From Candidatus Rifleibacteriota bacterium (GTDB lineage Bacteria; Muiribacteriota; Ozemobacteria; Ozemobacterales; Ozemobacteraceae): a DNA stretch of 64,000 bases. The notes under the pieces are model-generated. The model made no database searches, was not told where the DNA came from, and saw only the letters and a list, made by a program, of their open reading frames with translations. Below are positions 1 to 64,000 of the stretch, one piece after another (position 1 is the first letter of the stretch; each line of letters opens with the position of its first letter). The stretch is taken from positions 12,124 through 76,123 of the forward strand of contig JBMOKV010000435.1 of the NCBI GenBank assembly GCA_049325495.1, read 5' to 3'. The position numbers and the translations under genes are program-made.

Positions 1-44
1 TGTTTTACACGCCGGCGCCGCCGAAAGCCGAGGAGCTAGGCCGG

Positions 45-1214
45 TTGATCAAGTTCAATTCTAAGCGCTATCTGCCGTTGCCGCCATGCGTTATCAAGGC
101 ACGAACCGGCAAGGGTGAAAAGCAGGTCGAGATACGGGCGCGATTGCGGGAAACCGGCTATATGCAGATTTTCTGTGAAGAGCTTGCCGGTGATTTTACT
201 CAGGAGCTGCGTTTCGATATTGCCGAAAGCGATAAGAACCAGCAAACCCGCACCGAAACAAAACGTCGGGTGCCGATCACCAGTGCGCAGCTGAAAAAAA
301 TTGAAAAAACGCTTGAAGAAACTTTTGCCGGCAAGGCTGAATTCAATTGTTTGTTTAAAAGTATCGAAGATATTCTTGGTTCACCCCGTTCAAACTGGGA
401 TGCGGAAATGCTGCGCCAGCTGTTCGACATTTTCATCGAACAGGAAAAAGAGTTTACTCACACTCAGGCCGCCCATACCGTCTGGTTCAGGCTGCTGAGT
501 TATTGTCTGCGCCCTGGGTTCGGTGCGCGTGGTGATGCGGAGAGAGTTGATCGCATCTGGCAGATGCTCGAACATGAATTTTCTTACTCCAATCCTGAGT
601 TCTGGTCGGACTGGTGGGTAATGTGGAAGCGCATTGCCCCCGGGTTATCGCTTGAGCGGCAAGATCTGCTGAAAGCCCATATTGAGCCCATTCTTTTTCC
701 GCCTAAGAAAAAAGAAAAGTCGGCCCGCGAAGTGGCTCAACATGAGCGCAACCAGATCTGGCGACTGCTGGGCAATCTTGAGCGGTTGCCGGTAGCAGAA
801 AAAGAACGGCTGGGCTGGTGGGCAGTTAGGTCCCCCCAGAGCTACGGTAACGATCAGCTGGCACTGCATGCGGTCGGGCGCTTTGGGGCCCGCGATCTGG
901 CTTATGCCCCTGATACGGCCCTGGTTCCCCAGTCGGTTGCCAATGGCTGGGCCGAGCACCTGTTGAAAAAAGCGATTCCCGGCAATTCATATCTTGACTG
1001 GGCGCTGCGCGAGATTGGCCGCAAGACCGGCGACATGCTGGTTCAGATCGATGACCAGTTGCGCAAAAGTATAATCGAGGTTTTCAAGAAAAAGCACCGA
1101 AAAAAGGGTTTTATTGATCCATTGTTGAAGGCAGCGCGCCTCGATGATAAAGACCTTGCCGAATTTGCCGGTGAAAGTCTGCCAAGTGGTTTCGTCTGGG
1201 TTAAAGATAACTAA
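45..1214 (+). CDS. hypothetical protein (may extend upstream of window; the reading frame is open back to base 3)
   Basis: Long ORF with no stop between the window edge and the first Met. No recognisable motif. Lys/Glu-rich C-terminus. Confidence 0.5.
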   Translation: MIKFNSKRYLPLPPCVIKARTGKGEKQVEIRARLRETGYMQIFCEELAGDFTQELRFDIAESDKNQQTRTETKRRVPITSAQLKKIEKTLEETFAGKAEFNCLFKSIEDILGSPRSNWDAEMLRQLFDIFIEQEKEFTHTQAAHTVWFRLLSYCLRPGFGARGDAERVDRIWQMLEHEFSYSNPEFWSDWWVMWKRIAPGLSLERQDLLKAHIEPILFPPKKKEKSAREVAQHERNQIWRLLGNLERLPVAEKERLGWWAVRSPQSYGNDQLALHAVGRFGARDLAYAPDTALVPQSVANGWAEHLLKKAIPGNSYLDWALREIGRKTGDMLVQIDDQLRKSIIEVFKKKHRKKGFIDPLLKAARLDDKDLAEFAGESLPSGFVWVKDN

Positions 1215-1246
1215 AATTAAATAAATGTTTATTTTGAGGAGTTTTT

Positions 1247-1729
1247 ATGAGCTGTAAAGCTGAATATACGCCGCAGGAATGGCGTGATCTGATAACTCTC
1301 GCTTTTTATGTAATGGGCGAAAAGGCCGGCGAAATCAAAAAATCATTTTTTTTTACCAGGATAATCGGTCTGATTAAAGAAAGCCTCGCTTTTCAGGCTT
1401 CAATGAAGAAAGCCTCTGGAAAATACCCAACGAATGGCCTGATCGGGTCTCTGGTTTCCAGCATGTCGGCCGGCCCTGGTGAAAAAAGAGATTGCGATGT
1501 TCCTGAAGAGCTTCCCCATCTTGAAGAGCTGGTTTACCGGGTGAACCAGATTCTTGACGAAAAATCCGACGAAACCGAGGCTCGTGAATACCGGGCTTTC
1601 GTCTATGAACTTGCTTACGACGTATGCAAATCAGCCGGTGCCGGCTTTCTGGGCACCGGGGAAAATATTGATGCTCACGAGGCAGAATTTCTGCAGCGCC
1701 TGAAAACCGCCCTTCTCGGTGAAGAATGA
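1247..1729 (+). CDS. hypothetical small cytoplasmic protein
   Basis: 160-aa ORF. RBS-like GAGGAG upstream. The next gene begins 14 bp after its stop, suggesting an operon. Confidence 0.5.
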   Translation: MSCKAEYTPQEWRDLITLAFYVMGEKAGEIKKSFFFTRIIGLIKESLAFQASMKKASGKYPTNGLIGSLVSSMSAGPGEKRDCDVPEELPHLEELVYRVNQILDEKSDETEAREYRAFVYELAYDVCKSAGAGFLGTGENIDAHEAEFLQRLKTALLGEE

Positions 1730-1742
1730 AGCTTAAAGCATT

Positions 1743-3842
1743 ATGAAAAGCCTGGTTATTAAACGGGTGCTGTTTCTTGTTATTGCTTTAATTCTATTCT
1801 CATCGCAGGTTTTTGCGGCAAGAATAGGTATTTACCCGGGCAGCTTTGATCCTGTTCACCTGGGTCATCTTGAAGTGGCCAGAAGTGCTCTGGTTAAGCT
1901 GAATCTCGATGCGGTTTATTTTATTCCAAATGGTACCAATCCGCGCAAACCATCGATGAGCCCGATTGAACAGCGGGCTGAATTGATAAATGCAGCTTTG
2001 CAGGATTACAAAGATTCGCGGCTTCGGTTGTTTTCTGTTGCTGAAATTGAAAAGTCTTCATCGGCCGGCTCGATAGACCTGGCCCCGGTGCGCTTGCTCG
2101 AACTTGCCCGGCAGACGTTTGCGAATGACGAGATTTTTCAGATTCTTGGCACCGATTCGGTTTTCAAGGTGGTTGAAGGCAGTGGTGTCGAAAGAATTGA
2201 TGAAAAATGGCGGCTGGCAGTATGTAATCGGCCCGGGGTTGAGTTTAAACTGAATCGGGTTTGTCGCAACCTGCAAAGTCAAGGGTTATTGCATCTTTTC
2301 GACAGTTTTTCCGATCTTGAAATTTCTTCTTCGGCGATCAGAAAAGCCTGTAAAAATGGCGACCTGGGCTTTGTGGCTTCTGTTCTTACTCCGTCGGCTT
2401 ATTCCGCTTTATTGAAACAGGGTTCACATGGGCTAGACAGTAGTTCAGCATGGCTTGAAGCTCTTTTACAATCGCCTGGTGATAAGCTGGCGGCTGATCG
2501 TTTCCCTCAGGCTGAGCCGGTGATGTTGCGGCAAAGTTACCATCTGCATACAGGTTTTACGAAGTTTCGTTTCAGTTATGTTGAGCCTTTGCCGGAAGCT
2601 CTCGCCATAGATTTTTCCAGATCTCATTCTCTCGGTGATTTGCGTACCTATGTCGAGAACAAACTGACGCCGCTGGGAATCAAAGTTTTGAGAAATCCGT
2701 CGGTTGAAGTCATAATTTTTCCAGGCAATCAGGACCAATTGTCGCACTGGCTGGCGCAGCAGGGTGTCGAATCCGGGCAGAGAATTACGCGTAATCGTTC
2801 ATTCATTACTCTTGGCATCCATCTGGTAAAGACTGCTGATTCGAGGTTTCTTGCCATTGTCGATGAGGTTTACGGTCACGATCGCATGCGCCACACTCAA
2901 GCTCTTGTCGCGGCAGCGCAGCACATTTCCGGGCGATTTCCTGCTGTCTTCAGGGTGGTTGACTCACCTGATTTCCCGACCGATGTCGCCACAATTTATT
3001 CTGAAGAACTCAAGGCAGTAGTACCCGGCACAATTGATGCGGCAATCATCGGATTTCACTGGAAGATTGTAAACGATCTCGAACGAAGGAATGCTCTTTA
3101 CAGGCTCAGCGGTAACCTTGTTGCCATAAAGGCCGGAACACTTGCACAAAAATGGCGACAATGGCGGACGAAGCTGCAACCGGCCGGTGAAAAACATTCC
3201 TGGCCGCGTCGGCATTTTGCAAATCAGAATGTCCCTTTTTCTTTTTTAGCATTTCAAGACAATAGCAATCGCCCGGTGAATGTTTTGTTGACGAGAAATG
3301 TTTATGGTGACCAGCTCAAATCCCTGCTGGAGGTCTTGATAAAAGAAAAGAAGATTAAAAAAATCATTTTATTTGGTAATGCCGGCGGGCTGGCAGCTGA
3401 TTGCGCGGTAGGTGATATTGTTGTGCCTGACGAGGTTAGAAGGTTCAACACCTCATGGGTTTCTATCAAAAATAGCCTCCTTGAAGAGAGCGCAGGTCTG
3501 GAAAAGTCTTCTTCCGGGCGTATTTATTCCGTTTTTTCGCCGCTGGTCGAAACTGATGCTTTTATTGATGATGTAAAAGCCCAGCAGGCGATCGCCATCG
3601 ACGTCGAGAACGGTTACCTGCCGGATTTTTCTGCTTCAGAAAATGTAATTCTGGGAAGTATTGCGGTCATATCAGATGTTCCTGGTTCTGCTGAGACTCT
3701 TGCGCATATTGAAGAAAACGAAAGCAAAATGGAATCATCGCTGGTTAAATGCCTCGATCTGATTATCGGCAATCTTGGTCTGATCGGCCCGAGTGAGCAC
3801 CCCTTTCCTGTAAGCGGCCAGCCTTCGCTCAATATTGAATAG
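1743..3842 (+). CDS. membrane-anchored NadD-like nucleotidyltransferase fused to a PNP/MTA-nucleosidase-like (phosphorylase superfamily) C-terminal domain
   Basis: The N-terminus has a 26-aa hydrophobic stretch, then the (H/T)xGH motif IYPGSFDPVHLGHL. NadD-like blocks follow (FIPNGTNPRKP, GSIDL...FQILGTDS, CNRPG). The C-terminal ~250 aa carry ILFGNAGGLAADCAVGDIVVPDEV and AIAIDVENGY, typical of the PNP_UDP_1 family. Confidence 0.6.
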   Translation: MKSLVIKRVLFLVIALILFSSQVFAARIGIYPGSFDPVHLGHLEVARSALVKLNLDAVYFIPNGTNPRKPSMSPIEQRAELINAALQDYKDSRLRLFSVAEIEKSSSAGSIDLAPVRLLELARQTFANDEIFQILGTDSVFKVVEGSGVERIDEKWRLAVCNRPGVEFKLNRVCRNLQSQGLLHLFDSFSDLEISSSAIRKACKNGDLGFVASVLTPSAYSALLKQGSHGLDSSSAWLEALLQSPGDKLAADRFPQAEPVMLRQSYHLHTGFTKFRFSYVEPLPEALAIDFSRSHSLGDLRTYVENKLTPLGIKVLRNPSVEVIIFPGNQDQLSHWLAQQGVESGQRITRNRSFITLGIHLVKTADSRFLAIVDEVYGHDRMRHTQALVAAAQHISGRFPAVFRVVDSPDFPTDVATIYSEELKAVVPGTIDAAIIGFHWKIVNDLERRNALYRLSGNLVAIKAGTLAQKWRQWRTKLQPAGEKHSWPRRHFANQNVPFSFLAFQDNSNRPVNVLLTRNVYGDQLKSLLEVLIKEKKIKKIILFGNAGGLAADCAVGDIVVPDEVRRFNTSWVSIKNSLLEESAGLEKSSSGRIYSVFSPLVETDAFIDDVKAQQAIAIDVENGYLPDFSASENVILGSIAVISDVPGSAETLAHIEENESKMESSLVKCLDLIIGNLGLIGPSEHPFPVSGQPSLNIE

Positions 3843-3958
3843 TTCAATTTTTGATCAAATGCTTTTGGTTCAGCAATTGGCAACAAAAAAACAATTGCCG
3901 CTTGATTAAATGATGAGTCTTTGATAAATTAGCATCTGTGCAGAAGCACAGAGTTATT

Positions 3959-4031
3959 GCGGGAGTAGCTCAGTTGGTAGAGCATCAGCTTCCCAAGCTG
4001 AGGGTCGCGGGTTCGAACCCCGTTTCCCGCT
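3959..4031 (+). tRNA. tRNA-Gly (anticodon CCC)
   Basis: A 73-nt cloverleaf can be folded by hand. Acceptor stem GCGGGAG/TTCCCGC. D-arm GCTC-AGTTGGTA-GAGC. Anticodon stem-loop TCAGC-TTCCCAA-GCTGA. T-arm GCGGG-TTCGAAC-CCCGT. Discriminator U73 as expected for Gly. No encoded CCA. Confidence 0.9.
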
Positions 4032-4040
4032 TAGAAAAAG

Positions 4041-4076
4041 AGCCCTGAAACCATTATAGTTTCAGGGCTTTTCGCT
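4041..4076 (+). terminator. rho-independent terminator after tRNA-Gly
   Basis: Hairpin AGCCCTGAAAC / GTTTCAGGGCT with an 8-nt loop, followed by TTTTCGCTTT. Confidence 0.6.
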
Positions 4077-4115
4077 TTCAGGTAAACGGAAATTCTCAAA
4101 CCGTTGAGTAGCTGT

Positions 4116-4454
4116 TCACTCATTTTTTGTGAGTCGGTATTTCTGCAGGCGGCTGTTAGGTTTGTCAGGGATTGTGTATTCGACGACGCCTGTTTTCAGC
4201 ATTTGCGCCATCAGATCGTTAAGATAACGATTTGGGCGGCATTTTCCAGGCCTGGCGGCGATTTCGCTTTTGCTAAGAGGCTGATTCTTCAGCATTGCCA
4301 GAATAATCTGAGCCATTTTTGACTCTACCCCTGACTCTACCCCCGTTGTAACTTGTGCCGGGCCGGTGATTTTTACTACGGCAGGGCGTTCTGGGTAAGT
4401 CATGGTGTCGGGGTATCTGACGATGATTTTGAAGATTCCAGCGAAAACATTCAA
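4116..4454 (-). pseudogene. remnant of a Fic/AlbA_2-associated winged-helix C-terminal domain protein (truncated)
   Basis: The C-terminal motif IPDKPNSRLQKYRLT matches the conserved tail of Fic/HATPase_c_4-type proteins. Only about 110 aa remain and the N-terminal domains are missing. The ORF lies directly next to tRNA-Gly and contains a 12-bp tandem duplication. Confidence 0.4.
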
Positions 4455-4700
4455 TTCAGGCTGATCATCGACATGCCTGATTCATTGAATTTTCATGCCG
4501 GTTTGTCTGTTGGTCTGTAATTTCTGCCATCAATGAAACTTATTGCATTTTCGTCAAAGTTGGTGCAAGGCAGACAAAAATTGACTGTGAAATTGAGATG
4601 ATGTAGAAATATTGGAAGTGTTCTATTGCCAATATTGTGAAAAAGCACTCAGATAATTTTTGAGTTGAATCCAAAAAATATTTAAATGGAAATTTAAGCT

Positions 4701-5477
4701 ATGAAATCCTGTAGTAAATGTGGGAAAACCTTTCCAGATGGCGTTAAACTCTGTCCATTTGATCGAATTCCTTTGCAAAGTGGATCAGCCTCACCCGCAT
4801 CCTCGGAAAGCACAAATAAAGCGGTTGATAAGGCTGTTGCCAGAACCAGTTCCGTAGCTGATCACAGTATTTCTGGAATTGGGCTTGAAAAAGACGGGGC
4901 TGATCGCATTCTTGTTCCCAGTAGAACCTTTATTCATTCTATTTTCGGCTCTGGAATAATAATTGGTGCAGTGATGCTTTTCATGGTTTTTGCGAGCATC
5001 ACCGGGGCAAAAGCAAAAGGTGGATCAGCAGCACCTGAAATGTCTGGAACTACAGCCATTATAATGTCTCTTCTTGGAATTGGTTTTCTAGGCGGCGGAA
5101 TCGCAATGCGCAATTTCTTCAAGCATTACACAGTGATTGATCTAAAGCGGCGCAAACTACTGCGTTTGAACAGGGTAATGGGTAAAGTAATCGAAGAAAC
5201 GCTGGCGGGTGACCTTAACAATGTTAAGGAGCTGGCTATTAGAGACCGGGTTTCTCATGTGTCGGCAGATATGGTTCTGGACATGATTACCGGTGTATTC
5301 AAAAAAGACAAAGCGACAAATCAAATGCTTGAAGGTCGTGACTTTTCTCTGGTGGCAGTGATGCGAGATGGCAAGGATATTGAAGTTACTTCCTACACTC
5401 CTGGGGAAAAGTCCTACCAGCTTGCTGACCAGCGACGCGAATATCTTGATTCTCTTCTTTTTTCCAAACCAGGCTAG
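4701..5477 (+). CDS. zinc-ribbon / two-transmembrane-helix protein of unknown function
   Basis: N-terminal CxxC...CxxD zinc-ribbon (CSKCGKTFPDGVKLCPFD). Two hydrophobic helices at about aa 80-135. A roughly 120-aa C-terminal domain. AT-rich promoter region upstream. Confidence 0.6.
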   Translation: MKSCSKCGKTFPDGVKLCPFDRIPLQSGSASPASSESTNKAVDKAVARTSSVADHSISGIGLEKDGADRILVPSRTFIHSIFGSGIIIGAVMLFMVFASITGAKAKGGSAAPEMSGTTAIIMSLLGIGFLGGGIAMRNFFKHYTVIDLKRRKLLRLNRVMGKVIEETLAGDLNNVKELAIRDRVSHVSADMVLDMITGVFKKDKATNQMLEGRDFSLVAVMRDGKDIEVTSYTPGEKSYQLADQRREYLDSLLFSKPG

Positions 5478-5530
5478 AATTAGAAAATTGCTTGCATTCT
5501 CAATTGATTTTTTAAAAACGGAAATTTCAA

Positions 5531-6418
5531 ATGTCAATAAGTTTTAACCATTCCGATTACTTGCAGGCGGCCTTCAGCAAACTTGAGCAGGAGTTTGCGG
5601 CCGTCGAAAATTCGCTGGCGCTGTTCGTTTTTGGCAGCAGTGTGAACGGCGACTTCTGGGAGCATTCAGACATCGACCTGTTTTTCGTCCTGTCCGGTGA
5701 TTCGGAAGATTTTCTCGAATGCACTATGCTCAGGCATGAACGGTTCAACGTGCATGTCCAGTATTTCACCCGCGCTTCTTTTTTGAAGAAAATCGATGGT
5801 CTGATTGGGCGCCCTTTTCATACGGCTCTGTCATCGGGTCGCTTTTTATTCTGCAAAGATCCGACTTTGGAAAAAAGAGTAGCGGATGTCTGCGCCGTTC
5901 CTGAGCCAGATCGGTCTCTGCGAAGCCTTGAAGAATATTCGGCGGCTCTATATCACCTGTATCATGCCAGAAAGAATTTGCATTTCAAACGGGATTTTGA
6001 TTCTCGGTTCTCATTTTGCCAGGCGTTGAACCATTATTGCCGCGCTCTGGTATTTAGAAACGGCAGTTTGCCGCGCCGTGATCCGGTTCAACAGGCAAAA
6101 CAAATGAAAATTTTAAACGAAGAAAAATTTCTTCAGGCCGATTTAAGCTCTGAAACTTTCGAATTTTTTCACCAGCATCTGTGCAGCCAGGCCCCGGAAT
6201 TCGCCGCCTGCCTGGTTGACCTGCTGCGCCAGAAAGGCGAACCCCGCACCGAAGAACAGCTCGAAACAGATTTTTCCCGGATCGCCCTGCACCCAGATCC
6301 GCTTATGACAGTTCTGGAAAGCCATGGTCTGGTCAGGCGCATCGAACAGACTTTCTCAATCAATAATCGCAAGATTTTCAAAGAACTGGCATGGCAGGCT
6401 GTTTTCCAGATTGAATAA
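5531..6418 (+). CDS. Pol-beta superfamily nucleotidyltransferase domain protein
   Basis: The motif FGSSVNGDFWEHSDIDLFFVL is a GS...DxD nucleotidyltransferase signature (KNTase/MNT-like). The C-terminal part is helical. The gene starts 54 bp after the upstream gene. Confidence 0.65.
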   Translation: MSISFNHSDYLQAAFSKLEQEFAAVENSLALFVFGSSVNGDFWEHSDIDLFFVLSGDSEDFLECTMLRHERFNVHVQYFTRASFLKKIDGLIGRPFHTALSSGRFLFCKDPTLEKRVADVCAVPEPDRSLRSLEEYSAALYHLYHARKNLHFKRDFDSRFSFCQALNHYCRALVFRNGSLPRRDPVQQAKQMKILNEEKFLQADLSSETFEFFHQHLCSQAPEFAACLVDLLRQKGEPRTEEQLETDFSRIALHPDPLMTVLESHGLVRRIEQTFSINNRKIFKELAWQAVFQIE

Positions 6419-6515
6419 GCAGGAAAATCCCTGCATTCGAAACCGATCAAAGCAACATTTAATTGAAAATTCAATACATTTCCTGACAAAAAATTTCATG
6501 CGCCAATTAATCTGG

Positions 6516-7388
6516 TCAGCGTGGTTTTATCGGGACATAAATGTCTACTTCTGGTACTGTTTTGAGGCAGCGTTCGTCGTATAGTTCGAAGTCTTCGGTG
6601 TTGGTGCGGATATACCTGGTCTGGCCGGGGAGCCAGGTGCCGTAGATGTATTTCCAGACTTCTTGAATTGCTTCTGGCATTGGGCCCTTTGAGGTGAAAA
6701 CGGCGTAAGTCGAGGCTGGGATGCGCCGTGCTACCATTCCGGCGGGAATTTCGGCGGTCGATGAGACTTCAGCGCCGATCATGTAGATGAAACAGCGCGA
6801 ATTTTCGTCGCCGTCAGCGCAAATGCCGTATTCTTTCCAGGGGGTAACCTTGTTGGGGATCTTCTGGCTCGTCTTTTCCTGCATGTAGCGCTGCCAGAAC
6901 ATCGGGATCTCCTTGAAATTCTGACCGTCAGGAGTTGTCGCTATCTGCTTGCCGATCACCACAAATTCAGGTTTTTCAACGATTACTGGTTCCATTTTTC
7001 CGCTCCTTAAATGAAGATTTTGCTGCAGCTGTGCCAGATCGCGGGGAGCGCGAATTTCATAACAGAGCCCGTTTTTGCGGAAGCGGGCCGGCGTCAGCCC
7101 GAAGTGCTGCTTGAAGCTGCGGGTAAACGCTTCCTGTGAGGCGAATCCATAATCAACGGCAATCTCGATGATGCGCCGCCGACTGGCTACCAGCTCGTTG
7201 GCAGCCAGTGTCATGCGTCTTTTCCGGATATACTCCTTCAGTGTGTCGCCAGTGAGCGCGGCGAAAATTCGATGAAAGTAAAAAAGCGAACACCCAGCAC
7301 TCTCGGCAACCGCAGTCAGCTCCATGTCTGACCTGATGTTGTCTTCGATAAACTGCAGCGCCTCCGCTACCCGGTCAAGATAATCCAA
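6516..7388 (-). CDS. AraC-family transcriptional regulator with C-terminal GyrI-like effector-binding domain
   Basis: N-terminal AraC HTH (FYFHRIFAALTGDTLKEYIRKRRM...IAVDYGFASQEAFTRSFKQHFGLTPARFR), then a roughly 150-aa GyrI-like domain. Confidence 0.8.
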   Translation of the reverse strand: MDYLDRVAEALQFIEDNIRSDMELTAVAESAGCSLFYFHRIFAALTGDTLKEYIRKRRMTLAANELVASRRRIIEIAVDYGFASQEAFTRSFKQHFGLTPARFRKNGLCYEIRAPRDLAQLQQNLHLRSGKMEPVIVEKPEFVVIGKQIATTPDGQNFKEIPMFWQRYMQEKTSQKIPNKVTPWKEYGICADGDENSRCFIYMIGAEVSSTAEIPAGMVARRIPASTYAVFTSKGPMPEAIQEVWKYIYGTWLPGQTRYIRTNTEDFELYDERCLKTVPEVDIYVPIKPR

Positions 7389-7550
7389 ATTCCGTTTCTC
7401 CCTGCAATCCTTGATGCTGAAACTGAATTTACACGATCAGCCTTTACCTTTTTTGATAATTTGTGCCAAATAAAACTGGAAGAAAAAAATAGCATAAAAA
7501 ATGCGATTCTTTGCAGAGACACACAAACTTGCCTGCTTTAATTCAGCGGG

Positions 7551-8936
7551 TCAATATGCCGGTTCTATTTTTGCAATGTCTTCAGGGGTTGAACAGCTGA
7601 GTTTCCAGTCATTCGCCATGCGCTGTCTTGAAAAACGCTTGTGCCCGCGTGAGTAAAAGCGGTAGCCGATATTGGCCAGAATCGTGTATTCAAGGAAAGT
7701 GCGCGAACCGGCCAGGCGCTGGAAAATGTTTGAGATGCTGTAGGCGGTTTTCCATGCGCGGTGGTGCCCTTCTTCAAGCTGCTCGATCGTCATGTGTTTC
7801 GGCTGAAAAACCACGTGTTGAGCGTCGTAAAGGGTCCAGTTCTCGGTAAGAATGCGTCCTTCCTTTTTGAGGCGGTTGAAAAATGGCGTACCGGGAAACG
7901 GTGTGCAGATCGTAAAGCGGGGCAGATCGACTTTCGCATCGAGAATGAAGTCGAGAGTGCGGTCGAAGCAGTCGGGATCGTCGTTGTCGAGGCCATGAAC
8001 AAAGCAGCCCATTACCGAAATGTTGCGCGAATGCAGTTCGTTCATCAGTCGCTTATATTTGTTAATATCGTTAAAACCCTTGCCGATATTTGCGTTACTG
8101 CTTTTGGTAAGCGTTTCAAAGCCAATCAGCAGGCCAAAACAGCCGCTGGCTTCCATGGAATCGAGCAGTTCTGGATTGTCGACGATTCGGGTGGTTGCCA
8201 GGCCGCCCCAGCGCTTTTTCAGGGGTATCATCGCCTTGTTGAGGGCAATTGCATAATCCACATTTTCCACCGGGCTTGGGTCAAGAAAGGTTACGTAGCG
8301 CCCCCCCATGTTTCTTACTTCGTTAACCACGTCTTCGATGGGCCGGCGCTCATATTTGCCTTTACAGATAATCGGAGTAACGCAGAATTCACATTGGTTC
8401 GGGCAGCCGAAAACTGCCTGGGTGCTGTTGGTCGTGATGAATTTTTTCTGGGCAAAAAAATCGCGGCGGGGGTCGGGAATCAAGGACCATTCAATTTCTT
8501 TGGGAGGGTGGTAAAACTTCTGCAGCCTGCCTTCACAAAAATCATCAAGCAGCTTTGGCCAGGTTTCATAAGCATGGCCCATTACCACCGCGTCAGCGTG
8601 CTTTGCCGCTTCTTCCGGCATCAGCGTTGCATGGGGTCCGCCCATTACCGTAGTAATGCCCTGCCGGCGAAAATATTCGCAATAGGCATAGGAACGCATC
8701 GATACCCCGGTGATGCCGGTCAGGCCTACAATGTCTGCCTTGATTTTCGTCGGGTCGATGGTTTCGACACTTTCGTCGTAGACTGTTACTTCACCGCGTA
8801 GTTCCTGGGGAATCAGGGCGGCAAGGGTAACCACGTTGAGCGGGGCATAGCGCAGAGAATATGGAAAAACGCCGGTTCCATGGCGGTACAGGCCGGTGCG
8901 GGGCGAAATCAAGGCAATATTCAGTTTCTTTTTCAT
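7551..8936 (-). CDS. B12-binding domain radical SAM protein (class B radical SAM family)
   Basis: N-terminal cobalamin-binding-like Rossmann region. A CxxxCxxC cluster (CPNQCEFC) in the radical-SAM core. Length 461 aa, typical for the family. Confidence 0.75.
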   Translation of the reverse strand: MKKKLNIALISPRTGLYRHGTGVFPYSLRYAPLNVVTLAALIPQELRGEVTVYDESVETIDPTKIKADIVGLTGITGVSMRSYAYCEYFRRQGITTVMGGPHATLMPEEAAKHADAVVMGHAYETWPKLLDDFCEGRLQKFYHPPKEIEWSLIPDPRRDFFAQKKFITTNSTQAVFGCPNQCEFCVTPIICKGKYERRPIEDVVNEVRNMGGRYVTFLDPSPVENVDYAIALNKAMIPLKKRWGGLATTRIVDNPELLDSMEASGCFGLLIGFETLTKSSNANIGKGFNDINKYKRLMNELHSRNISVMGCFVHGLDNDDPDCFDRTLDFILDAKVDLPRFTICTPFPGTPFFNRLKKEGRILTENWTLYDAQHVVFQPKHMTIEQLEEGHHRAWKTAYSISNIFQRLAGSRTFLEYTILANIGYRFYSRGHKRFSRQRMANDWKLSCSTPEDIAKIEPAY

Positions 8937-9152
8937 TTCTTTTCAGGTCAAACAACGAACCCGATGAGATTGCCTAGCATCCGCCGTTTGCGCTCGAATT
9001 CAAATCAGTGCACCTTGCTCTGGTGCAACTGGAAGATAACCAGCAGGCTACCTTACTGATATTCCGAAGAATACTATAGTGCTGCAATCTAAGTCAAGAA
9101 CGAGGGGGCGACCAGAATATCAATCTATCAGTTTGCTGATTGACGCAATCAG

Positions 9153-9785
9153 TCAGCGCAAATTTTCAAATGAAACATTGAGAAGCCGGAACTTTTTCCA
9201 GTCCTGGAAATCGAAATGCCACCATTCGCTGTTGATTGTGGTGAAACCATATTTTTTCATGGCATTCTGCAATGTCTCAAGATTTTTCTGAATGGATGCA
9301 GGCAGTTTCTGGCCGTAAGATCTCGCTTTGGGGCCAAACTCGTCGTATTTGCTCGGCATCTCTATTTCTTTCAGGTCGGCGTCGACCAGAGTAATATCGA
9401 CTGAAGCTCCACGATTATGCCGCGATCCACTGGTCGGGGGGGCAACGAAAGACGGATCGGGTTTGATTTTCCAGAGAATCGACTGAACCGCCAGGGGCCG
9501 GTAAGCGTCGAGTATTTTTACCCGGAAGCCCTGTTCTCGCAGGTCCGCAGCAACGCTGGCAAGTGCCTTGGCGGCTGGTTCTACGAGATAGGCTTCGTTG
9601 GCCGAATAAAGAACCTGTCCGACGAAATTGTCGGCGGTCGCGTAGGGAAGCTCGATGAGTGCATCGGGAATCAGCTGCCTGAGATTGACCAGGCCGGTAT
9701 TGTCAGAAGCTTTGATTGAGCAGTTTCCTGTAATCATAATGATCAGCGCCAGAAAAAAAGCCAAACCTTTTCTGTGCATTTTCAT
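9153..9785 (-). CDS. ddpX: secreted D-alanyl-D-alanine dipeptidase (M15D, VanX/DdpX family)
   Basis: Signal peptide present. VanX motifs SRHNRGASVD and EWWHFD. Confidence 0.75.
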   Translation of the reverse strand: MKMHRKGLAFFLALIIMITGNCSIKASDNTGLVNLRQLIPDALIELPYATADNFVGQVLYSANEAYLVEPAAKALASVAADLREQGFRVKILDAYRPLAVQSILWKIKPDPSFVAPPTSGSRHNRGASVDITLVDADLKEIEMPSKYDEFGPKARSYGQKLPASIQKNLETLQNAMKKYGFTTINSEWWHFDFQDWKKFRLLNVSFENLR

Positions 9786-9865
9786 CCTCGCAAAATCAGA
9801 TAAACCATTTTATCACTTCTGCAACGAATGTGACAGCGTACCTGATGCGTTACGCACCGCATGGT

Positions 9866-9894
9866 TTGACAGGTGGAGGGCGATGCTCTATACT
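9866..9894 (+). promoter_or_regulatory. sigma70-type promoter for asnB
   Basis: TTGACA, then 17 nt, then TATACT. It lies about 60 nt upstream of the asnB start codon. Confidence 0.5.
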
Positions 9895-9956
9895 CGTGCG
9901 GTCGTAAACATGTCTGCCCCACCGGGGAAATCAACTAGAGAAAAGGGTTATCGCCG

Positions 9957-11621
9957 ATGTGCTCAATTTTTGCAATTCTGAATATCAAGTCTGATGCAGC
10001 TGCGCTGCGCAAAACCGCCCTTGAAATGTCCAGGAAGCTTCGCCACCGGGGCCCCGACTGGTCGGGAATCTACAGTTCAGACCGCGCCATTCTCGCCCAC
10101 GAGCGCCTTTCGATCGTTGACCCCGGCAATGGTGCCCAGCCTCTCTATAACCCTGAAAAGACCCATGTTCTCGCGGTTAATGGCGAAATTTATAACCATA
10201 AAGATCTTGAAAAAAAGCTTAAAGTCGATTTTCAATTTCAGACCGGCTCAGATTGCGAAGTTCTGCTTGCGCTCTACAAAGAAAAAGGCCCCGCTTTTCT
10301 CGATGATCTCAATGGCATTTTCGCTTTTGTGCTTTATGACGCAGAAAAAGAATGCTGGCTGATTGGCCGCGACCACATCGGCATCATTCCACTTTATACC
10401 GGCCGCGATGAGCATGGCAACCTCTATGTCGCTTCAGAAATGAAGGCCCTGGTGCCCTGTTGCAAGACTATCGAAGAATTTCCCCCCGGCCATTACCATT
10501 TCAGCAAAGATGGCCAGATCACCCGCTATTACCACCGTGACTGGGAAAAATATGAAGCTGTCGAAAAAAAAGCGAGCAGCATCGATGAGCTGCATCAGGC
10601 TCTTGAAGCCGCGGTTAAACGCCAGTTGATGTGCGACGTGCCTTACGGCGTACTGCTGTCTGGCGGCCTCGATTCTTCAGTTATTTCAGCGATCACCAAA
10701 AAGTATGCGGCGCGCCGCATCGAAAACGACGACCAGACCGAAGCCTGGTGGCCACAGCTGCACTCATTTGCCATTGGCCTGAAAGGCTCGCCTGATCTTG
10801 CTGCCGCCAAAAAAGTGGCCGATGACCTAAAAACCATTCATCATCAGATTCACTTCACAGTTCAGGAAGGGCTCGACGCCCTCAGAGACGTGATCTATCA
10901 CATCGAAACCTACGACGTCACCACCATTCGCGCTTCGACTCCCATGTATCTCATGGCCCGCTACATTCGCGCAATGGGCATTAAAATGGTGCTTTCCGGC
11001 GAGGGTTCCGATGAAATTTTCGGCGGTTATCTCTATTTTCACAAAGCTCCCAGTGCCCGCGAATTCCATGAGGAAACGGTTCGCAAGCTTTTTGCCCTGC
11101 ACTTCTACGACTGCCTGCGCGCTAACAAGTCAATGGCCGCCTGGGGCGTGGAAGGCCGCGTGCCCTTCCTTGACAAGGAATTCATGGATGTGGCGATGCG
11201 CCTGAACCCGGTTGACAAGATGTGCGGCAACGGCAAGATCGAGAAGAAGATGCTGCGCCAGGCTTTTGAATCCATGCTGCCCCACGAAGTTGCCTGGAGA
11301 CAGAAGGAACAATTCTCCGATGGCGTCGGCTATTCCTGGATCGATAGCCTCAGAGCCCATGTTGAAAAAGAAGTCTCTGACCAGATGTTCGAAGCTGCGG
11401 CTTATCGTTTTCCCATCAATACTCCGCTTACCAAAGAAGCCTATTATTATCGTTCGATTTTTGAAGAGCATTTCCCCGGTGAACAGGCCGCCCGATGCGT
11501 GCCTTACTGGAAATCGGTGGCCTGCTCGACCCCGACTGCACTCGAATGGGATGCCAAGTTCAAGGAAATGGCCGACCCATCAGGGCGTGCGGTAAAGGAT
11601 GTGCACCAGCAGGGTTACTGA
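9957..11621 (+). CDS. asnB: asparagine synthetase B (glutamine-hydrolysing)
   Basis: 554 aa. N-terminal MCSIF...RHRGPDWSGI...HERLSIVD...THVLAVNGEIYNH...FQTGSDCEV is nearly co-linear with E. coli AsnB. The SGGLDSS PP-loop is present. Confidence 0.95.
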   Translation: MCSIFAILNIKSDAAALRKTALEMSRKLRHRGPDWSGIYSSDRAILAHERLSIVDPGNGAQPLYNPEKTHVLAVNGEIYNHKDLEKKLKVDFQFQTGSDCEVLLALYKEKGPAFLDDLNGIFAFVLYDAEKECWLIGRDHIGIIPLYTGRDEHGNLYVASEMKALVPCCKTIEEFPPGHYHFSKDGQITRYYHRDWEKYEAVEKKASSIDELHQALEAAVKRQLMCDVPYGVLLSGGLDSSVISAITKKYAARRIENDDQTEAWWPQLHSFAIGLKGSPDLAAAKKVADDLKTIHHQIHFTVQEGLDALRDVIYHIETYDVTTIRASTPMYLMARYIRAMGIKMVLSGEGSDEIFGGYLYFHKAPSAREFHEETVRKLFALHFYDCLRANKSMAAWGVEGRVPFLDKEFMDVAMRLNPVDKMCGNGKIEKKMLRQAFESMLPHEVAWRQKEQFSDGVGYSWIDSLRAHVEKEVSDQMFEAAAYRFPINTPLTKEAYYYRSIFEEHFPGEQAARCVPYWKSVACSTPTALEWDAKFKEMADPSGRAVKDVHQQGY

Positions 11622-11635
11622 AATTTCTGTTGCCT

Positions 11636-11764
11636 TTTACGGTCATTTAGCTCGTCGAAATGACCGGCTAAGCAGGCTCACAGGTCGCTTCGACCCGCAA
11701 GGCGGGCTCAGCGACCGTCGGCATTTACGGTCATTGAGCTCGTCGAAATGACCGGCTCAGCACC
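11636..11764. repeat. two copies of a ~41-bp palindromic element flanking a GC-rich hairpin, downstream of asnB
   Basis: TTTACGGTCATT(T/G)AGCTCGTCGAAATGACCGGCT(A/C)AGCA occurs at about 11636 and about 11722. Each copy carries an 8-bp inverted repeat GGTCATTT/AAATGACC. The spacer between them has the nested hairpin GGTCGC...CCCGCAAGGCGGG...GCGACC. Confidence 0.6.
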
Positions 11765-11881
11765 TTAAGGCTGGCTGATCAAATGAAAAAGATCACAGAA
11801 AAAATATTCGCAGGGGTCGGCCTCCGCGCCGACCCGCTTCAAATATCGATATTGCCAACGAAAAAAAGGTATTGGTATGAG

Positions 11882-13213
11882 TCAGTTTCCGGTAACGGTT
11901 TCTGCAGCCATCGTATCGGGAAAAACCATAATGTCGTCGGCAGAACCGGCTTTCATGTCGTGGCCGGAGCTTTGCAGTCTGACCGGCTCAGATGCAAAAT
12001 ACAACTGCTGGTCGTTAAAAACATCTTTGCCAAATGTCTGTTTAAAAAAATCATTCAATTGAACTATCGTGTCGGGGTAAATCATGTGGCGTTCACGATA
12101 GGCTTCAAGGGCAAGCATGGTGCGGCAGCCTTCGATCTGCTGGCGCTCGATCCAGTGTTTGTCGATCAGTTGACGAAAATCAGGTATATCGTTGAGAAGA
12201 CATTTTATTGCGATATTCATGGGCTGCGACTGAAAATCGATAATGGTCATCATCAGGGTGCTGCTGACCGCAATTCTTTTGAATTCATGTTCTCTGATTT
12301 CCATGTTTTTAATCAGCATGGCAGAAGCCGAGGCATATGAAACATCGGCAACATCGAGGAATTCAGTAAAAATACGGTCAAATGCTATTTTGAAATGGGG
12401 CACCAGTTCCTTGAGATTCTTTTCGTATTTGGAATGTTTACCTGAAGAATCAGCAAGGCCTGCGCCACGAAACCATCCGGCGAAATTGCTGAGCCGGTCG
12501 CGATACTGCTGCAGAACAGCTTTTACCGGAACCAGACGTTCCTGGGTCTGCTTCAGCTGTTCGAGAAGTACGCTGGCCTGATATTCACTCAAATCAGTAA
12601 GGTAGCACACCAGATTAATGTCTTTGCAGACTTCTGTCAGTTCAACGCCAGTCTGCAGACGTGCTGCAAGGTCAAAAAACATTCCCTGAGTCGGTCTTGC
12701 GGCTTCAATAACCTGAATCAGGGCCGCCTGCAGGCAGGAAACGGCATCGTCGTTCTGGTGCCTGGAAGCATGCAGAATCGCTTTCAATGATAGATAGCGG
12801 GCATACTTCAGTCCAAGTCTGACGGCAGGGAAAGAATCGTAAAGAAAAAGGTCTGGCTTAGGAGTGATATCGATTGCGGTGAAAGGCTTTTTACCTTGGT
12901 CGAGCAGATCGTTTACCGTTTCTTTTCCGATCAGATTGTCGAGTTCTATCTCCTGGCCCAGAATGCGCTCGAATTCAGCAGGCCCGCGATAGTCGCGGAT
13001 GATTTGACCAGGCAGCGCCAGCTGTTTTTCCGATGGTTTGAAATTCGCAAGATAAGGCGGTAAGGCCGCACTGGCTGAGGCATTGCCGGGCAGGCTGCGG
13101 TTCTGCTGGTAGAAAGTGGTTGCTTCAAGCAGGCCGTTGACGCGAAGCTGCAGCATCAGCAGCGGAATGACGATCAATGCGACAATGATGATGATGGTAC
13201 GAAGTTGTTTCAT
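11882..13213 (-). CDS. hypothetical membrane-anchored protein
   Basis: 443-aa ORF. N-terminal TM helix (IIIIVALIVIPLLML). No recognisable motif. An overlapping plus-strand ORF is rejected as an artefact. Confidence 0.55.
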   Translation of the reverse strand: MKQLRTIIIIVALIVIPLLMLQLRVNGLLEATTFYQQNRSLPGNASASAALPPYLANFKPSEKQLALPGQIIRDYRGPAEFERILGQEIELDNLIGKETVNDLLDQGKKPFTAIDITPKPDLFLYDSFPAVRLGLKYARYLSLKAILHASRHQNDDAVSCLQAALIQVIEAARPTQGMFFDLAARLQTGVELTEVCKDINLVCYLTDLSEYQASVLLEQLKQTQERLVPVKAVLQQYRDRLSNFAGWFRGAGLADSSGKHSKYEKNLKELVPHFKIAFDRIFTEFLDVADVSYASASAMLIKNMEIREHEFKRIAVSSTLMMTIIDFQSQPMNIAIKCLLNDIPDFRQLIDKHWIERQQIEGCRTMLALEAYRERHMIYPDTIVQLNDFFKQTFGKDVFNDQQLYFASEPVRLQSSGHDMKAGSADDIMVFPDTMAAETVTGN

Positions 13214-13406
13214 TTTGCCTTCCTTATTTCTGGCACCGGAAATTCTTGTAGAATTCTACACCGCTGCCGAAAAATTTTCAGCGGATTGACAAAAAAATGG
13301 CATGAGATTAAACGATAAATCGTTAAAGTAGCTTCAAAAGCAGGTTTGTGATGTGGTACGGAATTTGCTGAAGGATTGCCAGTTAAAAATTCATGGAGGG
13401 AAAAAA

Positions 13407-13787
13407 ATGCTTAAAAGTTTAAAATATTTTCTGCTGATTCTACTTGTGGTTCTTTCAGTTCCCGCTTTTGCCTTCAACGGTGGTGAGCTTTCAAAAGCCA
13501 TGAATACCGCCGCTTATGCCGGTGAATATTTGAATCATCTGATGCATCCAGGTATGCCCAAACCCTGGACCAACCCCATGTATCTGCAGATGAGTAACAA
13601 GCTCAGCGATTCCTGGAAAACCATTAAAACCGAAATCGCCACCATCGAAACCGAAAAAGAAATCGAAGATTGCCGCGCCATCGTTGAAAGCTTCAAACAG
13701 AGTTCAGGCACCTATCGTGATCTTGGCTATCAGGTTGAAATCTCGCTCAACGAAAGAGTTAAATTTCTCGAAGCTCATCAGAACTGA
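13407..13787 (+). CDS. small secreted protein
   Basis: Signal peptide MLKSLKYFLLILLVVLSVPAFA. GGAGGG RBS before the internal Met. A terminator follows. Confidence 0.55.
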   Translation: MLKSLKYFLLILLVVLSVPAFAFNGGELSKAMNTAAYAGEYLNHLMHPGMPKPWTNPMYLQMSNKLSDSWKTIKTEIATIETEKEIEDCRAIVESFKQSSGTYRDLGYQVEISLNERVKFLEAHQN

Positions 13788-13843
13788 AATTTTGCCGTAA
13801 CTTCTCAGGTTCTTCAATCAAGACCTGTTAAACCATAGATTCA

Positions 13844-13889
13844 ATCGCCCGACCCGCCGACAAGGCAAAGGTCGGGCGATTGTTTTTTG
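13844..13889 (+). terminator. rho-independent terminator
   Basis: Hairpin ATCGCCCGACC...GGTCGGGCGAT, followed by TTGTTTTTTG. Confidence 0.7.
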
Positions 13890-13949
13890 CTCGGTCCAAC
13901 TCTGTTCTGTTCATTAACCCTCAATCTGTGCTATAAAAATGGCGCAGTT

Positions 13950-15071
13950 ATGACAGAGAAAAAGAAAATAGCGGTACTGGCGTCTTCGAAATCATTCCTT
14001 GATTCGCGCATGCATTTTCTGCAGCGCCTGATCCGGGCTGGTCACGAAGTTTTCTGCGCTGTTCCCGACCAGTTGCCGGCTAACCCGCTGCTCGAAAATG
14101 GCGTGGCTTTTTTCAGTGTGCCTTTGCAAAAATGCGGCCTTAACCCTTTTGCCGATCTGCTGTTTCTGCTGCGTTTAAAAACTTTGTTCAAGGCTCAGCG
14201 CCCCGACATGTTGATTGCCTACACGATCAAACCGGTAATTTACGGCTGTCTGGCGGCCCGTATGGCGAAAATTTCTGAAGTGAATTCGGTGATTGCGGGA
14301 TTGGGATATGCTTTCATCAACCAGTCGCTGCGCCAGAAAATTGCCGGCTTTTTCGCTACCCACCTTTATCGATGCGCATTACACGATAATCGCCATGTTT
14401 TCTTTCAAAACCCCGATGATCAGGCTGATTTTTTAAAGCTCGACATTGTCAAACCCGGGCAGTGTCATCTGGTAAACGGTTCGGGGGTCGATCTCGAATA
14501 TTTTGCCTTTACCCCGCCACCGGCCGGCGAAAAAATCAGTTTTATTTTTATTTCGCGCCTGCTCAGGGAAAAGGGCATACTCGAGTTTCTCGCTGCCGCC
14601 GAGTCGCTGCGCCGCCGCCATTCCCGGGTCGAATTCAGACTGCTCGGCCCGTCAGAACCAGGCCCTTCCGGATTTTCGGAAGAAGAGATGCGTCGCCGCT
14701 GTGTCGATGCGGGTGTTGAATTTTGCGGCAGAACCGATGATGTGCGCCCCTTTATACAGCAGTGCAGTGTCTTCGTGCTGCCCACCTGGTACCGCGAAGG
14801 AGTTCCACGCATTATTCTCGAAGCTCTCGCAGTAGGGCGGGCGATAATCACCACCGATTCGCCCGGGTGCCGTGAAACACTGAAAGATGGACTTAATGGG
14901 CTTTTTGTACCATCCCGTGATGTGGCCGGGCTTGAAAAAGCCATGGAAAAATTCATCTTGAACCCTGGGTTGGTAACGCAGATGGGCCTTGAGAGCCGAC
15001 GAATGGCCGAAGAACGCTTCGATGTCCACCAGGTGAATGAACAGATGCTGCAGCAACTAGGGTTGTTGTAA
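13950..15071 (+). CDS. glycosyltransferase family 1 (GT4-type)
   Basis: The C-terminal motif EGVPRIILEALAVGRAIITTDSPGCRETLKDGLNGLFVP is a classic GT1 nucleotide-sugar binding motif. The start was chosen at MTEKKKIAVL, which sits after the upstream terminator. Confidence 0.8.
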   Translation: MTEKKKIAVLASSKSFLDSRMHFLQRLIRAGHEVFCAVPDQLPANPLLENGVAFFSVPLQKCGLNPFADLLFLLRLKTLFKAQRPDMLIAYTIKPVIYGCLAARMAKISEVNSVIAGLGYAFINQSLRQKIAGFFATHLYRCALHDNRHVFFQNPDDQADFLKLDIVKPGQCHLVNGSGVDLEYFAFTPPPAGEKISFIFISRLLREKGILEFLAAAESLRRRHSRVEFRLLGPSEPGPSGFSEEEMRRRCVDAGVEFCGRTDDVRPFIQQCSVFVLPTWYREGVPRIILEALAVGRAIITTDSPGCRETLKDGLNGLFVPSRDVAGLEKAMEKFILNPGLVTQMGLESRRMAEERFDVHQVNEQMLQQLGLL

Positions 15072-15108
15072 AATGTCTTGATTAAAACAGGTTCAGGAGT
15101 GACCCCGA

Positions 15109-15993
15109 ATGCATGAAAAGAATTTGAGTTTTGCAGAGCTTGTCCAGACCGGACGACGTTACCCTGTCTGGGCCCTGGTCTGTCTGCTTTTTGCGGTAGT
15201 GATCGAGGTGTTTTTTCTGGTTTACCCGCCCAGGGGTTATATTGCCGATGACATCATTCTTTTCGCCAGTGTCAGGGGTCAGCCGCTGATCTCGGTGCAG
15301 AACCTCTGGGAAGACGTTTTCAACGATGACCGCCTGATGCTTGATGTGCTTGAAAAGTCAGGAATCAAGCCGGTTACCGACAAGGTTGAAGCCCTTGAAT
15401 TTCTCAACGACAATGTGCGGAAAAACCTGCGGTTTTCGGTGCTGAATGAAGTTTTGTATAGAATCAGTTTTATTCAGCCGGGAAAAAAGGATCTGCGACC
15501 TTTCTTGAACACCTATTCCGATCGGTTTCTGCAGGAAGCCACGATTTTATGCGACGATGAGCTGAACAAGCGTCGGCAGCGTGTTGGCGTTCAGTTCGAG
15601 CAGTTGCGTCGTCGCAACCTGCTGATTCACCGGCTTTTTGCACCAATGACTCTGCTGCAGGATCTTACGCCGGGAGACGAAGGCTTCGTTGGTGAACTCG
15701 ACCCCGCAAAAGAGAATTCGTTTCTGGGAAAGCTTGGAACCCTTATAATTAATGAACTAAACCGCGAATTATTCTCGGCCAGAGTGCATTTGTTGACCCA
15801 CACTGACCTGAACCAGAAGATTCTTTCGTTATTTCCTTTTTCAACCATGCGTCTTACAGACCCGGCAACACCCCCGCGCCCGGTGCAGCCGTATCTGCCG
15901 GTTTTCTATCTGTTCATTCCAGTCGCTTTTCTGTTGTTTTATCTGGCTGGTCTGATCTATCTTCACCCCGCCAGCCGCCCGGAAAAGAACTGA
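15109..15993 (+). CDS. hypothetical membrane protein
   Basis: 294-aa ORF. N- and C-terminal hydrophobic helices. Lies in a glycan-synthesis context. Confidence 0.5.
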   Translation: MHEKNLSFAELVQTGRRYPVWALVCLLFAVVIEVFFLVYPPRGYIADDIILFASVRGQPLISVQNLWEDVFNDDRLMLDVLEKSGIKPVTDKVEALEFLNDNVRKNLRFSVLNEVLYRISFIQPGKKDLRPFLNTYSDRFLQEATILCDDELNKRRQRVGVQFEQLRRRNLLIHRLFAPMTLLQDLTPGDEGFVGELDPAKENSFLGKLGTLIINELNRELFSARVHLLTHTDLNQKILSLFPFSTMRLTDPATPPRPVQPYLPVFYLFIPVAFLLFYLAGLIYLHPASRPEKN

Positions 15994-15997
15994 TACG

Positions 15998-17176
15998 ATG
16001 CAGAGAGCCATGCAAAGGCCGTTGCCGGCTGCTCTGGTGTATTATCTGGCCGCATTCCCCATCGCCTTTGGAATTGTGGGAAAAAGCTTCATTTTTGCCG
16101 ATTTGTTCATCATTTTTCTCATCATTTCGCGCTTTGTAAATCTTTTGTTTAAAAAATCCATTGGATTATTTGATGTTGATTCTTTGCTGGTTGCCTTTTG
16201 CGGGGCCGCATTGCTGGGAAGAAACAACCTGGCTTATCCTGGTGCTTTTGCTTTTGAACTTGCCTCAGTAATTTTTCTTTACATTGGCTCCCGGCTGATC
16301 GCTGATGAAATTGCCGAACAATCGAGATTCTCCCGGTTTTTGAAAATTCTTGGCAGAATGTTTCATGTTTTTCTTTATTTTTCATCGGCAGTCATTCTTC
16401 TGCACATGGTCGGGGTTCCTGAGTTAACCGGTTTCTTCTATTCAGTTCATGACAATTACAAGGGTTTTTTCAATTTTACCAATCAGCTGGCAATTTTTCT
16501 CATATGCCTTGCGCCTCTGGCAATGATTGATAACAGTGAATCTTATCTTCGTCGATTTCTCAGTTATGGCGCCCTGTTTCTCGTCATGTCATCTACCGCG
16601 GCCCGCAGCGGTTTCTGGATCGCGATTGGCCAGGTGTGTCTCATCGAAATGTTTTACCCGCAGAGGCGTTCACGAACCCGGATTCTACTGAGTCTCGCAA
16701 CTATTGCCTGTATTGTTGCACTGGTAATTTCTGTAATGGCAACCGATGAGGGAATGCAGCGCAGCCTGGGCAGTCTTGAATACGCGCCTCTTTCTTTTGA
16801 CAAACCAAGGGTTCAGAACTTTCGCGAGGCTTTCAATTCTTCTGCCGACTGGGTGCGAGGTTATGGCCTTGGCTGCTTTGACCAGGTGCATGTGCATGAG
16901 GTTCATAACACCCCGTTTTCGCTGCTGGTAGAGACCGGTCTGGCCGGTTTTGTTTTTTCTGGTCTGCTTTTTCTGCTGACCGCAATTCGTTTTTACAGGG
17001 CTGAGACGCCTGAAGACATGCCGCTGCTGAAAAAGGCTCTGTATATTTCATGGGCAGGAATCATGGCTACCGGCATGTTTCATTACCTGCTGCGTAATCG
17101 TTCGTGCTGGCTGGTTTTCGCGCTTACACTTGTTCTCATTTATTACAGCAGGCCACGGGAGCAAAACGGTGGCTGA
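15998..17176 (+). CDS. O-antigen ligase/polymerase-like membrane protein (Wzy_C family)
   Basis: About 10 TM helices. A conserved loop H-NTPFSLLVETGLAGF resembles the Wzy_C (WaaL/Wzy) signature. Confidence 0.55.
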   Translation: MQRAMQRPLPAALVYYLAAFPIAFGIVGKSFIFADLFIIFLIISRFVNLLFKKSIGLFDVDSLLVAFCGAALLGRNNLAYPGAFAFELASVIFLYIGSRLIADEIAEQSRFSRFLKILGRMFHVFLYFSSAVILLHMVGVPELTGFFYSVHDNYKGFFNFTNQLAIFLICLAPLAMIDNSESYLRRFLSYGALFLVMSSTAARSGFWIAIGQVCLIEMFYPQRRSRTRILLSLATIACIVALVISVMATDEGMQRSLGSLEYAPLSFDKPRVQNFREAFNSSADWVRGYGLGCFDQVHVHEVHNTPFSLLVETGLAGFVFSGLLFLLTAIRFYRAETPEDMPLLKKALYISWAGIMATGMFHYLLRNRSCWLVFALTLVLIYYSRPREQNGG

Positions 17177-17858
17177 ATTCGTTAAAAACCACGGCAAAAA
17201 TTGCGCAAAAGACTGGGAAAGATTGAAGTATTTTTATCAGCTGAGTCTGAAATCAGGCTTGTTTGTTTTTCCTGCGCCAGTGAAAACTGAGGGCGAACTG
17301 ATATACTATGAGAGAATTTCAGATTTGATCAGCCTGACTGATTTTATTTCTTTGGAAAATTATGATAAAGTGTGCGCTGCTCTTGGCCGCGTGCTTGCTG
17401 CTGTTCATGCTGACCGCCGGCAAGGCAGAAGGGTGAGCTTGCATGGTGATTTTGGTCTGGTTAATATTGGCTGGTCAAAAGAGCGTAATCTGCCCATAAT
17501 TTTTGACCCGATCGCAGCCGAATTCTGCTGGTATGATAATTATCTCGGAGATAGATATTTTGACCTTGGGCAGCTCATCAGCACGATTTTTACCACGGCC
17601 TGCTATTATCGCATATTGAAAAAGTCACAGAAACTTCCTGTTTTGCTTATAAAACAGATTGTTCAATTCTATGAAAATTCTGCAGGTTTAAAAATTGATT
17701 TAAAACGACTGGAAAAGTTCGCCATGCGTCTTCATCGGCTGCATTTTCGATTTATGCTCAAAAAAAGATGGGGCAGTTTGAAGTTTTTCGGGTTACCCTT
17801 GACCTTGATTCTGCGAAATGAAATGAGGCGTGCGTTTAAATGTCTGATTATCGTCTGA
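17130..17858 (+). CDS. kinase-like protein (possible LPS-core sugar kinase / protein-kinase-like fold)
   Basis: The motif SLHGDFGLVNIGW resembles the HGDxxxxN catalytic loop of APH/Kdo-type kinases. The true start is probably downstream of the 47-bp overlap with the ligase gene. Confidence 0.4.
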   Translation: MFSFITAGHGSKTVAEFVKNHGKNCAKDWERLKYFYQLSLKSGLFVFPAPVKTEGELIYYERISDLISLTDFISLENYDKVCAALGRVLAAVHADRRQGRRVSLHGDFGLVNIGWSKERNLPIIFDPIAAEFCWYDNYLGDRYFDLGQLISTIFTTACYYRILKKSQKLPVLLIKQIVQFYENSAGLKIDLKRLEKFAMRLHRLHFRFMLKKRWGSLKFFGLPLTLILRNEMRRAFKCLIIV

Positions 17859-18595
17859 GTCATCAGTCATCAGGTCGGGGTGATCTGTACGATCAGCGCT
17901 TTGTGCAAAACCGCACCGCATTTTACTGGCAGGAATTTGAAAAGCCTTTTCTCGAAATTTTTTTTGCGGATCTGTCATTGCCGGATGATGCAAAAGTTCT
18001 CGATTTCGCCTGCGGTACCGGAAGAATCACCAACCTGCTTAACCGCAGGTTTGCTTCGATAACTGCAATAGATGTCTCGGCGGCTATGCTCGAGCAGGCC
18101 CGCCGGTCATTATCTTCGGTCAACTTCATGCAGCTGGACCTGACCCGGGAAAATGCAGATTTGCCTAAATTTGACCTGATAACGGCTTTTCGCTTTTTTC
18201 TGAATGCTCAGCCTGAATTGCGCCACGAAGCATTGCGGGCGCTGGTTAGCCTGCTTAAACCCCATGGAATTATGATCGTGAACAATCATCGCCGAAAAAG
18301 TTCCTTAAATGGTTTTTTGACCTGGTTTTGCCGCTGCCTTAATCTTTGTAAGCGAAACTGCCTGAGTGATGAAGAGTTTGAGGCGTTGCTCGTAAAGCAT
18401 GGCCTGGTTGCGCAAAAGATTTTTTCCTTTTCCCTGATTCCGGGGTTTCATGCCTTTCCCCCGGTTAGTCGCCCGCTTTGGCTCAGGCTTGAAAAAATGG
18501 CCGAACGGGCTGGCTGGTTCAATCAAATGTATGAACAAACGATTTATTTGTGCAGGAAAAAGCATAATAATTTCACGGCCGCTGAGCCCGTTTAA
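17840..18595 (+). CDS. class I SAM-dependent methyltransferase
   Basis: Motif I VLDFACGTGRIT. Motif II region LKPHGIMIV. Confidence 0.75.
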   Translation: MSDYRLSHQSSGRGDLYDQRFVQNRTAFYWQEFEKPFLEIFFADLSLPDDAKVLDFACGTGRITNLLNRRFASITAIDVSAAMLEQARRSLSSVNFMQLDLTRENADLPKFDLITAFRFFLNAQPELRHEALRALVSLLKPHGIMIVNNHRRKSSLNGFLTWFCRCLNLCKRNCLSDEEFEALLVKHGLVAQKIFSFSLIPGFHAFPPVSRPLWLRLEKMAERAGWFNQMYEQTIYLCRKKHNNFTAAEPV

Positions 18596-18631
18596 CGGGT
18601 CGAAGCGACCGGGATACACCGGAAATATTCA

Positions 18632-19402
18632 ATGACCTCTTGTTTAAAATTATTCTTTGAAAAATTCCTGCGAATTCAGGATCGTCTTTGCCAGGTTTTT
18701 GACCGGTTTTTGCCCGTTTCATTCAAACGCTGGGGCTATCGGGATTTTATACTTGAAATTCTGCCGGGTAACCTGAAACCGGGAATGAAAATTCTCGATG
18801 CTGGGGGTGGCAAACGCCCGGTGATTACCCGACAGCAGAAGCAGAATCTGCAGCTCGAAATCATTGGTCTGGATATTTCGGCGGCAGAACTGGCTGAGGC
18901 ACCCGTCGGCCTTTATGATTCAATCATAATCGGTGACCTGGTTACTGCCAGAGAAATGGTCGAAGCTGATCTTGTCATTTGCCTGGCCGTTCTTGAGCAT
19001 GTTTCAAACACCGATTCGGCCATGAAAGCTATCGCTTCAATGTTGAAACCTGGTGGGCGGGCCCTGATTTTTGTTCCCAGCCGAAATTCACTGTTTGCAA
19101 GACTTAATTTGCTGCTTCCCGAGTCTTTGAAAAGGTTTTTGCTGCACCTGTTTTTTCGCCGATCGAGCGGCCAGCAGGGCTTCAAAAGTTACTACGACCG
19201 CTGCACCCCTTCGGCAATGAAATGCATGGCCATAGAAAATGGCCTGCAGGTCGAAGAGGAGCTTTATTATTTTCAAAGTGCATATTTTTCGGTTTTTTTG
19301 CCTCTGTACGCGCTTTATCGAATATTGACCCTGATTCAATTTTGTTGTTTCGGCAATGAAGCCGCCGAGACTTTTACCCTGGTTCTGCGAAAAAATTCCT
19401 GA
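18632..19402 (+). CDS. class I SAM-dependent methyltransferase
   Basis: ILDAGGGKRP (motif I) and MLKPGGRALIFVP (post-II), typical of Methyltransf_11/12. Confidence 0.7.
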   Translation: MTSCLKLFFEKFLRIQDRLCQVFDRFLPVSFKRWGYRDFILEILPGNLKPGMKILDAGGGKRPVITRQQKQNLQLEIIGLDISAAELAEAPVGLYDSIIIGDLVTAREMVEADLVICLAVLEHVSNTDSAMKAIASMLKPGGRALIFVPSRNSLFARLNLLLPESLKRFLLHLFFRRSSGQQGFKSYYDRCTPSAMKCMAIENGLQVEEELYYFQSAYFSVFLPLYALYRILTLIQFCCFGNEAAETFTLVLRKNS

Positions 19403-20594
19403 GGGCTGGTTTTATCTGATACCACAGCAGAAAAATGGCACACAGGGTTGCCACGGGGTGGGTCGCACATAGTCCGGTGAAACCCCAGATGTGGGCCATA
19501 ATTAGAGCCACGGCACAGCGAAAAATGGCAAGTTTTAGCATTGCCGCCGCCAGTTTTTTCTCAAAGCCCAGGCTGTAATACAGTGGAATCATAAAAGCAT
19601 TGGGAATGGACATCCAGATTGACAGCCAGAGATAAAGAGCTGCCACGGTAATTTCGGGCATCATGGAAAGCTTGAAATACCAGTAAATCAGGCCGGTTAT
19701 CATGGCAATGACACAAATTGCACCGGCGAGCTTGAAATGACGTTTGGCAACATATTTGAGTTCGGCCTGGTTACGGGTTTTAACCGCTTGATTGATCGCG
19801 GGGAAAACGGTCTGGGCACTTACATAAGATGGCCAGATGAACATTTTAAATGCCGAATCGAGGGTGCCGAAAACCCCGAGGGTGGCAGCACTGAGAAAGT
19901 GCCCGGCAACGAAAGTTTCAACCCTTCCGTAAACCGCCTGGGCAATTCCTACAGTTGCAAAAGGCAAGGCAACTTCAATCGAACCTTTAAATGAAGATTT
20001 TGAATTTTTAAACTGATGGGCTGCCGGATTATCGATGCTTACCAATTCAGTCCAGAAGCCAAGGGTAATGGCAATCAAAGCGATATCAGCTGAAAACCTG
20101 CCAAGTGCTGCACAGATTGCCAGAAATCCGGTTGCAACCATTATGTGCAAAACCGACCCCCGAAGTAGAAAGGTGAATTCCTGACGGGCATGACGGTAAC
20201 CCTGGTTTCCCAGGAGAATCACCCGGCCCAGACAGAAAAAAATGGCGATCAGCCCGGTGTCGGCCCAGCTCCAGCTCACTTCACCGAATCGATTAACCAG
20301 AATGAAACCCAGACCCATCAGCAGGCCGAGAAACCAGCGTATCAGCATTATGCCGGGTAGTTCCTGATGATCGGGCTGGCCATCGCTGCCAAAAAGCACC
20401 GGAAAAGCCCTTGACATGCCAAGATCAGCAATCTGCGTCGCGACAAAGGCAACATTTGAGACAAAGTAGAATTTGCCGGCTTCTTCACGGCTGCAGAAAA
20501 ACATTACCGCAAACTGCAGCAGCGGAATTCCCGCCAGACTGAGAGTTCTTGCCAGGCCAAAGGGAACGAATTTTTTGATAATGAAATCGAACAT
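19374..20594 (-). CDS. polytopic membrane protein, probable oligosaccharide flippase (MOP/Wzx-like)
   Basis: 406 aa with roughly 12 predicted TM helices. Lies inside the glycan cluster and converges on the methyltransferase gene. Confidence 0.4.
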   Translation of the reverse strand: MFDFIIKKFVPFGLARTLSLAGIPLLQFAVMFFCSREEAGKFYFVSNVAFVATQIADLGMSRAFPVLFGSDGQPDHQELPGIMLIRWFLGLLMGLGFILVNRFGEVSWSWADTGLIAIFFCLGRVILLGNQGYRHARQEFTFLLRGSVLHIMVATGFLAICAALGRFSADIALIAITLGFWTELVSIDNPAAHQFKNSKSSFKGSIEVALPFATVGIAQAVYGRVETFVAGHFLSAATLGVFGTLDSAFKMFIWPSYVSAQTVFPAINQAVKTRNQAELKYVAKRHFKLAGAICVIAMITGLIYWYFKLSMMPEITVAALYLWLSIWMSIPNAFMIPLYYSLGFEKKLAAAMLKLAIFRCAVALIMAHIWGFTGLCATHPVATLCAIFLLWYQIKPALRNFFAEPG

Positions 20595-20681
20595 CGCTTT
20601 TTGTCTGCTGAGTATATCGCAAAACCCGGTAATCTGGTATTTTTAATCTGTTAAATCGCAAGTTGAATTAGAGGTTGCCGC

Positions 20682-22619
20682 ATGTGTGGAATCGCGGGTC
20701 TGGTTGACACCCGTATTGCTGAAACAGAACTGCTTGATAGTCTGCAGAAAATGGTTGCTTTGCTGACTCATCGCGGCCCCGACTCGGGCAATTCTGTTGT
20801 TGAAAATGGCGTAGGACTTGGGCATCGCCGACTGGCAATCATCGATCTGTCAGATAATGCAAAACAGCCAATGAAATCAGCCTGTGGGCGATATATCATC
20901 TGCTTCAACGGAGAAATTTACAATTACCGTGAAATCAGGTCTAAGTTGCAGAATGAACGATTTCGCAGCAGTTCTGATGTTGAAGTTCTGCTGGAAGCAA
21001 TCGCCGCCTGGGGAATTGAAAAAACACTTGAAAAATTGCGGGGAATGTTTGCTTTTGCATTGTTTGACCGCCAGGATCACCAGATCTTTCTGGCGCGTGA
21101 CCATTTTGGTCAGAAGCCTTTATTTTTCGTTCATGAAAACCATCGTCTTGCTTTTGCCTCTGAACTGCGGGCCTTCAAATATCTTCCAGGACTACAGCTT
21201 GATTATGATGAACAGGCCCTTGCCGCCTATTTCCGCTATAACTGCATCGGAGCCCGGCGGTCGATTTTCAAACAGATCAGAAAAGTCACCGGTGGTTCGG
21301 TTTATTCCTTCAAAATTGCGAATGACCAGGTGATTCGCCAGCCCGACCGGAAATTCTGGAGTCTGGACAAGGCCTGGGAAAATCGCCAGCGTTTCACCGG
21401 CAGTTTTATCGATGCCAGACAACAGCTTAACGATCTGCTCAGCCAGGTAGTTAAGGAGCAGATGCGGTCAGATGTTCCGATTGGCTGCTTTCTGAGTGGT
21501 GGAACCGACTCGACGCTGCTGGCAGGTCTGATGAAGCAGCATGCCGATTTCGAGCTGCCGACTTTCACCGTTGCCTTTTCCGACAAGAATTATGACGAAT
21601 CGGCGGTTGCCCGATTTTATGCCAGCCAGCTGAGAACCCGGCACCATGAGATTCTTGCCGATGAAAACGAGATGCTGCAGATGGTTCGGCTGAGCGCTGT
21701 TGCTTATGACGAGCCTTTTGCCGATACTTCGCAACTGCCAACCCTGCTGTTGTGCAGACAAGCGCGCCGCCAGGTCAAAGTATGCCTCTCGGGCGACGGC
21801 GCCGACGAAATTTTCGGGGGTTATTACCGGCATCTGCTTATTCCTGCCATGCTCAGGATGAAGCAGGGGATTTTCGGGCCGGCCCTGGCAGTAATGGCTG
21901 ACGTGGTAAAGGGACTGCCACTGATAAAGCTTGAAAGGCTGGGGAAGATGTTCGAGAAAACGGGTCTGATTCTGCCACGGCATGGGGCTCAAAAGTTGCA
22001 CAAGATGGCTTGTGCCTTTTCCCAAAATGATCTTGCGGCGATGCATGAAGACCTGATGAACAACTGGAAAACCGATGATCTGCCGTTCCCGAAAAATTGT
22101 CAGCGAATTCCCGCTTCCGCATCTCCGAGCCGCCAGAGTATGTTGATCGATCTTGAAACCTATCTTCCAGACGACATTCTGCCCAAGGTTGACCGTGCAG
22201 CCATGCATTTTGGCCTTGAAACCAGGATGCCCTACCTCGACCTGCGGGTTGTCGATTTCGCTTTTTCGCTGCCAGATGAGTTTTTCTTTCATAAAGGCGC
22301 CCAGAAAAGAATACTGCGCGAACTGCGCGACTCGATTTATGTTGAAAATCTTTCGCCGGGCGGCAAAACCGGGTTTTCACCTTCCCTGCCTGCAATGCTG
22401 CGCGGGTCTTTGCGTTCATGGGCCGAAGATCGTCTGGCTTCTCCGTTGCTGAGTGATCTGGGCTTTGGCCGTCAGACCATTTTTAAACGCTGGCATGAGT
22501 TTCTCAGGGGGCAGGCCGACTGGTCGTTTTCTCTTTGGGCTCTGGTTCAGTTTGTTAACTGGCATGAGCATTTTCGCCGGGAAAATAGTATAATTTCAAA
22601 TGAGCGCAGTGCAAATTAA
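20682..22619 (+). CDS. asparagine synthase family amidotransferase (AsnB paralogue, WbpS-like)
   Basis: N-terminal MCGIAGL...RGPD...HRRLAIIDLS Ntn-glutaminase domain. SGGTDS PP-loop. 645 aa. The sequence is diverged from housekeeping asnB. Confidence 0.85.
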   Translation: MCGIAGLVDTRIAETELLDSLQKMVALLTHRGPDSGNSVVENGVGLGHRRLAIIDLSDNAKQPMKSACGRYIICFNGEIYNYREIRSKLQNERFRSSSDVEVLLEAIAAWGIEKTLEKLRGMFAFALFDRQDHQIFLARDHFGQKPLFFVHENHRLAFASELRAFKYLPGLQLDYDEQALAAYFRYNCIGARRSIFKQIRKVTGGSVYSFKIANDQVIRQPDRKFWSLDKAWENRQRFTGSFIDARQQLNDLLSQVVKEQMRSDVPIGCFLSGGTDSTLLAGLMKQHADFELPTFTVAFSDKNYDESAVARFYASQLRTRHHEILADENEMLQMVRLSAVAYDEPFADTSQLPTLLLCRQARRQVKVCLSGDGADEIFGGYYRHLLIPAMLRMKQGIFGPALAVMADVVKGLPLIKLERLGKMFEKTGLILPRHGAQKLHKMACAFSQNDLAAMHEDLMNNWKTDDLPFPKNCQRIPASASPSRQSMLIDLETYLPDDILPKVDRAAMHFGLETRMPYLDLRVVDFAFSLPDEFFFHKGAQKRILRELRDSIYVENLSPGGKTGFSPSLPAMLRGSLRSWAEDRLASPLLSDLGFGRQTIFKRWHEFLRGQADWSFSLWALVQFVNWHEHFRRENSIISNERSAN

Positions 22620-22624
22620 GGAGC

Positions 22625-22900
22625 TTGTTTATGAAGAAAATTCTACTGTCGGCCCTGGTTGGTTCTTTGCTTTTTGCCGGTTGTGGCAGTGAGCCCGAAG
22701 CTAAGCCGGCTACCCCGGCTCCCGCTGCAGCACCGGCCAAAGAAATGAGCAAGACCGACCAGCTTCATCAGAAGGCAAAAGTAGCTGAGGCTGCCAGCAT
22801 TGTGGGTTATGACGGCAAGGACATCAGGCAGAAGCTCGATAAAATTATCGACGAAAACGCTGCCCACGAAAAAATGCTGAAAGACGTCAACGACCTGTAA
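22625..22900 (+). CDS. small lipoprotein
   Basis: Signal peptide with lipobox LFAGC. Ala/Pro-rich linker. Confidence 0.55.
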   Translation: MFMKKILLSALVGSLLFAGCGSEPEAKPATPAPAAAPAKEMSKTDQLHQKAKVAEAASIVGYDGKDIRQKLDKIIDENAAHEKMLKDVNDL

Positions 22901-23350
22901 TCATTTAACTTTCTGGCCGCAACCGGTGCAGAATTTATTCGACGGTTTAAGCTTATTGCCACATTTTGTACAGAAATTCTTTGAAGCTGTCTGAACCTGG
23001 TTTTCGCCGGTGTTTTTTTCTTTGTTGTTCTTGCAGCACTCCTGCCACGCCCGATAATCATCCGCCGGAACAGTTGATACAGAGGCTGGCGAAATTTTGA
23101 CCGCCAGGTTTTCTGCTTTTTCAGGTTCATTAACTTGAGGATCACCTTCAGACCAGCATTGCCGCGTATTGTCGAATTTAAGCCAGAGTCCGGTGTCTTC
23201 ATCGATTTTCCACGTTGAACCATCCCGGTCGATGACTTCAAGTCGGGTATCGATCGCTTCGCGTAATTCGTCCAGGCTGATTGCGCCCGTCACCCAGGCG
23301 TTTTTTAACAGTTCAAATTCCTTTTTTGCCTGTTTGAAATCCATTTTCAT
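22901..23350 (-). CDS. hypothetical protein with C-terminal double zinc-ribbon
   Basis: C-terminal CTKCGNKLKPSNKFCTGCGQKV. Last gene of a three-gene minus-strand operon. Confidence 0.55.
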   Translation of the reverse strand: MKMDFKQAKKEFELLKNAWVTGAISLDELREAIDTRLEVIDRDGSTWKIDEDTGLWLKFDNTRQCWSEGDPQVNEPEKAENLAVKISPASVSTVPADDYRAWQECCKNNKEKNTGENQVQTASKNFCTKCGNKLKPSNKFCTGCGQKVK

Positions 23351-23353
23351 ACC

Positions 23354-26300
23354 TCAATCCATCATGCTGTTCATCGAAGCGATCTTATCCCCAAACGAAT
23401 CGGCAAAATCATTAAGCGAATTGAAACCACTCTTTTTTACCAGATTTTCAACGTAGGAAGGCGATTTTTCAAGGTTTACAGCTTTTTCCATAAGACTGAT
23501 GAGACCGCTGATTTTCGAGTCGTCGGCCTGCCGTTTACCCATCATATTGAGCAGATCATGTCTGGGTTTGTAAATATTCTTGTACTGTTTGACCAGCTGG
23601 CTCATGCCTTCGAGTCTGAACGATTCGCCTTCTATGGAGTTGCCTGCCTGGATAGTATCAGAAGCTTTGTTAAACCAGTGCTTTGCTTTGTAAGAGGCAG
23701 TCATGCCGATCTGACCACCGTCATCAAGCTTTTCAGGCAGACCGTTTTTGTTCATAACTCTTTCAAAATCAAGGTTTTCGGCCTGGCCTTTTTCGTAATT
23801 CATTCGCTTGATTCCATAAGCTTCGGCATCACCACTGTCAATCATGTACTGATCATATTTGTCGAGCAGCTCATCTGGTCCGAGTTTTTCGGCTTTTTTG
23901 TGACCGACACTGCGGTAAAATTCACGGCCGTAGGCGTCTTTAAGATTTTCTTTTGGATATTCCATGGTCTTGAGTTTTCCGTTCTTGTCAAGAAAGGTAT
24001 ATTCTACTGCCACATCACGATCTGAGCCTACCTTAACCCGGTTAGTCGAATTACTGGCATTGGTCATTTTCAAATCTTTGCTTGAAATATTGATTCCCTG
24101 AGATTTCAGATCCTGAATGATTTTTTTCTTTACCCGCTGGTCAATTGAAGCATAGAATCTGCTCATTTCATTGTTAAAAGCTGTTTTAAGCTCGTTCGAT
24201 TTTTGATTGATCATTTTCAGGGCAAATTTATCTGATTGAATATCGAGCATGAAATCACGAATGGCTTTTTTATCACCGCTCTTGATTGCATTTTCAAAGC
24301 CATCCAGTCTGGCGCCGGCTTTTTCCATGCCCAGAATGGCAGCATCATCAATATTGCCCCCGGGGTTTTCGGTCTGTTTAAATCCTTTTTTCTCAGCCAG
24401 TTCCCCGGATTTTTTCAGCAGAAATTTCAAAGCCGCCGCAGCAGTTACCGAAAGGGCAGCTTTTTTTGCCGCCTCAATCAGGGGCAGTTTGTGCAGCGTC
24501 AGGTTGGCGATGAAATGATAGACAAACTGTACCGACCAGGCTATGGCGAGCACCTTTTTGTTATTTGAATATCTGGCGACAAATTTATCCGGGTCGAGGC
24601 CCGTCGCACCCATTTCGATGAGCATGTCGCGAATGTCGGCCCATAAGTATTGCTCGAGCCATTGCTCGAAGGTTTTTTCCTGCTGGTAGGCCTGAATTGC
24701 CGAAACCAGTATGTCGTATATCTCACCGACGGCCATGGCTTTAAAAACCCCAAGCTTGAGTTTGTTGGCAATGAGAAAATCGGTGGCCAGTCGACCGGTC
24801 CATTGGGCAAATTTCAGGGTGCCTTCGATGAAAAAGGCCCAGCGTTCGACGCTCTCATACCCCGATAATCCCTCTGCTTCCCAAAGAGCCTGGCCAGCTT
24901 TCCAGATTTTCAGACGAAGCTCGTAAAGCCCCTTGGCACCAAGAAAAGCAGCCCGGCTGTCGAGAAATTCAAACAAACGTTTTTGATGTTGAGTCGGAAG
25001 CTTGCCAATGATGAGTCTGCATCTTTCGAGTTCGATCTGCCAGCCGCGGCTTTCTGCCTGCATCAGTTCAACGTCGAGCATAAGTGGAACCGCCAGCCGG
25101 TTTTGCCCAGAAGAATCACGCAGCCAGGCAGTGGCGAAATAATTTTCTCCCTGTCCGGGAAGAAGTCTTGCCGTTTTTACTTTGAAAACAAAGGTTGCGG
25201 GCTCGTCCTTCTCAAAACCGCGCAGGTTGCGCCAGCCACAGTCGGTGCCCGTGCAGCGAAATACGGGTGCGGCGGTAGAAAATGCTTTTTTTGATTTTTC
25301 CGATGAAGTATCAATCTGGGGTTCGAAGCTGAGTTGCTGCAGCAGATCGAAATCGGTGGTAATTTTGCCGTCATGGGTTGCCAGGGCCGTAATTTCTATT
25401 TCACTTTCGCTTTCTCCATCGGCGGCAATGCGCACCGGGCAATGACCTGCCAGAATCAGGCCCTGGCGTGCAGAGGTAAGGCTCATTGAGGTTTCGAGTT
25501 TTTCTCCGGTTTTCTCATGCTGAGCTTTGATAAAAATAGACGAGGTGATCGAACGGCCGGCACCTTCGGGAAGCCTGGCCGCCTGAATGCTGATGCGGCA
25601 TGAGGTGGCAGAAATACTTGAGCAGCTGTAGCCTGCAATTGCATTTTCCAGACCGGAAACTACCTCGACGTGGAAAGACCAGGCGGCATCTGAATTGATT
25701 ATTCTCGCTGTGACTTCCGGATGGGATGAAGTTCCTTCGATCATTACCAGGGCAGGCCTGTTAAGTATGATCGAAGGTCGCGCGGGGTCCTGTTCTTCAT
25801 TGATTTCGCTGGTTGTGTCGTTGCTGGTCGGGCTTATTTCGTTGTTACCTGGTGCTTCTTCTGACTCTTCGTCTGACACTGCTAATTTTTCAGGGGAGGG
25901 CGGAGTCAGGGAACTGGCCGATCCTGAAAGTCCCAGCGCAAGAAACATTATTGCAAAAACAATACCGGCTGGCAGGGCCAGGTCTGAAGTTAAACCGGGA
26001 ATCACTATTTTGTCTTCGTCGCCCGGTTGAGGAAAACCGACGCAGGTGGTTGCAACATTTTTGCCTGTTGCCGCATCTCTTTCGTTTAGATAGACCAGAA
26101 TCTGAACTTGATCCGGGCTTGAAATCGGCGGAATTTTCCAATCGGCGACTGAAATGGTGCTGCGGACCTGGGTAGATCTGATTCCGGGATTGAGCAGGTC
26201 TGAATGCTTTATCAGATTGACTCCGATTATATAGGTCGATGTGTAAATCGGCTTTTCATACTTATCATACCCGGTAATGGCATTGCTGGTTGATCTTTGA

Positions 26301-26635
26301 ATTATGCCTTCTGCATGAGGAAGGTGAGGCCACATTGAAGGAGAAAGAAAATAAATGGTTTGCGGTTCAGCACTGTAGCGGAAACCGATAATCGGTTGAA
26401 CCGTTTTTACCGCAACTTTTTTCACGTTCGAAGGATCAGTCATGTTGACAATCTGGCGTTGAATGCTGCCAACCGAAACCACTTTGAACTTTAAAACTTC
26501 GTAAATGCCATCGCGGTAATGTGAAAAATCGCTGAGCTTGTTTATTTCATCGGCCTGGCCGTAAAGGCAGATCATCGAAGAGAAAATCACGAGCAACAAC
26601 AAAACTACTGATTTAATTAAGCGATTAAATCTCAT
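23354..26635 (-). CDS. large (1093 aa) membrane-anchored protein of unknown function
   Basis: N-terminal signal peptide. An internal TM helix at about aa 215-240 (VFAIMFLALGLSG). An acidic linker. A roughly 550-aa helical C-terminal region. Its codon usage is AT-richer than the surrounding genes. Confidence 0.6.
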   Translation of the reverse strand: MRFNRLIKSVVLLLLVIFSSMICLYGQADEINKLSDFSHYRDGIYEVLKFKVVSVGSIQRQIVNMTDPSNVKKVAVKTVQPIIGFRYSAEPQTIYFLSPSMWPHLPHAEGIIQRSTSNAITGYDKYEKPIYTSTYIIGVNLIKHSDLLNPGIRSTQVRSTISVADWKIPPISSPDQVQILVYLNERDAATGKNVATTCVGFPQPGDEDKIVIPGLTSDLALPAGIVFAIMFLALGLSGSASSLTPPSPEKLAVSDEESEEAPGNNEISPTSNDTTSEINEEQDPARPSIILNRPALVMIEGTSSHPEVTARIINSDAAWSFHVEVVSGLENAIAGYSCSSISATSCRISIQAARLPEGAGRSITSSIFIKAQHEKTGEKLETSMSLTSARQGLILAGHCPVRIAADGESESEIEITALATHDGKITTDFDLLQQLSFEPQIDTSSEKSKKAFSTAAPVFRCTGTDCGWRNLRGFEKDEPATFVFKVKTARLLPGQGENYFATAWLRDSSGQNRLAVPLMLDVELMQAESRGWQIELERCRLIIGKLPTQHQKRLFEFLDSRAAFLGAKGLYELRLKIWKAGQALWEAEGLSGYESVERWAFFIEGTLKFAQWTGRLATDFLIANKLKLGVFKAMAVGEIYDILVSAIQAYQQEKTFEQWLEQYLWADIRDMLIEMGATGLDPDKFVARYSNNKKVLAIAWSVQFVYHFIANLTLHKLPLIEAAKKAALSVTAAAALKFLLKKSGELAEKKGFKQTENPGGNIDDAAILGMEKAGARLDGFENAIKSGDKKAIRDFMLDIQSDKFALKMINQKSNELKTAFNNEMSRFYASIDQRVKKKIIQDLKSQGINISSKDLKMTNASNSTNRVKVGSDRDVAVEYTFLDKNGKLKTMEYPKENLKDAYGREFYRSVGHKKAEKLGPDELLDKYDQYMIDSGDAEAYGIKRMNYEKGQAENLDFERVMNKNGLPEKLDDGGQIGMTASYKAKHWFNKASDTIQAGNSIEGESFRLEGMSQLVKQYKNIYKPRHDLLNMMGKRQADDSKISGLISLMEKAVNLEKSPSYVENLVKKSGFNSLNDFADSFGDKIASMNSMMD

Positions 26636-27443
26636 TTGAATTGCCCCTTTTCTGCCTGATCATGCCGATGATCACCATAAAAACGATAACTGCCGTAAAA
26701 ATTGTATTGCTGTTACCATGGTCAGAGCTGAAAATCAACAATGATTCAATTGCCAGACCGGCAGAAAAACCCCGCACAAATTCGTGGGCAGGAATCAATT
26801 GATTGTTTAAAATTCCGGTCTTGTAGAAATTTTGCCAGAAAAAGCGAAGAAAATAAACCAGACCACTGTGCTGTGGAACGATCGATGCAAGATGTGCTGA
26901 AATGAAAAGGGTAAGTGTGATCAAAGGATTGTTCAGCATGGCACAGGATACTGCACCAGAAGTCATGCCAAAGGCAAATGAGGACGTCGCAGTATTTCTG
27001 AAAATGTTCAACCAGCTAAATAGACCTTTCAAGGTCAGCCACCAGCTTTTTAAAATGCCGGTTCTCCAGAATTTTTCCATGAGAGAAAAGCCAGTCAGTA
27101 CCGCTAATGAGCTGAGAATACAGCCTTTCAACATGTTATTGGGAGATATGGCAAATTCTTTTAAAAAGTACATCTGGTTTGCGGAAAGAATATTCTGGTT
27201 TTCGATGAATTTGAAAAAATCAGGCAATCCAATGGCAATGAAAGTGCCAATCAAGGCTTTAAACAGGTTTTTTAAAAAGCTGGTGAAGAATCCGCGAAAA
27301 ATCTGGCTGATAAATTGAGCTACAGAGATTGGCAATTGCTGGTTCAGTTCTGGATTTTGAATTTGACTCATTATTCTATTCCGGAAATCAGGCTGATTTT
27401 TAAATTTTTTTTCTTGAAACTTGCCTGCCAGAGACTTTATCAT
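26625..27443 (-). CDS. polytopic membrane protein
   Basis: 272 aa with multiple hydrophobic helices. Overlaps the downstream large gene by 11 bp. Confidence 0.55.
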   Translation of the reverse strand: MIKSLAGKFQEKKFKNQPDFRNRIMSQIQNPELNQQLPISVAQFISQIFRGFFTSFLKNLFKALIGTFIAIGLPDFFKFIENQNILSANQMYFLKEFAISPNNMLKGCILSSLAVLTGFSLMEKFWRTGILKSWWLTLKGLFSWLNIFRNTATSSFAFGMTSGAVSCAMLNNPLITLTLFISAHLASIVPQHSGLVYFLRFFWQNFYKTGILNNQLIPAHEFVRGFSAGLAIESLLIFSSDHGNSNTIFTAVIVFMVIIGMIRQKRGNSNEI

Positions 27444-27472
27444 TTTTGCAATTATTAATAAAGGCTTGAAAA

Positions 27473-28213
27473 GTGAAAAATGAATTTTTGTTTCGATGGA
27501 TTTGCCCCCTGATCGCTATTTTGTTTCTATTTCTTTCTCAAATTGTCAGTGCAGAACAGGTTTATCGGGTACCCGGCCGGATTACCGGAATTGTTGGTGA
27601 ATCGTCGAGCTTCGTTTTAAAAGTTGAGAAAACTGGCCGTTATCTTTTCAATTACCGCAAATCATCGAGTGAAGCCAGGCAGGGTTATGCATCAGTCAGT
27701 TCGAAGTTTCAGAATGATGTAAAAATAGAACTTTTCGATGGGGCAGGCAGAAAGATTGCCGACAACCATTATCCAGAAGACCGTGAAAATGAGCGAAAGG
27801 CTTATTATGGGGACTTTTTTTCAATTACCCTTAAAGAACCTGGTGATTTAAAATTAAATTTTTCGCCTTTGTCTCAGGCGGCCAGAGCAACCACATTCAG
27901 TCTCACCGTCGATTATGTTCCCCCACCGACGATTATTGCAGGCTTGACCCTCGACAATTTTCTGGCAATGGTTGCCACTTTCGTGCTGCTTTTTGGGATG
28001 CTGATTTTTTACCGTCTGATCATTAAACCCATGGCAGGTTTGAATGTTGCCCAGGTTATGCAGCGTGGAGAAGAGCTTCGCCAGGCGAGAAAAGAAGCCG
28101 AAGGTCAGGTTCTGGTTGCGGCGACCACTGAGACTTCTGATTTTTGCCCTGTTTGCGGTTTACCACGCGAGCCTGGAGCGACTTTCTGTGGTGAATGCGG
28201 CGCAAAAGTTTAA
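27473..28213 (+). CDS. single-pass membrane protein with extracytoplasmic N-domain and cytoplasmic C-terminal zinc-ribbon
   Basis: Signal peptide. TM helix at about aa 155-180. C-terminal CPVCGLPREPGATFCGECGAKV. Confidence 0.55.
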   Translation: MKNEFLFRWICPLIAILFLFLSQIVSAEQVYRVPGRITGIVGESSSFVLKVEKTGRYLFNYRKSSSEARQGYASVSSKFQNDVKIELFDGAGRKIADNHYPEDRENERKAYYGDFFSITLKEPGDLKLNFSPLSQAARATTFSLTVDYVPPPTIIAGLTLDNFLAMVATFVLLFGMLIFYRLIIKPMAGLNVAQVMQRGEELRQARKEAEGQVLVAATTETSDFCPVCGLPREPGATFCGECGAKV

Positions 28214-28217
28214 TCTT

Positions 28218-29717
28218 TTATTTGTTTAAAACGATTTGCCGTCTTTGCAAAAGCTGGCCGCTGGCTCGTAATAACTCGGTAAAAGCCTGTTGATGTTCTA
28301 CTGCAGAGCTAACTTCGGCGATCATCGCTGCGGTAAGGTCTCGCTGTGCTTGCGCAACCTGAAATGAAGTGGTTTTACCTACGTTGAATCTTACTTCTTC
28401 AACTCTCAGCTTCTCCCGTTGTTTTTCAGTGGTGGCGGCAGTAGCCTTTATCTGTTGAAGAGTTCGATTTACCTCGATAAAGGCATTTATCACTTCCTGC
28501 TTGATCAGCTGTTCAAGATTCTTCATGGCCTGCTGACGCATGGTGACATTGAGTTCGGCCTTTTGATGAGCCGCTCGTTCTTCACGTCTACCGCGTGAAA
28601 GTTCATAGATAAATCCCGCCTGAATATCGTAAGACCCTTCTTCGCCAGGCTTGGGATTGGTTCCGGATAAACTGGTGGAATAACCGGTTTTACCAAGATT
28701 GGCAAAAAAATCAAGCTGGGGCAGCAGGCCGTTTCTGGTGCTTACAACTTCAAGAAGGCCGCGTTGAATCATCAGATCGGCCTGGGCAATTTCAGGGCGG
28801 TTATCGAGGGCAATGGCGATAAGGCTTTTAATCGCGTCTTCAGGAGCGGTAAAAGAAAACATTTCATCGTTGAGAACTGGTTTTTTCACCCAGAAATCTT
28901 CAGTATCGGGATTAATGGTGCGAAGAAAGGCTACAGCTGCGCGGTCAGCTCGACTCTGGGCATTAATCAGATCAACCTTTCTCAGAGTTACTTCTGCTTC
29001 GGCTGCAGCTGCTTCTGATTCAGGAATGCTGCCTGATTCGATGCGTTTTTGCGTTTCCTCGCGCTGCTGCTCGGCAAGATGATATGATTCCTGCATTATT
29101 TCGAGCTGTCGGGTACTCAAATAGTAGTCCCAGTAGCGATTTTCCGTTTGGGCAATCAGGTTGAGAACGAAGCCCTGTAGTTCATGCTCAGACCATTGCA
29201 AATCCAGTTCTGCCTGGCGCAGGGATACCAGATTCACCGCTCTTCCGGCACCTTTTTTTAATGGGTGTTCTATGTTTACGCCAAACCTGGTTGAAAAAAG
29301 GTTGTCAGAGCGTGCCGATCTGGTTCTTATCGTAGTCACATCGAATTCGGTAAGCGTTCCCGAATGGCTGATGCGACGAATGGCAATTCCCGCATCTGTG
29401 CGGTTAGTGACGTTCTGTCCCATGTCGCCCTGCTGAAATATAACTTTTGAAATTCTTTCGGTTCCCGAAAAATTTGCGGAAACAACCGGGTCAAATCTTG
29501 CCTTTTCTTTTTCGATATCAGTTTTGCTGATTTCAGGATTTATCTCTTCAATCTTAAGTGCAATATTCGAGGAAATGGCCATTTTTCTGGCTGCTTCAAG
29601 ATCTATTTCCAGAACCTGTGATTCTGACGCAAAAATACAAGGGTGATTTTCCTGACCGTATGTTGAAACTGATACAAAAATAGCAGAAATAATTAATAGT
29701 TTGTTTAAAAGGTTCAT
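28218..29717 (-). CDS. outer-membrane efflux protein (TolC/OMF family)
   Basis: Signal peptide. Two-repeat helical and beta-barrel organisation typical of OMF. Last gene of the efflux operon. Confidence 0.75.
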   Translation of the reverse strand: MNLLNKLLIISAIFVSVSTYGQENHPCIFASESQVLEIDLEAARKMAISSNIALKIEEINPEISKTDIEKEKARFDPVVSANFSGTERISKVIFQQGDMGQNVTNRTDAGIAIRRISHSGTLTEFDVTTIRTRSARSDNLFSTRFGVNIEHPLKKGAGRAVNLVSLRQAELDLQWSEHELQGFVLNLIAQTENRYWDYYLSTRQLEIMQESYHLAEQQREETQKRIESGSIPESEAAAAEAEVTLRKVDLINAQSRADRAAVAFLRTINPDTEDFWVKKPVLNDEMFSFTAPEDAIKSLIAIALDNRPEIAQADLMIQRGLLEVVSTRNGLLPQLDFFANLGKTGYSTSLSGTNPKPGEEGSYDIQAGFIYELSRGRREERAAHQKAELNVTMRQQAMKNLEQLIKQEVINAFIEVNRTLQQIKATAATTEKQREKLRVEEVRFNVGKTTSFQVAQAQRDLTAAMIAEVSSAVEHQQAFTELLRASGQLLQRRQIVLNK

Positions 29718-32700
29718 TTTGATTCTCCATTATCTGCTTCAGATCCGCGAAAAGCCAGATCGAATTCATAATAAACCATAGGAATAATGACCAGTGAAAT
29801 GAAGGTTGAACACACCAGCCCCCCAATTACTGCACGAGCCATGGGGGCCTGTACTTCGCCACCTTCTCCAAGCCCGATCGCTAGAGGCAGAAGTCCAAGA
29901 ACCGTGGTTAAAGCTGTCATAAGAATTGGTCGGCAACGGTCTTTTGCTGCGATTGAAACCGCATCCAAAAGACTCAGACTTTTGTCGAATCTCAGATCAT
30001 TGATGTGGTCAACAAGTAATATGGAGTTATTAACCACAATTCCGCCGAGCATGATACAACCGATGAATGACTGAACGTTGAGAGTCGTCTGGGTCAGCAA
30101 AAGTGCCGGTCCGACTCCAACCACCGACAGAGGAACGGTTACCATGACGATGATCGGGTCATACAAAGATTCATACTGGATAGCCATGACCATGTAGACC
30201 AGAATCAGCGCAAGAACAAAGCTGAACAGAAGCTCTTTGAAAGATTTCTGCTGCTCTTCATAATCACCTGACATAATTATGCTGAAATCTGCGGGCAGAG
30301 GTATCTCTTTCAGTTTCTGCTGAGCTTCTGCGATTACGAAGCCAAGGGCTCTCCCTTCAACATTTGCAGAAATATTGAGAGTTCGCTGCTGATCGACACG
30401 TTCGACCAGAGTTGGCCCAACAGCATTCTGGATCGATGCAACATTGCGCAACATAACTGCTTTACCTTCTGAATTGGTAATATGCATGTTGAGTATTTCT
30501 TCAAGGGTGCTGAATTCTGCATTTTCTGCCTTTACCAGAATTCTGTATTCATCGCCGCCATCGCGAAGATAGCCTGCATTGCTTCCTGAAAGCATGGTTT
30601 CAAGAAAGCCGGCGATGCGGTTTACCGTGAGTTTCAGATCTGCGGCCCGCAGTCGGTCGATAATTACAATGCGCTCAGGAGTTCCTTCTTTTCTTGCCAG
30701 CTGCACATCGGTGATTCCTTCAATTTTTTCAAGAACCTCTTCAACTGCTTTTCCAAGTCGATCGGAAGTTGCAAGATCGTGACCTCTGATTTGAACCTGA
30801 AGTTTATCAGCATCCCCTGTACCCATACGCAGCAAAAAAAGTCCCTGGCCTTCTCTTACTCTGACTTTAACTCCGGCCAGATCGGCTAACTTGCGCCTCA
30901 AATCACCGGCAATCTCTGTGGTCGTTCTTTTGCGCTGTGAAATTGGTACCAGCGGAATCCTGATTTGTCCTGAAGAACTTGAGCTTGAGCCCATGCCGCC
31001 ACCCACGTTGGTAAAAACTATTGTGGTTTCCGGAACGGCTGCCATGATTATTTTTTCCGCTTCGATAAAAATACGTTCGGTTATCGCTCTTCTGGTGCCT
31101 TCTTCCATTTCAATTGTGACTCTGACTTCGCCTTCATCGGCACTTGGCATGAGTTCGGTGCCGATGAATCTGAACATTAAAACCGATGATGTAACCAGTA
31201 TTGCGAGAATGAAAGCAGAAATTGCACGGTTGTTTAAAACAAGTCTTAAAGAGAAATTGTGAGCAGAAAGAATTTGTTTGATTACTGTTTCAGAGGCTCT
31301 TTTGAAAAGGCCGGGCCGGTTACTCTGATTTATTTTCAGGAAGTTTGATGAAAGCATGGGAACCAGAGTCAGTGATACCATCAGTGAGCAGAAAAGAGAA
31401 AAAGTGACTATGTAAGCAAGCTGCTTGAACATCAAACCAGTCATCCCTTCCACGAAAAGAAGGGGCAAAAATATTACAACTGTGGTCAAAGTGCTCGCCA
31501 GAACCGGCATCGCAACTTCCGAAGTGCCCTTTACCGCTGCCTGCTTCATTTCCATTTTTTGTTCACGGTAGCGGAAGATGTTTTCGAGGACAACGATTGA
31601 GTTGTCAACCAGCATGCCGATGCCCAGCGCCACTCCTCCGAGAGACATGATGTTGAGGGTGAAATTGAAATAATACATCAAGGCAAAAGTAGCGATGATC
31701 GAAATCGGAATAGCGACTGCAATGATTGCCGTGCTGGCCAGGTTGCCAAGAAAAAACTGAAGGATGATGACTGCCAGAAGGCCGCCGTAGAGAGCCGAAG
31801 AGCTGACATTGTTGATAGCTCTTTCAATATAGGTAGAAGTGTCTACTATTGGTGCCAGTTTCAATTGAGGAATATCCTGGTTTATCCGGGCAATTTCCTC
31901 TTTTACTGCCTTGGCTACGGTAACCGTGTTGCTGCCGGATTGTTTGCTGATCATGACGCGAATACCAGGCTTGCCGTTGATTCTGATGATGCTGTTGTCT
32001 TTCTCCCAACGGTCAACGACGTTGGCGAGGTCAACCAGGCGAATCTGCTTCCCCTGGCTTTCGGCGATCACGATACTGCGAATCTCTTCTACTTCAGCAA
32101 ATTCACCGGGAGTTCGCAAACGGAATTCGTAATTTCCCGATTCGATGGTACCGGCTGGCAGATTAACGTTTTCAGCCCGAAGACGACTGACGACCTGATC
32201 AGGTGAAATCTTCAGAGCTTTCATTTTCTGAATGTTCAGATCAATATGGATCTCTCTTTTGTTGCCGCCCCTGACATCCAGGGATGCAACTCCGGGAATG
32301 CGCTCGATGCGATATTTAACCTGATTTTCGATGATATTGAGCAGTTGTACCGGATCGAGGTCAGCAGCAGCTCCTAAAATGATTATTGGAAAAGCGGCGG
32401 CGTCAAATTTGCGAAGCATTGGTCTCGATATGTCGTCGGGCAATCTTTCGATAATGCGGTCTATACGGTCACGAATGTCGTTAGTAGCTGCGTCTAGATC
32501 TGTCCCCCAGGCGAATGATACTCTGATACGGCTTTCGCCTTCCGACGAATCTGAGGTGATTTCTTCAACTCCGGGAACGGCTGAAATAGCCTGTTCAATC
32601 GGTCTGGTGACCAGAGTTTCCATTTCTGTCGGGCTTGCGTTGGAATAATTCGCTGAAATGGTGATGCGGGGATAAGTGATATCTGGCATCAGATCTATTG

Positions 32701-32797
32701 GCAAATGGGTGAATGAAACGATTCCGAAGATAATGACAATGCACATTATCATCGAAATTCCAATTGGTCGTTTGACTGAATATTCGGCGAGAATCAT
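29714..32797 (-). CDS. RND efflux transporter permease (AcrB/HAE1 family)
   Basis: 1027 aa. N-terminal MILAEYSVKRPIG...LPIDLMPDITYPRITISANY. 12 TM helices and two large periplasmic loops. Confidence 0.9.
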   Translation of the reverse strand: MILAEYSVKRPIGISMIMCIVIIFGIVSFTHLPIDLMPDITYPRITISANYSNASPTEMETLVTRPIEQAISAVPGVEEITSDSSEGESRIRVSFAWGTDLDAATNDIRDRIDRIIERLPDDISRPMLRKFDAAAFPIIILGAAADLDPVQLLNIIENQVKYRIERIPGVASLDVRGGNKREIHIDLNIQKMKALKISPDQVVSRLRAENVNLPAGTIESGNYEFRLRTPGEFAEVEEIRSIVIAESQGKQIRLVDLANVVDRWEKDNSIIRINGKPGIRVMISKQSGSNTVTVAKAVKEEIARINQDIPQLKLAPIVDTSTYIERAINNVSSSALYGGLLAVIILQFFLGNLASTAIIAVAIPISIIATFALMYYFNFTLNIMSLGGVALGIGMLVDNSIVVLENIFRYREQKMEMKQAAVKGTSEVAMPVLASTLTTVVIFLPLLFVEGMTGLMFKQLAYIVTFSLFCSLMVSLTLVPMLSSNFLKINQSNRPGLFKRASETVIKQILSAHNFSLRLVLNNRAISAFILAILVTSSVLMFRFIGTELMPSADEGEVRVTIEMEEGTRRAITERIFIEAEKIIMAAVPETTIVFTNVGGGMGSSSSSSGQIRIPLVPISQRKRTTTEIAGDLRRKLADLAGVKVRVREGQGLFLLRMGTGDADKLQVQIRGHDLATSDRLGKAVEEVLEKIEGITDVQLARKEGTPERIVIIDRLRAADLKLTVNRIAGFLETMLSGSNAGYLRDGGDEYRILVKAENAEFSTLEEILNMHITNSEGKAVMLRNVASIQNAVGPTLVERVDQQRTLNISANVEGRALGFVIAEAQQKLKEIPLPADFSIIMSGDYEEQQKSFKELLFSFVLALILVYMVMAIQYESLYDPIIVMVTVPLSVVGVGPALLLTQTTLNVQSFIGCIMLGGIVVNNSILLVDHINDLRFDKSLSLLDAVSIAAKDRCRPILMTALTTVLGLLPLAIGLGEGGEVQAPMARAVIGGLVCSTFISLVIIPMVYYEFDLAFRGSEADNGESK

Positions 32798-33999
32798 TTA
32801 CGCTCTCCCTTTTTGCCTTTGGACGCAGGCTTTTCCTCTTTTCCCGCAATCTTTATCGGCGCTCCATCCTGAAGAAGATGGTGCCCAAGCGTAACTACTT
32901 CGCCGGAAACTGTCGGAGAAGCAATTTCTGTGTATTCTGAATCGGAAAAGCCAATTTCAACAGGAATGAATTGGGCTGTCATACTGGCAGTTTCCGCCAG
33001 AAAAATTCCAGTTTGATTTTTTCTTCTGACCAAAGATGAATTGGGAACAAGCGTAGCAGACTCATGAGCTTCGAAAATGATTCGGGCTCTTACAAACATT
33101 CCGGGTTTAAGACTCAAATCTATATTTGATATTTCAATTTCAACACGACCGAGACGGGCGGCAGAGTCGAGAATTGGAGCTATTCGAACTACCCGGCCGG
33201 CAAATTTGCAGTTGGGGATGGCGGCAGCCTCGATCTCAGCAAGCTGACCGATCTTGATTTTGAAAAAATCCTTTTCAACAACGTCAATTACCGCAGTCAT
33301 AGTAGCAATATCGATTATAGATGCAATTGGCGTGTTTGGACCGGTCATCGCTCCTTCATCCAGAAATTTCTCGGCAATCAATCGTTTTTTTGAACCGTCA
33401 GTCCAGCTTGCGTCAACTCTGGTGTAAGAAAGTCTGATTTTGGCTGATTCCAGAGCAGACTGACGATTGCTCAGCTGCGCCCGATTTACCTGATGACGGG
33501 CCTGACTTGTTTTAAATGCAGCCTGAGCTTTTTCCAGATCTACATCCGATGAAACTTTTTGCTTGCGCATGGTTTCTGTGCGCTCAAGTTCTTTTTTGGC
33601 TATTTCAAGAAGACTGGCAGATTCATTAAAATTTGCATTGGCGATCTCTATGTCTGCCTGTGCCTGCTTAACTTCCAGTTGAAGTTCTTCGTCTTCCAAC
33701 TCGGCAATTACTTGCCCGTTGGTAATCTCATCGCCAATGTCGGCCAGTAATCTTCTGATACGTCCGGAAATCTTAGGAAGAACCGAAAACTTTGACCGGG
33801 CAATCAGAGATCCACTGAACAGCGCCTGGTCAATAAGACGATCCTGTTTTACCGGAGTCGTTTCTACAGCCACTGCCGCCATGCCGCCACGGCCACGGTT
33901 TCCGTTCTGACCCTGATTCTGATTTTTGTTCAAAAAAAGGCGATTAAACAGCAGTGCCAGTAAAACACCGGTAATTACAGCAAAAATAAGCTTTTTCAT
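32794..33999 (-). CDS. RND efflux periplasmic adaptor subunit (MFP/HlyD family)
   Basis: Signal anchor. Coiled-coil hairpin region. Beta-barrel C-terminus. Overlaps the permease gene by 4 bp. Confidence 0.85.
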   Translation of the reverse strand: MKKLIFAVITGVLLALLFNRLFLNKNQNQGQNGNRGRGGMAAVAVETTPVKQDRLIDQALFSGSLIARSKFSVLPKISGRIRRLLADIGDEITNGQVIAELEDEELQLEVKQAQADIEIANANFNESASLLEIAKKELERTETMRKQKVSSDVDLEKAQAAFKTSQARHQVNRAQLSNRQSALESAKIRLSYTRVDASWTDGSKKRLIAEKFLDEGAMTGPNTPIASIIDIATMTAVIDVVEKDFFKIKIGQLAEIEAAAIPNCKFAGRVVRIAPILDSAARLGRVEIEISNIDLSLKPGMFVRARIIFEAHESATLVPNSSLVRRKNQTGIFLAETASMTAQFIPVEIGFSDSEYTEIASPTVSGEVVTLGHHLLQDGAPIKIAGKEEKPASKGKKGERK

Positions 34000-34002
34000 C
34001 TT

Positions 34003-34494
34003 TTACTCCTGATCGTCATGGTTGTGACTGAAGTCTTTTACTCTGATAAAGGCGCGTTGCGCCATAGTTTCGAGAATCTGTTCGGTTCTGGCTCTGATTT
34101 CATCGGGAATGCCTTCAAAAAGTTTGTCGTTCCAGTTTTCCAGCATTTTTCGCAGCCTGATACGCATTGTTTTTCCTTTTTCCGTAAGAAAAACCTCGCG
34201 ACGCCTGTGATCGCTTTCAGAAACAATGCGCCTGACAAAGCCTTCCTGTTCCAGCTTTTTTAAGGCTCTTGCGGTGGTGCCTTTATCAAAACACAGGTTT
34301 TTGGCGATCTCATCCTGAGAGCAACCGCCGCAGCGTCCGATAAACATCAGAAAAGGATATTGCCCTGAACCGATGCCCTCTTTGGAGAGTTGCTGACAGA
34401 TGTGCATTTGCGACGAGCGATAAAGCATACCTATCCATTTCCCCGGCAGAAATTTTTCCATGTGGTTTTCCTGTAAAATTAGTTGCGCTTGCAA
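34003..34494 (-). CDS. MarR-family transcriptional regulator
   Basis: wHTH block QDEIAKNLCFDKGTTARALKKLEQEGFVRR...DHRRREVFLTEKG. First gene of the efflux operon. Confidence 0.8.
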   Translation of the reverse strand: MQAQLILQENHMEKFLPGKWIGMLYRSSQMHICQQLSKEGIGSGQYPFLMFIGRCGGCSQDEIAKNLCFDKGTTARALKKLEQEGFVRRIVSESDHRRREVFLTEKGKTMRIRLRKMLENWNDKLFEGIPDEIRARTEQILETMAQRAFIRVKDFSHNHDDQE

Positions 34495-34648
34495 CTATAT
34501 AGCAAAAACCCTGCTTTTTCAATGCTGCGTTTATTCTTCGGATTTCAGGTTCTGAGCCAAATATCTGCATGATTTCAAAGGCCATTGATGCAAAAAAAAC
34601 GGCTTGTAGTATAATGTGTGACAAATTAACTCTCCATGGAGGAATTTT

Positions 34649-36574
34649 ATGCATAGACTCGTTCGTGTGATCATGGTTCTGCTAGGACTTTTGATCGCAT
34701 ATAGTGCTTCCGCAGCAGACCAAAAACTGATATCTGCCGAAGTAATGTTTCGCAAGCCTGAGAAAGCAGCTTTTCAGATTTCACGCGAAGGCAATTATCT
34801 TGCCTGGCTTGCGCCCTGGAAAAAACGGATGAACGTTTTTATCCGCGATCTGAAAACCGGTAAGGAAAAGCGCCTTACCTCTGAAACTGCCCGCGACATT
34901 GGCGGTTATTATTTCATTAATGAAGATGTAATCGCTTTCAGTCTCGACAAGGGCGGCGATGAAAATTTCAGACTTTACGGGGTAAATATCCAGACCGGCA
35001 AAGAACAGTGCTACACCCCATTTGATGGAGTTCGCACCTATATCGTGGATGATCTTGAAGATGATCCCGAGCACGTTCTGATTGCCATGAACAAGCGCGA
35101 TAAGCGGGTTATGGATGTTTATCGTCTGACTCTTGCTGATGGAAAACTGGAAGAGGTGGCTCAGAATGATGGTACCATCGTGGGCTGGCTCACTGACCAC
35201 GATGGCAAACTTCGCGGCGCATTTTCCAAATTGAATAATCGCGATTACATCATGCTGCGGCCCGATGAAAAGTCTGAATTCAAACCATTCTATCTTGCAC
35301 CTGAAGGTGACCGGATGTCTCCGGAAATGTTCGATTTCGACAATCAGCACCTGATCGTGTCAACCAATGTTAATCGTGACAAAGTTGCTTATGTGAAACT
35401 GAGCCCCGGTGGCAACGAAGTCGAAACTCTTTTCGAACACCCGGAAGTAGATGCGGGTGCAATGATTGCCAGTCGTGAATTCAAAAAAATTCAGGGTTTC
35501 GGCTATGTGACCGACAAACTTTATCACAAGATAATCGACCCGGAACTCGATCGCATTATCACTTCGGTAAAAGCCCGCTTCAACGGCCAGAGCGTATCAT
35601 TTCAGGATGCGGACAAATTGCAGAACAAAATGCTGTTTCTTGTTTATTCAGACATTAACCCGGGCGAATACTATCTTTACGAAAAAGCCACCGACAAACT
35701 GACCCTTCTGGTAAAGGCCCGCCCCTGGATCAAAGAAAAGCTTCTGAGCAGTTGCAAACCGGTAAAATTTACCAGCCGAGATGGCAAAACTCAATTAAAT
35801 GCTTATTTGACCCTGCCTCGTGATTTTGTTAAACCTCTTGGCGCCATAATCAACCCGCATGGTGGCCCGGCAGTACGCGACCACTGGGGTTTCAACCCCG
35901 AAGTTCAGTATCTTGCCAATCGCGGTTATGCGGTTTTGCAGATCAACTACCGTGGTTCGACGGGTTATGGTAAAGCATTTCAGGATCTGGGAATCCGGCA
36001 GTGGGGCCGCGGTTACATGCAGCACGACCTTAGCGACGGTGCCCAGTGGCTTATCGATCAGGGAATCGTTCCAGCCGACCGGGTTGCCATCTATGGTGCT
36101 TCATACGGCGGTTATGCCTCTCTCGCCGGCATGACCTTCACCCCCGAACTCTATGCCTGTGGAATCAGCAACGTTGGCCCGTCAAGTCTGCTGACCCTGC
36201 TGCGCTCCATCCCCCCATATTGGGAACCTCTTAAGCGTGACCTGTTCAGACGTGTTGGCGATCCGGACAAGGATGAAGAATTTCTCAAAAATATTTCGCC
36301 GCTGTTCTTCGTTGACCAGATTCGCAAACCTTTGATGGTAGTGCAGGGCGCCAACGATCCCCGTGTCAAAAAGCAGGAATCGGAGCAGATTGTCGCTGCC
36401 ATGAAAGAAAAGAAAATTCCAGTCTATTATCTGCTCAAGGAAAATGAAGGCCACGGCTTTCACAACGAAGAAAACCAGATAGAATTCTATAAATATCTGG
36501 AGGCTTTCTTTGCCCGCTACCTCGGTGGTCGCACCATTACTCCGCAGGAAGTCGTCGATCGCCTGAAACACTGA
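34649..36574 (+). CDS. secreted S9-family serine peptidase (prolyl oligopeptidase/dipeptidyl-peptidase-like)
   Basis: Signal peptide. Beta-propeller N-domain. Catalytic GASYGGY serine motif. C-terminal Asp/His region (QGANDPRV...GHGF). Confidence 0.85.
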   Translation: MHRLVRVIMVLLGLLIAYSASAADQKLISAEVMFRKPEKAAFQISREGNYLAWLAPWKKRMNVFIRDLKTGKEKRLTSETARDIGGYYFINEDVIAFSLDKGGDENFRLYGVNIQTGKEQCYTPFDGVRTYIVDDLEDDPEHVLIAMNKRDKRVMDVYRLTLADGKLEEVAQNDGTIVGWLTDHDGKLRGAFSKLNNRDYIMLRPDEKSEFKPFYLAPEGDRMSPEMFDFDNQHLIVSTNVNRDKVAYVKLSPGGNEVETLFEHPEVDAGAMIASREFKKIQGFGYVTDKLYHKIIDPELDRIITSVKARFNGQSVSFQDADKLQNKMLFLVYSDINPGEYYLYEKATDKLTLLVKARPWIKEKLLSSCKPVKFTSRDGKTQLNAYLTLPRDFVKPLGAIINPHGGPAVRDHWGFNPEVQYLANRGYAVLQINYRGSTGYGKAFQDLGIRQWGRGYMQHDLSDGAQWLIDQGIVPADRVAIYGASYGGYASLAGMTFTPELYACGISNVGPSSLLTLLRSIPPYWEPLKRDLFRRVGDPDKDEEFLKNISPLFFVDQIRKPLMVVQGANDPRVKKQESEQIVAAMKEKKIPVYYLLKENEGHGFHNEENQIEFYKYLEAFFARYLGGRTITPQEVVDRLKH

Positions 36575-36732
36575 AATTGTAAAATGCAATGATCTAAAGA
36601 TTTGCCAGACCCGGTGCTGTTTGAAAGGTTGAATAAAAAACCTGAAAGATAGCACCGTTTTTTTTTGTAGTATGATGACAAAATGCTTAAATTTTTCGTT
36701 TTATTTGTTGAGGAAAGAAAGAAAGTTGCTTC

Positions 36733-37275
36733 ATGAATCGTTCTAGCAACAGCAACGGTTATGACCAGAATTTTATTGCCCTTCTGCGGCAACAGGATTC
36801 TGCTGCTTTCAAAAAGTTCTTTGACCAGATGGCTGAGGTGGTTTTTCGAAGGTCTTTTGCTTTGTTAGGTGATGAGTCTGCCGCAGAAGATGCGACCCAG
36901 GAAATATTCTACAAAGCCTGGCAGTATCTACCCCGAATTGAGGGGGGTAACCTTAAGGGCTGGATTCTGACCATAGCCAGAAATCACTGCTTCGATGAAA
37001 TTCGCCAGCGCCGCCGTCGCCCGGCGGTTACAAAAGGAAGTTCTGATCTGGTTGAAAAAATTGTTTCTGATAAGACAGCAGTTGAAAGCGATCCGAACGA
37101 GCTGCTTGCTTCTGTTCCAGAAGAAATAAGGGTTCCATTGTTGCTTAAAGTTGTTGAAGGTCTCTCATACAAGGAAATTTCGGAAATGGTCGAGAAATCG
37201 GAAGGTACTTTGAGAAACCTGGTTTGCCGAGGTATGAAGATTCTCAGAAAAGAGCTTGATGAAAATGAGATGTGA
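36733..37275 (+). CDS. ECF-type RNA polymerase sigma-70 factor
   Basis: Sigma region 2 (EIFYKAWQYL...WILTIARNHCFDEIRQ) and region 4 HTH (LSYKEISEMVEKSEGTLRN). Confidence 0.85.
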   Translation: MNRSSNSNGYDQNFIALLRQQDSAAFKKFFDQMAEVVFRRSFALLGDESAAEDATQEIFYKAWQYLPRIEGGNLKGWILTIARNHCFDEIRQRRRRPAVTKGSSDLVEKIVSDKTAVESDPNELLASVPEEIRVPLLLKVVEGLSYKEISEMVEKSEGTLRNLVCRGMKILRKELDENEM

Positions 37276-38146
37276 AGAAGTTAAAAACTGGCTGAACGAA
37301 TGCAATCAGTTTGACGATCTAAAAGGTCTTCCTGCTGATTTAGGCGAACACACCCGTCAGTGCCCGGTGTGCAAAAAACTTGTTCAGGCACAGCTTAAGA
37401 CTATTTCGTCAATTAAAAGATCAGCTTGCTTAAAGGATGAGAGTCGCCGGCGCATTTTCTCAAAACTGCAGACCAGAATTCCGCAAATTCACGACGATGT
37501 TTCTACGTTTTCCTTTATCAAGGTCTGTTTGAGTTTTAAATGGCATTTGGCTTTTGCCCTTATATTTGTCTTGTCATTCTGGTTGGTTTCATCTCTTAAT
37601 CATTCATCTGATTGGAAAATTACTGGTTCCGGAAAAATTCTGGTCAATGAAGAAGAGACAAAACTTGCTGAAAAAGGATTGCCTTTGGAAACTTCTGATC
37701 GATTCGAAATTGTCGGTGGAAGTATTCGTCTGCTTAGGCATGATAGGGAAAAACTGGTTATCGATGGTTCTGCAGGTTTTCTTTTTGACAAAGACAGCCT
37801 GAAAATGTTCAAGGGTTCTGCTGTTATTGCTTTTTCACCGGATGCAAAGGGTTACCGGGTTGAAATGCACAATTCAGTTCTTGAAATTGTTGGAACTGTA
37901 CTTGAACTTTCGGTGGAAAGTGATCACGACCGGATAAAGGTGGTCGAAGGAAAAATCCGCTGGAAAAATTTACGAAATGAGCAATCTGGTTTTCTTGATT
38001 CAAAAAGCTTTGCTTTGAAAATTTTCAATGACAAATTTGAATTGGATACTGCAGTAAAAGAAGAAAACAAGTCCGATTCTGATGATTCAAGCAACTCAGA
38101 GCCTCAGACTACACAGGAAGCTGACCTGCCGCTTGATCAGTTTTGA
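37256..38146 (+). CDS. zinc-finger (HxxxCxxC) anti-sigma factor, single-pass membrane protein
   Basis: Overlaps the sigma gene by 20 bp. N-terminal HTRQCPVCKK ZAS-type motif. TM helix at about aa 95-115. Periplasmic C-domain. Confidence 0.7.
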   Translation: MMKMRCEEVKNWLNECNQFDDLKGLPADLGEHTRQCPVCKKLVQAQLKTISSIKRSACLKDESRRRIFSKLQTRIPQIHDDVSTFSFIKVCLSFKWHLAFALIFVLSFWLVSSLNHSSDWKITGSGKILVNEEETKLAEKGLPLETSDRFEIVGGSIRLLRHDREKLVIDGSAGFLFDKDSLKMFKGSAVIAFSPDAKGYRVEMHNSVLEIVGTVLELSVESDHDRIKVVEGKIRWKNLRNEQSGFLDSKSFALKIFNDKFELDTAVKEENKSDSDDSSNSEPQTTQEADLPLDQF

Positions 38147-41030
38147 TCGGGTTTCCCAGAAACAGAATGGTCATGTCGTCGCTGGCACCGGTATTTTCAA
38201 TCCATTTTTCATATCTGGCCTGCACGTTTTTGTAGTAGATTTCCGGGTCTTCATGCCAGCAGTCGATAAGAAGTTCTTTCAACCCGTCGAAACCAATCAT
38301 TTCTTCATTTGAATTTCGGGCTTCGACGATTCCGTCGGAATAGAGAACGAGAGTTTCGCCAGGTAGAATTTCGAATTCCATCTCGTTCAAGCGATTGTTT
38401 TTGAAAGCACCCAGGGCGGCACCCTGAATTCTCAGCTCGCGAAATCTTTTTTCAGGGCCGTTGACAATCATTACCGGTAACCCGCCGGCATTTGATATTT
38501 TGAGCTTTCCAGTAGTTAAATCCGAGAAAATATACTGGAAGGTCATAACCTTTTTCTGCTTTTTGGTTTTAGCCTCATAAATCAGCTGATGCAATCTCGA
38601 TGCAAGTTTTAATGGCTGATCGAGCAGGTCTTCTGATATGAGGATGGCAGATTTGACCATGGCCATTATCATTGCGGCTCCTACTCCATGCCCCGCCACA
38701 TCGCCAAGTAAAACGGCAAAACCTGTTTTCCCGATGGAAAAATAGTCGAGATAATCTCCACCTAAATCATTCAATGAAACACATTTTCCATACATTTTGA
38801 ATTTGCCCGTGTCAGGCAGTTTTTTGGGAAAAAGCTGCTGTTGGACGATCCCGGCTGCCCCAAGTTCTTCGAGGTCTATTATTGCTTCATTAAGAATTTT
38901 TCCCATGTAGCCGAATTCATCGTTCCCAAGAGAAGGCAGTCTATGACTGAAATCATGTTTTTTAATGGCTAAGGCCGCAGATTCAAGATGTCTGACCGGA
39001 GTTAAAAGATTGTTTGAGAATAAGGTTGCCAGGGCAAAAATTATTAACAGATCGAATAGTATCATCATCAAAAGATAATTTCGCTCGTTTTTTATCACAG
39101 TTCGAATTTCGCTGACCGGAAAAAGCGCGAGTATTCGATGATCAAGAATGATCTTGCTTTGAAAGCCTGTAGTGATCCATTCTTCGCCATTTAAAGAAAT
39201 TATTCCCGCTTCCAGAGGAGGATAATTGCTCAAGCCAAAAATCAATGGTTCAAGCTTTTGCATGTTGCTGAAAGGAAAAATCTCTTCTTCTTTCATTGGC
39301 AGGCCTTTGCCAAAAATTACCTTAAGCCCGAAATTGTTTGCCAGTCGATTGTTTTGTTGTTCGACAATGAATTTTTTTGATTTTTCGGAAGTTTTTATCT
39401 GATAAATCCCAAGGTAATCGGCTTCGTCGTTTGGTGGCACGCTCATTAAGCTGCAGATTGAAGGTTCAGAGTATTTTCCAAAGCCGAAATAGCCAATCTT
39501 GTCTATAATCTCAACTAGCATGTGAAGTGATTCGTCTATAGGTTTTTGAAATGCGATGTCTGAAACCAGCTCAATTTCGGTTAGAGTTTTCTGTGAAATG
39601 GTTGTGTTGTTCCAGAAAGAAATGAAACAGCTGCTTATTTTGCTGACAAGCTCTAGGATTTTTTTTGCATCACGATGACTCTTGTCCTGCACCTGATTAA
39701 AACTTATAAATTGCTTTTTATCCTGAAAGCCGCCATAGGAAAAACAGGGAAATGTTGAACTTGCTATAAAGTAGAAAGCCATTCCTTCATTGTTGAGCCA
39801 ATCAATAAAAGGCTTCGATGATTCAAGATTTATCCCTGTATTTGCAATTTTTTCAAGAAAAATTTCCTGCTGCTTTTTGACTTTTTCCGGGAAACTTTCA
39901 ATTTCATTTTTAAACGTATTTTCAAGCTGCTGGATGAACTGAATTGATTCGATTCTTTTCTGATCGATCAGAGTAAGTCTTTTTTGCTCAAGATACTGAT
40001 GGGAAAGGAATGACAGAATTCCAAGGGGAAGAACATTTGAAAAAGCAATGAAAAGCATGATCAATTTTTTCACTGCAATTGTTCCGGAGAGCTTTTGAAA
40101 AGAAAATTGTTTGAATAGAATCAGGATGAAAAATACATGACAGATTGCGAAAAGGAAAGGAACTTTATTCATCATTCTGCGTGAGCTTTTTTTGGCATAG
40201 ATGAACTCTGAACCATCAGAAAGTCTATTTACAAAAACCACATAATTTCCATTTTCCTGAAATTTTCCGAAACTCATTGGGTTTCTCAAATTTTGGTCGC
40301 TGATTAGTGATTCAGGAAACCGACTCATTGAATAAAACCGTCCATTAGTGGCAATTGCCCACGATTCTCCTGGCAAACCTGCTTTATCTATTCGAGTTAG
40401 AAATTCATCTTTTCCAAAATGTCTATTCAGGCTTTCGGGGTGAATCAAAATCAGAACAGAAAGAGCTGGTTTTTGATGAAACCAGATAGATGCATAATTA
40501 TTAAGAAAGTCAGTTTTTAAAAAGTGCTTTGAGTAATAAGAAATTTTGCTTAATTTAAGGTGAGGCCCAAGAACCTTACGCAGTTCAAATTCTTGACGAT
40601 AATCATCGGAACTGATTTTTCCATCAATTTTTCCTGTCAGTATTTTTCCAATTCTTTGCCAGTTGTGGTTTTGATATCTCTGGAGATTGTTACTGAGAAA
40701 AACTTCTTTTTGTGGTTCCCAGATGACAATACCAATATTCAAATTGAAATTTGAAGAAATTTCGTTGGCCTTTTGAGTGAAATCTTTGCCGTCTTTTGCT
40801 TCGTTTAAGGCATTCTTGAACTTTGTCGCCAGGAAAGAACTGACTTCAAGGAAATTAGAAGATTCTTTCAGCCAGGGAGAAATGCGATTGAACGTTTTTA
40901 TGTTTTCAAGTTCGATTGAGTTTTGTCGAAAGAAAGAAAAGGCGAAATTGAAAAACAATACTGGGGTAAAAAAGAAGATGATGAAGCCGGCGATGCTTCG
41001 GTAAAATTTCTGCAGGTCATGAGATTTCAT
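38109..41030 (-). CDS. membrane sensor - HAMP - PP2C (SpoIIE/RsbU-type) serine phosphatase
   Basis: 973 aa. N-terminal TM helix, a large extracytoplasmic region, and a second TM helix. HAMP (LTPVRHLESAALAIKKHDFSHRLP...NDEFGYMGKILNEAIIDLEE). PP2C motifs GDVAGHGVGAAM, NAGG and LYSDGIVE. Confidence 0.85.
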   Translation of the reverse strand: MKSHDLQKFYRSIAGFIIFFFTPVLFFNFAFSFFRQNSIELENIKTFNRISPWLKESSNFLEVSSFLATKFKNALNEAKDGKDFTQKANEISSNFNLNIGIVIWEPQKEVFLSNNLQRYQNHNWQRIGKILTGKIDGKISSDDYRQEFELRKVLGPHLKLSKISYYSKHFLKTDFLNNYASIWFHQKPALSVLILIHPESLNRHFGKDEFLTRIDKAGLPGESWAIATNGRFYSMSRFPESLISDQNLRNPMSFGKFQENGNYVVFVNRLSDGSEFIYAKKSSRRMMNKVPFLFAICHVFFILILFKQFSFQKLSGTIAVKKLIMLFIAFSNVLPLGILSFLSHQYLEQKRLTLIDQKRIESIQFIQQLENTFKNEIESFPEKVKKQQEIFLEKIANTGINLESSKPFIDWLNNEGMAFYFIASSTFPCFSYGGFQDKKQFISFNQVQDKSHRDAKKILELVSKISSCFISFWNNTTISQKTLTEIELVSDIAFQKPIDESLHMLVEIIDKIGYFGFGKYSEPSICSLMSVPPNDEADYLGIYQIKTSEKSKKFIVEQQNNRLANNFGLKVIFGKGLPMKEEEIFPFSNMQKLEPLIFGLSNYPPLEAGIISLNGEEWITTGFQSKIILDHRILALFPVSEIRTVIKNERNYLLMMILFDLLIIFALATLFSNNLLTPVRHLESAALAIKKHDFSHRLPSLGNDEFGYMGKILNEAIIDLEELGAAGIVQQQLFPKKLPDTGKFKMYGKCVSLNDLGGDYLDYFSIGKTGFAVLLGDVAGHGVGAAMIMAMVKSAILISEDLLDQPLKLASRLHQLIYEAKTKKQKKVMTFQYIFSDLTTGKLKISNAGGLPVMIVNGPEKRFRELRIQGAALGAFKNNRLNEMEFEILPGETLVLYSDGIVEARNSNEEMIGFDGLKELLIDCWHEDPEIYYKNVQARYEKWIENTGASDDMTILFLGNPIKTDQAAGQLPV

Positions 41031-43929
41031 TTGAATTTTTTCTCCTGACCATTACCATTGTAATATCGTCATCCTGTTCATGGCGCCAGTTTTCATAATG
41101 GGAAAAAATCTTTGAATAAAATGCTTCCAGGTCGTGGTCAAAAGATTGCTTGATCATCTTCATAAAAGCATCCAGACCCAGCATTTCATTACTGAAATTA
41201 CGGCTTTCAAAAATTCCGTCAGTAAACATCATGAGTGTTGAGCCAACGTCAAAATTAAGTCGGGTCACCTCAAAATCACGAGTTTTCGAATAGCCGAGAG
41301 GAAAAGTTTCCTGCAGTGGATTTTCAATCTCTTTGCCGTCTGGAGAAATCAGGAAAGGTGAACAGTGCCCTGCATTGATAAAATCGACCGTACCCTCCTT
41401 CAGGTCAAAGCAGAAAATTGAACAGGTTATCATGGTTCTTATGCCACTGCGCCTGATTTTATAAAATGCTTCGTTGATTCTGGCCATTATACCTGCAGGA
41501 TCTGAAGTTTCATGACGGGCCAGATTGAAGGCCGATTTCGCCATGGCCATAAAAAGCCCTGCCTGAACTCCGTGACCGGCAACATCTGCAATCATGGCGA
41601 TCAGGCGCCCATCTTCAGTAATGAAATACTCATAGTAGTCACCACCAAGTTTAGTCATTGCCACGCTTTTTCCAAAAACTTCAAAACCTGGGGCAGAATA
41701 TCGATTATCTTCTGGTAGAAGGGATTCCTGAACAACCTGAGCAATGGCAAACTCCTGAAGATTTTCCAGTGTTTGATTGAAAGTTTCGGTCAGTCTGGCT
41801 AATTCATTATTGCCATTAACCGGCATTCGGTAGGAAAATTGACTGCGCCTTATTTTCTCAACACCGGTAATTAGAATTTTTATGGGAGAAATCAATTCCT
41901 GGTTCAGTAGTATGAAAAGGCCCAGCGAAAACAATATGGATGCTGAAATAGCTACCAACAACCCATTCTCAAGATTCCGTAAATCATTTTGAATGGAACT
42001 CGTTTTAACCCGAGTGCAGATTATCGCTTTGGCAATTTTCATACAGCTTTTTCCGACTATGAGGAATTCTTCAGCATTATCCGAAAAAAGCTCTGCGTGG
42101 TTCCCGTTGGCGGATACTCTACTAAAAAAATCATTTAAGCGCCAGTCTGGAATTTTACCGTCTGAGTAAGACCCGGTTTCTGGAAAAAACATCATGACTT
42201 CGTTTTCAAGGGAGGTTTTTGGATCATTAAAATTTTCGTGAAACATATTCTGAAACCTGTTGGTATCCCAGAATAGCTGAATGAGATAGGGAAATTTTCT
42301 TGTTCTTGGGTCGAGCATGGCCAGAGAGTAGGTATAATAAACGCTTTGCCCCACTATTTCATGCCTGATTCTGGTGTTTGCGCTTTCGAATGATGAGATT
42401 GCGCTGATTGTAAGAATTTTGGGAGCCTCCATGGCCCTGAGTTCATCACCATTCAAATGCTTGAGTATTGCTTCGGAAACTGGTTTTAAAAAGGTGACTT
42501 CAGTTGCTGGATCCTGATAGTCTGGCAGACAAGTGCTTCCAGTCTTATCTGCAATATACATTCCGACAAGATTAAAATCAATTTTGATTTTCAGCATGAA
42601 ATCTTTGAGAGATTTTTTCTTTGCGTCCTTCTTCTCGTTCTGCCAGAACTCTTTTTCCATAATTTCTGTAAGCTTGGCACCTGTTGAATCCTTGAAAATT
42701 TCAAAATTCTGCTCATAGCGATCTAGAAATGCGAGAATCTCTGCTGTTTTTTCAGTCTGCAGTCTGGTTTTTTTCTGAGAAAAATACTCATAACCCGCAA
42801 CAGAAAAGATTGCAAGTGGCAGCAGCACTGTATAGACAAAAATGAAGTTAAGCTTCCAGCTGATCAGGCTAAAAGGATTGTGGTGAACAAGAAAGAAGCA
42901 GTGAAATATGAAAAGTAAAATTAGCAAAGCGGCAGCCAGACGGTAAACAATTTTTTGTGAAGTATGGGTTTTCGGTGTCCTTGAAGTTATTGCTGTGGCC
43001 CACCATTTACCGTGAAGCTTGCGAAAAGAATAAAAGAAATTCTGATCGAACAGCATTTCATCTGGAGTCATGTTTATCGATTTTTTCAAATTCAATGCAA
43101 TTTTCCTTTGAAGCGGGCTTTTAACTGACGGAAAAGTCTTTAGACTGTTTTCATCAAGAAGTGCAAATTTTGTTGTGCGATTGCTCTTAAAAGATCTTAA
43201 ACACATGGATTTCGCTCCTGCCATCGAGTTTACCGCTTTGTGGGAGATGTAAGCCATAATTGAAAATGCTTCAAAGTCTCGATACCAGCCATAGGCGCGT
43301 TTGCCATGTCCGTGCATCTGAAAACAGCCGGCTATGGGTGAAGGAATCATCGCTTTGGCTAGAGCTGATGATGGAATAAAGGGGCCAAGGAGTTGACGAA
43401 AATTGCGTATCTGTTTTTTTATTGAACTTGAAAGGTGAGGCTGATCGGGGAAACTTTCTTTTGTTAATTTAAAAATTTCTTTTAAAAAAGCGTTGAGCTT
43501 TTTGCGAAAGAACAAAAAGTCGGTGTTGTCAGAAAGCTCTTTAAGCAGATCACCTTCACTATTCCAGACGATGAATTCAAATGTGTCAGGAAATTTTTTC
43601 TTTAAAACGCCAATTTTTTTGGAAAGCTCAGAAGTTACACTTTTTTTTTCGGAACTGGCAATTGATTCAAAAGATTGTTTTAAAACTCTATCGAAGTATC
43701 TGGAGCCATCGGCGTGATTTTTCAGTCGGGTAAGAGTCCTGTCGATTCCTGATCTAAGCTTTTCGGTAATTTTTCTCTCTTTTTGTTCGAAATAGCTTTC
43801 AAGAGTAAGGTTCAGCAGAAAAAGAGGTACGACCAGAAAACACAGAAAATTTACCAGAACCCTGGTAAATTTTGAAATTTTCTGGTCGTTGAATCTAATC
43901 ATTTTTGGAAAAGGCAGATTGGGCAACAA
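41017..43929 (-). CDS. membrane sensor - HAMP - PP2C (SpoIIE/RsbU-type) serine phosphatase, paralogue of the downstream gene
   Basis: 970 aa with the same architecture. PP2C motifs ADVAGHGVQAGLFM, NAGH and FTDGIFE. Overlaps the downstream paralogue by 14 bp. Confidence 0.85.
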   Translation of the reverse strand: MLPNLPFPKMIRFNDQKISKFTRVLVNFLCFLVVPLFLLNLTLESYFEQKERKITEKLRSGIDRTLTRLKNHADGSRYFDRVLKQSFESIASSEKKSVTSELSKKIGVLKKKFPDTFEFIVWNSEGDLLKELSDNTDFLFFRKKLNAFLKEIFKLTKESFPDQPHLSSSIKKQIRNFRQLLGPFIPSSALAKAMIPSPIAGCFQMHGHGKRAYGWYRDFEAFSIMAYISHKAVNSMAGAKSMCLRSFKSNRTTKFALLDENSLKTFPSVKSPLQRKIALNLKKSINMTPDEMLFDQNFFYSFRKLHGKWWATAITSRTPKTHTSQKIVYRLAAALLILLFIFHCFFLVHHNPFSLISWKLNFIFVYTVLLPLAIFSVAGYEYFSQKKTRLQTEKTAEILAFLDRYEQNFEIFKDSTGAKLTEIMEKEFWQNEKKDAKKKSLKDFMLKIKIDFNLVGMYIADKTGSTCLPDYQDPATEVTFLKPVSEAILKHLNGDELRAMEAPKILTISAISSFESANTRIRHEIVGQSVYYTYSLAMLDPRTRKFPYLIQLFWDTNRFQNMFHENFNDPKTSLENEVMMFFPETGSYSDGKIPDWRLNDFFSRVSANGNHAELFSDNAEEFLIVGKSCMKIAKAIICTRVKTSSIQNDLRNLENGLLVAISASILFSLGLFILLNQELISPIKILITGVEKIRRSQFSYRMPVNGNNELARLTETFNQTLENLQEFAIAQVVQESLLPEDNRYSAPGFEVFGKSVAMTKLGGDYYEYFITEDGRLIAMIADVAGHGVQAGLFMAMAKSAFNLARHETSDPAGIMARINEAFYKIRRSGIRTMITCSIFCFDLKEGTVDFINAGHCSPFLISPDGKEIENPLQETFPLGYSKTRDFEVTRLNFDVGSTLMMFTDGIFESRNFSNEMLGLDAFMKMIKQSFDHDLEAFYSKIFSHYENWRHEQDDDITMVMVRRKNSNEIS

Positions 43930-43964
43930 AACTGCCCAATCTGCCTGACTTTATAAATCATTTC

Positions 43965-45767
43965 TCAGGGATTCATCTGTTCGTGATATGATTTTTTCCC
44001 TGCATTTTCCTCATCCCTGGCATCACGTTCCCGTTTCAGTTCCGCTGGCGTTTTCTTTTTGCTATCCGGTTGAGATTTTCCTTTCTGTCCGGGCAATTTT
44101 ATTCCAAGAAAATCCATGCCTTTTTTCAGACCTCCACTGTTTTGCTTAGTTGTAGAAGGTGTTTTTTTATCTGAAGAGCTGGAGCTTTCATCCTCATGCA
44201 TCCTGTCTATCTGCTCATCACGCCATTTTTTGCTTTCTTCACTTGAATAAGAGTTGCTAGAAGTGCTTACAGAAGTCTTTGCTGTCGGTGAGGTCGTAGT
44301 AGTATTGCTTTTTTCTGAACTGGTCGTTGCGGTCGAGGTAGAACCGGTGCTGCTGCTTTTGTCTCCTCCAGTTCTTCTCTTGCTCCACTCCCTGAGATTC
44401 GCCTGTTCTGCTTCCCATCTCTTTTTTTCTTCTGCGTTTCTATATGGTGGTGGCATCATTGGAGGGGGGGCATCACTCTTAACTTCTTCCTGGGTGGAGC
44501 TTTCCTCGCTCGCTGAATCAGATGATTGTGATTCTGTGGTCGAAGCTGACTCAGAAGAAGAACTGTCTGCTGCCGGCAGGGTTGATGTTGGCACAGCGTC
44601 CTGCGATTCATTTTCCCCGTATGAATATTCGTCTGTTGAGGACTGATCTTCGGAAGGCATAGAAGATTCCTGTTCTGTTCCACTTCCCAACCGTCTTCTT
44701 CCTGATGAGCCGCTGAATGAGCTGGCAGCTGGAATCAGGCTCTGATCAGAATTATATGAGCTACCATCAGAGCCCTCAAATTCTGATGAGGAGTCGCCTG
44801 TCGGTGAATCTGAGGAATTTTCCTGATCAGCCCCACCGATGGGCAGGTTGCCTTCGGCAGTTGAATCGACCGTTCCGTCGTTTTCGGTGGAGGTTTCGGC
44901 AGCTGGTTCTTCAGGTTCTTCTACGGTAACATTTTCCCTGCCGCTGTTAGAGGCTTTCTCTTCAACGATTTTGCCTTCTTCCACGGCTGTTTTCTTTGGC
45001 AGAAATTCATTGCCGCTGTTTTTCCAGGCTTCGCCTGCTTCTTTGGAATACTTGTCAAAATCTATGTCGCTCAGGCTTGAAGCTGCAGCAGCAGCTAATA
45101 CTGCTTTGGCAGCAACCTTCATAACTGCGGCAACCTTGGTAAGAACTGCTGCGACGGTTTTCAGGACTCCTCCGATGGCTGCGCAAATGCCACCCACGTA
45201 AGGTACTCCGCTGAGCCCTGAAAGGACTGCGCCAATTGCACCTAACCCCTTCGCAACTGCCTCTAAAATGACTGCTATCCCATTAATCTTTTTGCCCACG
45301 TTCGTCAGGGCTGCCTGGGCTTTTCCCTTGGCATCCGATGCCTGACTCAGATTCTGCTGCTTTCTCGCTGAATCGGAAGTCGAAACAGCGCCTTTGGTAT
45401 CTTTTGAAGCCTCGGTTGAGCCTTTGGAGCCCTGATTAACTTCGGCTTTGCCTTTTTCAAACTCGGTTTTGGCATTTTTTACTTCTTTTTCTGCCTTTTT
45501 AATCTTTTTGATAATACTCTTGGCTATGCTCATCAGACCGTCTTTAAGCCAGTTTCCTGTTTTTATGGTCCACTTGCTTGTGTCAACCGCGTTTACTTCC
45601 GATGTGCCGGACTGGGTTTCGGTGTCGGCCTGGTCAACAGCGGTCGTTTCCGTATTACTGCGGCTTTCGGTCTGGGCTATCGCCATTTCTACCATGATCG
45701 GCTGAAAAGCCAGGGTAAAAGCCAGCACCCAGCAAAGAAAAAACCTCGACATTGTTTTCCTGCTCAT
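43965..45767 (-). CDS. secreted glycine-zipper / Ser-Thr-Glu-rich low-complexity protein
   Basis: Signal peptide. Hydrophobic GxxxG-rich segment (GLGAIGAVLSGLSGVPYVGGICAAIGGVL). The C-terminal two-thirds are acidic and S/T-rich. Confidence 0.6.
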   Translation of the reverse strand: MSRKTMSRFFLCWVLAFTLAFQPIMVEMAIAQTESRSNTETTAVDQADTETQSGTSEVNAVDTSKWTIKTGNWLKDGLMSIAKSIIKKIKKAEKEVKNAKTEFEKGKAEVNQGSKGSTEASKDTKGAVSTSDSARKQQNLSQASDAKGKAQAALTNVGKKINGIAVILEAVAKGLGAIGAVLSGLSGVPYVGGICAAIGGVLKTVAAVLTKVAAVMKVAAKAVLAAAAASSLSDIDFDKYSKEAGEAWKNSGNEFLPKKTAVEEGKIVEEKASNSGRENVTVEEPEEPAAETSTENDGTVDSTAEGNLPIGGADQENSSDSPTGDSSSEFEGSDGSSYNSDQSLIPAASSFSGSSGRRRLGSGTEQESSMPSEDQSSTDEYSYGENESQDAVPTSTLPAADSSSSESASTTESQSSDSASEESSTQEEVKSDAPPPMMPPPYRNAEEKKRWEAEQANLREWSKRRTGGDKSSSTGSTSTATTSSEKSNTTTTSPTAKTSVSTSSNSYSSEESKKWRDEQIDRMHEDESSSSSDKKTPSTTKQNSGGLKKGMDFLGIKLPGQKGKSQPDSKKKTPAELKRERDARDEENAGKKSYHEQMNP

Positions 45768-45832
45768 GATCTAACCTCCTGAAAACTCTTTTCAATTTCT
45801 ATAACGTCAAAACCAGGGAAAATGTAATTTTT

Positions 45833-46543
45833 TTATTTTGGCCGATGATAACTCCTGTACTGCCAGGAATTATAATTTATAGAATCGGCGACAAACGTGC
45901 TTGACAGGCTGGTTGTCAATTCGAGTGGTTTACCGAAAGAACTGTCTTTGTATTTATTCTGGTCGAGGGTCATCTTGACCCAGATAAGGGGAAGGGCTGT
46001 ATTGGTCTGGTAAACAAAAGCAGAAAAGGAAAAGTCTTTGAAGCCGTCGAAAGTTGTGGTGTTGCTTCCTGCTTTGCGAATAAGTTTGCCCGAACTCTGG
46101 TCGAAAGTGTATTCGATTTCCTCAACCTCTGGCTTAGGGTTTTCGCTGAAGCCGGAGACCGAATATTTGAAAAAGGCGAGCTGGTTTGGTGTAACCCTGA
46201 TTTTTCTATTGGCACCCACATATTTGGCATCGATTTTCGAAATGGCAAAAGGTTTTAAAACGAAGTTTTTCAGCTCAGCCAGGCCATCGCGGCTGTCAAC
46301 GTAAGGACATGCCATGCTGTAGTCGCGGCGCAGCTGGTTGATTGCCATGTGCGCTTCCCTGAAATTTTCAAGTTCGATGAAACTGTGTTTGTATTTGAAA
46401 GCCATGTTTCCTGTAAAGCTCGATATCATGTAAAAAACCAGGCTGATAATCAAGGTTCCTACAACTGCTTCGATAAGGGTTATGCCATTTTTTTCCAGAC
46501 AGAATTTTCTCACGGCTGTGACCTCCAGTCGGTGATAAGGCAT
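45833..46543 (-). CDS. prepilin-type N-terminal cleavage/methylation domain protein (pseudopilin)
   Basis: Class-III signal KNG|ITLIEAVVGTLIISLVFY with Glu at position +5. Confidence 0.75.
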   Translation of the reverse strand: MPYHRLEVTAVRKFCLEKNGITLIEAVVGTLIISLVFYMISSFTGNMAFKYKHSFIELENFREAHMAINQLRRDYSMACPYVDSRDGLAELKNFVLKPFAISKIDAKYVGANRKIRVTPNQLAFFKYSVSGFSENPKPEVEEIEYTFDQSSGKLIRKAGSNTTTFDGFKDFSFSAFVYQTNTALPLIWVKMTLDQNKYKDSSFGKPLELTTSLSSTFVADSINYNSWQYRSYHRPK

Positions 46544-47073
46544 GCCATAACCACTTTTCTTGTCTTACTGTTCAAATCATGAATATTTTTCACTGATCTT
46601 CCATCATCCCAATAGATCGTCACTACTACTTTTTTCAGCAGCCCCGAATAGGAGGTTCCGCTTAAATCACCAACCTCGACGGTTCGATAGAAAAATGATG
46701 GATTGTATTGTTCTGAATAAGTCAGTTTATCTGCGAGGATGTCTTTGTAATAGGGATTGTCGCCGGTCATGACCGGTGCCGGGGCAAAATCTGGTTTCTC
46801 TATTAGAATGCTTCCGGAAAGTCCCTCTGCTTTCATCTTAAAATCAGTATCTACAGGAATGAGCCTTACATAGTCTATTGCTTCGTTGGCGAGTTCAACT
46901 GCCCTGAGATAGCTTATGCTCTTTACCGTATCGGTCTGTACGCCTGACATCGACATATAAACAGGGATTGCCATTATTGCAAAAACAGTTACCGCAACAA
47001 CAATTTCGGCAAATGAAACACCACGCCGGAAAAATTTGATTCCAGTAATTATTTTAAATAATAATTTAATCAT
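46510..47073 (-). CDS. prepilin-type N-terminal cleavage/methylation domain protein (pseudopilin)
   Basis: Class-III signal RRG|VSFAEIVVAVTVFAI with Glu at position +5. Overlaps the downstream pseudopilin gene. Confidence 0.75.
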   Translation of the reverse strand: MIKLLFKIITGIKFFRRGVSFAEIVVAVTVFAIMAIPVYMSMSGVQTDTVKSISYLRAVELANEAIDYVRLIPVDTDFKMKAEGLSGSILIEKPDFAPAPVMTGDNPYYKDILADKLTYSEQYNPSFFYRTVEVGDLSGTSYSGLLKKVVVTIYWDDGRSVKNIHDLNSKTRKVVMACLITDWRSQP

Positions 47074-49238
47074 TTGTATTCAATCTCCAGTCGGATATTT
47101 TCCTGGCCGGATGGAAGTTCTTCAGCTTTTGGTCCGTATTCTTCCAGAAGTTCCTGGTGCTGTTGCTGCTTTTCTTCGATGGTCATGACCTTGAAGAGAT
47201 CGGTTGCCGGGGTGGCGAGATCAGGCGGCTGAAAGTCCCATGGTCTTTCTGCTTTGATGTCGGCGGGGACATCGCTGCTATTGCCAACACTGTATGAAAA
47301 AACCGTCTTTTCTACCGGTGCCTCGGTCTTTTTGCCCTCGGTGTAATCTTTGACCCTGAATTTGAAAACAAATAAAATGCCGCCGATTATTAGAATTGCT
47401 ATGAGAATCAGGCTGAAAAGCTTGCTCTGAAGCAATTCTCCAAAGGTAAGATCCTGGCTTTCATAGCTGATCTTTTTAATCGACCCGAGAATGTCTTCCC
47501 ACTGTTCACCCAGTCCTTCACTGATTGCCGCGCCCGAATCGGGTTTGCCTTTTTCACCAAGCTCGGTTTTGATTTTTTCGGCAAGTTGATTCAACAGATT
47601 GCGCCGTTCGGTCGGCAGTTTTTCGCTTATTTGTCTGAGCTTGTGAATTGTTAAAGTGTCGGGGTTCAAAACGAGAATCGAACCGTAAAATTTTATCGTT
47701 TCCGAATTACTGCTGGTTTTGAACAGGCCAAGAATCATGTCTCTGGCTTTGAGGAATTCAATCTGCATCAGCCCTTTATAAGCGGCATGACGAATTTCAG
47801 GTCGCCCATCTTTTATCCAGGTTTTAAGCTTGTCCATGAACTTATCAGGAAATTCTTTGTTGAAAATGCTTACGGCCGAATCGGCAATTTTCTGGTGCTC
47901 AGAAAAAGCCAGCAGAGGCAGGTGTGGCAGCAGTCGGTTTTTGTTTACCCTCGCAAGAGCATCGATACACGCTACAACCACCGTCGAAGACTGTTTATCT
48001 ACCAGACCCTCAAGCCAGTTGGAGGCTTCCGGCGACTTCAACTGCTTTTCTGAAATCAGCCTTATTGCCGAGAGCTTTTCTTCGTCAGTAGAAAGTTTTG
48101 CCAGCAGTTCAAAAAAGTTCTTTTCATCTGAACTGGAGAAGGTTTTTGCCGTAAGAAACTTTTCGAGCTCTTTATTGGTCGTTTTTTCTGGAGAAATGGC
48201 CGGAGTTGTTTCTTCTTCAGTTAACTTGTGGGATGAATGATCCTGGATGAATTTTCGGGCTTCTTCAAGAGCAAGTCGCTTAAGTTCTTCTTCAGGCTTA
48301 TCAGTTAACTTGCTGATCAGCAGTGATTTGGCCGCAGTTTCCCAATAGGTTTTCAATCGGGCAATTCTTCTTCCATGCAGCAGGTAAGAAATGCTGATTC
48401 TTCTGAAAAAATTGAAATCAGGGTTGTTGTAAATAAGATACGAAATTACCAGATCGATGTTCTGCGGCAGATCAGCCCCTTCAATCAGGCGCAGCACGAT
48501 GTCGCCCGTATCGCTGAACGGCAGAAGAAAGAGAAAGGAAAAGGCCGACCTGCGATTTGTCACGTCTGCCGAAAACATCAGTTCATTGAGCAGTCTTATC
48601 GCTTCTGCGGGGGCAAGAAGATGAAGTGCTTTGATTGCCAGGAGTCTTATCTGAAGATTCTCGTGAACCAGAAGTCGAGGCAGGTGCTTGATCAAAAGAG
48701 TCGGTTTGAGCCGGGTTAAAATTGATATGGCTCTGATCAGAAGTAGTGTGTGGTTGGTCGCCAGAAGTTTTTCGATCCAGGGAAGTACCTGGTCTTTTGC
48801 CAGAACCCTGCGGCTGAGCGAAAGAATCGGCATTATCTGCCCGGCATTCTTAACTCTTGAAAAAATGGAGCAGATAACCTGAACCTGCTCATCTACACCC
48901 ATTTTCTTCAATTGTCTGCTGAGTCTTTGCAGCTGAACCGCATCAGAGATGCACCACTGTTCGATTATCTGATCTGCAGACACCGTCGTTGCCGGTTCTT
49001 TGTCTGCCTCAGGAGCTTCGATAAGTTTTAATACTTCGTCAAGGTCAGCTTTGCAGCCGGTATTGTCTTCTATTTCAAATCTTTTTTTGAGCCCATCGAT
49101 AACCGTTGGGTTGTCGGTAAAATTTTGCAGCTGCGAAATGGCGTATTGCCGTGAGAAGGGGTCGGTGGAATTCAGCTCTTCGAGCAGCAGCTTGATCTGA
49201 AAATCCTGAAGTGAGGTTGATTCTATTGCATTGCTCAT
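47070..49238 (-). CDS. HEAT/ARM-repeat-like protein with a C-terminal TM helix and short extracytoplasmic tail
   Basis: 722 aa. Repetitive helical N-terminal roughly 590 aa. TM helix LFSLILIAILIIGGILFVF. 4-bp overlaps with both neighbouring genes. Confidence 0.55.
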   Translation of the reverse strand: MSNAIESTSLQDFQIKLLLEELNSTDPFSRQYAISQLQNFTDNPTVIDGLKKRFEIEDNTGCKADLDEVLKLIEAPEADKEPATTVSADQIIEQWCISDAVQLQRLSRQLKKMGVDEQVQVICSIFSRVKNAGQIMPILSLSRRVLAKDQVLPWIEKLLATNHTLLLIRAISILTRLKPTLLIKHLPRLLVHENLQIRLLAIKALHLLAPAEAIRLLNELMFSADVTNRRSAFSFLFLLPFSDTGDIVLRLIEGADLPQNIDLVISYLIYNNPDFNFFRRISISYLLHGRRIARLKTYWETAAKSLLISKLTDKPEEELKRLALEEARKFIQDHSSHKLTEEETTPAISPEKTTNKELEKFLTAKTFSSSDEKNFFELLAKLSTDEEKLSAIRLISEKQLKSPEASNWLEGLVDKQSSTVVVACIDALARVNKNRLLPHLPLLAFSEHQKIADSAVSIFNKEFPDKFMDKLKTWIKDGRPEIRHAAYKGLMQIEFLKARDMILGLFKTSSNSETIKFYGSILVLNPDTLTIHKLRQISEKLPTERRNLLNQLAEKIKTELGEKGKPDSGAAISEGLGEQWEDILGSIKKISYESQDLTFGELLQSKLFSLILIAILIIGGILFVFKFRVKDYTEGKKTEAPVEKTVFSYSVGNSSDVPADIKAERPWDFQPPDLATPATDLFKVMTIEEKQQQHQELLEEYGPKAEELPSGQENIRLEIEYK

Positions 49239-51427
49239 TTTAACACCCGATTATCATAATCAGTGCTGACCGAGAAAATCGTGCGAATTTTTCCGATGGT
49301 GGCCCATTTCTGGTAAACGGGAGAAAAAAGAAAGGGGTCATGGATAATTTTCAGGCTTTTTCCAGCGGGAATGCCGTAGCTGCCGTCATTTAGAAACAGA
49401 TAATCGACCGCCAGATTCCCGAAAATTTCAACTTCGTGGTTTTTGGCAACCAGTTTGCCGCGGTTGCTCAGTGCGCTTCGACTTCTTTTCACATCTGAAA
49501 AGTAAGTTAAGGCGATCAAAGAAGCGGAAATTTTGACTGCAGGCTTGGGGCTTTTGATTATGAAACTGCCATCCTGAGCAAAAAGCTTCAAAATATCGGA
49601 GGGTTTGGATTTCGCCAGGTCGCCGAGAAGAATGTCCCCACGAAAGCCAAGCCATATCATGCCCTGCCCGGAAAAGGAAGAAAATTTGCTCAGGTCGAGA
49701 TCTCCCTTTTCAATGAACATCAGACCATCCACATCCAGTCTTTTATCACCGTTGGCAAGGGTAATTGTGCGGTCTTTCAAAAACTCCTCTGGATTCGGGT
49801 ACCTGTATGAAACGCTGTCATTGTTTACATAGGGGTAGTAATCATCGGGTTTGTTTACCCCGTCGGGAGTCAGCTTTATGTCGCCGAAAAACATTGAATT
49901 TACCGGAACTTCCTCAACTTCGCGGCTCATAAGATTGTACTCAATTCCGTGAACTTTGACTTCTTTGTTGAGAAAATTCTGGGCCTGGCTTCCCGGGTTC
50001 TGGAAATGCAGGGGGATTGAAGGCATGCCGAAATCTTTCGATTGCCCGCCAAGTGTGATTGTTGCCGTAAACTCATCAAAAAATGCAAGCTTGAAAAAAC
50101 GAAAGAATACGTTGCCTTCCAGGATTACCGGCACATTACGATCAGGGCCGAAAAACTGGGCCATTTTGCCGGCTACCATTTTGTCGGGATGAAAAGTCTC
50201 CATGAATTTTAAATATTCACTTAAACCGGTAAATTGCAGAGTTCTGGCAAATTCTGACCAGTTGTTACCACTCCAGAGGCTAATGGCATCAGTGTAGGCA
50301 TACAGGTATTTCCACTTTTCAACGCTGGTTGCAACAACCATTTTAAATACCTCAGAATCGGCATAGCGCCCGCCGCAACGTTTCCAGTCATCCAGAATCA
50401 GTCCAGGAACCGAATATTCCTCAGCTTTTGTTTTCTGAGAAGTTTCGACGAAAGTCTTGTAGTAGCCATCCTGCAGAACTTTTACTGAGTAAAAATCACT
50501 GTCGCTGAAGCCCGCTCTGTCAAATATTGGTTTGAATTGCATAGGCATTGGCACTGACCAGAAAACATTGCCTTTGCTGGCATCTCTGGCCTTGCTGTTG
50601 TCGGAAGGAACCTCGATTGCGCCGAGTGGAATTTTTTCGAGCTTATTGTTCAATACAAGAGGAACCAGCTCTTTATCGTCTTTCATGTTGATATCGAGAT
50701 GTATCGCCGGAGGCTCATTGAATCTTGCAAAAGCCGGATATCTGGGAGCATACCGTGAACCGAGGAAAATGCTTGAACACACCTTGGGTCGCAGGCCTTC
50801 GATGATCAGTTGCCTGCTGATGCTGTTATAGTCGAAAGAGTAGTCCTTAACAAAAAGCACATAACGGTCTAGCATGTCCCGGGTGTCGATTATTTTGAAA
50901 TCACGGCGTTCTTTTATTTCAACGATGTCTTTTCGGTTGCTGGTCGAATATGCCTGAGTGATGACCTCGATGTGTCCTGAAAAGGCAGCGGGTGATGATC
51001 TTAAGGAACTGGTAAAATACAGTCGGCACTGGCCTTTGACTTTTGCCTGGCCACCGGTGATTTCACCGGCAAGCTGGTTGGCAAACGGCAGATCGGTTTC
51101 GTTAAAGATCCTTTCATTGCTGAAAGTTTTCTTTGGTGGTACTTCTGCCGGGTTTTGCGAAAAAACATCGTTGATCAGGTTGTAGAAACTGTTCTGGGCG
51201 GCCTTGCTGCCGGGATTGTTGCTTTCTTTTCTGGCAATTGACCATATTTCCCCCGCCGCGCTCTGGGCTATAACCGTTAATCGGCTTTGCTGGGTAGTTT
51301 TCGACAACAGATTGACTGCTCCGGATCTATATCTTGAAAGGGAAAAGGAAATGATACCCCACATCGTCAGCAGTGTCAGAACCAGATATAGAATGTAACC
51401 GGACTTTTTCGCTTTTAAATCAAACAT
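49235..51427 (-). CDS. large membrane-anchored protein (N-terminal pseudopilin-like hydrophobic segment lacking Glu+5, GspK-like?)
   Basis: 730 aa. N-terminal KKSG-YILYLVLTLLTMWGI. The remainder has no recognisable motif. Confidence 0.5.
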   Translation of the reverse strand: MFDLKAKKSGYILYLVLTLLTMWGIISFSLSRYRSGAVNLLSKTTQQSRLTVIAQSAAGEIWSIARKESNNPGSKAAQNSFYNLINDVFSQNPAEVPPKKTFSNERIFNETDLPFANQLAGEITGGQAKVKGQCRLYFTSSLRSSPAAFSGHIEVITQAYSTSNRKDIVEIKERRDFKIIDTRDMLDRYVLFVKDYSFDYNSISRQLIIEGLRPKVCSSIFLGSRYAPRYPAFARFNEPPAIHLDINMKDDKELVPLVLNNKLEKIPLGAIEVPSDNSKARDASKGNVFWSVPMPMQFKPIFDRAGFSDSDFYSVKVLQDGYYKTFVETSQKTKAEEYSVPGLILDDWKRCGGRYADSEVFKMVVATSVEKWKYLYAYTDAISLWSGNNWSEFARTLQFTGLSEYLKFMETFHPDKMVAGKMAQFFGPDRNVPVILEGNVFFRFFKLAFFDEFTATITLGGQSKDFGMPSIPLHFQNPGSQAQNFLNKEVKVHGIEYNLMSREVEEVPVNSMFFGDIKLTPDGVNKPDDYYPYVNNDSVSYRYPNPEEFLKDRTITLANGDKRLDVDGLMFIEKGDLDLSKFSSFSGQGMIWLGFRGDILLGDLAKSKPSDILKLFAQDGSFIIKSPKPAVKISASLIALTYFSDVKRSRSALSNRGKLVAKNHEVEIFGNLAVDYLFLNDGSYGIPAGKSLKIIHDPFLFSPVYQKWATIGKIRTIFSVSTDYDNRVLK

Positions 51428-51439
51428 TACCGCTTTTTT

Positions 51440-51820
51440 TCAAGAATTTATAAGAGTAAGAGCTGCGTCAACATTTTCACATTCTTTCACGTATTTGAGA
51501 ACACCAACCCCCGACATTCCAAGCCTGCAGCTTGATGGAATGGCACAGAAATAAAATTTTATCCTGTCGTTTCCCATACTTTCTGAAATCATTTCAACCA
51601 TCACGCCAAGTGCGGTTGAATTGATCAGGGTCATTTTGTCAAAATTGAAAACGAAATTGCAGAAATCTTCATCGAGTTTCTCGAAAAATTTTTCAAGAAC
51701 TCCTTCCATTAACTTAATTTCTGCATAACCACTAACATCTGCAAAAAAAATCCCATTTTCAAATTTGTATTCTACATTACCGGACATGTGAAAACCCCAT
51801 TTATTTAATTCCCAGCTCAC
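51440..51820 (-). CDS. STAS-domain anti-sigma-factor antagonist (SpoIIAA/RsbV-like)
   Basis: FNFDKMTLINSTALGVMVEM matches the SpoIIAA phospho-Ser loop. CAIPSSCRLGMSGVGVLK matches the CAISPAVKRLFDMSGL block. The start is probably the internal Met 11 codons downstream of the first ATG. Confidence 0.75.
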   Translation of the reverse strand: MSWELNKWGFHMSGNVEYKFENGIFFADVSGYAEIKLMEGVLEKFFEKLDEDFCNFVFNFDKMTLINSTALGVMVEMISESMGNDRIKFYFCAIPSSCRLGMSGVGVLKYVKECENVDAALTLINS

Positions 51821-51911
51821 GCTGATCGAGAACTTCGTCCCATTTGTATTCTTTCGAGAGCTTCAGGGCTTTGTAAAAGCCACGGAATTTTTTATATTCA
51901 TCTTTATTCGG

Positions 51912-53099
51912 CTAGACCAGGCTGATGGTGCCATTGCGGGTCAGGCGGGCATTGATTACCGCATCGTAAAGCTCTTTGCCCATCTGCTTGATTACTGCAG
52001 CATTAGTTGCACCGTTCAGTTTCGAGTCTTCGCGGGCGAAGGCATTGGCAACTTTTAGCAGATCCCAGTATCGGTCTTTTCCGCCGAAAGAGCTGACAGA
52101 ACCAAGTCCGAACGATTTGCCGGTTTCGTTCATCGCGTTGAGAAGCTGCATTGCCAGATTGTTGAGGGCAAAAGCAATCTGCTGAGAATCGCTCAGGCGC
52201 CAGGCACCAATGCGGCTGTCGTTGAGATCTTCAGCCATTTTTTTCGCAAATTCTTCGGGGCTGACCATGCCGTTGCGTGACAGCATGCGGCTCATCGCTT
52301 CGTAAGCAAACCCGTTGATTGGAGTGGTTTCAGGGCTGCCAACCATATAAGTGCAGGCGTCTTTCAGTTCAAACAGAACTTCGATTGAGCCGGGCATGCA
52401 GGCATCGAAGCCGACCAGGTCGATTTTCTGATTATTGCGAACATTGAAGGTTTCAAGTACTTTAGCTACCTCAAAAACCGTCAGAGCATCATTGTCGGTG
52501 GTGTCATAAGCAACGAAACGGCCGCTGTTACTGACTGCATTTTGAAAGGTGCTGCTGTGTGAGCCGAGAACCCGGTTCAAAATTTTATTGCGGCGAGTTT
52601 CAGCGGCACGGTCCGGGTTGAAAATTACTTCACCGGGATTACTGCTGCTGGTTGAGCCGGTTCCTGACCAGGTGAAAACGCCACTGCCATGACTGTTGAT
52701 TATCAGCGCATAATGATTGGCCGGATGTTTCTGACGGGCCCATTCAAGGCATTCCCATAGAGTGTGCGGGTCGCCCATGTTTTTTTCACCAAGAGCACCT
52801 TCGTCGACAATTTTGTCTTTTTCGATGCGCAGGCGGCTTGCGCCTTTGTAATTCAGTTTCTGCTCATCTGAAGAACCGTCTGCCATGCCATCCATCTGCA
52901 CGATGATTTCAGCATTGGGGCCGGCTCCGTAATATTTCATCCGCGAAAGATTTTTAAAATTCGCCTGTTCGAGCGCGTCGCCAGATTTTCCATCGTTGAC
53001 CATATAAATGATTACGGTCCATTCGTTTTTGGCAAGAAGATCGGCCGGTGCCGCAAAAACAATGAGAAGAACCAGAACTGACAGAATCGCCTTTTTCAT
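51912..53099 (-). CDS. secreted clan-CD cysteine peptidase (clostripain-like C11 family)
   Basis: Signal peptide. His-Gly (LIINSHGSG) and Asp-Ala-Cys (LVGFDACMPG) catalytic dyad motifs. Confidence 0.55.
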   Translation of the reverse strand: MKKAILSVLVLLIVFAAPADLLAKNEWTVIIYMVNDGKSGDALEQANFKNLSRMKYYGAGPNAEIIVQMDGMADGSSDEQKLNYKGASRLRIEKDKIVDEGALGEKNMGDPHTLWECLEWARQKHPANHYALIINSHGSGVFTWSGTGSTSSSNPGEVIFNPDRAAETRRNKILNRVLGSHSSTFQNAVSNSGRFVAYDTTDNDALTVFEVAKVLETFNVRNNQKIDLVGFDACMPGSIEVLFELKDACTYMVGSPETTPINGFAYEAMSRMLSRNGMVSPEEFAKKMAEDLNDSRIGAWRLSDSQQIAFALNNLAMQLLNAMNETGKSFGLGSVSSFGGKDRYWDLLKVANAFAREDSKLNGATNAAVIKQMGKELYDAVINARLTRNGTISLV

Positions 53100-53196
53100 A
53101 TTACTTCCTTGGCAATGAAGATAAAAAATTATACCACAGTAATTTTCAGCTTATAGCATTTCAATGTACAATATGCCCGTCATGAACGGTCAAAGA

Positions 53197-55218
53197 TCAT
53201 TTCAACCAGGTTTTCCACCAGTCGAGTATCTGACCAAGCCGGTGAATTCTTAAATCAGCAGGCCCGGAACGACTCATGCCGTGACTGGTATTGCGTGGGT
53301 AACGCACCAGCCGGGTCGGAATTCCCCTGATCTTTAACAGAGTAAATACCTGTTCGGCCTGTTCTACATTGCAGCGCAGATCGCCTTCACTGTGAATAAC
53401 CAGCGTGGGCGTCTTTACATTGCCGAAGTATTTAAGCGGCGACTGTCGCCAGAAATCTTCAATGCGGTCCCACCAGTTGCCGGGCCAGTAGGTGTCTGGC
53501 ATGGTTACGAAGTCGCTGCTGCCCATCATGCTCAACATGTTGAAAACACAGCGGTCGGTAATTGCGCCGGCGAATTCATCGGTGTGCCCGATGATCCAGT
53601 TGGTCATATAACCGCCGTAGCTGCCTCCCATTACACCCATTTTTGCACTGTCGACAAATTTCTGCTTTCTGATATGGGAAATAACCGCCTGCATGTCGAT
53701 CCAGTCCTTGTCACCCCAGTTGCCGGCGATGGCATCGCAGTGCTTTTCGCCGTAACCTTTGCTGCCGCGTGGGTTGCTGAAATAAACAACGTACCCATTT
53801 GCGGCCAGCAGCTGAAATTCATGAAAGAAAGTGTTGCCATAAAGGGCGTGGGGTCCACCATGTATTTCGAGAACCGCGGGATACTTCTTGCCCGGCTTGA
53901 AACCGATGGGTTTCATTTCCCAGAGCTGAACGAGATTGCCGTCGGCCGTTTTAACCCAGACCGGCTCAGGTTTTGCCAGATTCAAATGGCTGAGAAATTC
54001 ATCGTTGAAGAGGGTGAGTCTTTTCAGGGACAGCTTCGCACCTTTCAGGCTGCCGAAATACAAATCACCAGGATTAAGTGGGTCGCCGGACACCAGTGTC
54101 ATATCGCCCTTCTGGCTCAGGTTGCCGAGAGAGAAAGTGCCGGTACCTGAAGTGAGAAACTCGAATTTCCCCCCGGTGGCCGCAATTCTCGATATATGCC
54201 GGTCACCATGCCAGCCAAAATTGCAGTAAATATGACGGGAATCCTGACTCCAAAGCAGGAAAGTGCCGAAAACTGCTTCGGCGGTGTCTCCGATGATTGT
54301 TGCGCCAAGACAGAAGTCTTCTTTTTCAGTCAAGCATTTATATGAATTTTTCTTGAGATCGTAAATGAACAGCAGGTCATTTTTCGATGACCAGACCGCG
54401 ACTTTGCCGATTCTGCCGGTAAACGCGATGCTTTTTCCGTCTGGTGACCAGGCGAGGTTACTCAAACCACAGTCTTTGCGCCCGGTAAGCGGCTTGTGGC
54501 GGCCAGTGCCAGCATCCACCAGATATATCCAGGCCCGGGTAGGGTTGAGCATCGGCTCCTTTTCAAGATTGGCGATTATGGCAAGCTGCCTGCTGTCGGG
54601 TGACCATGAATAGGCACCTGGACCATCCGGTGCTTTGTCGAAAAGAATTCTGTGATTTCCCTGGCTGGCATCTAGCAGATAAAGATGAAAGCGTTGCCGG
54701 TTGAAATAGCCGTCGCCATCAAGGCGGTACCAGATCTGGTCGATTACCATCGGTGGTGTGCTCAGGCCCTTTTCTTCGCGCTGTTTTTGTGCAGCCTTGG
54801 TCAAATCTTCTTCGGTCGGTCTGAAGCGGAAGGCGATGCTTTTGCCATCCGGTGACCATTTGAAATCGGCAATTGCGCCTTCGGGAAGCTTTGACAGGGC
54901 ACGCGCCTCACCACCATCAACGTCGATAATCCAGAATTGTGAAAGACCTTCTTTGTCCGTTCTGACAAAAATTATCCGGCTTCCATCGGGTGACCAGCGT
55001 GCCGAGCGGTCACATTCACCGGAAGTAAACTGCATCAGTTTTCCTGTTTTAACGCAGGCCATCCAGAGAGAGCGGCAGACTTTGTTTTTGTCGTTGGTAA
55101 AAGATCTTGAAAAAACAATTCTGCTGCCATCGGGTGAAATTTGCGGATCACCGACGCCGATGAAGCTTTTCAAGTCTTCAATTGAAATGTTGCGGGTTTT
55201 TGCCAGTTTTTTCGGCAT
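53197..55218 (-). CDS. S9-family serine peptidase with N-terminal TolB-like beta-propeller (acylaminoacyl/prolyl peptidase-like)
   Basis: Repeated SPDGxxIAF propeller blades. Catalytic GGSYGGYM serine. C-terminal His region. Confidence 0.85.
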   Translation of the reverse strand: MPKKLAKTRNISIEDLKSFIGVGDPQISPDGSRIVFSRSFTNDKNKVCRSLWMACVKTGKLMQFTSGECDRSARWSPDGSRIIFVRTDKEGLSQFWIIDVDGGEARALSKLPEGAIADFKWSPDGKSIAFRFRPTEEDLTKAAQKQREEKGLSTPPMVIDQIWYRLDGDGYFNRQRFHLYLLDASQGNHRILFDKAPDGPGAYSWSPDSRQLAIIANLEKEPMLNPTRAWIYLVDAGTGRHKPLTGRKDCGLSNLAWSPDGKSIAFTGRIGKVAVWSSKNDLLFIYDLKKNSYKCLTEKEDFCLGATIIGDTAEAVFGTFLLWSQDSRHIYCNFGWHGDRHISRIAATGGKFEFLTSGTGTFSLGNLSQKGDMTLVSGDPLNPGDLYFGSLKGAKLSLKRLTLFNDEFLSHLNLAKPEPVWVKTADGNLVQLWEMKPIGFKPGKKYPAVLEIHGGPHALYGNTFFHEFQLLAANGYVVYFSNPRGSKGYGEKHCDAIAGNWGDKDWIDMQAVISHIRKQKFVDSAKMGVMGGSYGGYMTNWIIGHTDEFAGAITDRCVFNMLSMMGSSDFVTMPDTYWPGNWWDRIEDFWRQSPLKYFGNVKTPTLVIHSEGDLRCNVEQAEQVFTLLKIRGIPTRLVRYPRNTSHGMSRSGPADLRIHRLGQILDWWKTWLK

Positions 55219-55643
55219 CAGTTCTTACCTTTCTCTTTTTCAATATGTAATTTAATCACCTGATACATCGGGGCAAAAAACGGTTCGCTGTTGATCTCCG
55301 GATCTATTCTCTTCCAAACAGAATTGATAGGAAAAACGATGCTGCCGCTCGCTTCATCGAGTAACGCCGGCTCGCTTCCCATTTCATCATCAATCATTTT
55401 CCAGCTGAAAGAAAAATCCTGTCTGATCAGCTCGCCCAGCAGCGTTCCCAGGCCGTTGGCTATCTGTTCGCCGGAAAAATTGCCGGGGTTGCCGCACCAG
55501 GCCTTGAAAGCCTCGTCAAGTCGGGTTGCTGTCATTTTGCCGGTAAAACTGCAGAAATGTTTTACGATGGCCTGACCAGTCTGCAGGTCGGCAGCCAGCT
55601 TTTCATTCTGGCTGTTGCTCAGAGAATTGATCTGATGGCTCAT
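55218..55643 (-). CDS. hypothetical protein
   Basis: 141-aa ORF. Its stop overlaps the peptidase start by 1 bp. Confidence 0.45.
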   Translation of the reverse strand: MSHQINSLSNSQNEKLAADLQTGQAIVKHFCSFTGKMTATRLDEAFKAWCGNPGNFSGEQIANGLGTLLGELIRQDFSFSWKMIDDEMGSEPALLDEASGSIVFPINSVWKRIDPEINSEPFFAPMYQVIKLHIEKEKGKN

Positions 55644-55857
55644 TTTTACTAATCTCTTTTCTTAGACAATGTTATATGTTAAAGATTATAGCAGAACGAG
55701 AAAAAAAGCACATGCAAAAGTCAGATATTGTTGCTGCTTGGCAGCACGATGAAGGCTCTGTTGAATCAAGGAAATGGTGCCGGACTTGAAAATTTTCTTG
55801 ACACGGTGCAGCAAAAAAGATAGGCTTTTTTGCAAAAGGAATGAAGGGAGATACTTT

Positions 55858-57132
55858 ATGGTTGGTCCTGACGGAAGAGAGTGTAAGCTGATTCTGGTGT
55901 TGAACTGCGGCAGTTCTTCGTTGAAATACGATGTTATAAGAATGCCGCATCGGCAGAGTCTTGGCAAAGGCCTGGTAGAAAGAATCGGCGAAGAAAAGGG
56001 GATGCTCGAACAGAAAGCCGGCGAAAAAAAGCTGGTAATCGAGCAGCATATCAGTGACCATAAAGAAGCGCTTGAACTGGTTATCAGGGCTCTTACCGAT
56101 GTCGATGAAGGTCTGATCAGTTCAATCGATGAGATTGCCGGAATAGGCCACCGGGTCGTTCATGGCGGTGATAAATATGCTTCATCAGTTACCATAGATG
56201 AAGACGTCATCGGGGCTATCGAAGAATTTATCGAGCTTGCTCCGTTGCACAATCCGCCAAATCTCGCCGGGATAAAGGTTGCTCGCGAAGTTTTGCCAAA
56301 AGTGCCGCAAGTTGCGGTTTTTGATACGGCTTTTCATCAGACGATGCCGCCACATGCTTATCTGTATGGGCTTCCCCGCAAATTTTACGATGAATTCAAA
56401 ATCCGGCGATATGGTTTTCATGGTACTTCCCATCGCTTCGTTTCGGCACGGGCACTTCACATATGCAGAAGGCACCCGACCAATACCAACCTGATTTCCT
56501 GCCATCTCGGCAACGGCGCGTCGATTACCGCAATCGCTCATGGAAAATCCATCGATACTTCTATGGGTTTTACGCCGCTTGAAGGTTTGATCATGGGTAC
56601 CAGATCAGGCGATCTCGATCCGGCAATTTTTGCATATCTTATCGACCGGGGCTATACTTCCAAAGAGCTGGTGAACATTCTCAACAAAAAGAGCGGTCTG
56701 CTCGGCCTTTCTGGAATTTCCAACGATCTGCGCGACCTTGAATCGGAAGCCGAGAAGGGAAACCAGCTGGCGAAAGAAGCCTTAAGCAGCTATGCTTATC
56801 GGGTTAGAAAGTATATTGGAGCCTACGCCGCCAATCTTGTTAAGCTGGATATTCTGGTTTTTACCGGTGGAATTGGCCAGAACGGCTGGAGAATGCGCGA
56901 GCGTATCTGCCATCGTCTCGAAAACCTGGGAATCTGCATGGATTTCAGGCTCAACAAGGAAAAAGGCTGTAAAGAAGGCGTGGTTTCAGAAGCCTATTCG
57001 CCGGTGACGATCGTGGTCATTCCAACTAACGAAGAACTGCAGATCGCCATTGACGTTTATGAACTGGCGTTTGGCGGCGATGAAGAATACCGGCGCCGCT
57101 CATCTGACCATCTGGTCGGTTTCGAAGAGTGA
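55858..57132 (+). CDS. ackA: acetate kinase
   Basis: N-terminal KLILVLNCGSSSLKY. The start was chosen at the Met preceded by an AGGGAGA RBS. Full ASKHA-fold length. Confidence 0.85.
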   Translation: MVGPDGRECKLILVLNCGSSSLKYDVIRMPHRQSLGKGLVERIGEEKGMLEQKAGEKKLVIEQHISDHKEALELVIRALTDVDEGLISSIDEIAGIGHRVVHGGDKYASSVTIDEDVIGAIEEFIELAPLHNPPNLAGIKVAREVLPKVPQVAVFDTAFHQTMPPHAYLYGLPRKFYDEFKIRRYGFHGTSHRFVSARALHICRRHPTNTNLISCHLGNGASITAIAHGKSIDTSMGFTPLEGLIMGTRSGDLDPAIFAYLIDRGYTSKELVNILNKKSGLLGLSGISNDLRDLESEAEKGNQLAKEALSSYAYRVRKYIGAYAANLVKLDILVFTGGIGQNGWRMRERICHRLENLGICMDFRLNKEKGCKEGVVSEAYSPVTIVVIPTNEELQIAIDVYELAFGGDEEYRRRSSDHLVGFEE

Positions 57133-57740
57133 CCCAAACCTTAAGTTATTACGAAAAACACGCGGTCGAGCTTTGCGCCCGTTACGAGAGCGCCCGGCTC
57201 GACAGCTTTTATGAGGCGCTTTTCAATTACTTTTTTCCCGGTGCCCGCCTGCTTGAAGTAGGCTGTGGTTCTGGCCGCGATGCCGCAAAAGCCATGTCGC
57301 AGGGGTATCTGATCGAAGCCGTCGATGGCTCTCAAAATCTGCTTGAAGAGGCGGTCAGACTTCATCCGGAGCTGCAAAGCCACCTGCATTTTCTCAGACT
57401 TCCCGCACCTCTTCCTTTTAAAGATCACCAATTCGACGGATTTTATTCGGTTGCCTGCCTCATGCACTTTGCTGATGAAGAAATCGCGGAAATCCTGACC
57501 GAATTGCATCGGGTACTGGTTCCGGGTGGACGCGGACTGGTTTCCGTTCCGGCGCGGCGCGACGATGTGAGTCACGAAGGAATCGATGAGCACGGCCGCA
57601 TTTTTAACGTCATGCCCGCCGAATTATGGGTCGAGATGTTCAGAAAGCAAGGATTTGCCGCCAGACCAGGCCGAGAAGAGCCTGATGGGGCTGGCCGCGA
57701 TGGCATAAGCTGGATCAGCTATTTTCTCGAAAAAATCTGA
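57129..57740 (+). CDS. class I SAM-dependent methyltransferase
   Basis: Motif I LLEVGCGSGRDA. Overlaps the ackA stop by 4 bp. Confidence 0.7.
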   Translation: MTQTLSYYEKHAVELCARYESARLDSFYEALFNYFFPGARLLEVGCGSGRDAAKAMSQGYLIEAVDGSQNLLEEAVRLHPELQSHLHFLRLPAPLPFKDHQFDGFYSVACLMHFADEEIAEILTELHRVLVPGGRGLVSVPARRDDVSHEGIDEHGRIFNVMPAELWVEMFRKQGFAARPGREEPDGAGRDGISWISYFLEKI

Positions 57741-57997
57741 AACATTACCAACCTTGAATTGCAGTGCCCGCAAAGATTCGGTTGACCCCGCAGAAAAACC
57801 GTGCATCTTTTTAGAAATGAAAAATGTTTATGATTTTGCACGGCCTGAAGCCTGCGCGAGGCTGACAAATGCTGAAAACACTGGTTGCACTTGCCTTACT
57901 AATTTTTCTTCCTGTGTCTGATCATAATCCCGATTCTGTTGATATACCCAATATTCGTAGGGGCCGACCTACGTGTCGGCCCGCCTCAGGAGTTACA

Positions 57998-60073
57998 ATG
58001 AACAAATCAATCACCGAAAATCGTCTGGCAGAATCGAACAGCCCTTACCTTCTTCAGCACAAGAAAAACCCGGTCAGATGGTACGAGTGGGGTGAACAGG
58101 CTTTTAAAGCTGCTGCTGAAAAAGATCGGCTCATTTTTCTCAGTATTGGCTACTCAACCTGTCATTGGTGCCACGTAATGGCCCACGAATCTTTCGAAGA
58201 TGAAGAAGTCGCGAAAATTTTAAATGAAAATTTTATTTCAGTAAAAGTCGACCGCGAAGAACGCCCCGATATCGACAAAATCTACATGGATGTTTGTCAG
58301 ATTATGACGGGCAGCGGCGGATGGCCGCTTACGATCATCATGACTGCTGATAAAACGCCGATTTTTGCTGGCACTTACTTTCCGAAACTGTCAAAATATG
58401 GCCGCCCCGGGTTGATTGATATTCTTAAAATCATTGACGACAAATGGAAAAATCAGCGAAAGCAGATTATCGATCAGGCAGAAAAAATTGCTCAGGCAGT
58501 GGCGGTAGAGAATATTCCCCCCGAAGTCAGTCTGGTTCCACAGATTGGAATTGCTGCCGCCATCAATATTTCCCGGTCTTATGATCGCAGATATGGTGGT
58601 TTTTCCAGCGCACCAAAATTCCCCATGGGGCATCAGCTGATGTTTCTGGCTCGCCAGGCGGCAAGAAACAGTGATAAAGAGCTGCTTGCCAAAGTAGAAC
58701 ACAGCTTTCTTGCCATGTACCACGGTGGACTTTTCGATCAGGTCGGTTTTGGTTTTTGCCGCTACAGTACTGACGAAAAATGGATGGTACCGCATTTTGA
58801 AAAGATGCTGTATGACAACGCCCTGTTGATTATGGCTGCGGTTGAGCTGTATCAGCTAACCTGGCGACCAGTTTTTGCTGAGGCGGTTTCACGGGTTTTT
58901 GCCTATCTGCAGCGCGACCTTACCGATGGAGAGGGCGGTTTTTTCAGCGCCGAAGATGCTGACAGTGAAGGACACGAGGGAAAATTCTACGTTTTTTCAG
59001 TCGAAGAATTTGATGAAATTGCTGGCTCCGATGCCCTTCTGATGCGTCGTTATTTCGGGGTAACCGACGGCGGAAACTTTGAGTCGATGAATCATTTGAA
59101 TATCAGCGTCTGGCCAGAAGAATTCTGTCCCCGCGAGCAACTTGATCTCGATTCATTTTTGCAGAAGGTTGAAAATCTTCGTCTTAAACTTCTGGAAGCA
59201 CGCGATAAGCGGGTTCGACCATCACTCGACGACAAAATTCTGACCGCCTGGAATGGCTTGATGATCAATGCCCTTGCCGATGCCGGGCGTATTCTTTCGC
59301 GCGACGATATGATCGAGGCTGCGCGCCGCAGCGCCGATTTTATTCTGAAAAATCTAAGAACCTGTGATGGTAAACTGTTAAGATCATGGCGCAAAGGTAA
59401 GGCATCGATTAATGCCTTTCTGGAAGATTATGTTTTTTTGACTGCCGGTTTGCTGGCTCTTTATAATGCCTGTCACCAGCCTGAATATCTTGAGGCCGCC
59501 TTGAGTCTGCACAATCAGGTTCTGCAGAACTTTGCCGGCGCAGAACGGGGTGTTTTCTATGAAACAGCTACTGGTGCCGAGGCTCTTCCCGTAAGGCCTT
59601 ACAACCAGTATGACGGGGCCATGCCCTCGTCACCGGCCCAGTTGGCGATTAATGCCATACAGATTGGCCACCTGACCGGAATTTCCGATCATATTGAAAT
59701 CGCTTCGGCAATAATCGAACGGGCCGGACAATTGATCAAGCAGGCTTCTTCAGGCTTTACCCGGCATTTGACCGCATTCGATCTTCTGGTAAACCCGCCG
59801 GCTAATATTGTGCTTTTTGCTGGATCCCATGAAGCTGAAGAAATGATCAGGGCGGTTAATCAGCATTGGTTGCCGGGAATGTCACTGGTGGTCATCAGAA
59901 ATGAGGCGGAAAAAGACGCTATCGAATCAATCTTGCCAGCTGTAACTGAGATGAAACCTGAAAAAATGCCGGAAGCAAGAGTGTGTGAGGGTTTCAAGTG
60001 TCTTGCGCCAGTTCACGATGCGAAAAGTCTTGAAAAAATTTTAAGCAAACAATTGTTTAAAACTATTGACTAA
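57998..60073 (+). CDS. thioredoxin-domain protein of the DUF255/YyaL family (thioredoxin + six-hairpin glycosidase-like domain)
   Basis: YLLQHKKNPVRWYEWGEQAF...IGYSTCHWCHVM...VKVDREERPDID is the DUF255 thioredoxin-like signature. The start was chosen at the Met after an AGGAG RBS. The ORF is open from 57869. Confidence 0.8.
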   Translation: MNKSITENRLAESNSPYLLQHKKNPVRWYEWGEQAFKAAAEKDRLIFLSIGYSTCHWCHVMAHESFEDEEVAKILNENFISVKVDREERPDIDKIYMDVCQIMTGSGGWPLTIIMTADKTPIFAGTYFPKLSKYGRPGLIDILKIIDDKWKNQRKQIIDQAEKIAQAVAVENIPPEVSLVPQIGIAAAINISRSYDRRYGGFSSAPKFPMGHQLMFLARQAARNSDKELLAKVEHSFLAMYHGGLFDQVGFGFCRYSTDEKWMVPHFEKMLYDNALLIMAAVELYQLTWRPVFAEAVSRVFAYLQRDLTDGEGGFFSAEDADSEGHEGKFYVFSVEEFDEIAGSDALLMRRYFGVTDGGNFESMNHLNISVWPEEFCPREQLDLDSFLQKVENLRLKLLEARDKRVRPSLDDKILTAWNGLMINALADAGRILSRDDMIEAARRSADFILKNLRTCDGKLLRSWRKGKASINAFLEDYVFLTAGLLALYNACHQPEYLEAALSLHNQVLQNFAGAERGVFYETATGAEALPVRPYNQYDGAMPSSPAQLAINAIQIGHLTGISDHIEIASAIIERAGQLIKQASSGFTRHLTAFDLLVNPPANIVLFAGSHEAEEMIRAVNQHWLPGMSLVVIRNEAEKDAIESILPAVTEMKPEKMPEARVCEGFKCLAPVHDAKSLEKILSKQLFKTID

Positions 60074-60713
60074 AAATTAGCACCATTGCCACGATGAACC
60101 CGAAAATTGCGCCGATCATCATAATGGCAAGAATAATACCACTGCTGAATTCTCTAGCCGTATCTTTTGCTGACCAGTCATGGTAAAGGGCACTTATCTG
60201 GCCGTTTGATTTATCGATCACCGTTACTTTTTCTTCCTGTGCCGCAAAGAATGGCAATTGTGCAAAATCTGAAAATCTCTGTCCCAGCCGGTTCACTTTT
60301 ATTGGATCACGGTCGTGCCAGTCACTCAATCTAATTTTTGCCTGGTCATGTTTCCGGGCAAACAGTGCATAAGTCCACCAGGTGCGAATCTTGTCGCGGT
60401 TTTGTCGCCCCTGAACATAGAAAGCAGAAATATCGGCGAATCGGCAGACTTCTGCTCTTTTTTGCCATGGGCCCACCTGGTAAATCATCTGAATCGAGCG
60501 GTCGTCAACCGAAAGGCACAATTCACATGAAAAATTTAACAAAAGCCAGAATCCGGCAAGAAAATAGAAGGTGCTGATGCCAAGAAGCAGCAGAGCAGGA
60601 AACCCGCCGCCCTGATAAAACCAGGCTGCAAAAGCGAGTGCCGCGAGCAGATCGACAAAACATGCCGGAAAAAGAAAATCTTGAATCGGGCTGTGAAATG
60701 GGCTTTTTTCCAT
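60063..60713 (-). CDS. hypothetical membrane protein
   Basis: 216 aa. Two N-terminal and one C-terminal hydrophobic helices. Confidence 0.5.
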   Translation of the reverse strand: MEKSPFHSPIQDFLFPACFVDLLAALAFAAWFYQGGGFPALLLLGISTFYFLAGFWLLLNFSCELCLSVDDRSIQMIYQVGPWQKRAEVCRFADISAFYVQGRQNRDKIRTWWTYALFARKHDQAKIRLSDWHDRDPIKVNRLGQRFSDFAQLPFFAAQEEKVTVIDKSNGQISALYHDWSAKDTAREFSSGIILAIMMIGAIFGFIVAMVLIFSQ

Positions 60714-60798
60714 ACAGGTATTTTAGCAGATTTTTCCATGATTGATCGGGTAACAGATTATTTGTGATAAAATCAGATAAACAATTGATGCAGGGAAT

Positions 60799-61254
60799 GT
60801 GATGAAATTTGTTAAAGCATGTGTGGAAGACCTGAATGAGCTGATAGCTTTTGAAAAGACTGTGTTCAAGCGTCCTGAGGATCAATTCAATAAAAGAGTT
60901 CTGCGTCATCTCATGGTTTCGCCTACCTCGCTGACTCTGCTGGTGAGAGATGATGACGGCAGGCTGATCGGTGAAGTGATCGGGTTGATCCGCAATTTTA
61001 AAGTGCCATCCGGCAGAGTGTATAAAATCGGGGTTGCCGGCGATATCAGACATAAAGGCCTGGGAACCACACTCCTGCTCGAAATTGAGAACTGGTTCAA
61101 AAAAATGGGTATGAAAAAGACCACCGCTGAGGTGCGTGAAGGCAACAAGCCCTCGCGGCGAATGTTTGAAAAGAACGGATACAGCGAAACCGACTATCTG
61201 CCCTTTTATTACGCCAATGGCGAAGCCGCAATCAAATACTGGAAATCATTCTAA
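60799..61254 (+). CDS. GNAT-family N-acetyltransferase
   Basis: Acetyl-CoA binding motif IGVAGDIRHKGLGTTLL. Confidence 0.75.
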   Translation: MMKFVKACVEDLNELIAFEKTVFKRPEDQFNKRVLRHLMVSPTSLTLLVRDDDGRLIGEVIGLIRNFKVPSGRVYKIGVAGDIRHKGLGTTLLLEIENWFKKMGMKKTTAEVREGNKPSRRMFEKNGYSETDYLPFYYANGEAAIKYWKSF

Positions 61255-61335
61255 AACAAATTCAGAGCAGCGAAAAGCTGCTCCGAGAATTGATTCGGGA
61301 GGAATGAGACCGGAACCCGGAATTTAAACGAGCGG

Positions 61336-62283
61336 TCAGGCCGTTTCGGCGACTTTGAACAGCTGGTTCAGTTCCTGGCTCGGTTGAGATTCGGTTTCTT
61401 TGGCTGCATTCTTGCGATTGAACAGACTTTCAAACATCTGTTGCCTGAATTTTTCCGTGTAATCGATGAACTTTTTCAGGAAATCCTGGTAATTATCCTG
61501 AGGTATGAGCAGATCAGGCTTGAAAACCAGTTTGATCATTCCAGGTTTCGAGCTGTCTTCCTTTTCGGCAGCAGCTTCACCGGATTCTGCAGCGGGCAGA
61601 GCGGCAGCTCCCTCTTCTGCTGCGACTGCATCTTCAGCAGGAGCTTCAAATCCGTTCAAAGCCAGCTCTCTGGCATTTTCCACGTCGGCAAAAAAAGCGG
61701 TGGCCTGCTTCTGCATCTGATCTTTGATCTGATCAAAGGCCCCACCAGCTTCTCCGTAGGTTTTTTCAAGTTCATTGAAAAAATCTTCAGTTTCACCCAG
61801 GAAATTTTCGAGGGCTTCGGGGCTCAGATCGGCCAGGCCTTCAACGGCATCGAAGAATTCATTGGTAGTTTCGGGAGACACATTCAGGGCGCTGTCGGTA
61901 TTTTTGAAAAATGAACCCACACCGTCGATTTTAAGATCAAAGCTGCCGGCAAAAGTTTCGGCAACCGATCCACTCAATTCGGCGAAGCGTTCTGCACCTG
62001 ACTGACCCATTCTTGCTTCGACTTTGCTCGAAAGCTCATAGAACAGATTGAACTGAAACGAAATATTGAATTCGCCATTAGCGGGTAAAGTGGCATTGGT
62101 CGGGGCTTCAGTGGCCGTGGGCGCTGATTTTTCGAAAGTATCGCGCTCAAGCCTGGGTTTGGCCGGAAGTTCGCCGGTGGCAGCCGCCTTGTCTGTGCCC
62201 TTTTCGAAAAGCTGGTTGAGCTTTTCCAGTCTTGACCATCCTTGGTCTACGGGGAATTGGATATTCATATTGCCTCCTTGCAA
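61336..62283 (-). CDS. hypothetical acidic protein
   Basis: 315 aa, Glu/Ala/Phe-rich, no signal peptide. Confidence 0.5.
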   Translation of the reverse strand: MQGGNMNIQFPVDQGWSRLEKLNQLFEKGTDKAAATGELPAKPRLERDTFEKSAPTATEAPTNATLPANGEFNISFQFNLFYELSSKVEARMGQSGAERFAELSGSVAETFAGSFDLKIDGVGSFFKNTDSALNVSPETTNEFFDAVEGLADLSPEALENFLGETEDFFNELEKTYGEAGGAFDQIKDQMQKQATAFFADVENARELALNGFEAPAEDAVAAEEGAAALPAAESGEAAAEKEDSSKPGMIKLVFKPDLLIPQDNYQDFLKKFIDYTEKFRQQMFESLFNRKNAAKETESQPSQELNQLFKVAETA

Positions 62284-62534
62284 TGAATGGGCCTTTTTAA
62301 CCCTGTCTGTTAATTCTATCGACGCAATTTGTCATGAAATTTACGGCGAAAATAGACGTAATTCACTAATTTGCCTGAAATAATGCCAATAATTGAATCA
62401 CCAAATGATAAAAAGTCTGATTTTCTTTGATTTATGCCGTATTTGGCTTTGGCAATAGAAGCGAACCCAAAGAAAGCAAAATCAATTCCATGAGCCATAC
62501 CCAAAAGATTTGCAAAAAAGTGCTCACCCTTAGG

Positions 62535-63887
62535 TCATTTACTCTCTGATTCATCGGTTTCAGCGATATCTTCTTCGGCCTCGTCAGAAGATCCAGTCTC
62601 TTGTGATTCTGGTTTCTCGGGCTTTTCTAAGTGTTTTTCAGGATTGTAAATTCTGTCGAAAAGTTCTGAATAACTTGAAAATTGGCTGAAATCGCCGTCG
62701 AGTGCCAGCATGATCCGCATATATTCATCTTCAAAGCTGACTTCATTTTCTTTGTCGGGATTGTTGGCGGCTTTGTGCTTGAACTGCTGCTGTAACAACG
62801 AAAAAATGACACCAAGATGCTCTTTTAGACTGAATTTACCGGTCTGCTGCGGGTTTAAATCGCGTTCAGGAAATTCTTTTTCAGCGGCCAGGACAATGTG
62901 AAAGCGGTTTTTATCAACGGCCATCGCCATTTTTTCAATTTCTTCGAGGTGGGCACTGACTGCCTCCTTGATTTTAACAGCGAAAAAGACCAGCTGGTGA
63001 TGATAATCTTCAAGTTTGTTCTGGCTGTCATCGAGAAGGGTGACAACACGTGCCATTCTTGTTGCAAATCTGACACGGCTTTCAGTAGAAATCTGGTGCA
63101 GATAACTGGTTTGAACTGCAGCGCCATCGAGAATGAGGCGATGCTGCGCGCAGATCGTCTGAAATCTGGCAATCTGGGCCAAAATCATCGCCATCAACTC
63201 ACGACTGTGGCTGCGAATCGCATTATGCAGCTCAGAAAGGCGGGTGCGCCGGTCAATAAGCGTTTGATAATCTTCAAGCTGCCGATTCAGCCCCGTAAGA
63301 AAGTTCTCGGCAACCGCAAGCGCTTTTCGCCCACTTTCCAGCTCAATCTCAAGAGCAACCAGCGCTTCAATAGTGCTGATCTGATCCTTTGCCAGCCGTG
63401 CCATCAAAATCCTGGTCAGAGAAACACTGCTTCTGATGTGGCTTTGCAGCAGCCTTGGCAGAACACAAAGTCCCGAATACATATTGCAGAAACCAGGATC
63501 ACGCAGTAGAAGCTCTGTTTCACTGCGCAACACCCGCGAACTTTTTCCGGTCAGGGAAATGGCCAGCCCGACCCTGCGCTTCTGCGCCACCTTGTCATGC
63601 AGCAGCCAGTTGAGCGGCAATAGCCTGGCCAGCTCGGCTTCTTCGCCGCCAGCCCATGGATTGATCAGAGCTTTTTCAGGCTCAACCGGTGCCAGAGCCT
63701 CGCTGTTTTCCGATGATCCCTCATCGGCGGGTTCTTCACTCTCCGAAATCTCTTCTGCCGCACTTGCAACAGCGCTTTCAGAGAGTGCCTCGATTGCCAC
63801 ACCCGAGGTGGCAACGGTTTCCTCAGCACCCGCCACCGGCAGGCACAAAAATAGAATGAAAGCTGCTGAAAGTAAGCGTTTTGACAT
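62535..63887 (-). CDS. hypothetical secreted protein
   Basis: 450 aa. Signal peptide. Acidic N-terminal and C-terminal tails. Confidence 0.5.
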   Translation of the reverse strand: MSKRLLSAAFILFLCLPVAGAEETVATSGVAIEALSESAVASAAEEISESEEPADEGSSENSEALAPVEPEKALINPWAGGEEAELARLLPLNWLLHDKVAQKRRVGLAISLTGKSSRVLRSETELLLRDPGFCNMYSGLCVLPRLLQSHIRSSVSLTRILMARLAKDQISTIEALVALEIELESGRKALAVAENFLTGLNRQLEDYQTLIDRRTRLSELHNAIRSHSRELMAMILAQIARFQTICAQHRLILDGAAVQTSYLHQISTESRVRFATRMARVVTLLDDSQNKLEDYHHQLVFFAVKIKEAVSAHLEEIEKMAMAVDKNRFHIVLAAEKEFPERDLNPQQTGKFSLKEHLGVIFSLLQQQFKHKAANNPDKENEVSFEDEYMRIMLALDGDFSQFSSYSELFDRIYNPEKHLEKPEKPESQETGSSDEAEEDIAETDESESK

Positions 63888-64000
63888 AAAGAAAAACCCC
63901 GGCAGATAACTTATATTGTCACCAATTATAAGCTTCTCTGCCGGGAAACTTCAAGCAATAATGAGCCTGAAGCGGGGAATATTGAGAATGAAACGGATCC

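What the first reader, a model, noticed from the sequence alone, without database searches (positions are those of the whole stretch)
1743..3842. Membrane-anchored NadD-like adenylyltransferase fused to a PNP/MTA-nucleosidase-like domain
The N-terminal roughly 190 aa carry nicotinate/nicotinamide-mononucleotide adenylyltransferase signatures (GSFDPVHLGHL, FIPNGTNPRKP, SID...ILGTDS, CNRPG). The C-terminal roughly 250 aa carry phosphorylase-superfamily motifs (GNAGGL...GDIVVPDEV). A roughly 250-aa middle region is unassigned. A 26-aa hydrophobic leader precedes the Rossmann strand, and there is no alternative in-frame ATG or GTG start after it. A three-domain, apparently membrane-tethered NAD-metabolism fusion is unusual. 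It could couple NMN/NaMN adenylylation to nucleoside or nucleotide cleavage in salvage, or to degradation of an NAD-derived signal.
Basis: partly seen in the sequence, partly recalled or inferred. Interest (0 to 1): 0.55.

Follow-up and report, generated by a model that had tools for sequence, protein, structure and literature searches.

The report
Exported NadD-like/nucleosidase fusion enzyme of Riflebacteria
This is a real, conserved gene found only in the uncultivated Riflebacteria; it encodes a protein that is probably exported from the cytoplasm and joins an ATP-using NadD-like domain, a domain of unknown fold and an adenine-releasing nucleosidase-like domain, and its chemistry is still unknown.

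Summary
Window 1743..3842 (+) is one 699-aa ORF. CTP_transf_like/NadD covers aa 27-226 (Pfam E 1.9e-14; Foldseek target TM about 0.83). The PNP/MTAN-type fold covers aa 433-690 (Pfam 33.5 bits; target TM about 0.68).

The fusion is not an artefact. About 20 independently assembled relatives (24-98% identity) share the layout, and every named one is Candidatus Riflebacteria/Ozemobacteraceae.

New points:
- The leader has the shape of a cleavable Sec signal peptide, with small residues at -3/-1 in 14 of 15 full-length relatives examined. Export is more likely than a membrane anchor.
- The NadD-like domain keeps its ATP motifs but lacks the features that mark canonical NadD's NaMN pocket, so it is probably not an NAD-synthesis enzyme.
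- The nucleosidase domain keeps the Glu/Asp pair but not MTAN's water-activating residues.
- The 200-aa middle domain models confidently (pLDDT 89). It has no Pfam, PDB or viral-structure match and only 16 hits (one spurious) among 1.84 billion representatives.

Best guess, with low confidence: an extracytoplasmic enzyme that processes adenine-containing (di)nucleotides. This is a new variant built from known enzyme folds, of moderate interest.

The parts
1743..3842 (+). Complete ORF, 699 aa plus stop: leader, NadD-like domain, orphan middle domain, PNP/MTAN-like domain
   Evidence: Orthologues with the same layout appear.
1743..1817 (+). Predicted Sec signal peptide, aa 1-25 (MKSLVIKR / VLFLVIALILF / SSQVFA). 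Predicted SPase I cut is after VFA, between A25 and A26.
   Evidence: This is the only hydrophobic segment. The n/h/c pattern with small residues at -3/-1 is conserved in relatives. The predicted mature N-terminus 'ARIGIY..' equals the native N-terminus of stand-alone NadD relatives, 'MARIGI..'. No dedicated predictor was available.
1821..2420 (+). NadD-like nucleotidyltransferase domain, aa 27-226
   Evidence: Pfam PF01467, E 1.9e-14. TIGR00482 scores 82 bits, below its cut-off of 112. Foldseek matches NadD structures with target TM 0.77-0.85. phmmer to B. subtilis NadD 1kam gives E 1.7e-12.
1857..1868 (+). HxGH motif (H39-L-G-H42), the ATP/transition-state site of the nucleotidyltransferase fold
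   Evidence: H39 and H42 are invariant in 15 of 15 family members.
2322..2342 (+). ISSSAIR motif (aa 194-200), equivalent to NadD's ISSTxxR beta/gamma-phosphate site
   Evidence: S195 and R200 are invariant and S196 is present in 14 of 15.
2163..2186 (+). Segment FKVVEGSG (aa 141-148), at the position where canonical NadD carries its conserved Trp/Tyr. This family has no aromatic residue here.
   Evidence: Alignment with Mtb NadD and with stand-alone NadD relatives P0054-57. Column contents are listed.
2424..3038 (+). Orphan alpha/beta middle domain, aa 228-432. Invariant residues are W237, H295, G378 and R381. R352, Y303, D290, H384 and R350 are nearly invariant.
   Evidence: AF2 model of the domain alone has pLDDT 89 and pTM 0.86. 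No Pfam hit in 15 of 15 members. Best Foldseek PDB hit E 0.19 with TM below 0.3. Best BFVD hit E 0.23. PDB profile search gave nothing below E 0.24. It is not a duplicate of either flanking domain. Only 16 hits in 1.84e9 representatives.
3039..3812 (+). PNP/MTAN/HpnG-like (NP-I fold) domain, aa 433-690
   Evidence: PF01048 scores 33.5 bits. HpnG TIGR03468 scores 40 bits over aa 524-645. Foldseek matches MTAP, PNP and MTAN structures with target TM 0.59-0.68 over about 270 columns. Profile hit to AMP nucleosidase 1ybf, E 8e-5.
3108..3236 (+). Family-specific insertion in the PNP fold, aa 456-498, containing the W-P-R-R-x-F motif. It is partly disordered in the model.
   Evidence: Low pLDDT at aa 479-497 and the secondary-structure map. 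Conservation of W487.
3375..3392 (+). GNAGGL loop (aa 545-550), equivalent to GSAGGL of MTAN
   Evidence: HMMER alignments to MTAN structures. G545 is invariant.
3606..3608 (+). E622, in 'DVE', aligned to E174 of E. coli MTAN (ribose-binding Glu)
   Evidence: Alignment to 3o4v (that stretch scores weakly). Present in 13 of 14 members.
3675..3677 (+). D645, in 'ISDVPG', aligned to D197 of E. coli MTAN (the acid that protonates purine N7)
   Evidence: Alignment to 3o4v. Present in 13 of 14 members. The equivalent Asp is required in the immune PNP effectors Cap17 (D472) and DtcC (D353) (bioRxiv 10.1101/2023.01.24.525353).
1247..1729 (+). 160-aa ORF directly upstream with a 13-nt gap. It belongs to a Riflebacteria-only family with no Pfam domain and is an operon partner only in one subclade.
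   Evidence: It is adjacent to the fusion in the window, L001 (three tandem paralogues, 4-nt overlap), L002/L003/L005, L006 and L009. It is absent beside the copies in L004, L007, L008, L010 and L013-L016. It also occurs without the fusion in L017 and L018. Its family is described.

Best explanation
The gene encodes one polypeptide that is exported through the Sec pathway. Its signal peptide is probably cut after VFA25, which would release a soluble periplasmic or secreted enzyme of about 674 aa.

The enzyme has two catalytic modules and an orphan domain:
- A NadD-derived nucleotidyltransferase domain. Its ATP/pyrophosphate site (HxGH, SSxxxR) is intact, but its second-substrate pocket has been rebuilt, so it probably does not handle NaMN/NMN.
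- An MTAN/HpnG-like N-ribosidase domain. It retains the ribose-binding Glu and the purine-protonating Asp, so it probably releases adenine or another purine.
- A middle domain of unknown fold with invariant His/Arg residues. It may bind a phosphorylated ligand or couple the two catalytic sites.

The most likely role is extracytoplasmic processing of adenine-containing nucleotides or dinucleotides (ADP-X compounds such as NAD, FAD or ADP-ribose, or AMP). In this scheme the NadD-like module works on the pyrophosphate linkage in the cleaving (reverse) direction, and the nucleosidase module frees adenine for uptake.

Shown: the gene is real, the domain identities and boundaries, motif conservation, the rarity and taxonomic restriction of the family, and the absence of a conserved neighbourhood.

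Inferred: export and cleavage, the substrates, the direction of the first reaction, and any coupling between the two sites.
For: - The fused gene is real and conserved.
- The leader fits a signal peptide. The n-region carries net +2 to +7, the best 12-residue hydrophobic window scores KD 2.6-3.3, and [VIL]-x-[AG] precedes Ala in the close homologues. AXA-like or lipobox-like sites appear in divergent members: P0011 VGA|A, P0013 AAA|G, P0015 VWA|F, P0017 AAA|A, P0018 AMA|C, P0012 AIS|C with a 30-residue linker. Other secreted-type proteins of the phylum use the same style, for example the CBM20-esterase in L008 with '..NQVFG|EK'. Stand-alone NadD relatives have no leader.
- The ATP motifs are invariant over 24-68% identity. 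The acceptor pocket is remodelled relative to canonical NadD.
- The PNP domain keeps GxxGG, the 'ETxxF' segment, E622 and D645. Its nearest named models are HpnG, MTAN and AMP nucleosidase, all adenine-releasing enzymes.
- All three domains diverge at the same rate: 35.5%, 34.3% and 36.1% identity to L008. This fits one functional unit.
- Precedents exist. Borrelia exports the MTANs Bgp and MtnN for adenine salvage (PMC7557402). Haemophilus degrades NAD in the periplasm with NadN and Hel (PMC10694654). Lig E is an ATP-dependent nucleotidyltransferase targeted to the periplasm (PMC10799422).
- In L007 an MFS transporter gene follows the fusion by 75 bp on the same strand.
Against: - The periplasm is not known to contain ATP or pyrophosphate. 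Strict conservation of the triphosphate-binding motifs argues for a real NTP- or PPi-dependent reaction.
- No hydrolase is known in this nucleotidyltransferase superfamily (my own knowledge).
- A conserved Arg or Lys sits at +2 of the predicted mature protein in most members. This can hamper Sec export in E. coli (my own knowledge).
- No signal-peptide predictor or experiment was available.
- Apart from L007, no transporter or salvage gene is linked to the fusion.
- Riflebacteria have large genomes, so auxotrophy is not expected.
- MTAN's water-activating Glu12 and Arg193 are absent, so even the nucleophile of the second reaction is unknown.
- The E622/D645 correspondences to MTAN rest on a sub-threshold alignment stretch (-1.2 bits) plus fold agreement, not on a structure-based superposition of residues.
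Confidence: 0.35

Rival explanations
1. Cytoplasm-facing, membrane-tethered two-step biosynthetic enzyme. The uncleaved leader anchors the protein to the inner membrane. The NadD-like domain adenylylates a phosphorylated acceptor (X-P + ATP gives ADP-X + PPi). The nucleosidase domain then strips adenine, leaving a 5-phosphoribosyl-type adduct. This copies the logic of HpnG (adenosylhopane to ribosylhopane) and MqnB.
For: The ATP-binding motifs are strictly conserved, which fits a compartment that contains ATP. HpnG is the best-scoring named PNP model. The acceptor pocket is remodelled. The middle+PNP module also occurs fused to unrelated Pol-beta-type nucleotidyltransferase domains in P0017 and P0020, which suggests a general link between nucleotidyl transfer and this nucleosidase.
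Against: The leader has positive charges at its N-terminal side, a short h-region of 11-13 residues and a conserved AXA-type c-region. These features predict an N-in orientation with the catalytic domains outside, and cleavage. An N-out/C-in anchor would not need conserved small residues at -3/-1. No lipid or isoprenoid pathway genes are linked to the gene.
Confidence: 0.2
2. Secreted toxin or effector that acts inside or on other cells, consuming ATP/NAD through the adenylyltransferase and destroying adenine nucleotides through the nucleosidase. The 160-aa upstream protein would act as an immunity factor or chaperone.
For: A signal peptide is combined with ATP-requiring chemistry. PNP domains can be lethal ATP nucleosidases (bioRxiv 10.1101/2023.01.24.525353). 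The small cytoplasmic partner ORF is translationally coupled to the fusion in one subclade. Pseudopilin genes lie nearby in L001, L008 and L013.
Against: There is no recognisable translocation or receptor-binding domain. The small ORF is missing next to most family members and also occurs without the fusion. All three domains diverge at similar, uniform rates across the family, which fits steady purifying selection on one unit better than the domain-swapping, hypervariable pattern typical of polymorphic toxins. There are no PADLOC or PHROGs hits.
Confidence: 0.1
3. Anti-phage defence protein in which a nucleotidyltransferase makes or senses a nucleotide signal and a Cap17/DtcC-like PNP effector depletes ATP.
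For: The NTase-plus-PNP logic resembles CBASS-Cap17. P0020 and P0017 carry Pol-beta NTase domains. L004 and L018 contain toxin-antitoxin, HNH or integrase genes nearby.
Against: There are no PADLOC hits at E up to 1 for the window protein or for five relatives; the only hits are to the generic NTase of P0020. The predicted export signal is incompatible with cytoplasmic ATP depletion. The family has a narrow, phylum-restricted distribution and no consistent defence-island context.
Confidence: 0.06
4. Ordinary housekeeping NadD (NaMN adenylyltransferase of NAD synthesis) that happens to be fused to a salvage nucleosidase.
For: The best family matches of the N-terminal domain are all NadD models. 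No second nadD lies in the 64-kb window.
Against: The domain scores below every NadD equivalog cut-off (82 against 112 bits for the best). It lacks the Trp, the SYTxDT loop and the PPHK motif that stand-alone relatives keep. It carries an export signal. An essential cytoplasmic enzyme would not be exported.
Confidence: 0.05

Closest known systems
NadD, nicotinate-nucleotide adenylyltransferase (PF01467 / TIGR00482; e.g. B. subtilis 1kam, Mtb 4s1o)
   Same: Same Rossmann-like nucleotidyltransferase fold (target TM about 0.8). The HxGH and ISSTxxR ATP motifs, the GxD motif and the RPG motif are all present. The predicted mature N-terminus is the same as in stand-alone NadD.
   Different: It scores below the equivalog cut-offs. 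The conserved Trp/Tyr after GxD is replaced by E/G/S. The (S)Y(T)xDT loop is replaced by a loop four residues longer. PPHK becomes NPRK. It is preceded by a signal peptide and fused to two further domains.
MTA/SAH nucleosidase (MtnN/Pfs), HpnG and AMP nucleosidase: adenine-releasing members of the PNP_UDP_1 (NP-I) fold
   Same: Same fold (target TM 0.59-0.68). The G-x-A-G-G loop, the 'DAFI' segment, a Glu aligned to MTAN E174 and an Asp aligned to MTAN D197 are present. HpnG is the best-scoring named model.
   Different: It scores far below all equivalog cut-offs. The MTAN residues Glu12 and Arg193 are not conserved. It has a 45-residue insertion with a WPRRxF motif and an invariant VYGDQ loop. 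It is always preceded by the orphan domain. There is no AMP-nucleosidase N-terminal domain.
Exported MTANs of Borrelia burgdorferi (Bgp, MtnN)
   Same: These are MTAN-fold nucleosidases with signal peptides. They are located on or near the cell surface and supply adenine for salvage (PMC7557402).
   Different: They are single-domain enzymes of a purine auxotroph, with no nucleotidyltransferase or orphan domain.
Bifunctional NMN adenylyltransferase fusions (NadM-Nudix, NadR)
   Same: An NMNAT-type nucleotidyltransferase is fused to a second nucleotide-processing domain. Weak NCBIfam hits to NadM-Nudix models appear.
   Different: The partner domains (Nudix hydrolase, ribosylnicotinamide kinase) are unrelated to PNP. 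Those proteins are cytoplasmic and have no orphan middle domain (my own knowledge of these families).
Immune ATP nucleosidases (Cap17 of CBASS, DtcC of Detocs)
   Same: A PNP-fold domain with an essential Asp is fused to other domains and cleaves adenine from ATP/dATP (bioRxiv 10.1101/2023.01.24.525353).
   Different: There is no PADLOC match, no defence-operon context, and a predicted export signal.
[quoted passage not shown]
   Same: It poses the same puzzle: an ATP-dependent nucleotidyltransferase carrying an N-terminal periplasmic leader (PMC10799422).
   Different: Its fold and substrate are unrelated (DNA ligase adenylation domain plus OB fold).
Periplasmic NAD/nucleotide-processing enzymes NadN and Hel (e(P4)) of Haemophilus influenzae
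   Same: They break down NAD and nucleotides outside the cytoplasm to importable pieces (PMC10694654).
   Different: They are phosphatase/nucleotidase folds that release nucleosides rather than free bases. There is no homology.

Membership tests
NadD (nicotinate-nucleotide adenylyltransferase, TIGR00482 and related equivalogs) | Rossmann-like nucleotidyltransferase fold | tested here: met
   Foldseek matches solved NadD structures with target TM 0.77-0.85.
NadD (nicotinate-nucleotide adenylyltransferase, TIGR00482 and related equivalogs) | HxGH and ISSTxxR ATP-binding motifs | tested here: met
   H39, H42, S195 and R200 are invariant in 15 of 15 members.
NadD (nicotinate-nucleotide adenylyltransferase, TIGR00482 and related equivalogs) | Score at or above the curated equivalog cut-off | tested here: not met
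   TIGR00482 scores 82.2 bits against a cut-off of 112.45. All ten other NadD models also fall below their cut-offs.
NadD (nicotinate-nucleotide adenylyltransferase, TIGR00482 and related equivalogs) | NaMN pocket features: conserved Trp/Tyr after GxD, the (S)Y(T)xDT loop and the PPHK motif | tested here: not met
   Stand-alone relatives P0054-57 and Mtb/B. subtilis NadD have these features. The fusion family has E/G/S, a longer unrelated loop and NPRK instead. The functional role of these residues is from my knowledge of NadD structures.
NadD (nicotinate-nucleotide adenylyltransferase, TIGR00482 and related equivalogs) | NaMN + ATP to NaAD + PPi activity; essential cytoplasmic role | not testable with these tools
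   This needs enzymology or complementation. The predicted export signal argues against it.
PNP_UDP_1 / NP-I phosphorylase-nucleosidase superfamily (PF01048) | Pfam gathering score and NP-I fold | tested here: met
   33.5 bits against 25.1. Foldseek target TM 0.59-0.68 over about 270 columns. Several divergent relatives fall below the Pfam cut-off.
MTA/SAH nucleosidase (MtnN; PRK05584 / TIGR01704) | Ribose-binding Glu (E174) and purine-protonating Asp (D197) | tested here: met
   E622 and D645 align to them (weak-scoring stretch, consistent with the fold). Each is conserved in 13 of 14 members.
MTA/SAH nucleosidase (MtnN; PRK05584 / TIGR01704) | Water-activating Glu12 and Arg193; equivalog score | tested here: not met
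   The positions read 'FHWKI' and 'A/V' and are not conserved. Scores are 24.8 against 169 bits and 19.4 against 73.8 bits. Residue roles are from my knowledge of E. coli MTAN.
HpnG (hopanoid-associated phosphorylase, TIGR03468) | Equivalog score and hopanoid gene context (hpnH, shc) | tested here: not met
   40.3 bits against a cut-off of 187.1. No hopanoid genes appear in any of 11 neighbourhoods.
AMP nucleosidase (Amn) | N-terminal regulatory domain (PF10423) plus catalytic domain at equivalog score | tested here: not met
   No Pfam hit in the middle domain. No fold match to any PDB entry. NF005500 scores 17.7 bits against 264.
Sec-type cleavable signal peptide (SPase I) | Positively charged n-region, 7-15-residue hydrophobic h-region, polar c-region with small residues at -3/-1 | tested here: met
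   Manual and scripted inspection of 15 family members. 14 of 15 end in a [VILA]-x-[AGS] site close to the first beta-strand, and P0012 has a lipobox-like or A-x-S site followed by a linker.
Sec-type cleavable signal peptide (SPase I) | Positive call by a trained predictor; demonstrated cleavage or export | not testable with these tools
   SignalP, DeepTMHMM and experiments were not available.
Immune ATP nucleosidase effectors (Cap17/DtcC clade of PNP) | Match to defence-system models and location in a defence operon (CBASS, Detocs and others) | tested here: not met
   No PADLOC hit at E up to 1 for the window protein or for five relatives, apart from a generic NTase hit in P0020. Neighbourhoods are heterogeneous. 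Whether PADLOC 2.0.0 contains Cap17/DtcC models was not verified.

The most novel reading that the evidence does not exclude
The family performs nucleotidyl-transfer chemistry outside the cytoplasm. One option is that it converts an exported or environmental ADP-containing dinucleotide. Another is that it builds a ribosyl-pyrophosphoryl compound: adenylylate a phospho-acceptor, then remove adenine. In either case the orphan His/Arg-rich middle domain would act as a new ligand-binding or catalytic fold. This would be a previously unknown extracytoplasmic nucleotide pathway specific to Riflebacteria.
Probability: 0.15. Interest if true: 0.75.

Novelty: new variant of a known kind. Interest (0 to 1): 0.5.

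Why it matters
If the prediction of export holds, this is a rare case of an ATP/PPi-type nucleotidyltransferase operating outside the cytoplasm, a puzzle shared so far with Lig E. It would be physically coupled to an adenine-releasing nucleosidase. Working out its substrates would show how an uncultivated phylum handles extracellular nucleotides or dinucleotides, or would reveal a new 'adenylylate then de-adeninylate' route.

The 200-residue middle domain models confidently yet matches nothing in Pfam, PDB or the viral structure set. It is therefore a candidate new fold or ligand-binding module.

On the practical side, public records label the family only as 'adenylyltransferase/cytidyltransferase family protein' or 'hypothetical protein'. 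The domain map, motif table and family alignment produced here give an annotation and a set of point mutants to test.

If the protein turns out to be a plain salvage enzyme, the finding is a modest addition to nucleotide-scavenging biology.

Tried and rejected
- A profile search of PDB sequences with the middle domain found nothing below E 0.24. Pfam found nothing in 15 members.
- hhalign of the middle domain against the family's own NadD and PNP domains showed no internal duplication, with probability below 2%.
- P0019, a 3404-aa protein hit by the middle-domain profile, is spurious. It is a repeated 'ILFSHSVGDLDLRLY' motif in a repeat protein.
- PADLOC and PHROGs gave no hits for the fusion or its relatives.
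- The downstream Pol-beta nucleotidyltransferase at 5531..6418 is not related to the NTase domains fused to the module in P0017 and P0020.
- The 160-aa upstream ORF was tested as an obligate partner and rejected. It is absent beside most family members and is found without the fusion. Its profile has no PDB relative. My impression that its C-terminus resembles TerB could not be tested.
- Full-text searches for DUF3731/DUF2760 and for NadD-PNP fusions returned nothing.
- The search for a separate canonical nadD was inconclusive. There is none in the window or the fetched loci. The protein search with the NadD domain returned only 7 hits of unknown taxonomy. Whole genomes could not be scanned.
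- The frameshift or mis-assembly explanation is rejected because of conservation of the fused layout.


Full report
**The observation**

The window has a single ORF at 1743..3842 on the + strand, 699 aa. A TAA stop lies three codons upstream in frame. Within the first 40 codons only codon 1 (ATG) and codon 9 (GTG) can start translation, and both lie before the hydrophobic core. The 25-residue leader is therefore part of the protein.

Pfam finds CTP_transf_like at aa 30-201 (E 1.9e-14) and PNP_UDP_1 at aa 530-573 (E 3.8e-8), both above their gathering scores. NCBIfam ranks eleven NadD models first; the best is TIGR00482 at 82 bits. Next come HpnG (40 bits, aa 524-645), MTAN models and AMP nucleosidase, all below their curated cut-offs.

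An AlphaFold model built on eight sequences (pLDDT 79.4, pTM 0.75) superposes on solved NadD structures (target TM 0.77-0.85) and on MTAP, PNP and MTAN structures (0.59-0.68 over about 270 columns). The secondary-structure map places the whole NP-I fold at aa 433-690. That leaves aa 228-432 as a separate alpha/beta domain.

**The fusion is not an artefact**

A search of 5.8 billion protein clusters found seven relatives (55-98% identity). Six are full length with the same layout. A genome scan added four distinct loci beyond one already in hand, including a 35%-identical copy in another Riflebacteria MAG and a copy on a complete 5.2-Mb Ozemobacteraceae chromosome.

A profile of the middle domain, searched against 1.84 billion representatives, found only 16 proteins. 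Ten new ones of 588-1020 aa have the layout leader, CTP_transf_like, middle, PNP; for P0016 and P0018 Pfam reported only CTP_transf_like, and their PNP region is seen in the family alignment. Every member that carries an organism name is Candidatus Riflebacteria or Ozemobacteraceae; one is labelled only 'bacterium'.

The three domains diverge in step: 35.5%, 34.3% and 36.1% identity to the L008 copy. This is the pattern expected of one functional unit.

**The leader**

In the close homologues examined by script, the N-terminus has three parts:
- a K/R-rich start with net charge +2 to +7;
- a short hydrophobic core, whose best 12-residue window scores KD 2.6-3.3;
- a polar stretch ending [VIL]-x-[AG] just before Ala and the first beta-strand (VFA|AR, VYA|AR, LFA|AK, IFA|AR, VFG|AK, VSA|AN). 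L008 reads SVFA|SQKR by inspection.

The more distant members keep the pattern while the sequence drifts freely: VGA|AE, AAA|GE, VWA|FG, LRA|SE, AAA|AD. P0018 (AMA|CPGSG) and P0012 (AIS|CPGNQG plus a 30-residue linker) could equally be lipoprotein signals.

Bona fide secreted-type proteins in the same phylum use the same style. An example is the CBM20-esterase next to the L008 copy. Stand-alone NadD relatives start directly at 'MARIGI..', which is what the fusion protein would look like after cleavage, 'ARIGIY..'.

There is no other hydrophobic segment. The charge distribution and the short core predict N-in/C-out, so the enzyme domains are outside the cytoplasm whether or not the leader is cut. 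I could not run a trained predictor. A conserved Arg or Lys at +2 is slightly unfavourable for Sec export (my own knowledge).

**The NadD-like domain**

H39 and H42 (HxGH), R78, S195 and R200 (ISSTxxR-type) are invariant across 15 members at 24-68% identity. G136, D138, K69 and R163 are nearly so. The ATP/pyrophosphate site is therefore under selection.

The pocket for the second substrate is not NadD-like. Canonical relatives, and the Mtb and B. subtilis enzymes, have a Trp eight residues after the GxD motif, an (S)Y(T)xDT loop and a PPHK motif. The fusion family instead has E/G/S residues, an unrelated loop four residues longer, and NPRK.

From my knowledge of NadD crystal structures, these are the elements that stack on the pyridine ring and read the nicotinate carboxylate. 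The domain therefore derives from NadD but probably uses another acceptor. No second nadD lies in the window. The rest of the genome could not be examined.

**The nucleosidase-like domain**

HMMER alignments to E. coli-type MTAN place GNAGGL on GSAGGL, 'DVE622' on 'EME174' and 'ISD645' on 'ISD197'. The latter stretch scores weakly (-1.2 bits) but agrees with the fold match.

E622 and D645 are each kept in 13 of 14 members. G545, Y521-G522-D523 and K536 are invariant. The Asp is the residue whose mutation kills the immune ATP nucleosidases Cap17 and DtcC.

The positions of MTAN Glu12 and Arg193, which activate water (my own knowledge), are not conserved. No conserved Arg cluster for phosphate is evident either. 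Hydrolase versus phosphorylase is therefore open. A family-specific 45-residue insertion (aa 456-498, W-P-R-R-x-F) sits between the first helix and the second strand.

**The middle domain**

Modelled alone on 15 sequences, it is confident (pLDDT 89, pTM 0.86). All of the following searches were negative:
- Foldseek finds nothing significant in the PDB (best E 0.19, TM below 0.3, only beta-alpha-beta-beta-beta fragments of glyoxalase-like proteins).
- Foldseek finds nothing significant in the viral set.
- Pfam finds nothing in 15 of 15 members.
- A PDB sequence-profile search finds nothing.
- It is not a diverged copy of either neighbouring domain.

Its invariant residues are W237, H295, G378 and R381. 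R350, R352, H384, Y303 and D290 are nearly invariant. This composition suggests, but does not prove, binding of a phosphorylated ligand.

It never occurs without the PNP domain. In P0021 the pair stands alone. In P0020 the pair is flanked by Pol-beta-type nucleotidyltransferase domains instead of NadD. P0017 has NadD in front and, at its C-terminus, a domain 42% identical to the N-terminal NTase-like domain of P0020. The recurring companion of the middle+PNP module is thus a nucleotidyltransferase of one kind or another.

**Context**

In the window the gene follows the 3' end of an Hsp70-DUF3731 gene and a 160-aa ORF, and it is followed by tRNA-Gly(CCC). The 160-aa ORF is next to the fusion in one subclade only and also occurs without it.

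Across eleven distinct neighbourhoods nothing else is shared. One copy is followed by an MFS transporter. There are no PADLOC or PHROGs hits.

**Interpretation**

The firm conclusions are anatomical:
- the gene is genuine;
- the family is restricted to one phylum;
- the protein is probably exported;
- it has three domains, with two apparently competent active sites and an orphan domain.

The mechanism is inferred. I favour extracytoplasmic processing of adenine-containing nucleotides or dinucleotides with release of adenine (confidence 0.35). Three precedents support this:
- exported MTANs exist in Borrelia (PMC7557402);
- periplasmic NAD breakdown is established in Haemophilus (PMC10694654);
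- a periplasm-targeted ATP-dependent nucleotidyltransferase, Lig E, is documented (PMC10799422).

The weak point is the source of ATP or pyrophosphate outside the cytoplasm.

The main rival keeps the enzyme on the cytoplasmic face, adenylylating a phospho-acceptor and then removing adenine, as HpnG does for adenosylhopane (0.2). It fits the conserved ATP site but contradicts the leader's features.

Toxin (0.1), defence (0.06) and housekeeping NadD (0.05) readings have specific evidence against them. The remaining probability covers functions not considered here.

**Novelty and score**

Both catalytic folds are well known, and public records already label the protein a cytidylyltransferase-family member. 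The combination, the export signal on a NadD-derived domain and the orphan domain are undescribed. I therefore rate it a new variant of a known kind, with interest 0.5.

Noticed in passing
window 1-1214 (+); L002 3706-9430; L017 1-5531: The window opens inside a gene whose C-terminus is a DUF3731 'DnaK-related' domain (E 1.1e-57). In L002 and L017 the same position holds a three-gene operon of DUF2760, HSP70 and HSP70-DUF3731. Full-text search found no paper mentioning either DUF.
   Followed up: partly
window 1247-1729 (+); L001 8450-10004: The 160-aa ORF belongs to a family of at least 28 clusters. All named members are Riflebacteria and none has a Pfam domain. Three paralogues sit in tandem in L001. 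It has a conserved C-terminal 'GxGFLGxxENIDAxEAELLxRLK' motif, which reminded me of TerB-like domains; that was not tested. In L017 it sits beside the Hsp70 operon and a HAMP-cyclase, and in L018 beside an integrase.
   Followed up: partly
window 3959-4031 (+), 4041-4069, 4116-4454 (-): tRNA-Gly(CCC) lies immediately downstream of the fusion gene. It is followed by a strong 13-bp hairpin that could terminate in both directions, and then by a 112-aa ORF that matches only the C-terminal domain of Fic-like proteins (E 2.5e-11). This may be a remnant of an element integrated at the tRNA.
   Followed up: no
window 5531-6418 (+): A 295-aa Pol-beta-type nucleotidyltransferase (Polbeta, NTP_transf_2) has weak PADLOC hits to candidate system PDC-S09 (E 1e-5). 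It is not related to the NTase domains fused to the middle+PNP module in P0017 and P0020.
   Followed up: partly
window 4701-5477 (+): A 258-aa protein has an N-terminal zinc ribbon (weak Pfam hits) and, by inspection of the translation, glycine-rich hydrophobic segments. It has no family assignment.
   Followed up: no
L009 9480-10724: A contig binned as 'Candidatus Methylomirabilis sp.' carries the 160-aa ORF (75% identity, with a frame break) followed by a copy of the fusion gene at 82-94% identity. That copy has lost most of the NadD domain, half of the middle domain and most of the PNP domain. It is either a decayed pseudogene or an assembly or binning artefact.
   Followed up: partly
P0053 + P0007 (same 8154-bp ENA contig): One orthologue is called as two proteins: 174 aa with the NadD part and 518 aa with the rest. 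This probably reflects a frameshift or sequencing error in that assembly. The near-identical L007 copy is intact (701 aa).
   Followed up: partly
L001 5484-8384 (-); L013 1-5805 (-); L014 2-832 (+): Class III adenylate/guanylate cyclase genes lie within a few genes of the fusion in three of eleven neighbourhoods, and directly upstream on the same strand in L014. Riflebacteria loci are rich in signalling proteins, so this may be chance. No statistics were done.
   Followed up: no
P0017 aa 722-936; P0020 aa 107-323: A roughly 215-aa domain with a 'GFWGGSAxDLL...DIDL' motif is 42% identical between the C-terminus of P0017 and the N-terminus of P0020. Its Pfam similarity to MdcG and aminoglycoside-2''-adenylyltransferase is weak. 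It looks like a mobile nucleotidyltransferase-like domain that travels with the middle+PNP module.
   Followed up: partly
L007 12163-13332 (+): An MFS_1 transporter gene (E 3e-27) lies 75 bp downstream of the fusion gene on the same strand in the complete Ozemobacteraceae chromosome. It is the only transporter linkage seen.
   Followed up: no
window 6516-7388 (-), 7551-8936 (-): An AraC-family regulator with a GyrI-like/Cass2 effector-binding domain sits next to a B12-binding radical SAM protein. Neither is related to the finding.
   Followed up: no

Follow-up and report, generated by a model that had tools for sequence, protein, structure and literature searches.

A Riflebacteria-specific minor-pilin cassette with attached phospho-signalling genes, a probable priming and tip set for a type IV filament

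What is made by a gene array in which pilin-like proteins are encoded next to phosphatases, a STAS protein and a secreted protease? An earlier note on this DNA had taken the array for an undescribed combination of genes and for an uncharacterised candidate surface or secretion system. Our data do not bear this out, because the core of the array is a known minor-pilin set with a ComZ/GspK-like large subunit (BIG) and a GspJ-like subunit (pp236), and no new secretion machine is revealed by it. The array is probably, though by no means certainly, a Riflebacteria-specific priming and tip cassette of the GspI/J/K type that serves a shared type IV filament machine and has phospho-signalling genes attached.

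The nine consecutive minus-strand genes that had been reported are all present in the window (the whole 64-kb stretch of DNA, from a Candidatus Riflebacteria MAG, that was analysed), at 38109-53099 and with exactly matching coordinates, and the domain calls made for them (PP2C, HEAT, STAS, C11 and pilins) were all upheld by Pfam, profile and motif analysis. The listing had overlooked, however, a convergent pair of genes for an ECF sigma factor and an anti-sigma factor, overlapping the array at its 3' end. The features are:

36733-37275, plus strand: ECF sigma factor with Sigma70_r2 and r4_2, convergent with the array
37256-38146, plus strand: putative anti-sigma factor, a membrane protein (from sequence and TM prediction)
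38109-41030, minus strand: PP2C_a, sensor HAMP-PP2C phosphatase, 973 aa
41017-43929, minus strand: PP2C_b, membrane sensor HAMP-PP2C phosphatase, 970 aa
43965-45767, minus strand: GZ, coiled-coil/Gly-zipper protein with a Sec signal, 600 aa
45833-46543, minus strand: pp236, GspJ/PilW-like minor pilin, 236 aa (226 aa from the GTG at 46513)
46510-47073, minus strand: pp187, prepilin-type minor pilin in the GspI position, 187 aa
47070-49238, minus strand: HEAT722, bitopic HEAT-repeat protein, 722 aa
49235-51427, minus strand: BIG, large minor pilin, 730 aa
51440-51787, minus strand: STAS protein of the SpoIIAA/RsbV class (115 aa from the ATG; the reading frame reaches a GTG at 51820)
51912-53099, minus strand: C11 protease, secreted clostripain-family cysteine protease (51801-53099 including the stretch past a TAG)
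53128-53136, minus strand: extended -10-like element TGGTATAAT, as read from the sequence, some 30 nt before the C11 start

PP2C_a and PP2C_b overlap by 14 bp and are followed by gaps of 35 bp (PP2C_b/GZ) and 65 bp (GZ/pp236); pp236 overlaps pp187 by 34 bp, or by only 4 bp if the GTG start of the NCBI annotation (P0124) is taken, pp187/HEAT722 and HEAT722/BIG each overlap by 4 bp, and gaps of 12 bp (BIG/STAS) and 91 bp (STAS/C11) complete the series. The 91-bp gap noted earlier exists in this assembly, but it is due to an in-frame TAG (51912-51914) that shortens the C11 protein from 432 to 395 aa and is absent from an independent assembly of the same organism (Logan assembly L001), in which a single-base difference gives TGG and the 432-aa protein ends 13 bp ahead of the STAS ATG. 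On the opposite strand, the anti-sigma gene shares 20 bp with the ECF gene and 38 bp with the end of PP2C_a. Consensus scans for sigma-70 promoters and terminators remained at chance level and therefore give no support for co-transcription, while a scan for ECF-type promoters (GAAC-N15-18-CGT) was at or below chance and yielded none upstream of the array. The element TGGTATAAT is a possible promoter of the array, being a consensus match in a scan that overall performed at chance. Rfam and tRNA scans of the window yielded a tRNA-Gly gene (3959-4031) as the sole feature.

The character of the array is most apparent from its three pilins. BIG had been listed as a 730-aa N-terminally anchored protein; the reading frame is real, but its AlphaFold model (pLDDT 86) points to a tip pilin and thereby to more than an anchored protein, with a 61-residue pilin helix, a pilin beta-sheet and a C-terminal beta-solenoid. 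The best PDB match of this model is ComZ, the tip pilin of Thermus, followed by ice-binding beta-solenoids and GspK. The N-terminus of BIG (KKSG|YILYL) is devoid of Glu5, as are all BIG proteins of the cassette loci (57/57), and GspK likewise has no Glu5. Judged by its model, BIG is a ComZ/GspK-like tip pilin that combines a pilin-fold base with an extra head domain and the loss of Glu5; the cluster names of its distant relatives carry no annotation.

Both pseudopilins with class III signals were confirmed: pp236 (KNG|ITLIE) and pp187 (RRG|VSFAE) each possess the G|xxxxE motif followed by a hydrophobic helix, although their single-sequence scores against the short Pfam N_methyl model (PF07963) are below the cut-off of 21.2 bits (14.5 and 15.7 bits). 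Among cassette pilins, the signal is kept together with Glu5 in 52/52 members of the pp236 family and 55/61 of the pp187 family. The profile of pp236 matches the PilA N-terminus (E 7e-5), T2SS GspJ proteins are the best structural matches of its model, and by that model the protein has a GspJ/PilW-type fold. For pp187, the profile matches pilin N-termini weakly (E 0.04) and NCBIfam gspI at its N-terminus only (E 0.089), and its placement as a putative GspI-type subunit draws only on size, gene position and prepilin signal. A major pilin is not encoded in the array. From the ComZ/GspK-like BIG and the GspJ-like pp236 we therefore regard the core as a minor-pilin priming and tip set, and such a set depends on a type IV filament machine whose genes lie elsewhere.

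A five-gene core of GZ, BIG, a TM protein and two pilins recurs at 65 loci, with three to four paralogous copies per Riflebacteria genome, and the array is one of these Riflebacteria-specific minor-pilin cassettes. The order of all nine genes is fully kept in the closest relative (L069), in which the 730-aa protein is 69% identical, and the six genes from STAS to GZ still follow one another in the same order in relatives with 57-64% identity. The grouping proposed earlier thus stands the comparison of neighbourhoods, as homologues co-localise in conserved order and do not represent a chance juxtaposition. Conservation of both giant PP2Cs and of the C11 protease is restricted to the closest relative, i.e. 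to about genus level, and C11 lies beside STAS in L069 only; distant orthologous loci possess a second pseudopilin set in place of the PP2Cs and C11. The parallel cassettes adjoin different regulators, namely STAS/PP2C, an ECF sigma pair, a diguanylate cyclase, or flagellar genes.

Two further members of the array are helper proteins. HEAT722 (Pfam HEAT_2, 5.5e-15) is predicted to have a cytoplasmic HEAT domain, about 600 aa long, that is joined through a TM helix (607-625) to roughly 97 aa of outside tail; the gene order at the 65 loci puts it where other cassette types encode a 100-155-aa N-terminally anchored protein. The equivalence of the two is supported by topology and gene position only, for the tail yielded no homology to the small TM proteins of other cassettes, and a jackhmmer search with HEATc gave seven matches, all of them orthologues. 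GZ combines a conserved core (about 290 aa) of amphipathic, Gly-rich heptad helices with a Ser/Thr-rich tail of about 300 aa that is specific to this genome, the L069 orthologue comprising only 332 aa. Almost all cassettes contain a member of its family, placed upstream of BIG or else behind the second pilin, and the family profile shows similarity to designed alpha-helical-barrel coiled coils (E 2e-18). Pfam DUF6944 matches 10/25 family members, and a homologue search with the GZ alignment was dominated by low-complexity words (three matches).

The signalling genes present a more fragmentary picture. As a single sequence the STAS protein scores 20.9 bits against Pfam STAS (cut-off 22.6), whereas its family profile (A5) matches SpoIIAA (1th8) over the full length with E 4.8e-6, and the invariant Ser57 (INS57TALG) aligns with Ser58 of SpoIIAA; by this alignment it is a SpoIIAA-like protein with a conserved, presumptive phospho-acceptor serine. 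Both phosphatases match Pfam SpoIIE (PF07228; PP2C_a 4.7e-35, PP2C_b 1.9e-45) and HAMP (1.5e-6 and 4.7e-9), and their L069 orthologues are 44% and 43% identical, respectively. PP2C_b is predicted to have four TM helices and two outside loops of about 300 aa, followed by HAMP and PP2C, in which the metal-binding catalytic motifs DVAGHG, TDG and DDIT are present. The two phosphatases are paralogous in their HAMP-PP2C part only (BLASTP, 28% identity), with unrelated sensor regions.

Partner switching of the RsbU-RsbV-RsbW or SpoIIE-SpoIIAA-SpoIIAB type has several non-sigma outputs, such as Bordetella BtrU/V/W, Vibrio SypA/SypE and Pseudomonas HsbA/HsbR, and the array had been credited with an RsbU/RsbV module of this type. 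A SpoIIAA-like STAS protein and SpoIIE PP2Cs are indeed present, but no HATPase_c-type protein, and hence no RsbW/SpoIIAB-type kinase, was found among the 40 scanned ORFs of the window, nor an RsbW-type kinase in the Pfam-annotated loci L069, L002 and L003. The module is incomplete because this kinase was not found; the STAS and PP2C genes constitute a candidate partner switch. The C11 protease matches Peptidase_C11 (PF03415) with 9.8e-33 and has a predicted His137/Cys234 dyad in the motifs SHGSG and DACMP. The putative anti-sigma factor possesses an N-terminal Cys/His motif, one predicted TM helix and an outside domain; it has no Pfam match and is grouped by jackhmmer with a FecR-annotated 207-aa protein of L008 and L069.

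The limited conservation of these genes raises the question whether the unit is the five-gene pilin cassette only, with the PP2Cs, the ECF/anti-sigma pair, C11 and possibly STAS as unrelated neighbours. The PP2C pair and C11 are absent from orthologous loci at 57-64% identity, the G+C content of the PP2C region is low (0.39 vs 0.44-0.50), and the missing kinase agrees with such a reading. An apparent PP2C link in another paralogue type also dissolved: the proteins that a first iterative PP2C_b profile placed beside about 28 cassettes are HAMP-GAF-GGDEF cyclases according to Pfam and had been matched via HAMP, and a search with the catalytic domain only located SpoIIE near type-A cassettes and L003 only. 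On the other hand, the STAS gene is present in 8/8 loci of the type-A cassette and in 0/60 others (Fisher 1e-10), and SpoIIE PP2C genes are enriched near type A (3/8 vs 1/60 loci), where they occur in every locus that extends far enough (L001, L069, L007, L008). ECF/anti-sigma pairs are enriched as well and flank several paralogue types (ECF at 18/68, anti-sigma at 21/68 loci), CHASE2-SpoIIE and FecR-type anti-sigma recur in L007, L008, L069 and L003, and the genes from STAS through PP2C_a are tightly spaced or overlapping. We hold it to be unlikely, if still worth weighing, that these genes are bystanders.

A different objection concerns the kind of fibre. The cassette might form the tip of a T2SS pseudopilus that selects and expels exoproteins such as the adjacent C11 protease, instead of belonging to a surface pilus. 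It is consistent with this that T2SS GspJ proteins match pp236 best and GspK is among the matches of BIG, that C11 proteases are also found near other pseudopilin sets (L046, L062), and that some annotation pipelines call cassette proteins T2SS proteins. However, T2SS and type IV pilus minor pilins are inseparable by fold alone, the best match of BIG is the pilus tip pilin ComZ, its head, about 500 aa with a beta-solenoid, is of a kind usual in pilus tip adhesins or plugs and not in GspK, and C11 adjoins the cassette in 2/8 orthologous loci only. We therefore rate a T2SS pseudopilus tip as rather unlikely. A competence pilus tip like Thermus ComZ-PilA2-PilA3, in which the beta-solenoid would bind DNA for uptake, is very improbable given a sequence identity of only 11% between the two proteins, three or four cassettes per genome whose different regulators argue for diverse ligands, and no comEA, comEC or dprA seen in the window or its flanks.

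As the earlier note had stated, no assembly ATPase, platform protein or secretin lies nearby, and this was upheld for the 64-kb window and 10 kb past its left end. An ATPase of the PilB/GspE type (GPTGSGKT Walker A) was found neither in the window nor within 10 kb at 68 loci, and neither a prepilin peptidase nor a PilB/GspE-PilC/GspF machine in the window, in L070 or in the 10-kb surroundings of 65 cassettes. A complete T2SS or type IV pilus locus was rejected as a description of the array, there being no ATPase, platform or secretin domains beside the pilins. Searches of the literature on Riflebacteria, Ozemobacter and Rifleibacterium yielded no relevant report of pili or of a type IV machine. 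A filament machine in Riflebacteria genomes is thus assumed here, none having been found at the loci examined. Minor-pilin operons apart from the machine genes are common, as in Pseudomonas (fimU-pilE) and in the Myxococcus clusters, and to our knowledge GspJ and GspK/ComZ folds are confined to fibres built by machines of the PilB/GspE type. It is most improbable that the nine genes constitute an undescribed surface or secretion system complete in itself, driven by a partner switch and independent of a classical type IV machine. In favour of such a system, no machine gene is close to any of the 65 cassettes, Pfam has no family for BIG, GZ or the small TM protein (three of the five core families), and novel families are unusually numerous in Riflebacteria (PMC10849945). 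Against it, the prepilin signals of the pilins are standard and their folds are those of GspJ and GspK/ComZ, the cassette products include no energy source, and separate minor-pilin operons of this kind occur elsewhere.

If the array is a priming and tip cassette for a shared machine, a prepilin peptidase would cleave the three pilins, which would assemble into a GspI-J-K-like complex. This complex would prime a type IV filament, be it a type IV pilus or a type II secretion pseudopilus, and would finish at the tip of the fibre, where the beta-solenoid of BIG may be exposed as a domain that binds a ligand or acts as a plug. The genes for the ATPase, platform and secretin would lie elsewhere and be common to the paralogous cassettes, each of which would supply a different fibre tip. 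The PP2Cs may sense envelope signals and dephosphorylate the STAS protein, which could then act on a partner and determine the timing of production or use of the tip set.

The type-A group is distinguished by two linked novelties, a HEAT domain fused to the bitopic protein and an adjacent SpoIIAA-type STAS gene, with membrane sensor PP2Cs and an ECF/anti-sigma pair in the vicinity. Because the STAS gene and the HEAT fusion occur only together, and in this paralogue group only, one may speculate that dephosphorylated STAS binds the HEAT domain of HEAT722 and gates the entry of the priming complex to the shared machine upon envelope signals sensed by the PP2Cs. We regard this extension as quite improbable in its specifics; if true, it would add a new output class to partner switching and a new control of pilus identity, in which a pilus tip is chosen by post-translational phospho-signalling. 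The strict co-occurrence of STAS, HEAT and cassette provides in any case a testable candidate for a non-sigma output.

In sum, the minor-pilin core is of a known kind, in a version found only in Riflebacteria, with helper proteins and a phospho-signalling module attached. Riflebacteria have been reported to carry the highest load of unknown gene families (PMC10849945), and several hypothetical families confined to them are here given a role based on fold. Three or four parallel cassettes also fit the emerging view that alternative priming complexes re-tool a single filament machine.

Comparison with known systems places the array among minor-pilin sets. The four-gene Verru_Chthon cassette of Verrucomicrobia (TIGR02596-TIGR02600) is likewise lineage-specific and multi-copy and encodes proteins with N-methylation motifs, one of them very large; it was rejected as a relative, since pp236 scores 15.6 bits against TIGR02599 (cut-off 256.5) at the N-terminus only and BIG has no NCBIfam match. 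With Rsb/SpoIIA partner switching the array shares a SpoIIAA-like STAS protein with a putative phospho-acceptor serine and sensor-bearing SpoIIE PP2Cs, whereas the window encodes no serine kinase/anti-sigma partner and the nearby sigma factor is of the ECF type, with a membrane anti-sigma factor. The T2SS GspI-GspJ-GspK complex (PDB 3ci0, 5vtm, 2ret) resembles it in the Glu5 of the two small subunits, missing in the large one, in the GspJ fold of pp236 and in the GspK-like N-terminal domain of BIG. In contrast to T2SS, the array has no GspG, GspH or other gsp gene nearby, its order is K-x-I-J and not I-J-K, and the head of BIG is a beta-solenoid where GspK has an alpha-helical insert.

Myxococcus xanthus possesses three minor-pilin/PilY1 clusters, and such alternative sets are like the array in that several paralogous priming sets per genome are separately regulated. 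Cyanobacterial alternative minor-pilin sets with a beta-solenoid PilX prime specialised pili, and the PilX-type subunit has been proposed as a tip plug (bioRxiv 10.64898/2026.02.12.705559). Compared to these, the array belongs to a different phylum and to different sequence families, and GZ, the HEAT-TM protein and the STAS/PP2C link are undescribed there. Thermus thermophilus PilA2-PilA3-ComZ (PDB 6qvi, TTHA1218/1219) shares with the array a large tip pilin that joins a GspK-like domain to a beta-solenoid of the ice-binding type, encoded beside minor pilins of the GspI and GspJ types, apart from the assembly machine. Relative to ComZ (about 11% identity), BIG has an extra middle alpha/beta domain, and DNA binding is putative here; relative to the Thermus locus, the array adds a bitopic TM/HEAT protein, a secreted coiled-coil protein and several paralogous copies per genome.

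Our data show that two prepilins, one of them with a GspJ fold, and a large ComZ/GspK-type pilin lacking Glu5 are encoded by the nine-gene array on the minus strand (38109-53099), together with conserved accessory proteins of the membrane and secreted kinds. The window belongs to a MAG of Candidatus Riflebacteria (P0001, 100% identity). ORF calling returned the nine ORFs at exactly the positions of the earlier note, and profile searches against Pfam and NCBIfam confirmed all of its domain calls. Its description of tight spacing, with gaps of 65 and 91 bp, likewise stands, and the 91-bp gap is the effect of a stop codon.

Features of the array and its 3' border (junctions are with the next gene listed)
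36733-38146, plus: ECF sigma/anti-sigma pair, convergent with the array and overlapping its 3' end; absent from the earlier note
38109-41030, minus: PP2C_a, giant sensor phosphatase, HAMP+SpoIIE (PP2C; Pfam, E 5e-35); 14-bp overlap
41017-43929, minus: PP2C_b, likewise (E 2e-45); 35-bp gap
43965-45767, minus: GZ, 600-aa Sec-signal glycine-zipper protein, no Pfam or NCBIfam match; 65-bp gap
45833-46543, minus: pp236, small prepilin, weak N_methyl match (Pfam/NCBIfam); 34-bp overlap, 4 bp from NCBI's GTG start (P0124)
46510-47073, minus: pp187, small prepilin, weak N_methyl match (Pfam/NCBIfam); 4-bp overlap
47070-49238, minus: HEAT722, 722-aa HEAT-TM protein, HEAT_2 match (Pfam); 4-bp overlap
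49235-51427, minus: BIG, 730-aa protein, no Pfam or NCBIfam match; 12-bp gap
51440-51820, minus: STAS protein, weak single-sequence STAS match (Pfam/NCBIfam); 91-bp gap
51912-53099, minus: C11 protease, Peptidase_C11 (Pfam, E 1e-32)

An in-frame TAG (51912-51914, minus strand) cuts the C11 protease to 395 aa and thereby creates the 91-bp gap. A Logan assembly of the same organism (L001) equals the window over 18,745 bp bar one base, which gives TGG for TAG; with TGG the protease has 432 aa and ends 13 bp before the STAS ATG. Either the TAG is an error of sequencing or consensus, or it is a nonsense polymorphism at strain level. C11 proteases also lie near other pseudopilin sets (L046, L062), and the array is bracketed by two peptidases of the S9 prolyl-oligopeptidase family (34649-36574, plus; 53197-55218, minus). 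Consensus promoter and terminator scans stayed at chance level, so that an operon is at most plausible. Upstream of the C11 protease gene lies only an extended -10-like element, TGGTATAAT, and a search for ECF-promoter motifs was negative.

Both small pilins carry canonical prepilin signals, RRG/VSFAE in pp187 (motif in 55/61 family members) and KNG/ITLIE in pp236 (52/52). Compared with pilin N-termini, the family profile of pp236 is significant (E 7e-5) and that of pp187 weak (E 0.04); the putative "GspI-like" assignment of pp187 rests on size, signal and gene position. In BIG a glycine is followed by a hydrophobic helix, and Glu5 occurs in 0/57 family members, its absence being a known hallmark of GspK-type subunits. 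The pilin domain of BIG is related to GspK and its solenoid to an ice-binding protein, the same pair that was given for ComZ by authors who argued that a protein of such build can sit only at the fibre tip (PMC6561018). Close homologues of BIG number only 19, and an exhaustive HMM scan that covered 1.84 billion cluster representatives yielded 90 homologues; the cluster names of the distant relatives carry no annotation. GTDB genomes contain BIG at 65 loci, essentially all in Riflebacteria/Ozemobacteraceae and with several paralogues per genome.

When the families of the window were traced by iterative HMMs across 68 loci (1.09 Mb), an invariant five-gene core emerged: GZ, BIG, a one-TM protein of 100-155 aa with an N-terminal helix, a first and a second pilin. 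The neighbourhood is thus conserved, a point on which the earlier note had made its proposal depend: the core genes are co-localised across loci, and the closest relative, L069 (BIG 69% identical), retains all nine genes in the same order. GZ either precedes BIG or follows the second pilin, and its family combines a Sec signal with a conserved core of ~290 aa composed of Gly-rich amphipathic heptads (LxxIGxx-type in the family alignment). The GZ profile matches de novo designed alpha-helical-barrel coiled coils (8qad sc-apCC-6, E 2e-18; CC-Type2; CC-Hept), Pfam DUF6944 is matched in 10/25 members, and the sequence hints at a helical barrel or bundle; a homologue search with the GZ alignment was dominated by low-complexity matches. 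The Ser/Thr-rich C-terminal tail of GZ (~300 aa) is missing in the L069 orthologue (332 aa).

HEAT722 takes the place of the small TM protein in type A, the orthologue group to which the window itself belongs (the window, L069 and L004-L009). The predicted topology of HEAT722, ~600 aa of cytoplasmic HEAT repeats, a TM helix at 607-625 and an outside tail of ~97 aa, is that of the small protein plus a cytoplasmic domain; the tail and the small TM proteins share no detectable sequence homology. Identities with L069 are 81% for the protease, 78% for STAS, 73-77% for the pilins, 53% for the HEAT protein, 60% for GZ (core only, without the Ser/Thr tail) and 43-44% for the two PP2Cs, which are far more diverged than the adjoining genes (53-81%). 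The PP2C genes (region 38001-44000) also have a distinctly lower G+C, 0.385-0.399, compared with mostly 0.44-0.52 elsewhere in the window. Upstream, synteny with L069 continues through the S9 peptidase (53197-55218), DUF3806 (55218-55643), acetate kinase and a methyltransferase. Orthologous loci at 57-64% identity retain only STAS, BIG, HEAT, both pilins and GZ, followed by a second, unrelated pseudopilin set (HEAT of ~300 aa, two pilins, 596-aa GspK-like protein) and then by a FecR-type anti-sigma, an ECF sigma and a CHASE2-SpoIIE protein.

Other cassette types differ in their surroundings. In three genomes (L017, L019, L021; ~8600-13900 each) one lies amid flagellar basal-body genes (FlgI-, FlgH-, FlgA- and FlgG-like ORFs) and comprises a GZ of 424 aa, a BIG of 723 aa, a 155-aa protein and two pilins. 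Another (L026, 2368-9842; BIG ~800 aa; equivalents in L030, L032, L034, L039, L041, L047, L049, L050, L065 and L066) always has before it, on the opposite strand, a 460-aa protein without assignment, a phosphonate-type periplasmic binding protein, a HAMP-GAF-GGDEF diguanylate cyclase, Dus, a cNMP-binding MCP-signal protein and a zinc-ribbon protein; after it comes a HEAT protein of ~620 aa with a TM anchor. The arrangement may correspond to the synapomorphic context of Riflebacteria that PMC10849945 mentions near mcp. Further unrelated pseudopilin sets of Riflebacteria (L005 17791-21588; L008 2403-5940 and 17173-19462; L046 13649-17613) each combine two small prepilins with a protein of 596-700 aa whose N-terminus is GspK/PilX-like; they often lie directly beside BIG cassettes, sometimes with their own HEAT protein of ~300 aa.

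Conserved synteny links a SpoIIAA-class STAS protein and sensor PP2Cs to the type-A cassette. The profile of the STAS family matches SpoIIAA from end to end (E 4.8e-6), with the invariant Ser57 falling on the phospho-acceptor Ser58 of SpoIIAA. STAS is present in 8/8 type-A loci vs 0/60 others (Fisher 1e-10) and thus co-occurs with the HEAT fusion. True SpoIIE phosphatases were found only near type-A cassettes and at L003 (3/8 vs 1/60), and in every type-A locus of sufficient reach (the window, L069, L007, L008); an association of PP2Cs with another paralogue type was rejected as a HAMP artefact. PP2C_a and PP2C_b retain their catalytic motifs, are paralogous in the HAMP-PP2C part only (28% identity) and are each predicted to cross the membrane with four TM helices, between which lie two outside loops of ~250-310 aa. 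Of the partner-switching module that the earlier note had recognised, the phosphatases and a STAS protein with its phospho-acceptor serine are borne out, but the module is incomplete, because neither the window nor the Pfam-annotated relatives yielded an RsbW/SpoIIAB-type kinase. ECF sigma factors occur in 18 and anti-sigma factors in 21 of the 68 loci, flanking several cassette types; the pair precedes the cassette in L011, L018, L046 and L056.

By analogy with the minor pilins of T2SS and T4P, prepilin peptidase would cleave the three pilins, which would form a priming complex on the PilC/GspF platform and finish at the fibre tip with the beta-solenoid exposed. Paralogous cassettes would supply one machine with alternative tips, as is known for the minor-pilin clusters of Myxococcus. 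The same has been proposed for cyanobacterial PilX-containing sets (bioRxiv 10.64898/2026.02.12.705559). More tentatively, the PP2Cs would sense envelope signals and dephosphorylate STAS, which would then control production or use of this cassette; since STAS and the cytoplasmic HEAT domain appear together, the latter is a candidate STAS target.

Elsewhere in the window, a 1093-aa ORF and an overlapping 272-aa ORF without Pfam match (23354-27443, minus) adjoin an RND-type efflux operon (OEP 28218-29717, 1027-aa pump, HlyD 32794-33999, MarR 34003-34494). At the left end (45-1214; with L070 560-9472) stands the C-terminal portion of an HSP70-DUF3731 protein of 917 aa; further upstream come another HSP70/MreB-like paralogue, a DUF2760 protein with coiled coil, a Ser/Thr protein kinase and an FHA-GAF-GGDEF protein. 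The cluster at 7551-22619 probably serves to modify surface polysaccharide or the cell wall; it comprises a B12-binding radical SAM enzyme, two paralogous asparagine synthases, a group-1 glycosyltransferase, a D-Ala-D-Ala dipeptidase and several ORFs that match nothing in Pfam.

Fold and signal-peptide features place the core in the minor-pilin core complex of type IV filaments, and the combination that had first seemed unrecognisable proves to be a familiar module. A complete T2SS or T4P locus was rejected: as the earlier note had observed, the window has no assembly ATPase, platform or secretin, and none lies in the 10 kb to its left. A PilB/GspE-type Walker A motif is present in 0/68 loci, so that the cassettes always stand apart from any assembly machine. 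A Verru_Chthon cassette was rejected by NCBIfam comparison, and a search for literature on Riflebacteria pili found nothing. New are the sequence families, which are restricted to Riflebacteria, the pair of accessory proteins that is constant, the presence of several cassettes per genome and the STAS/PP2C/HEAT association; the regulatory coupling and the accessory proteins are undescribed.
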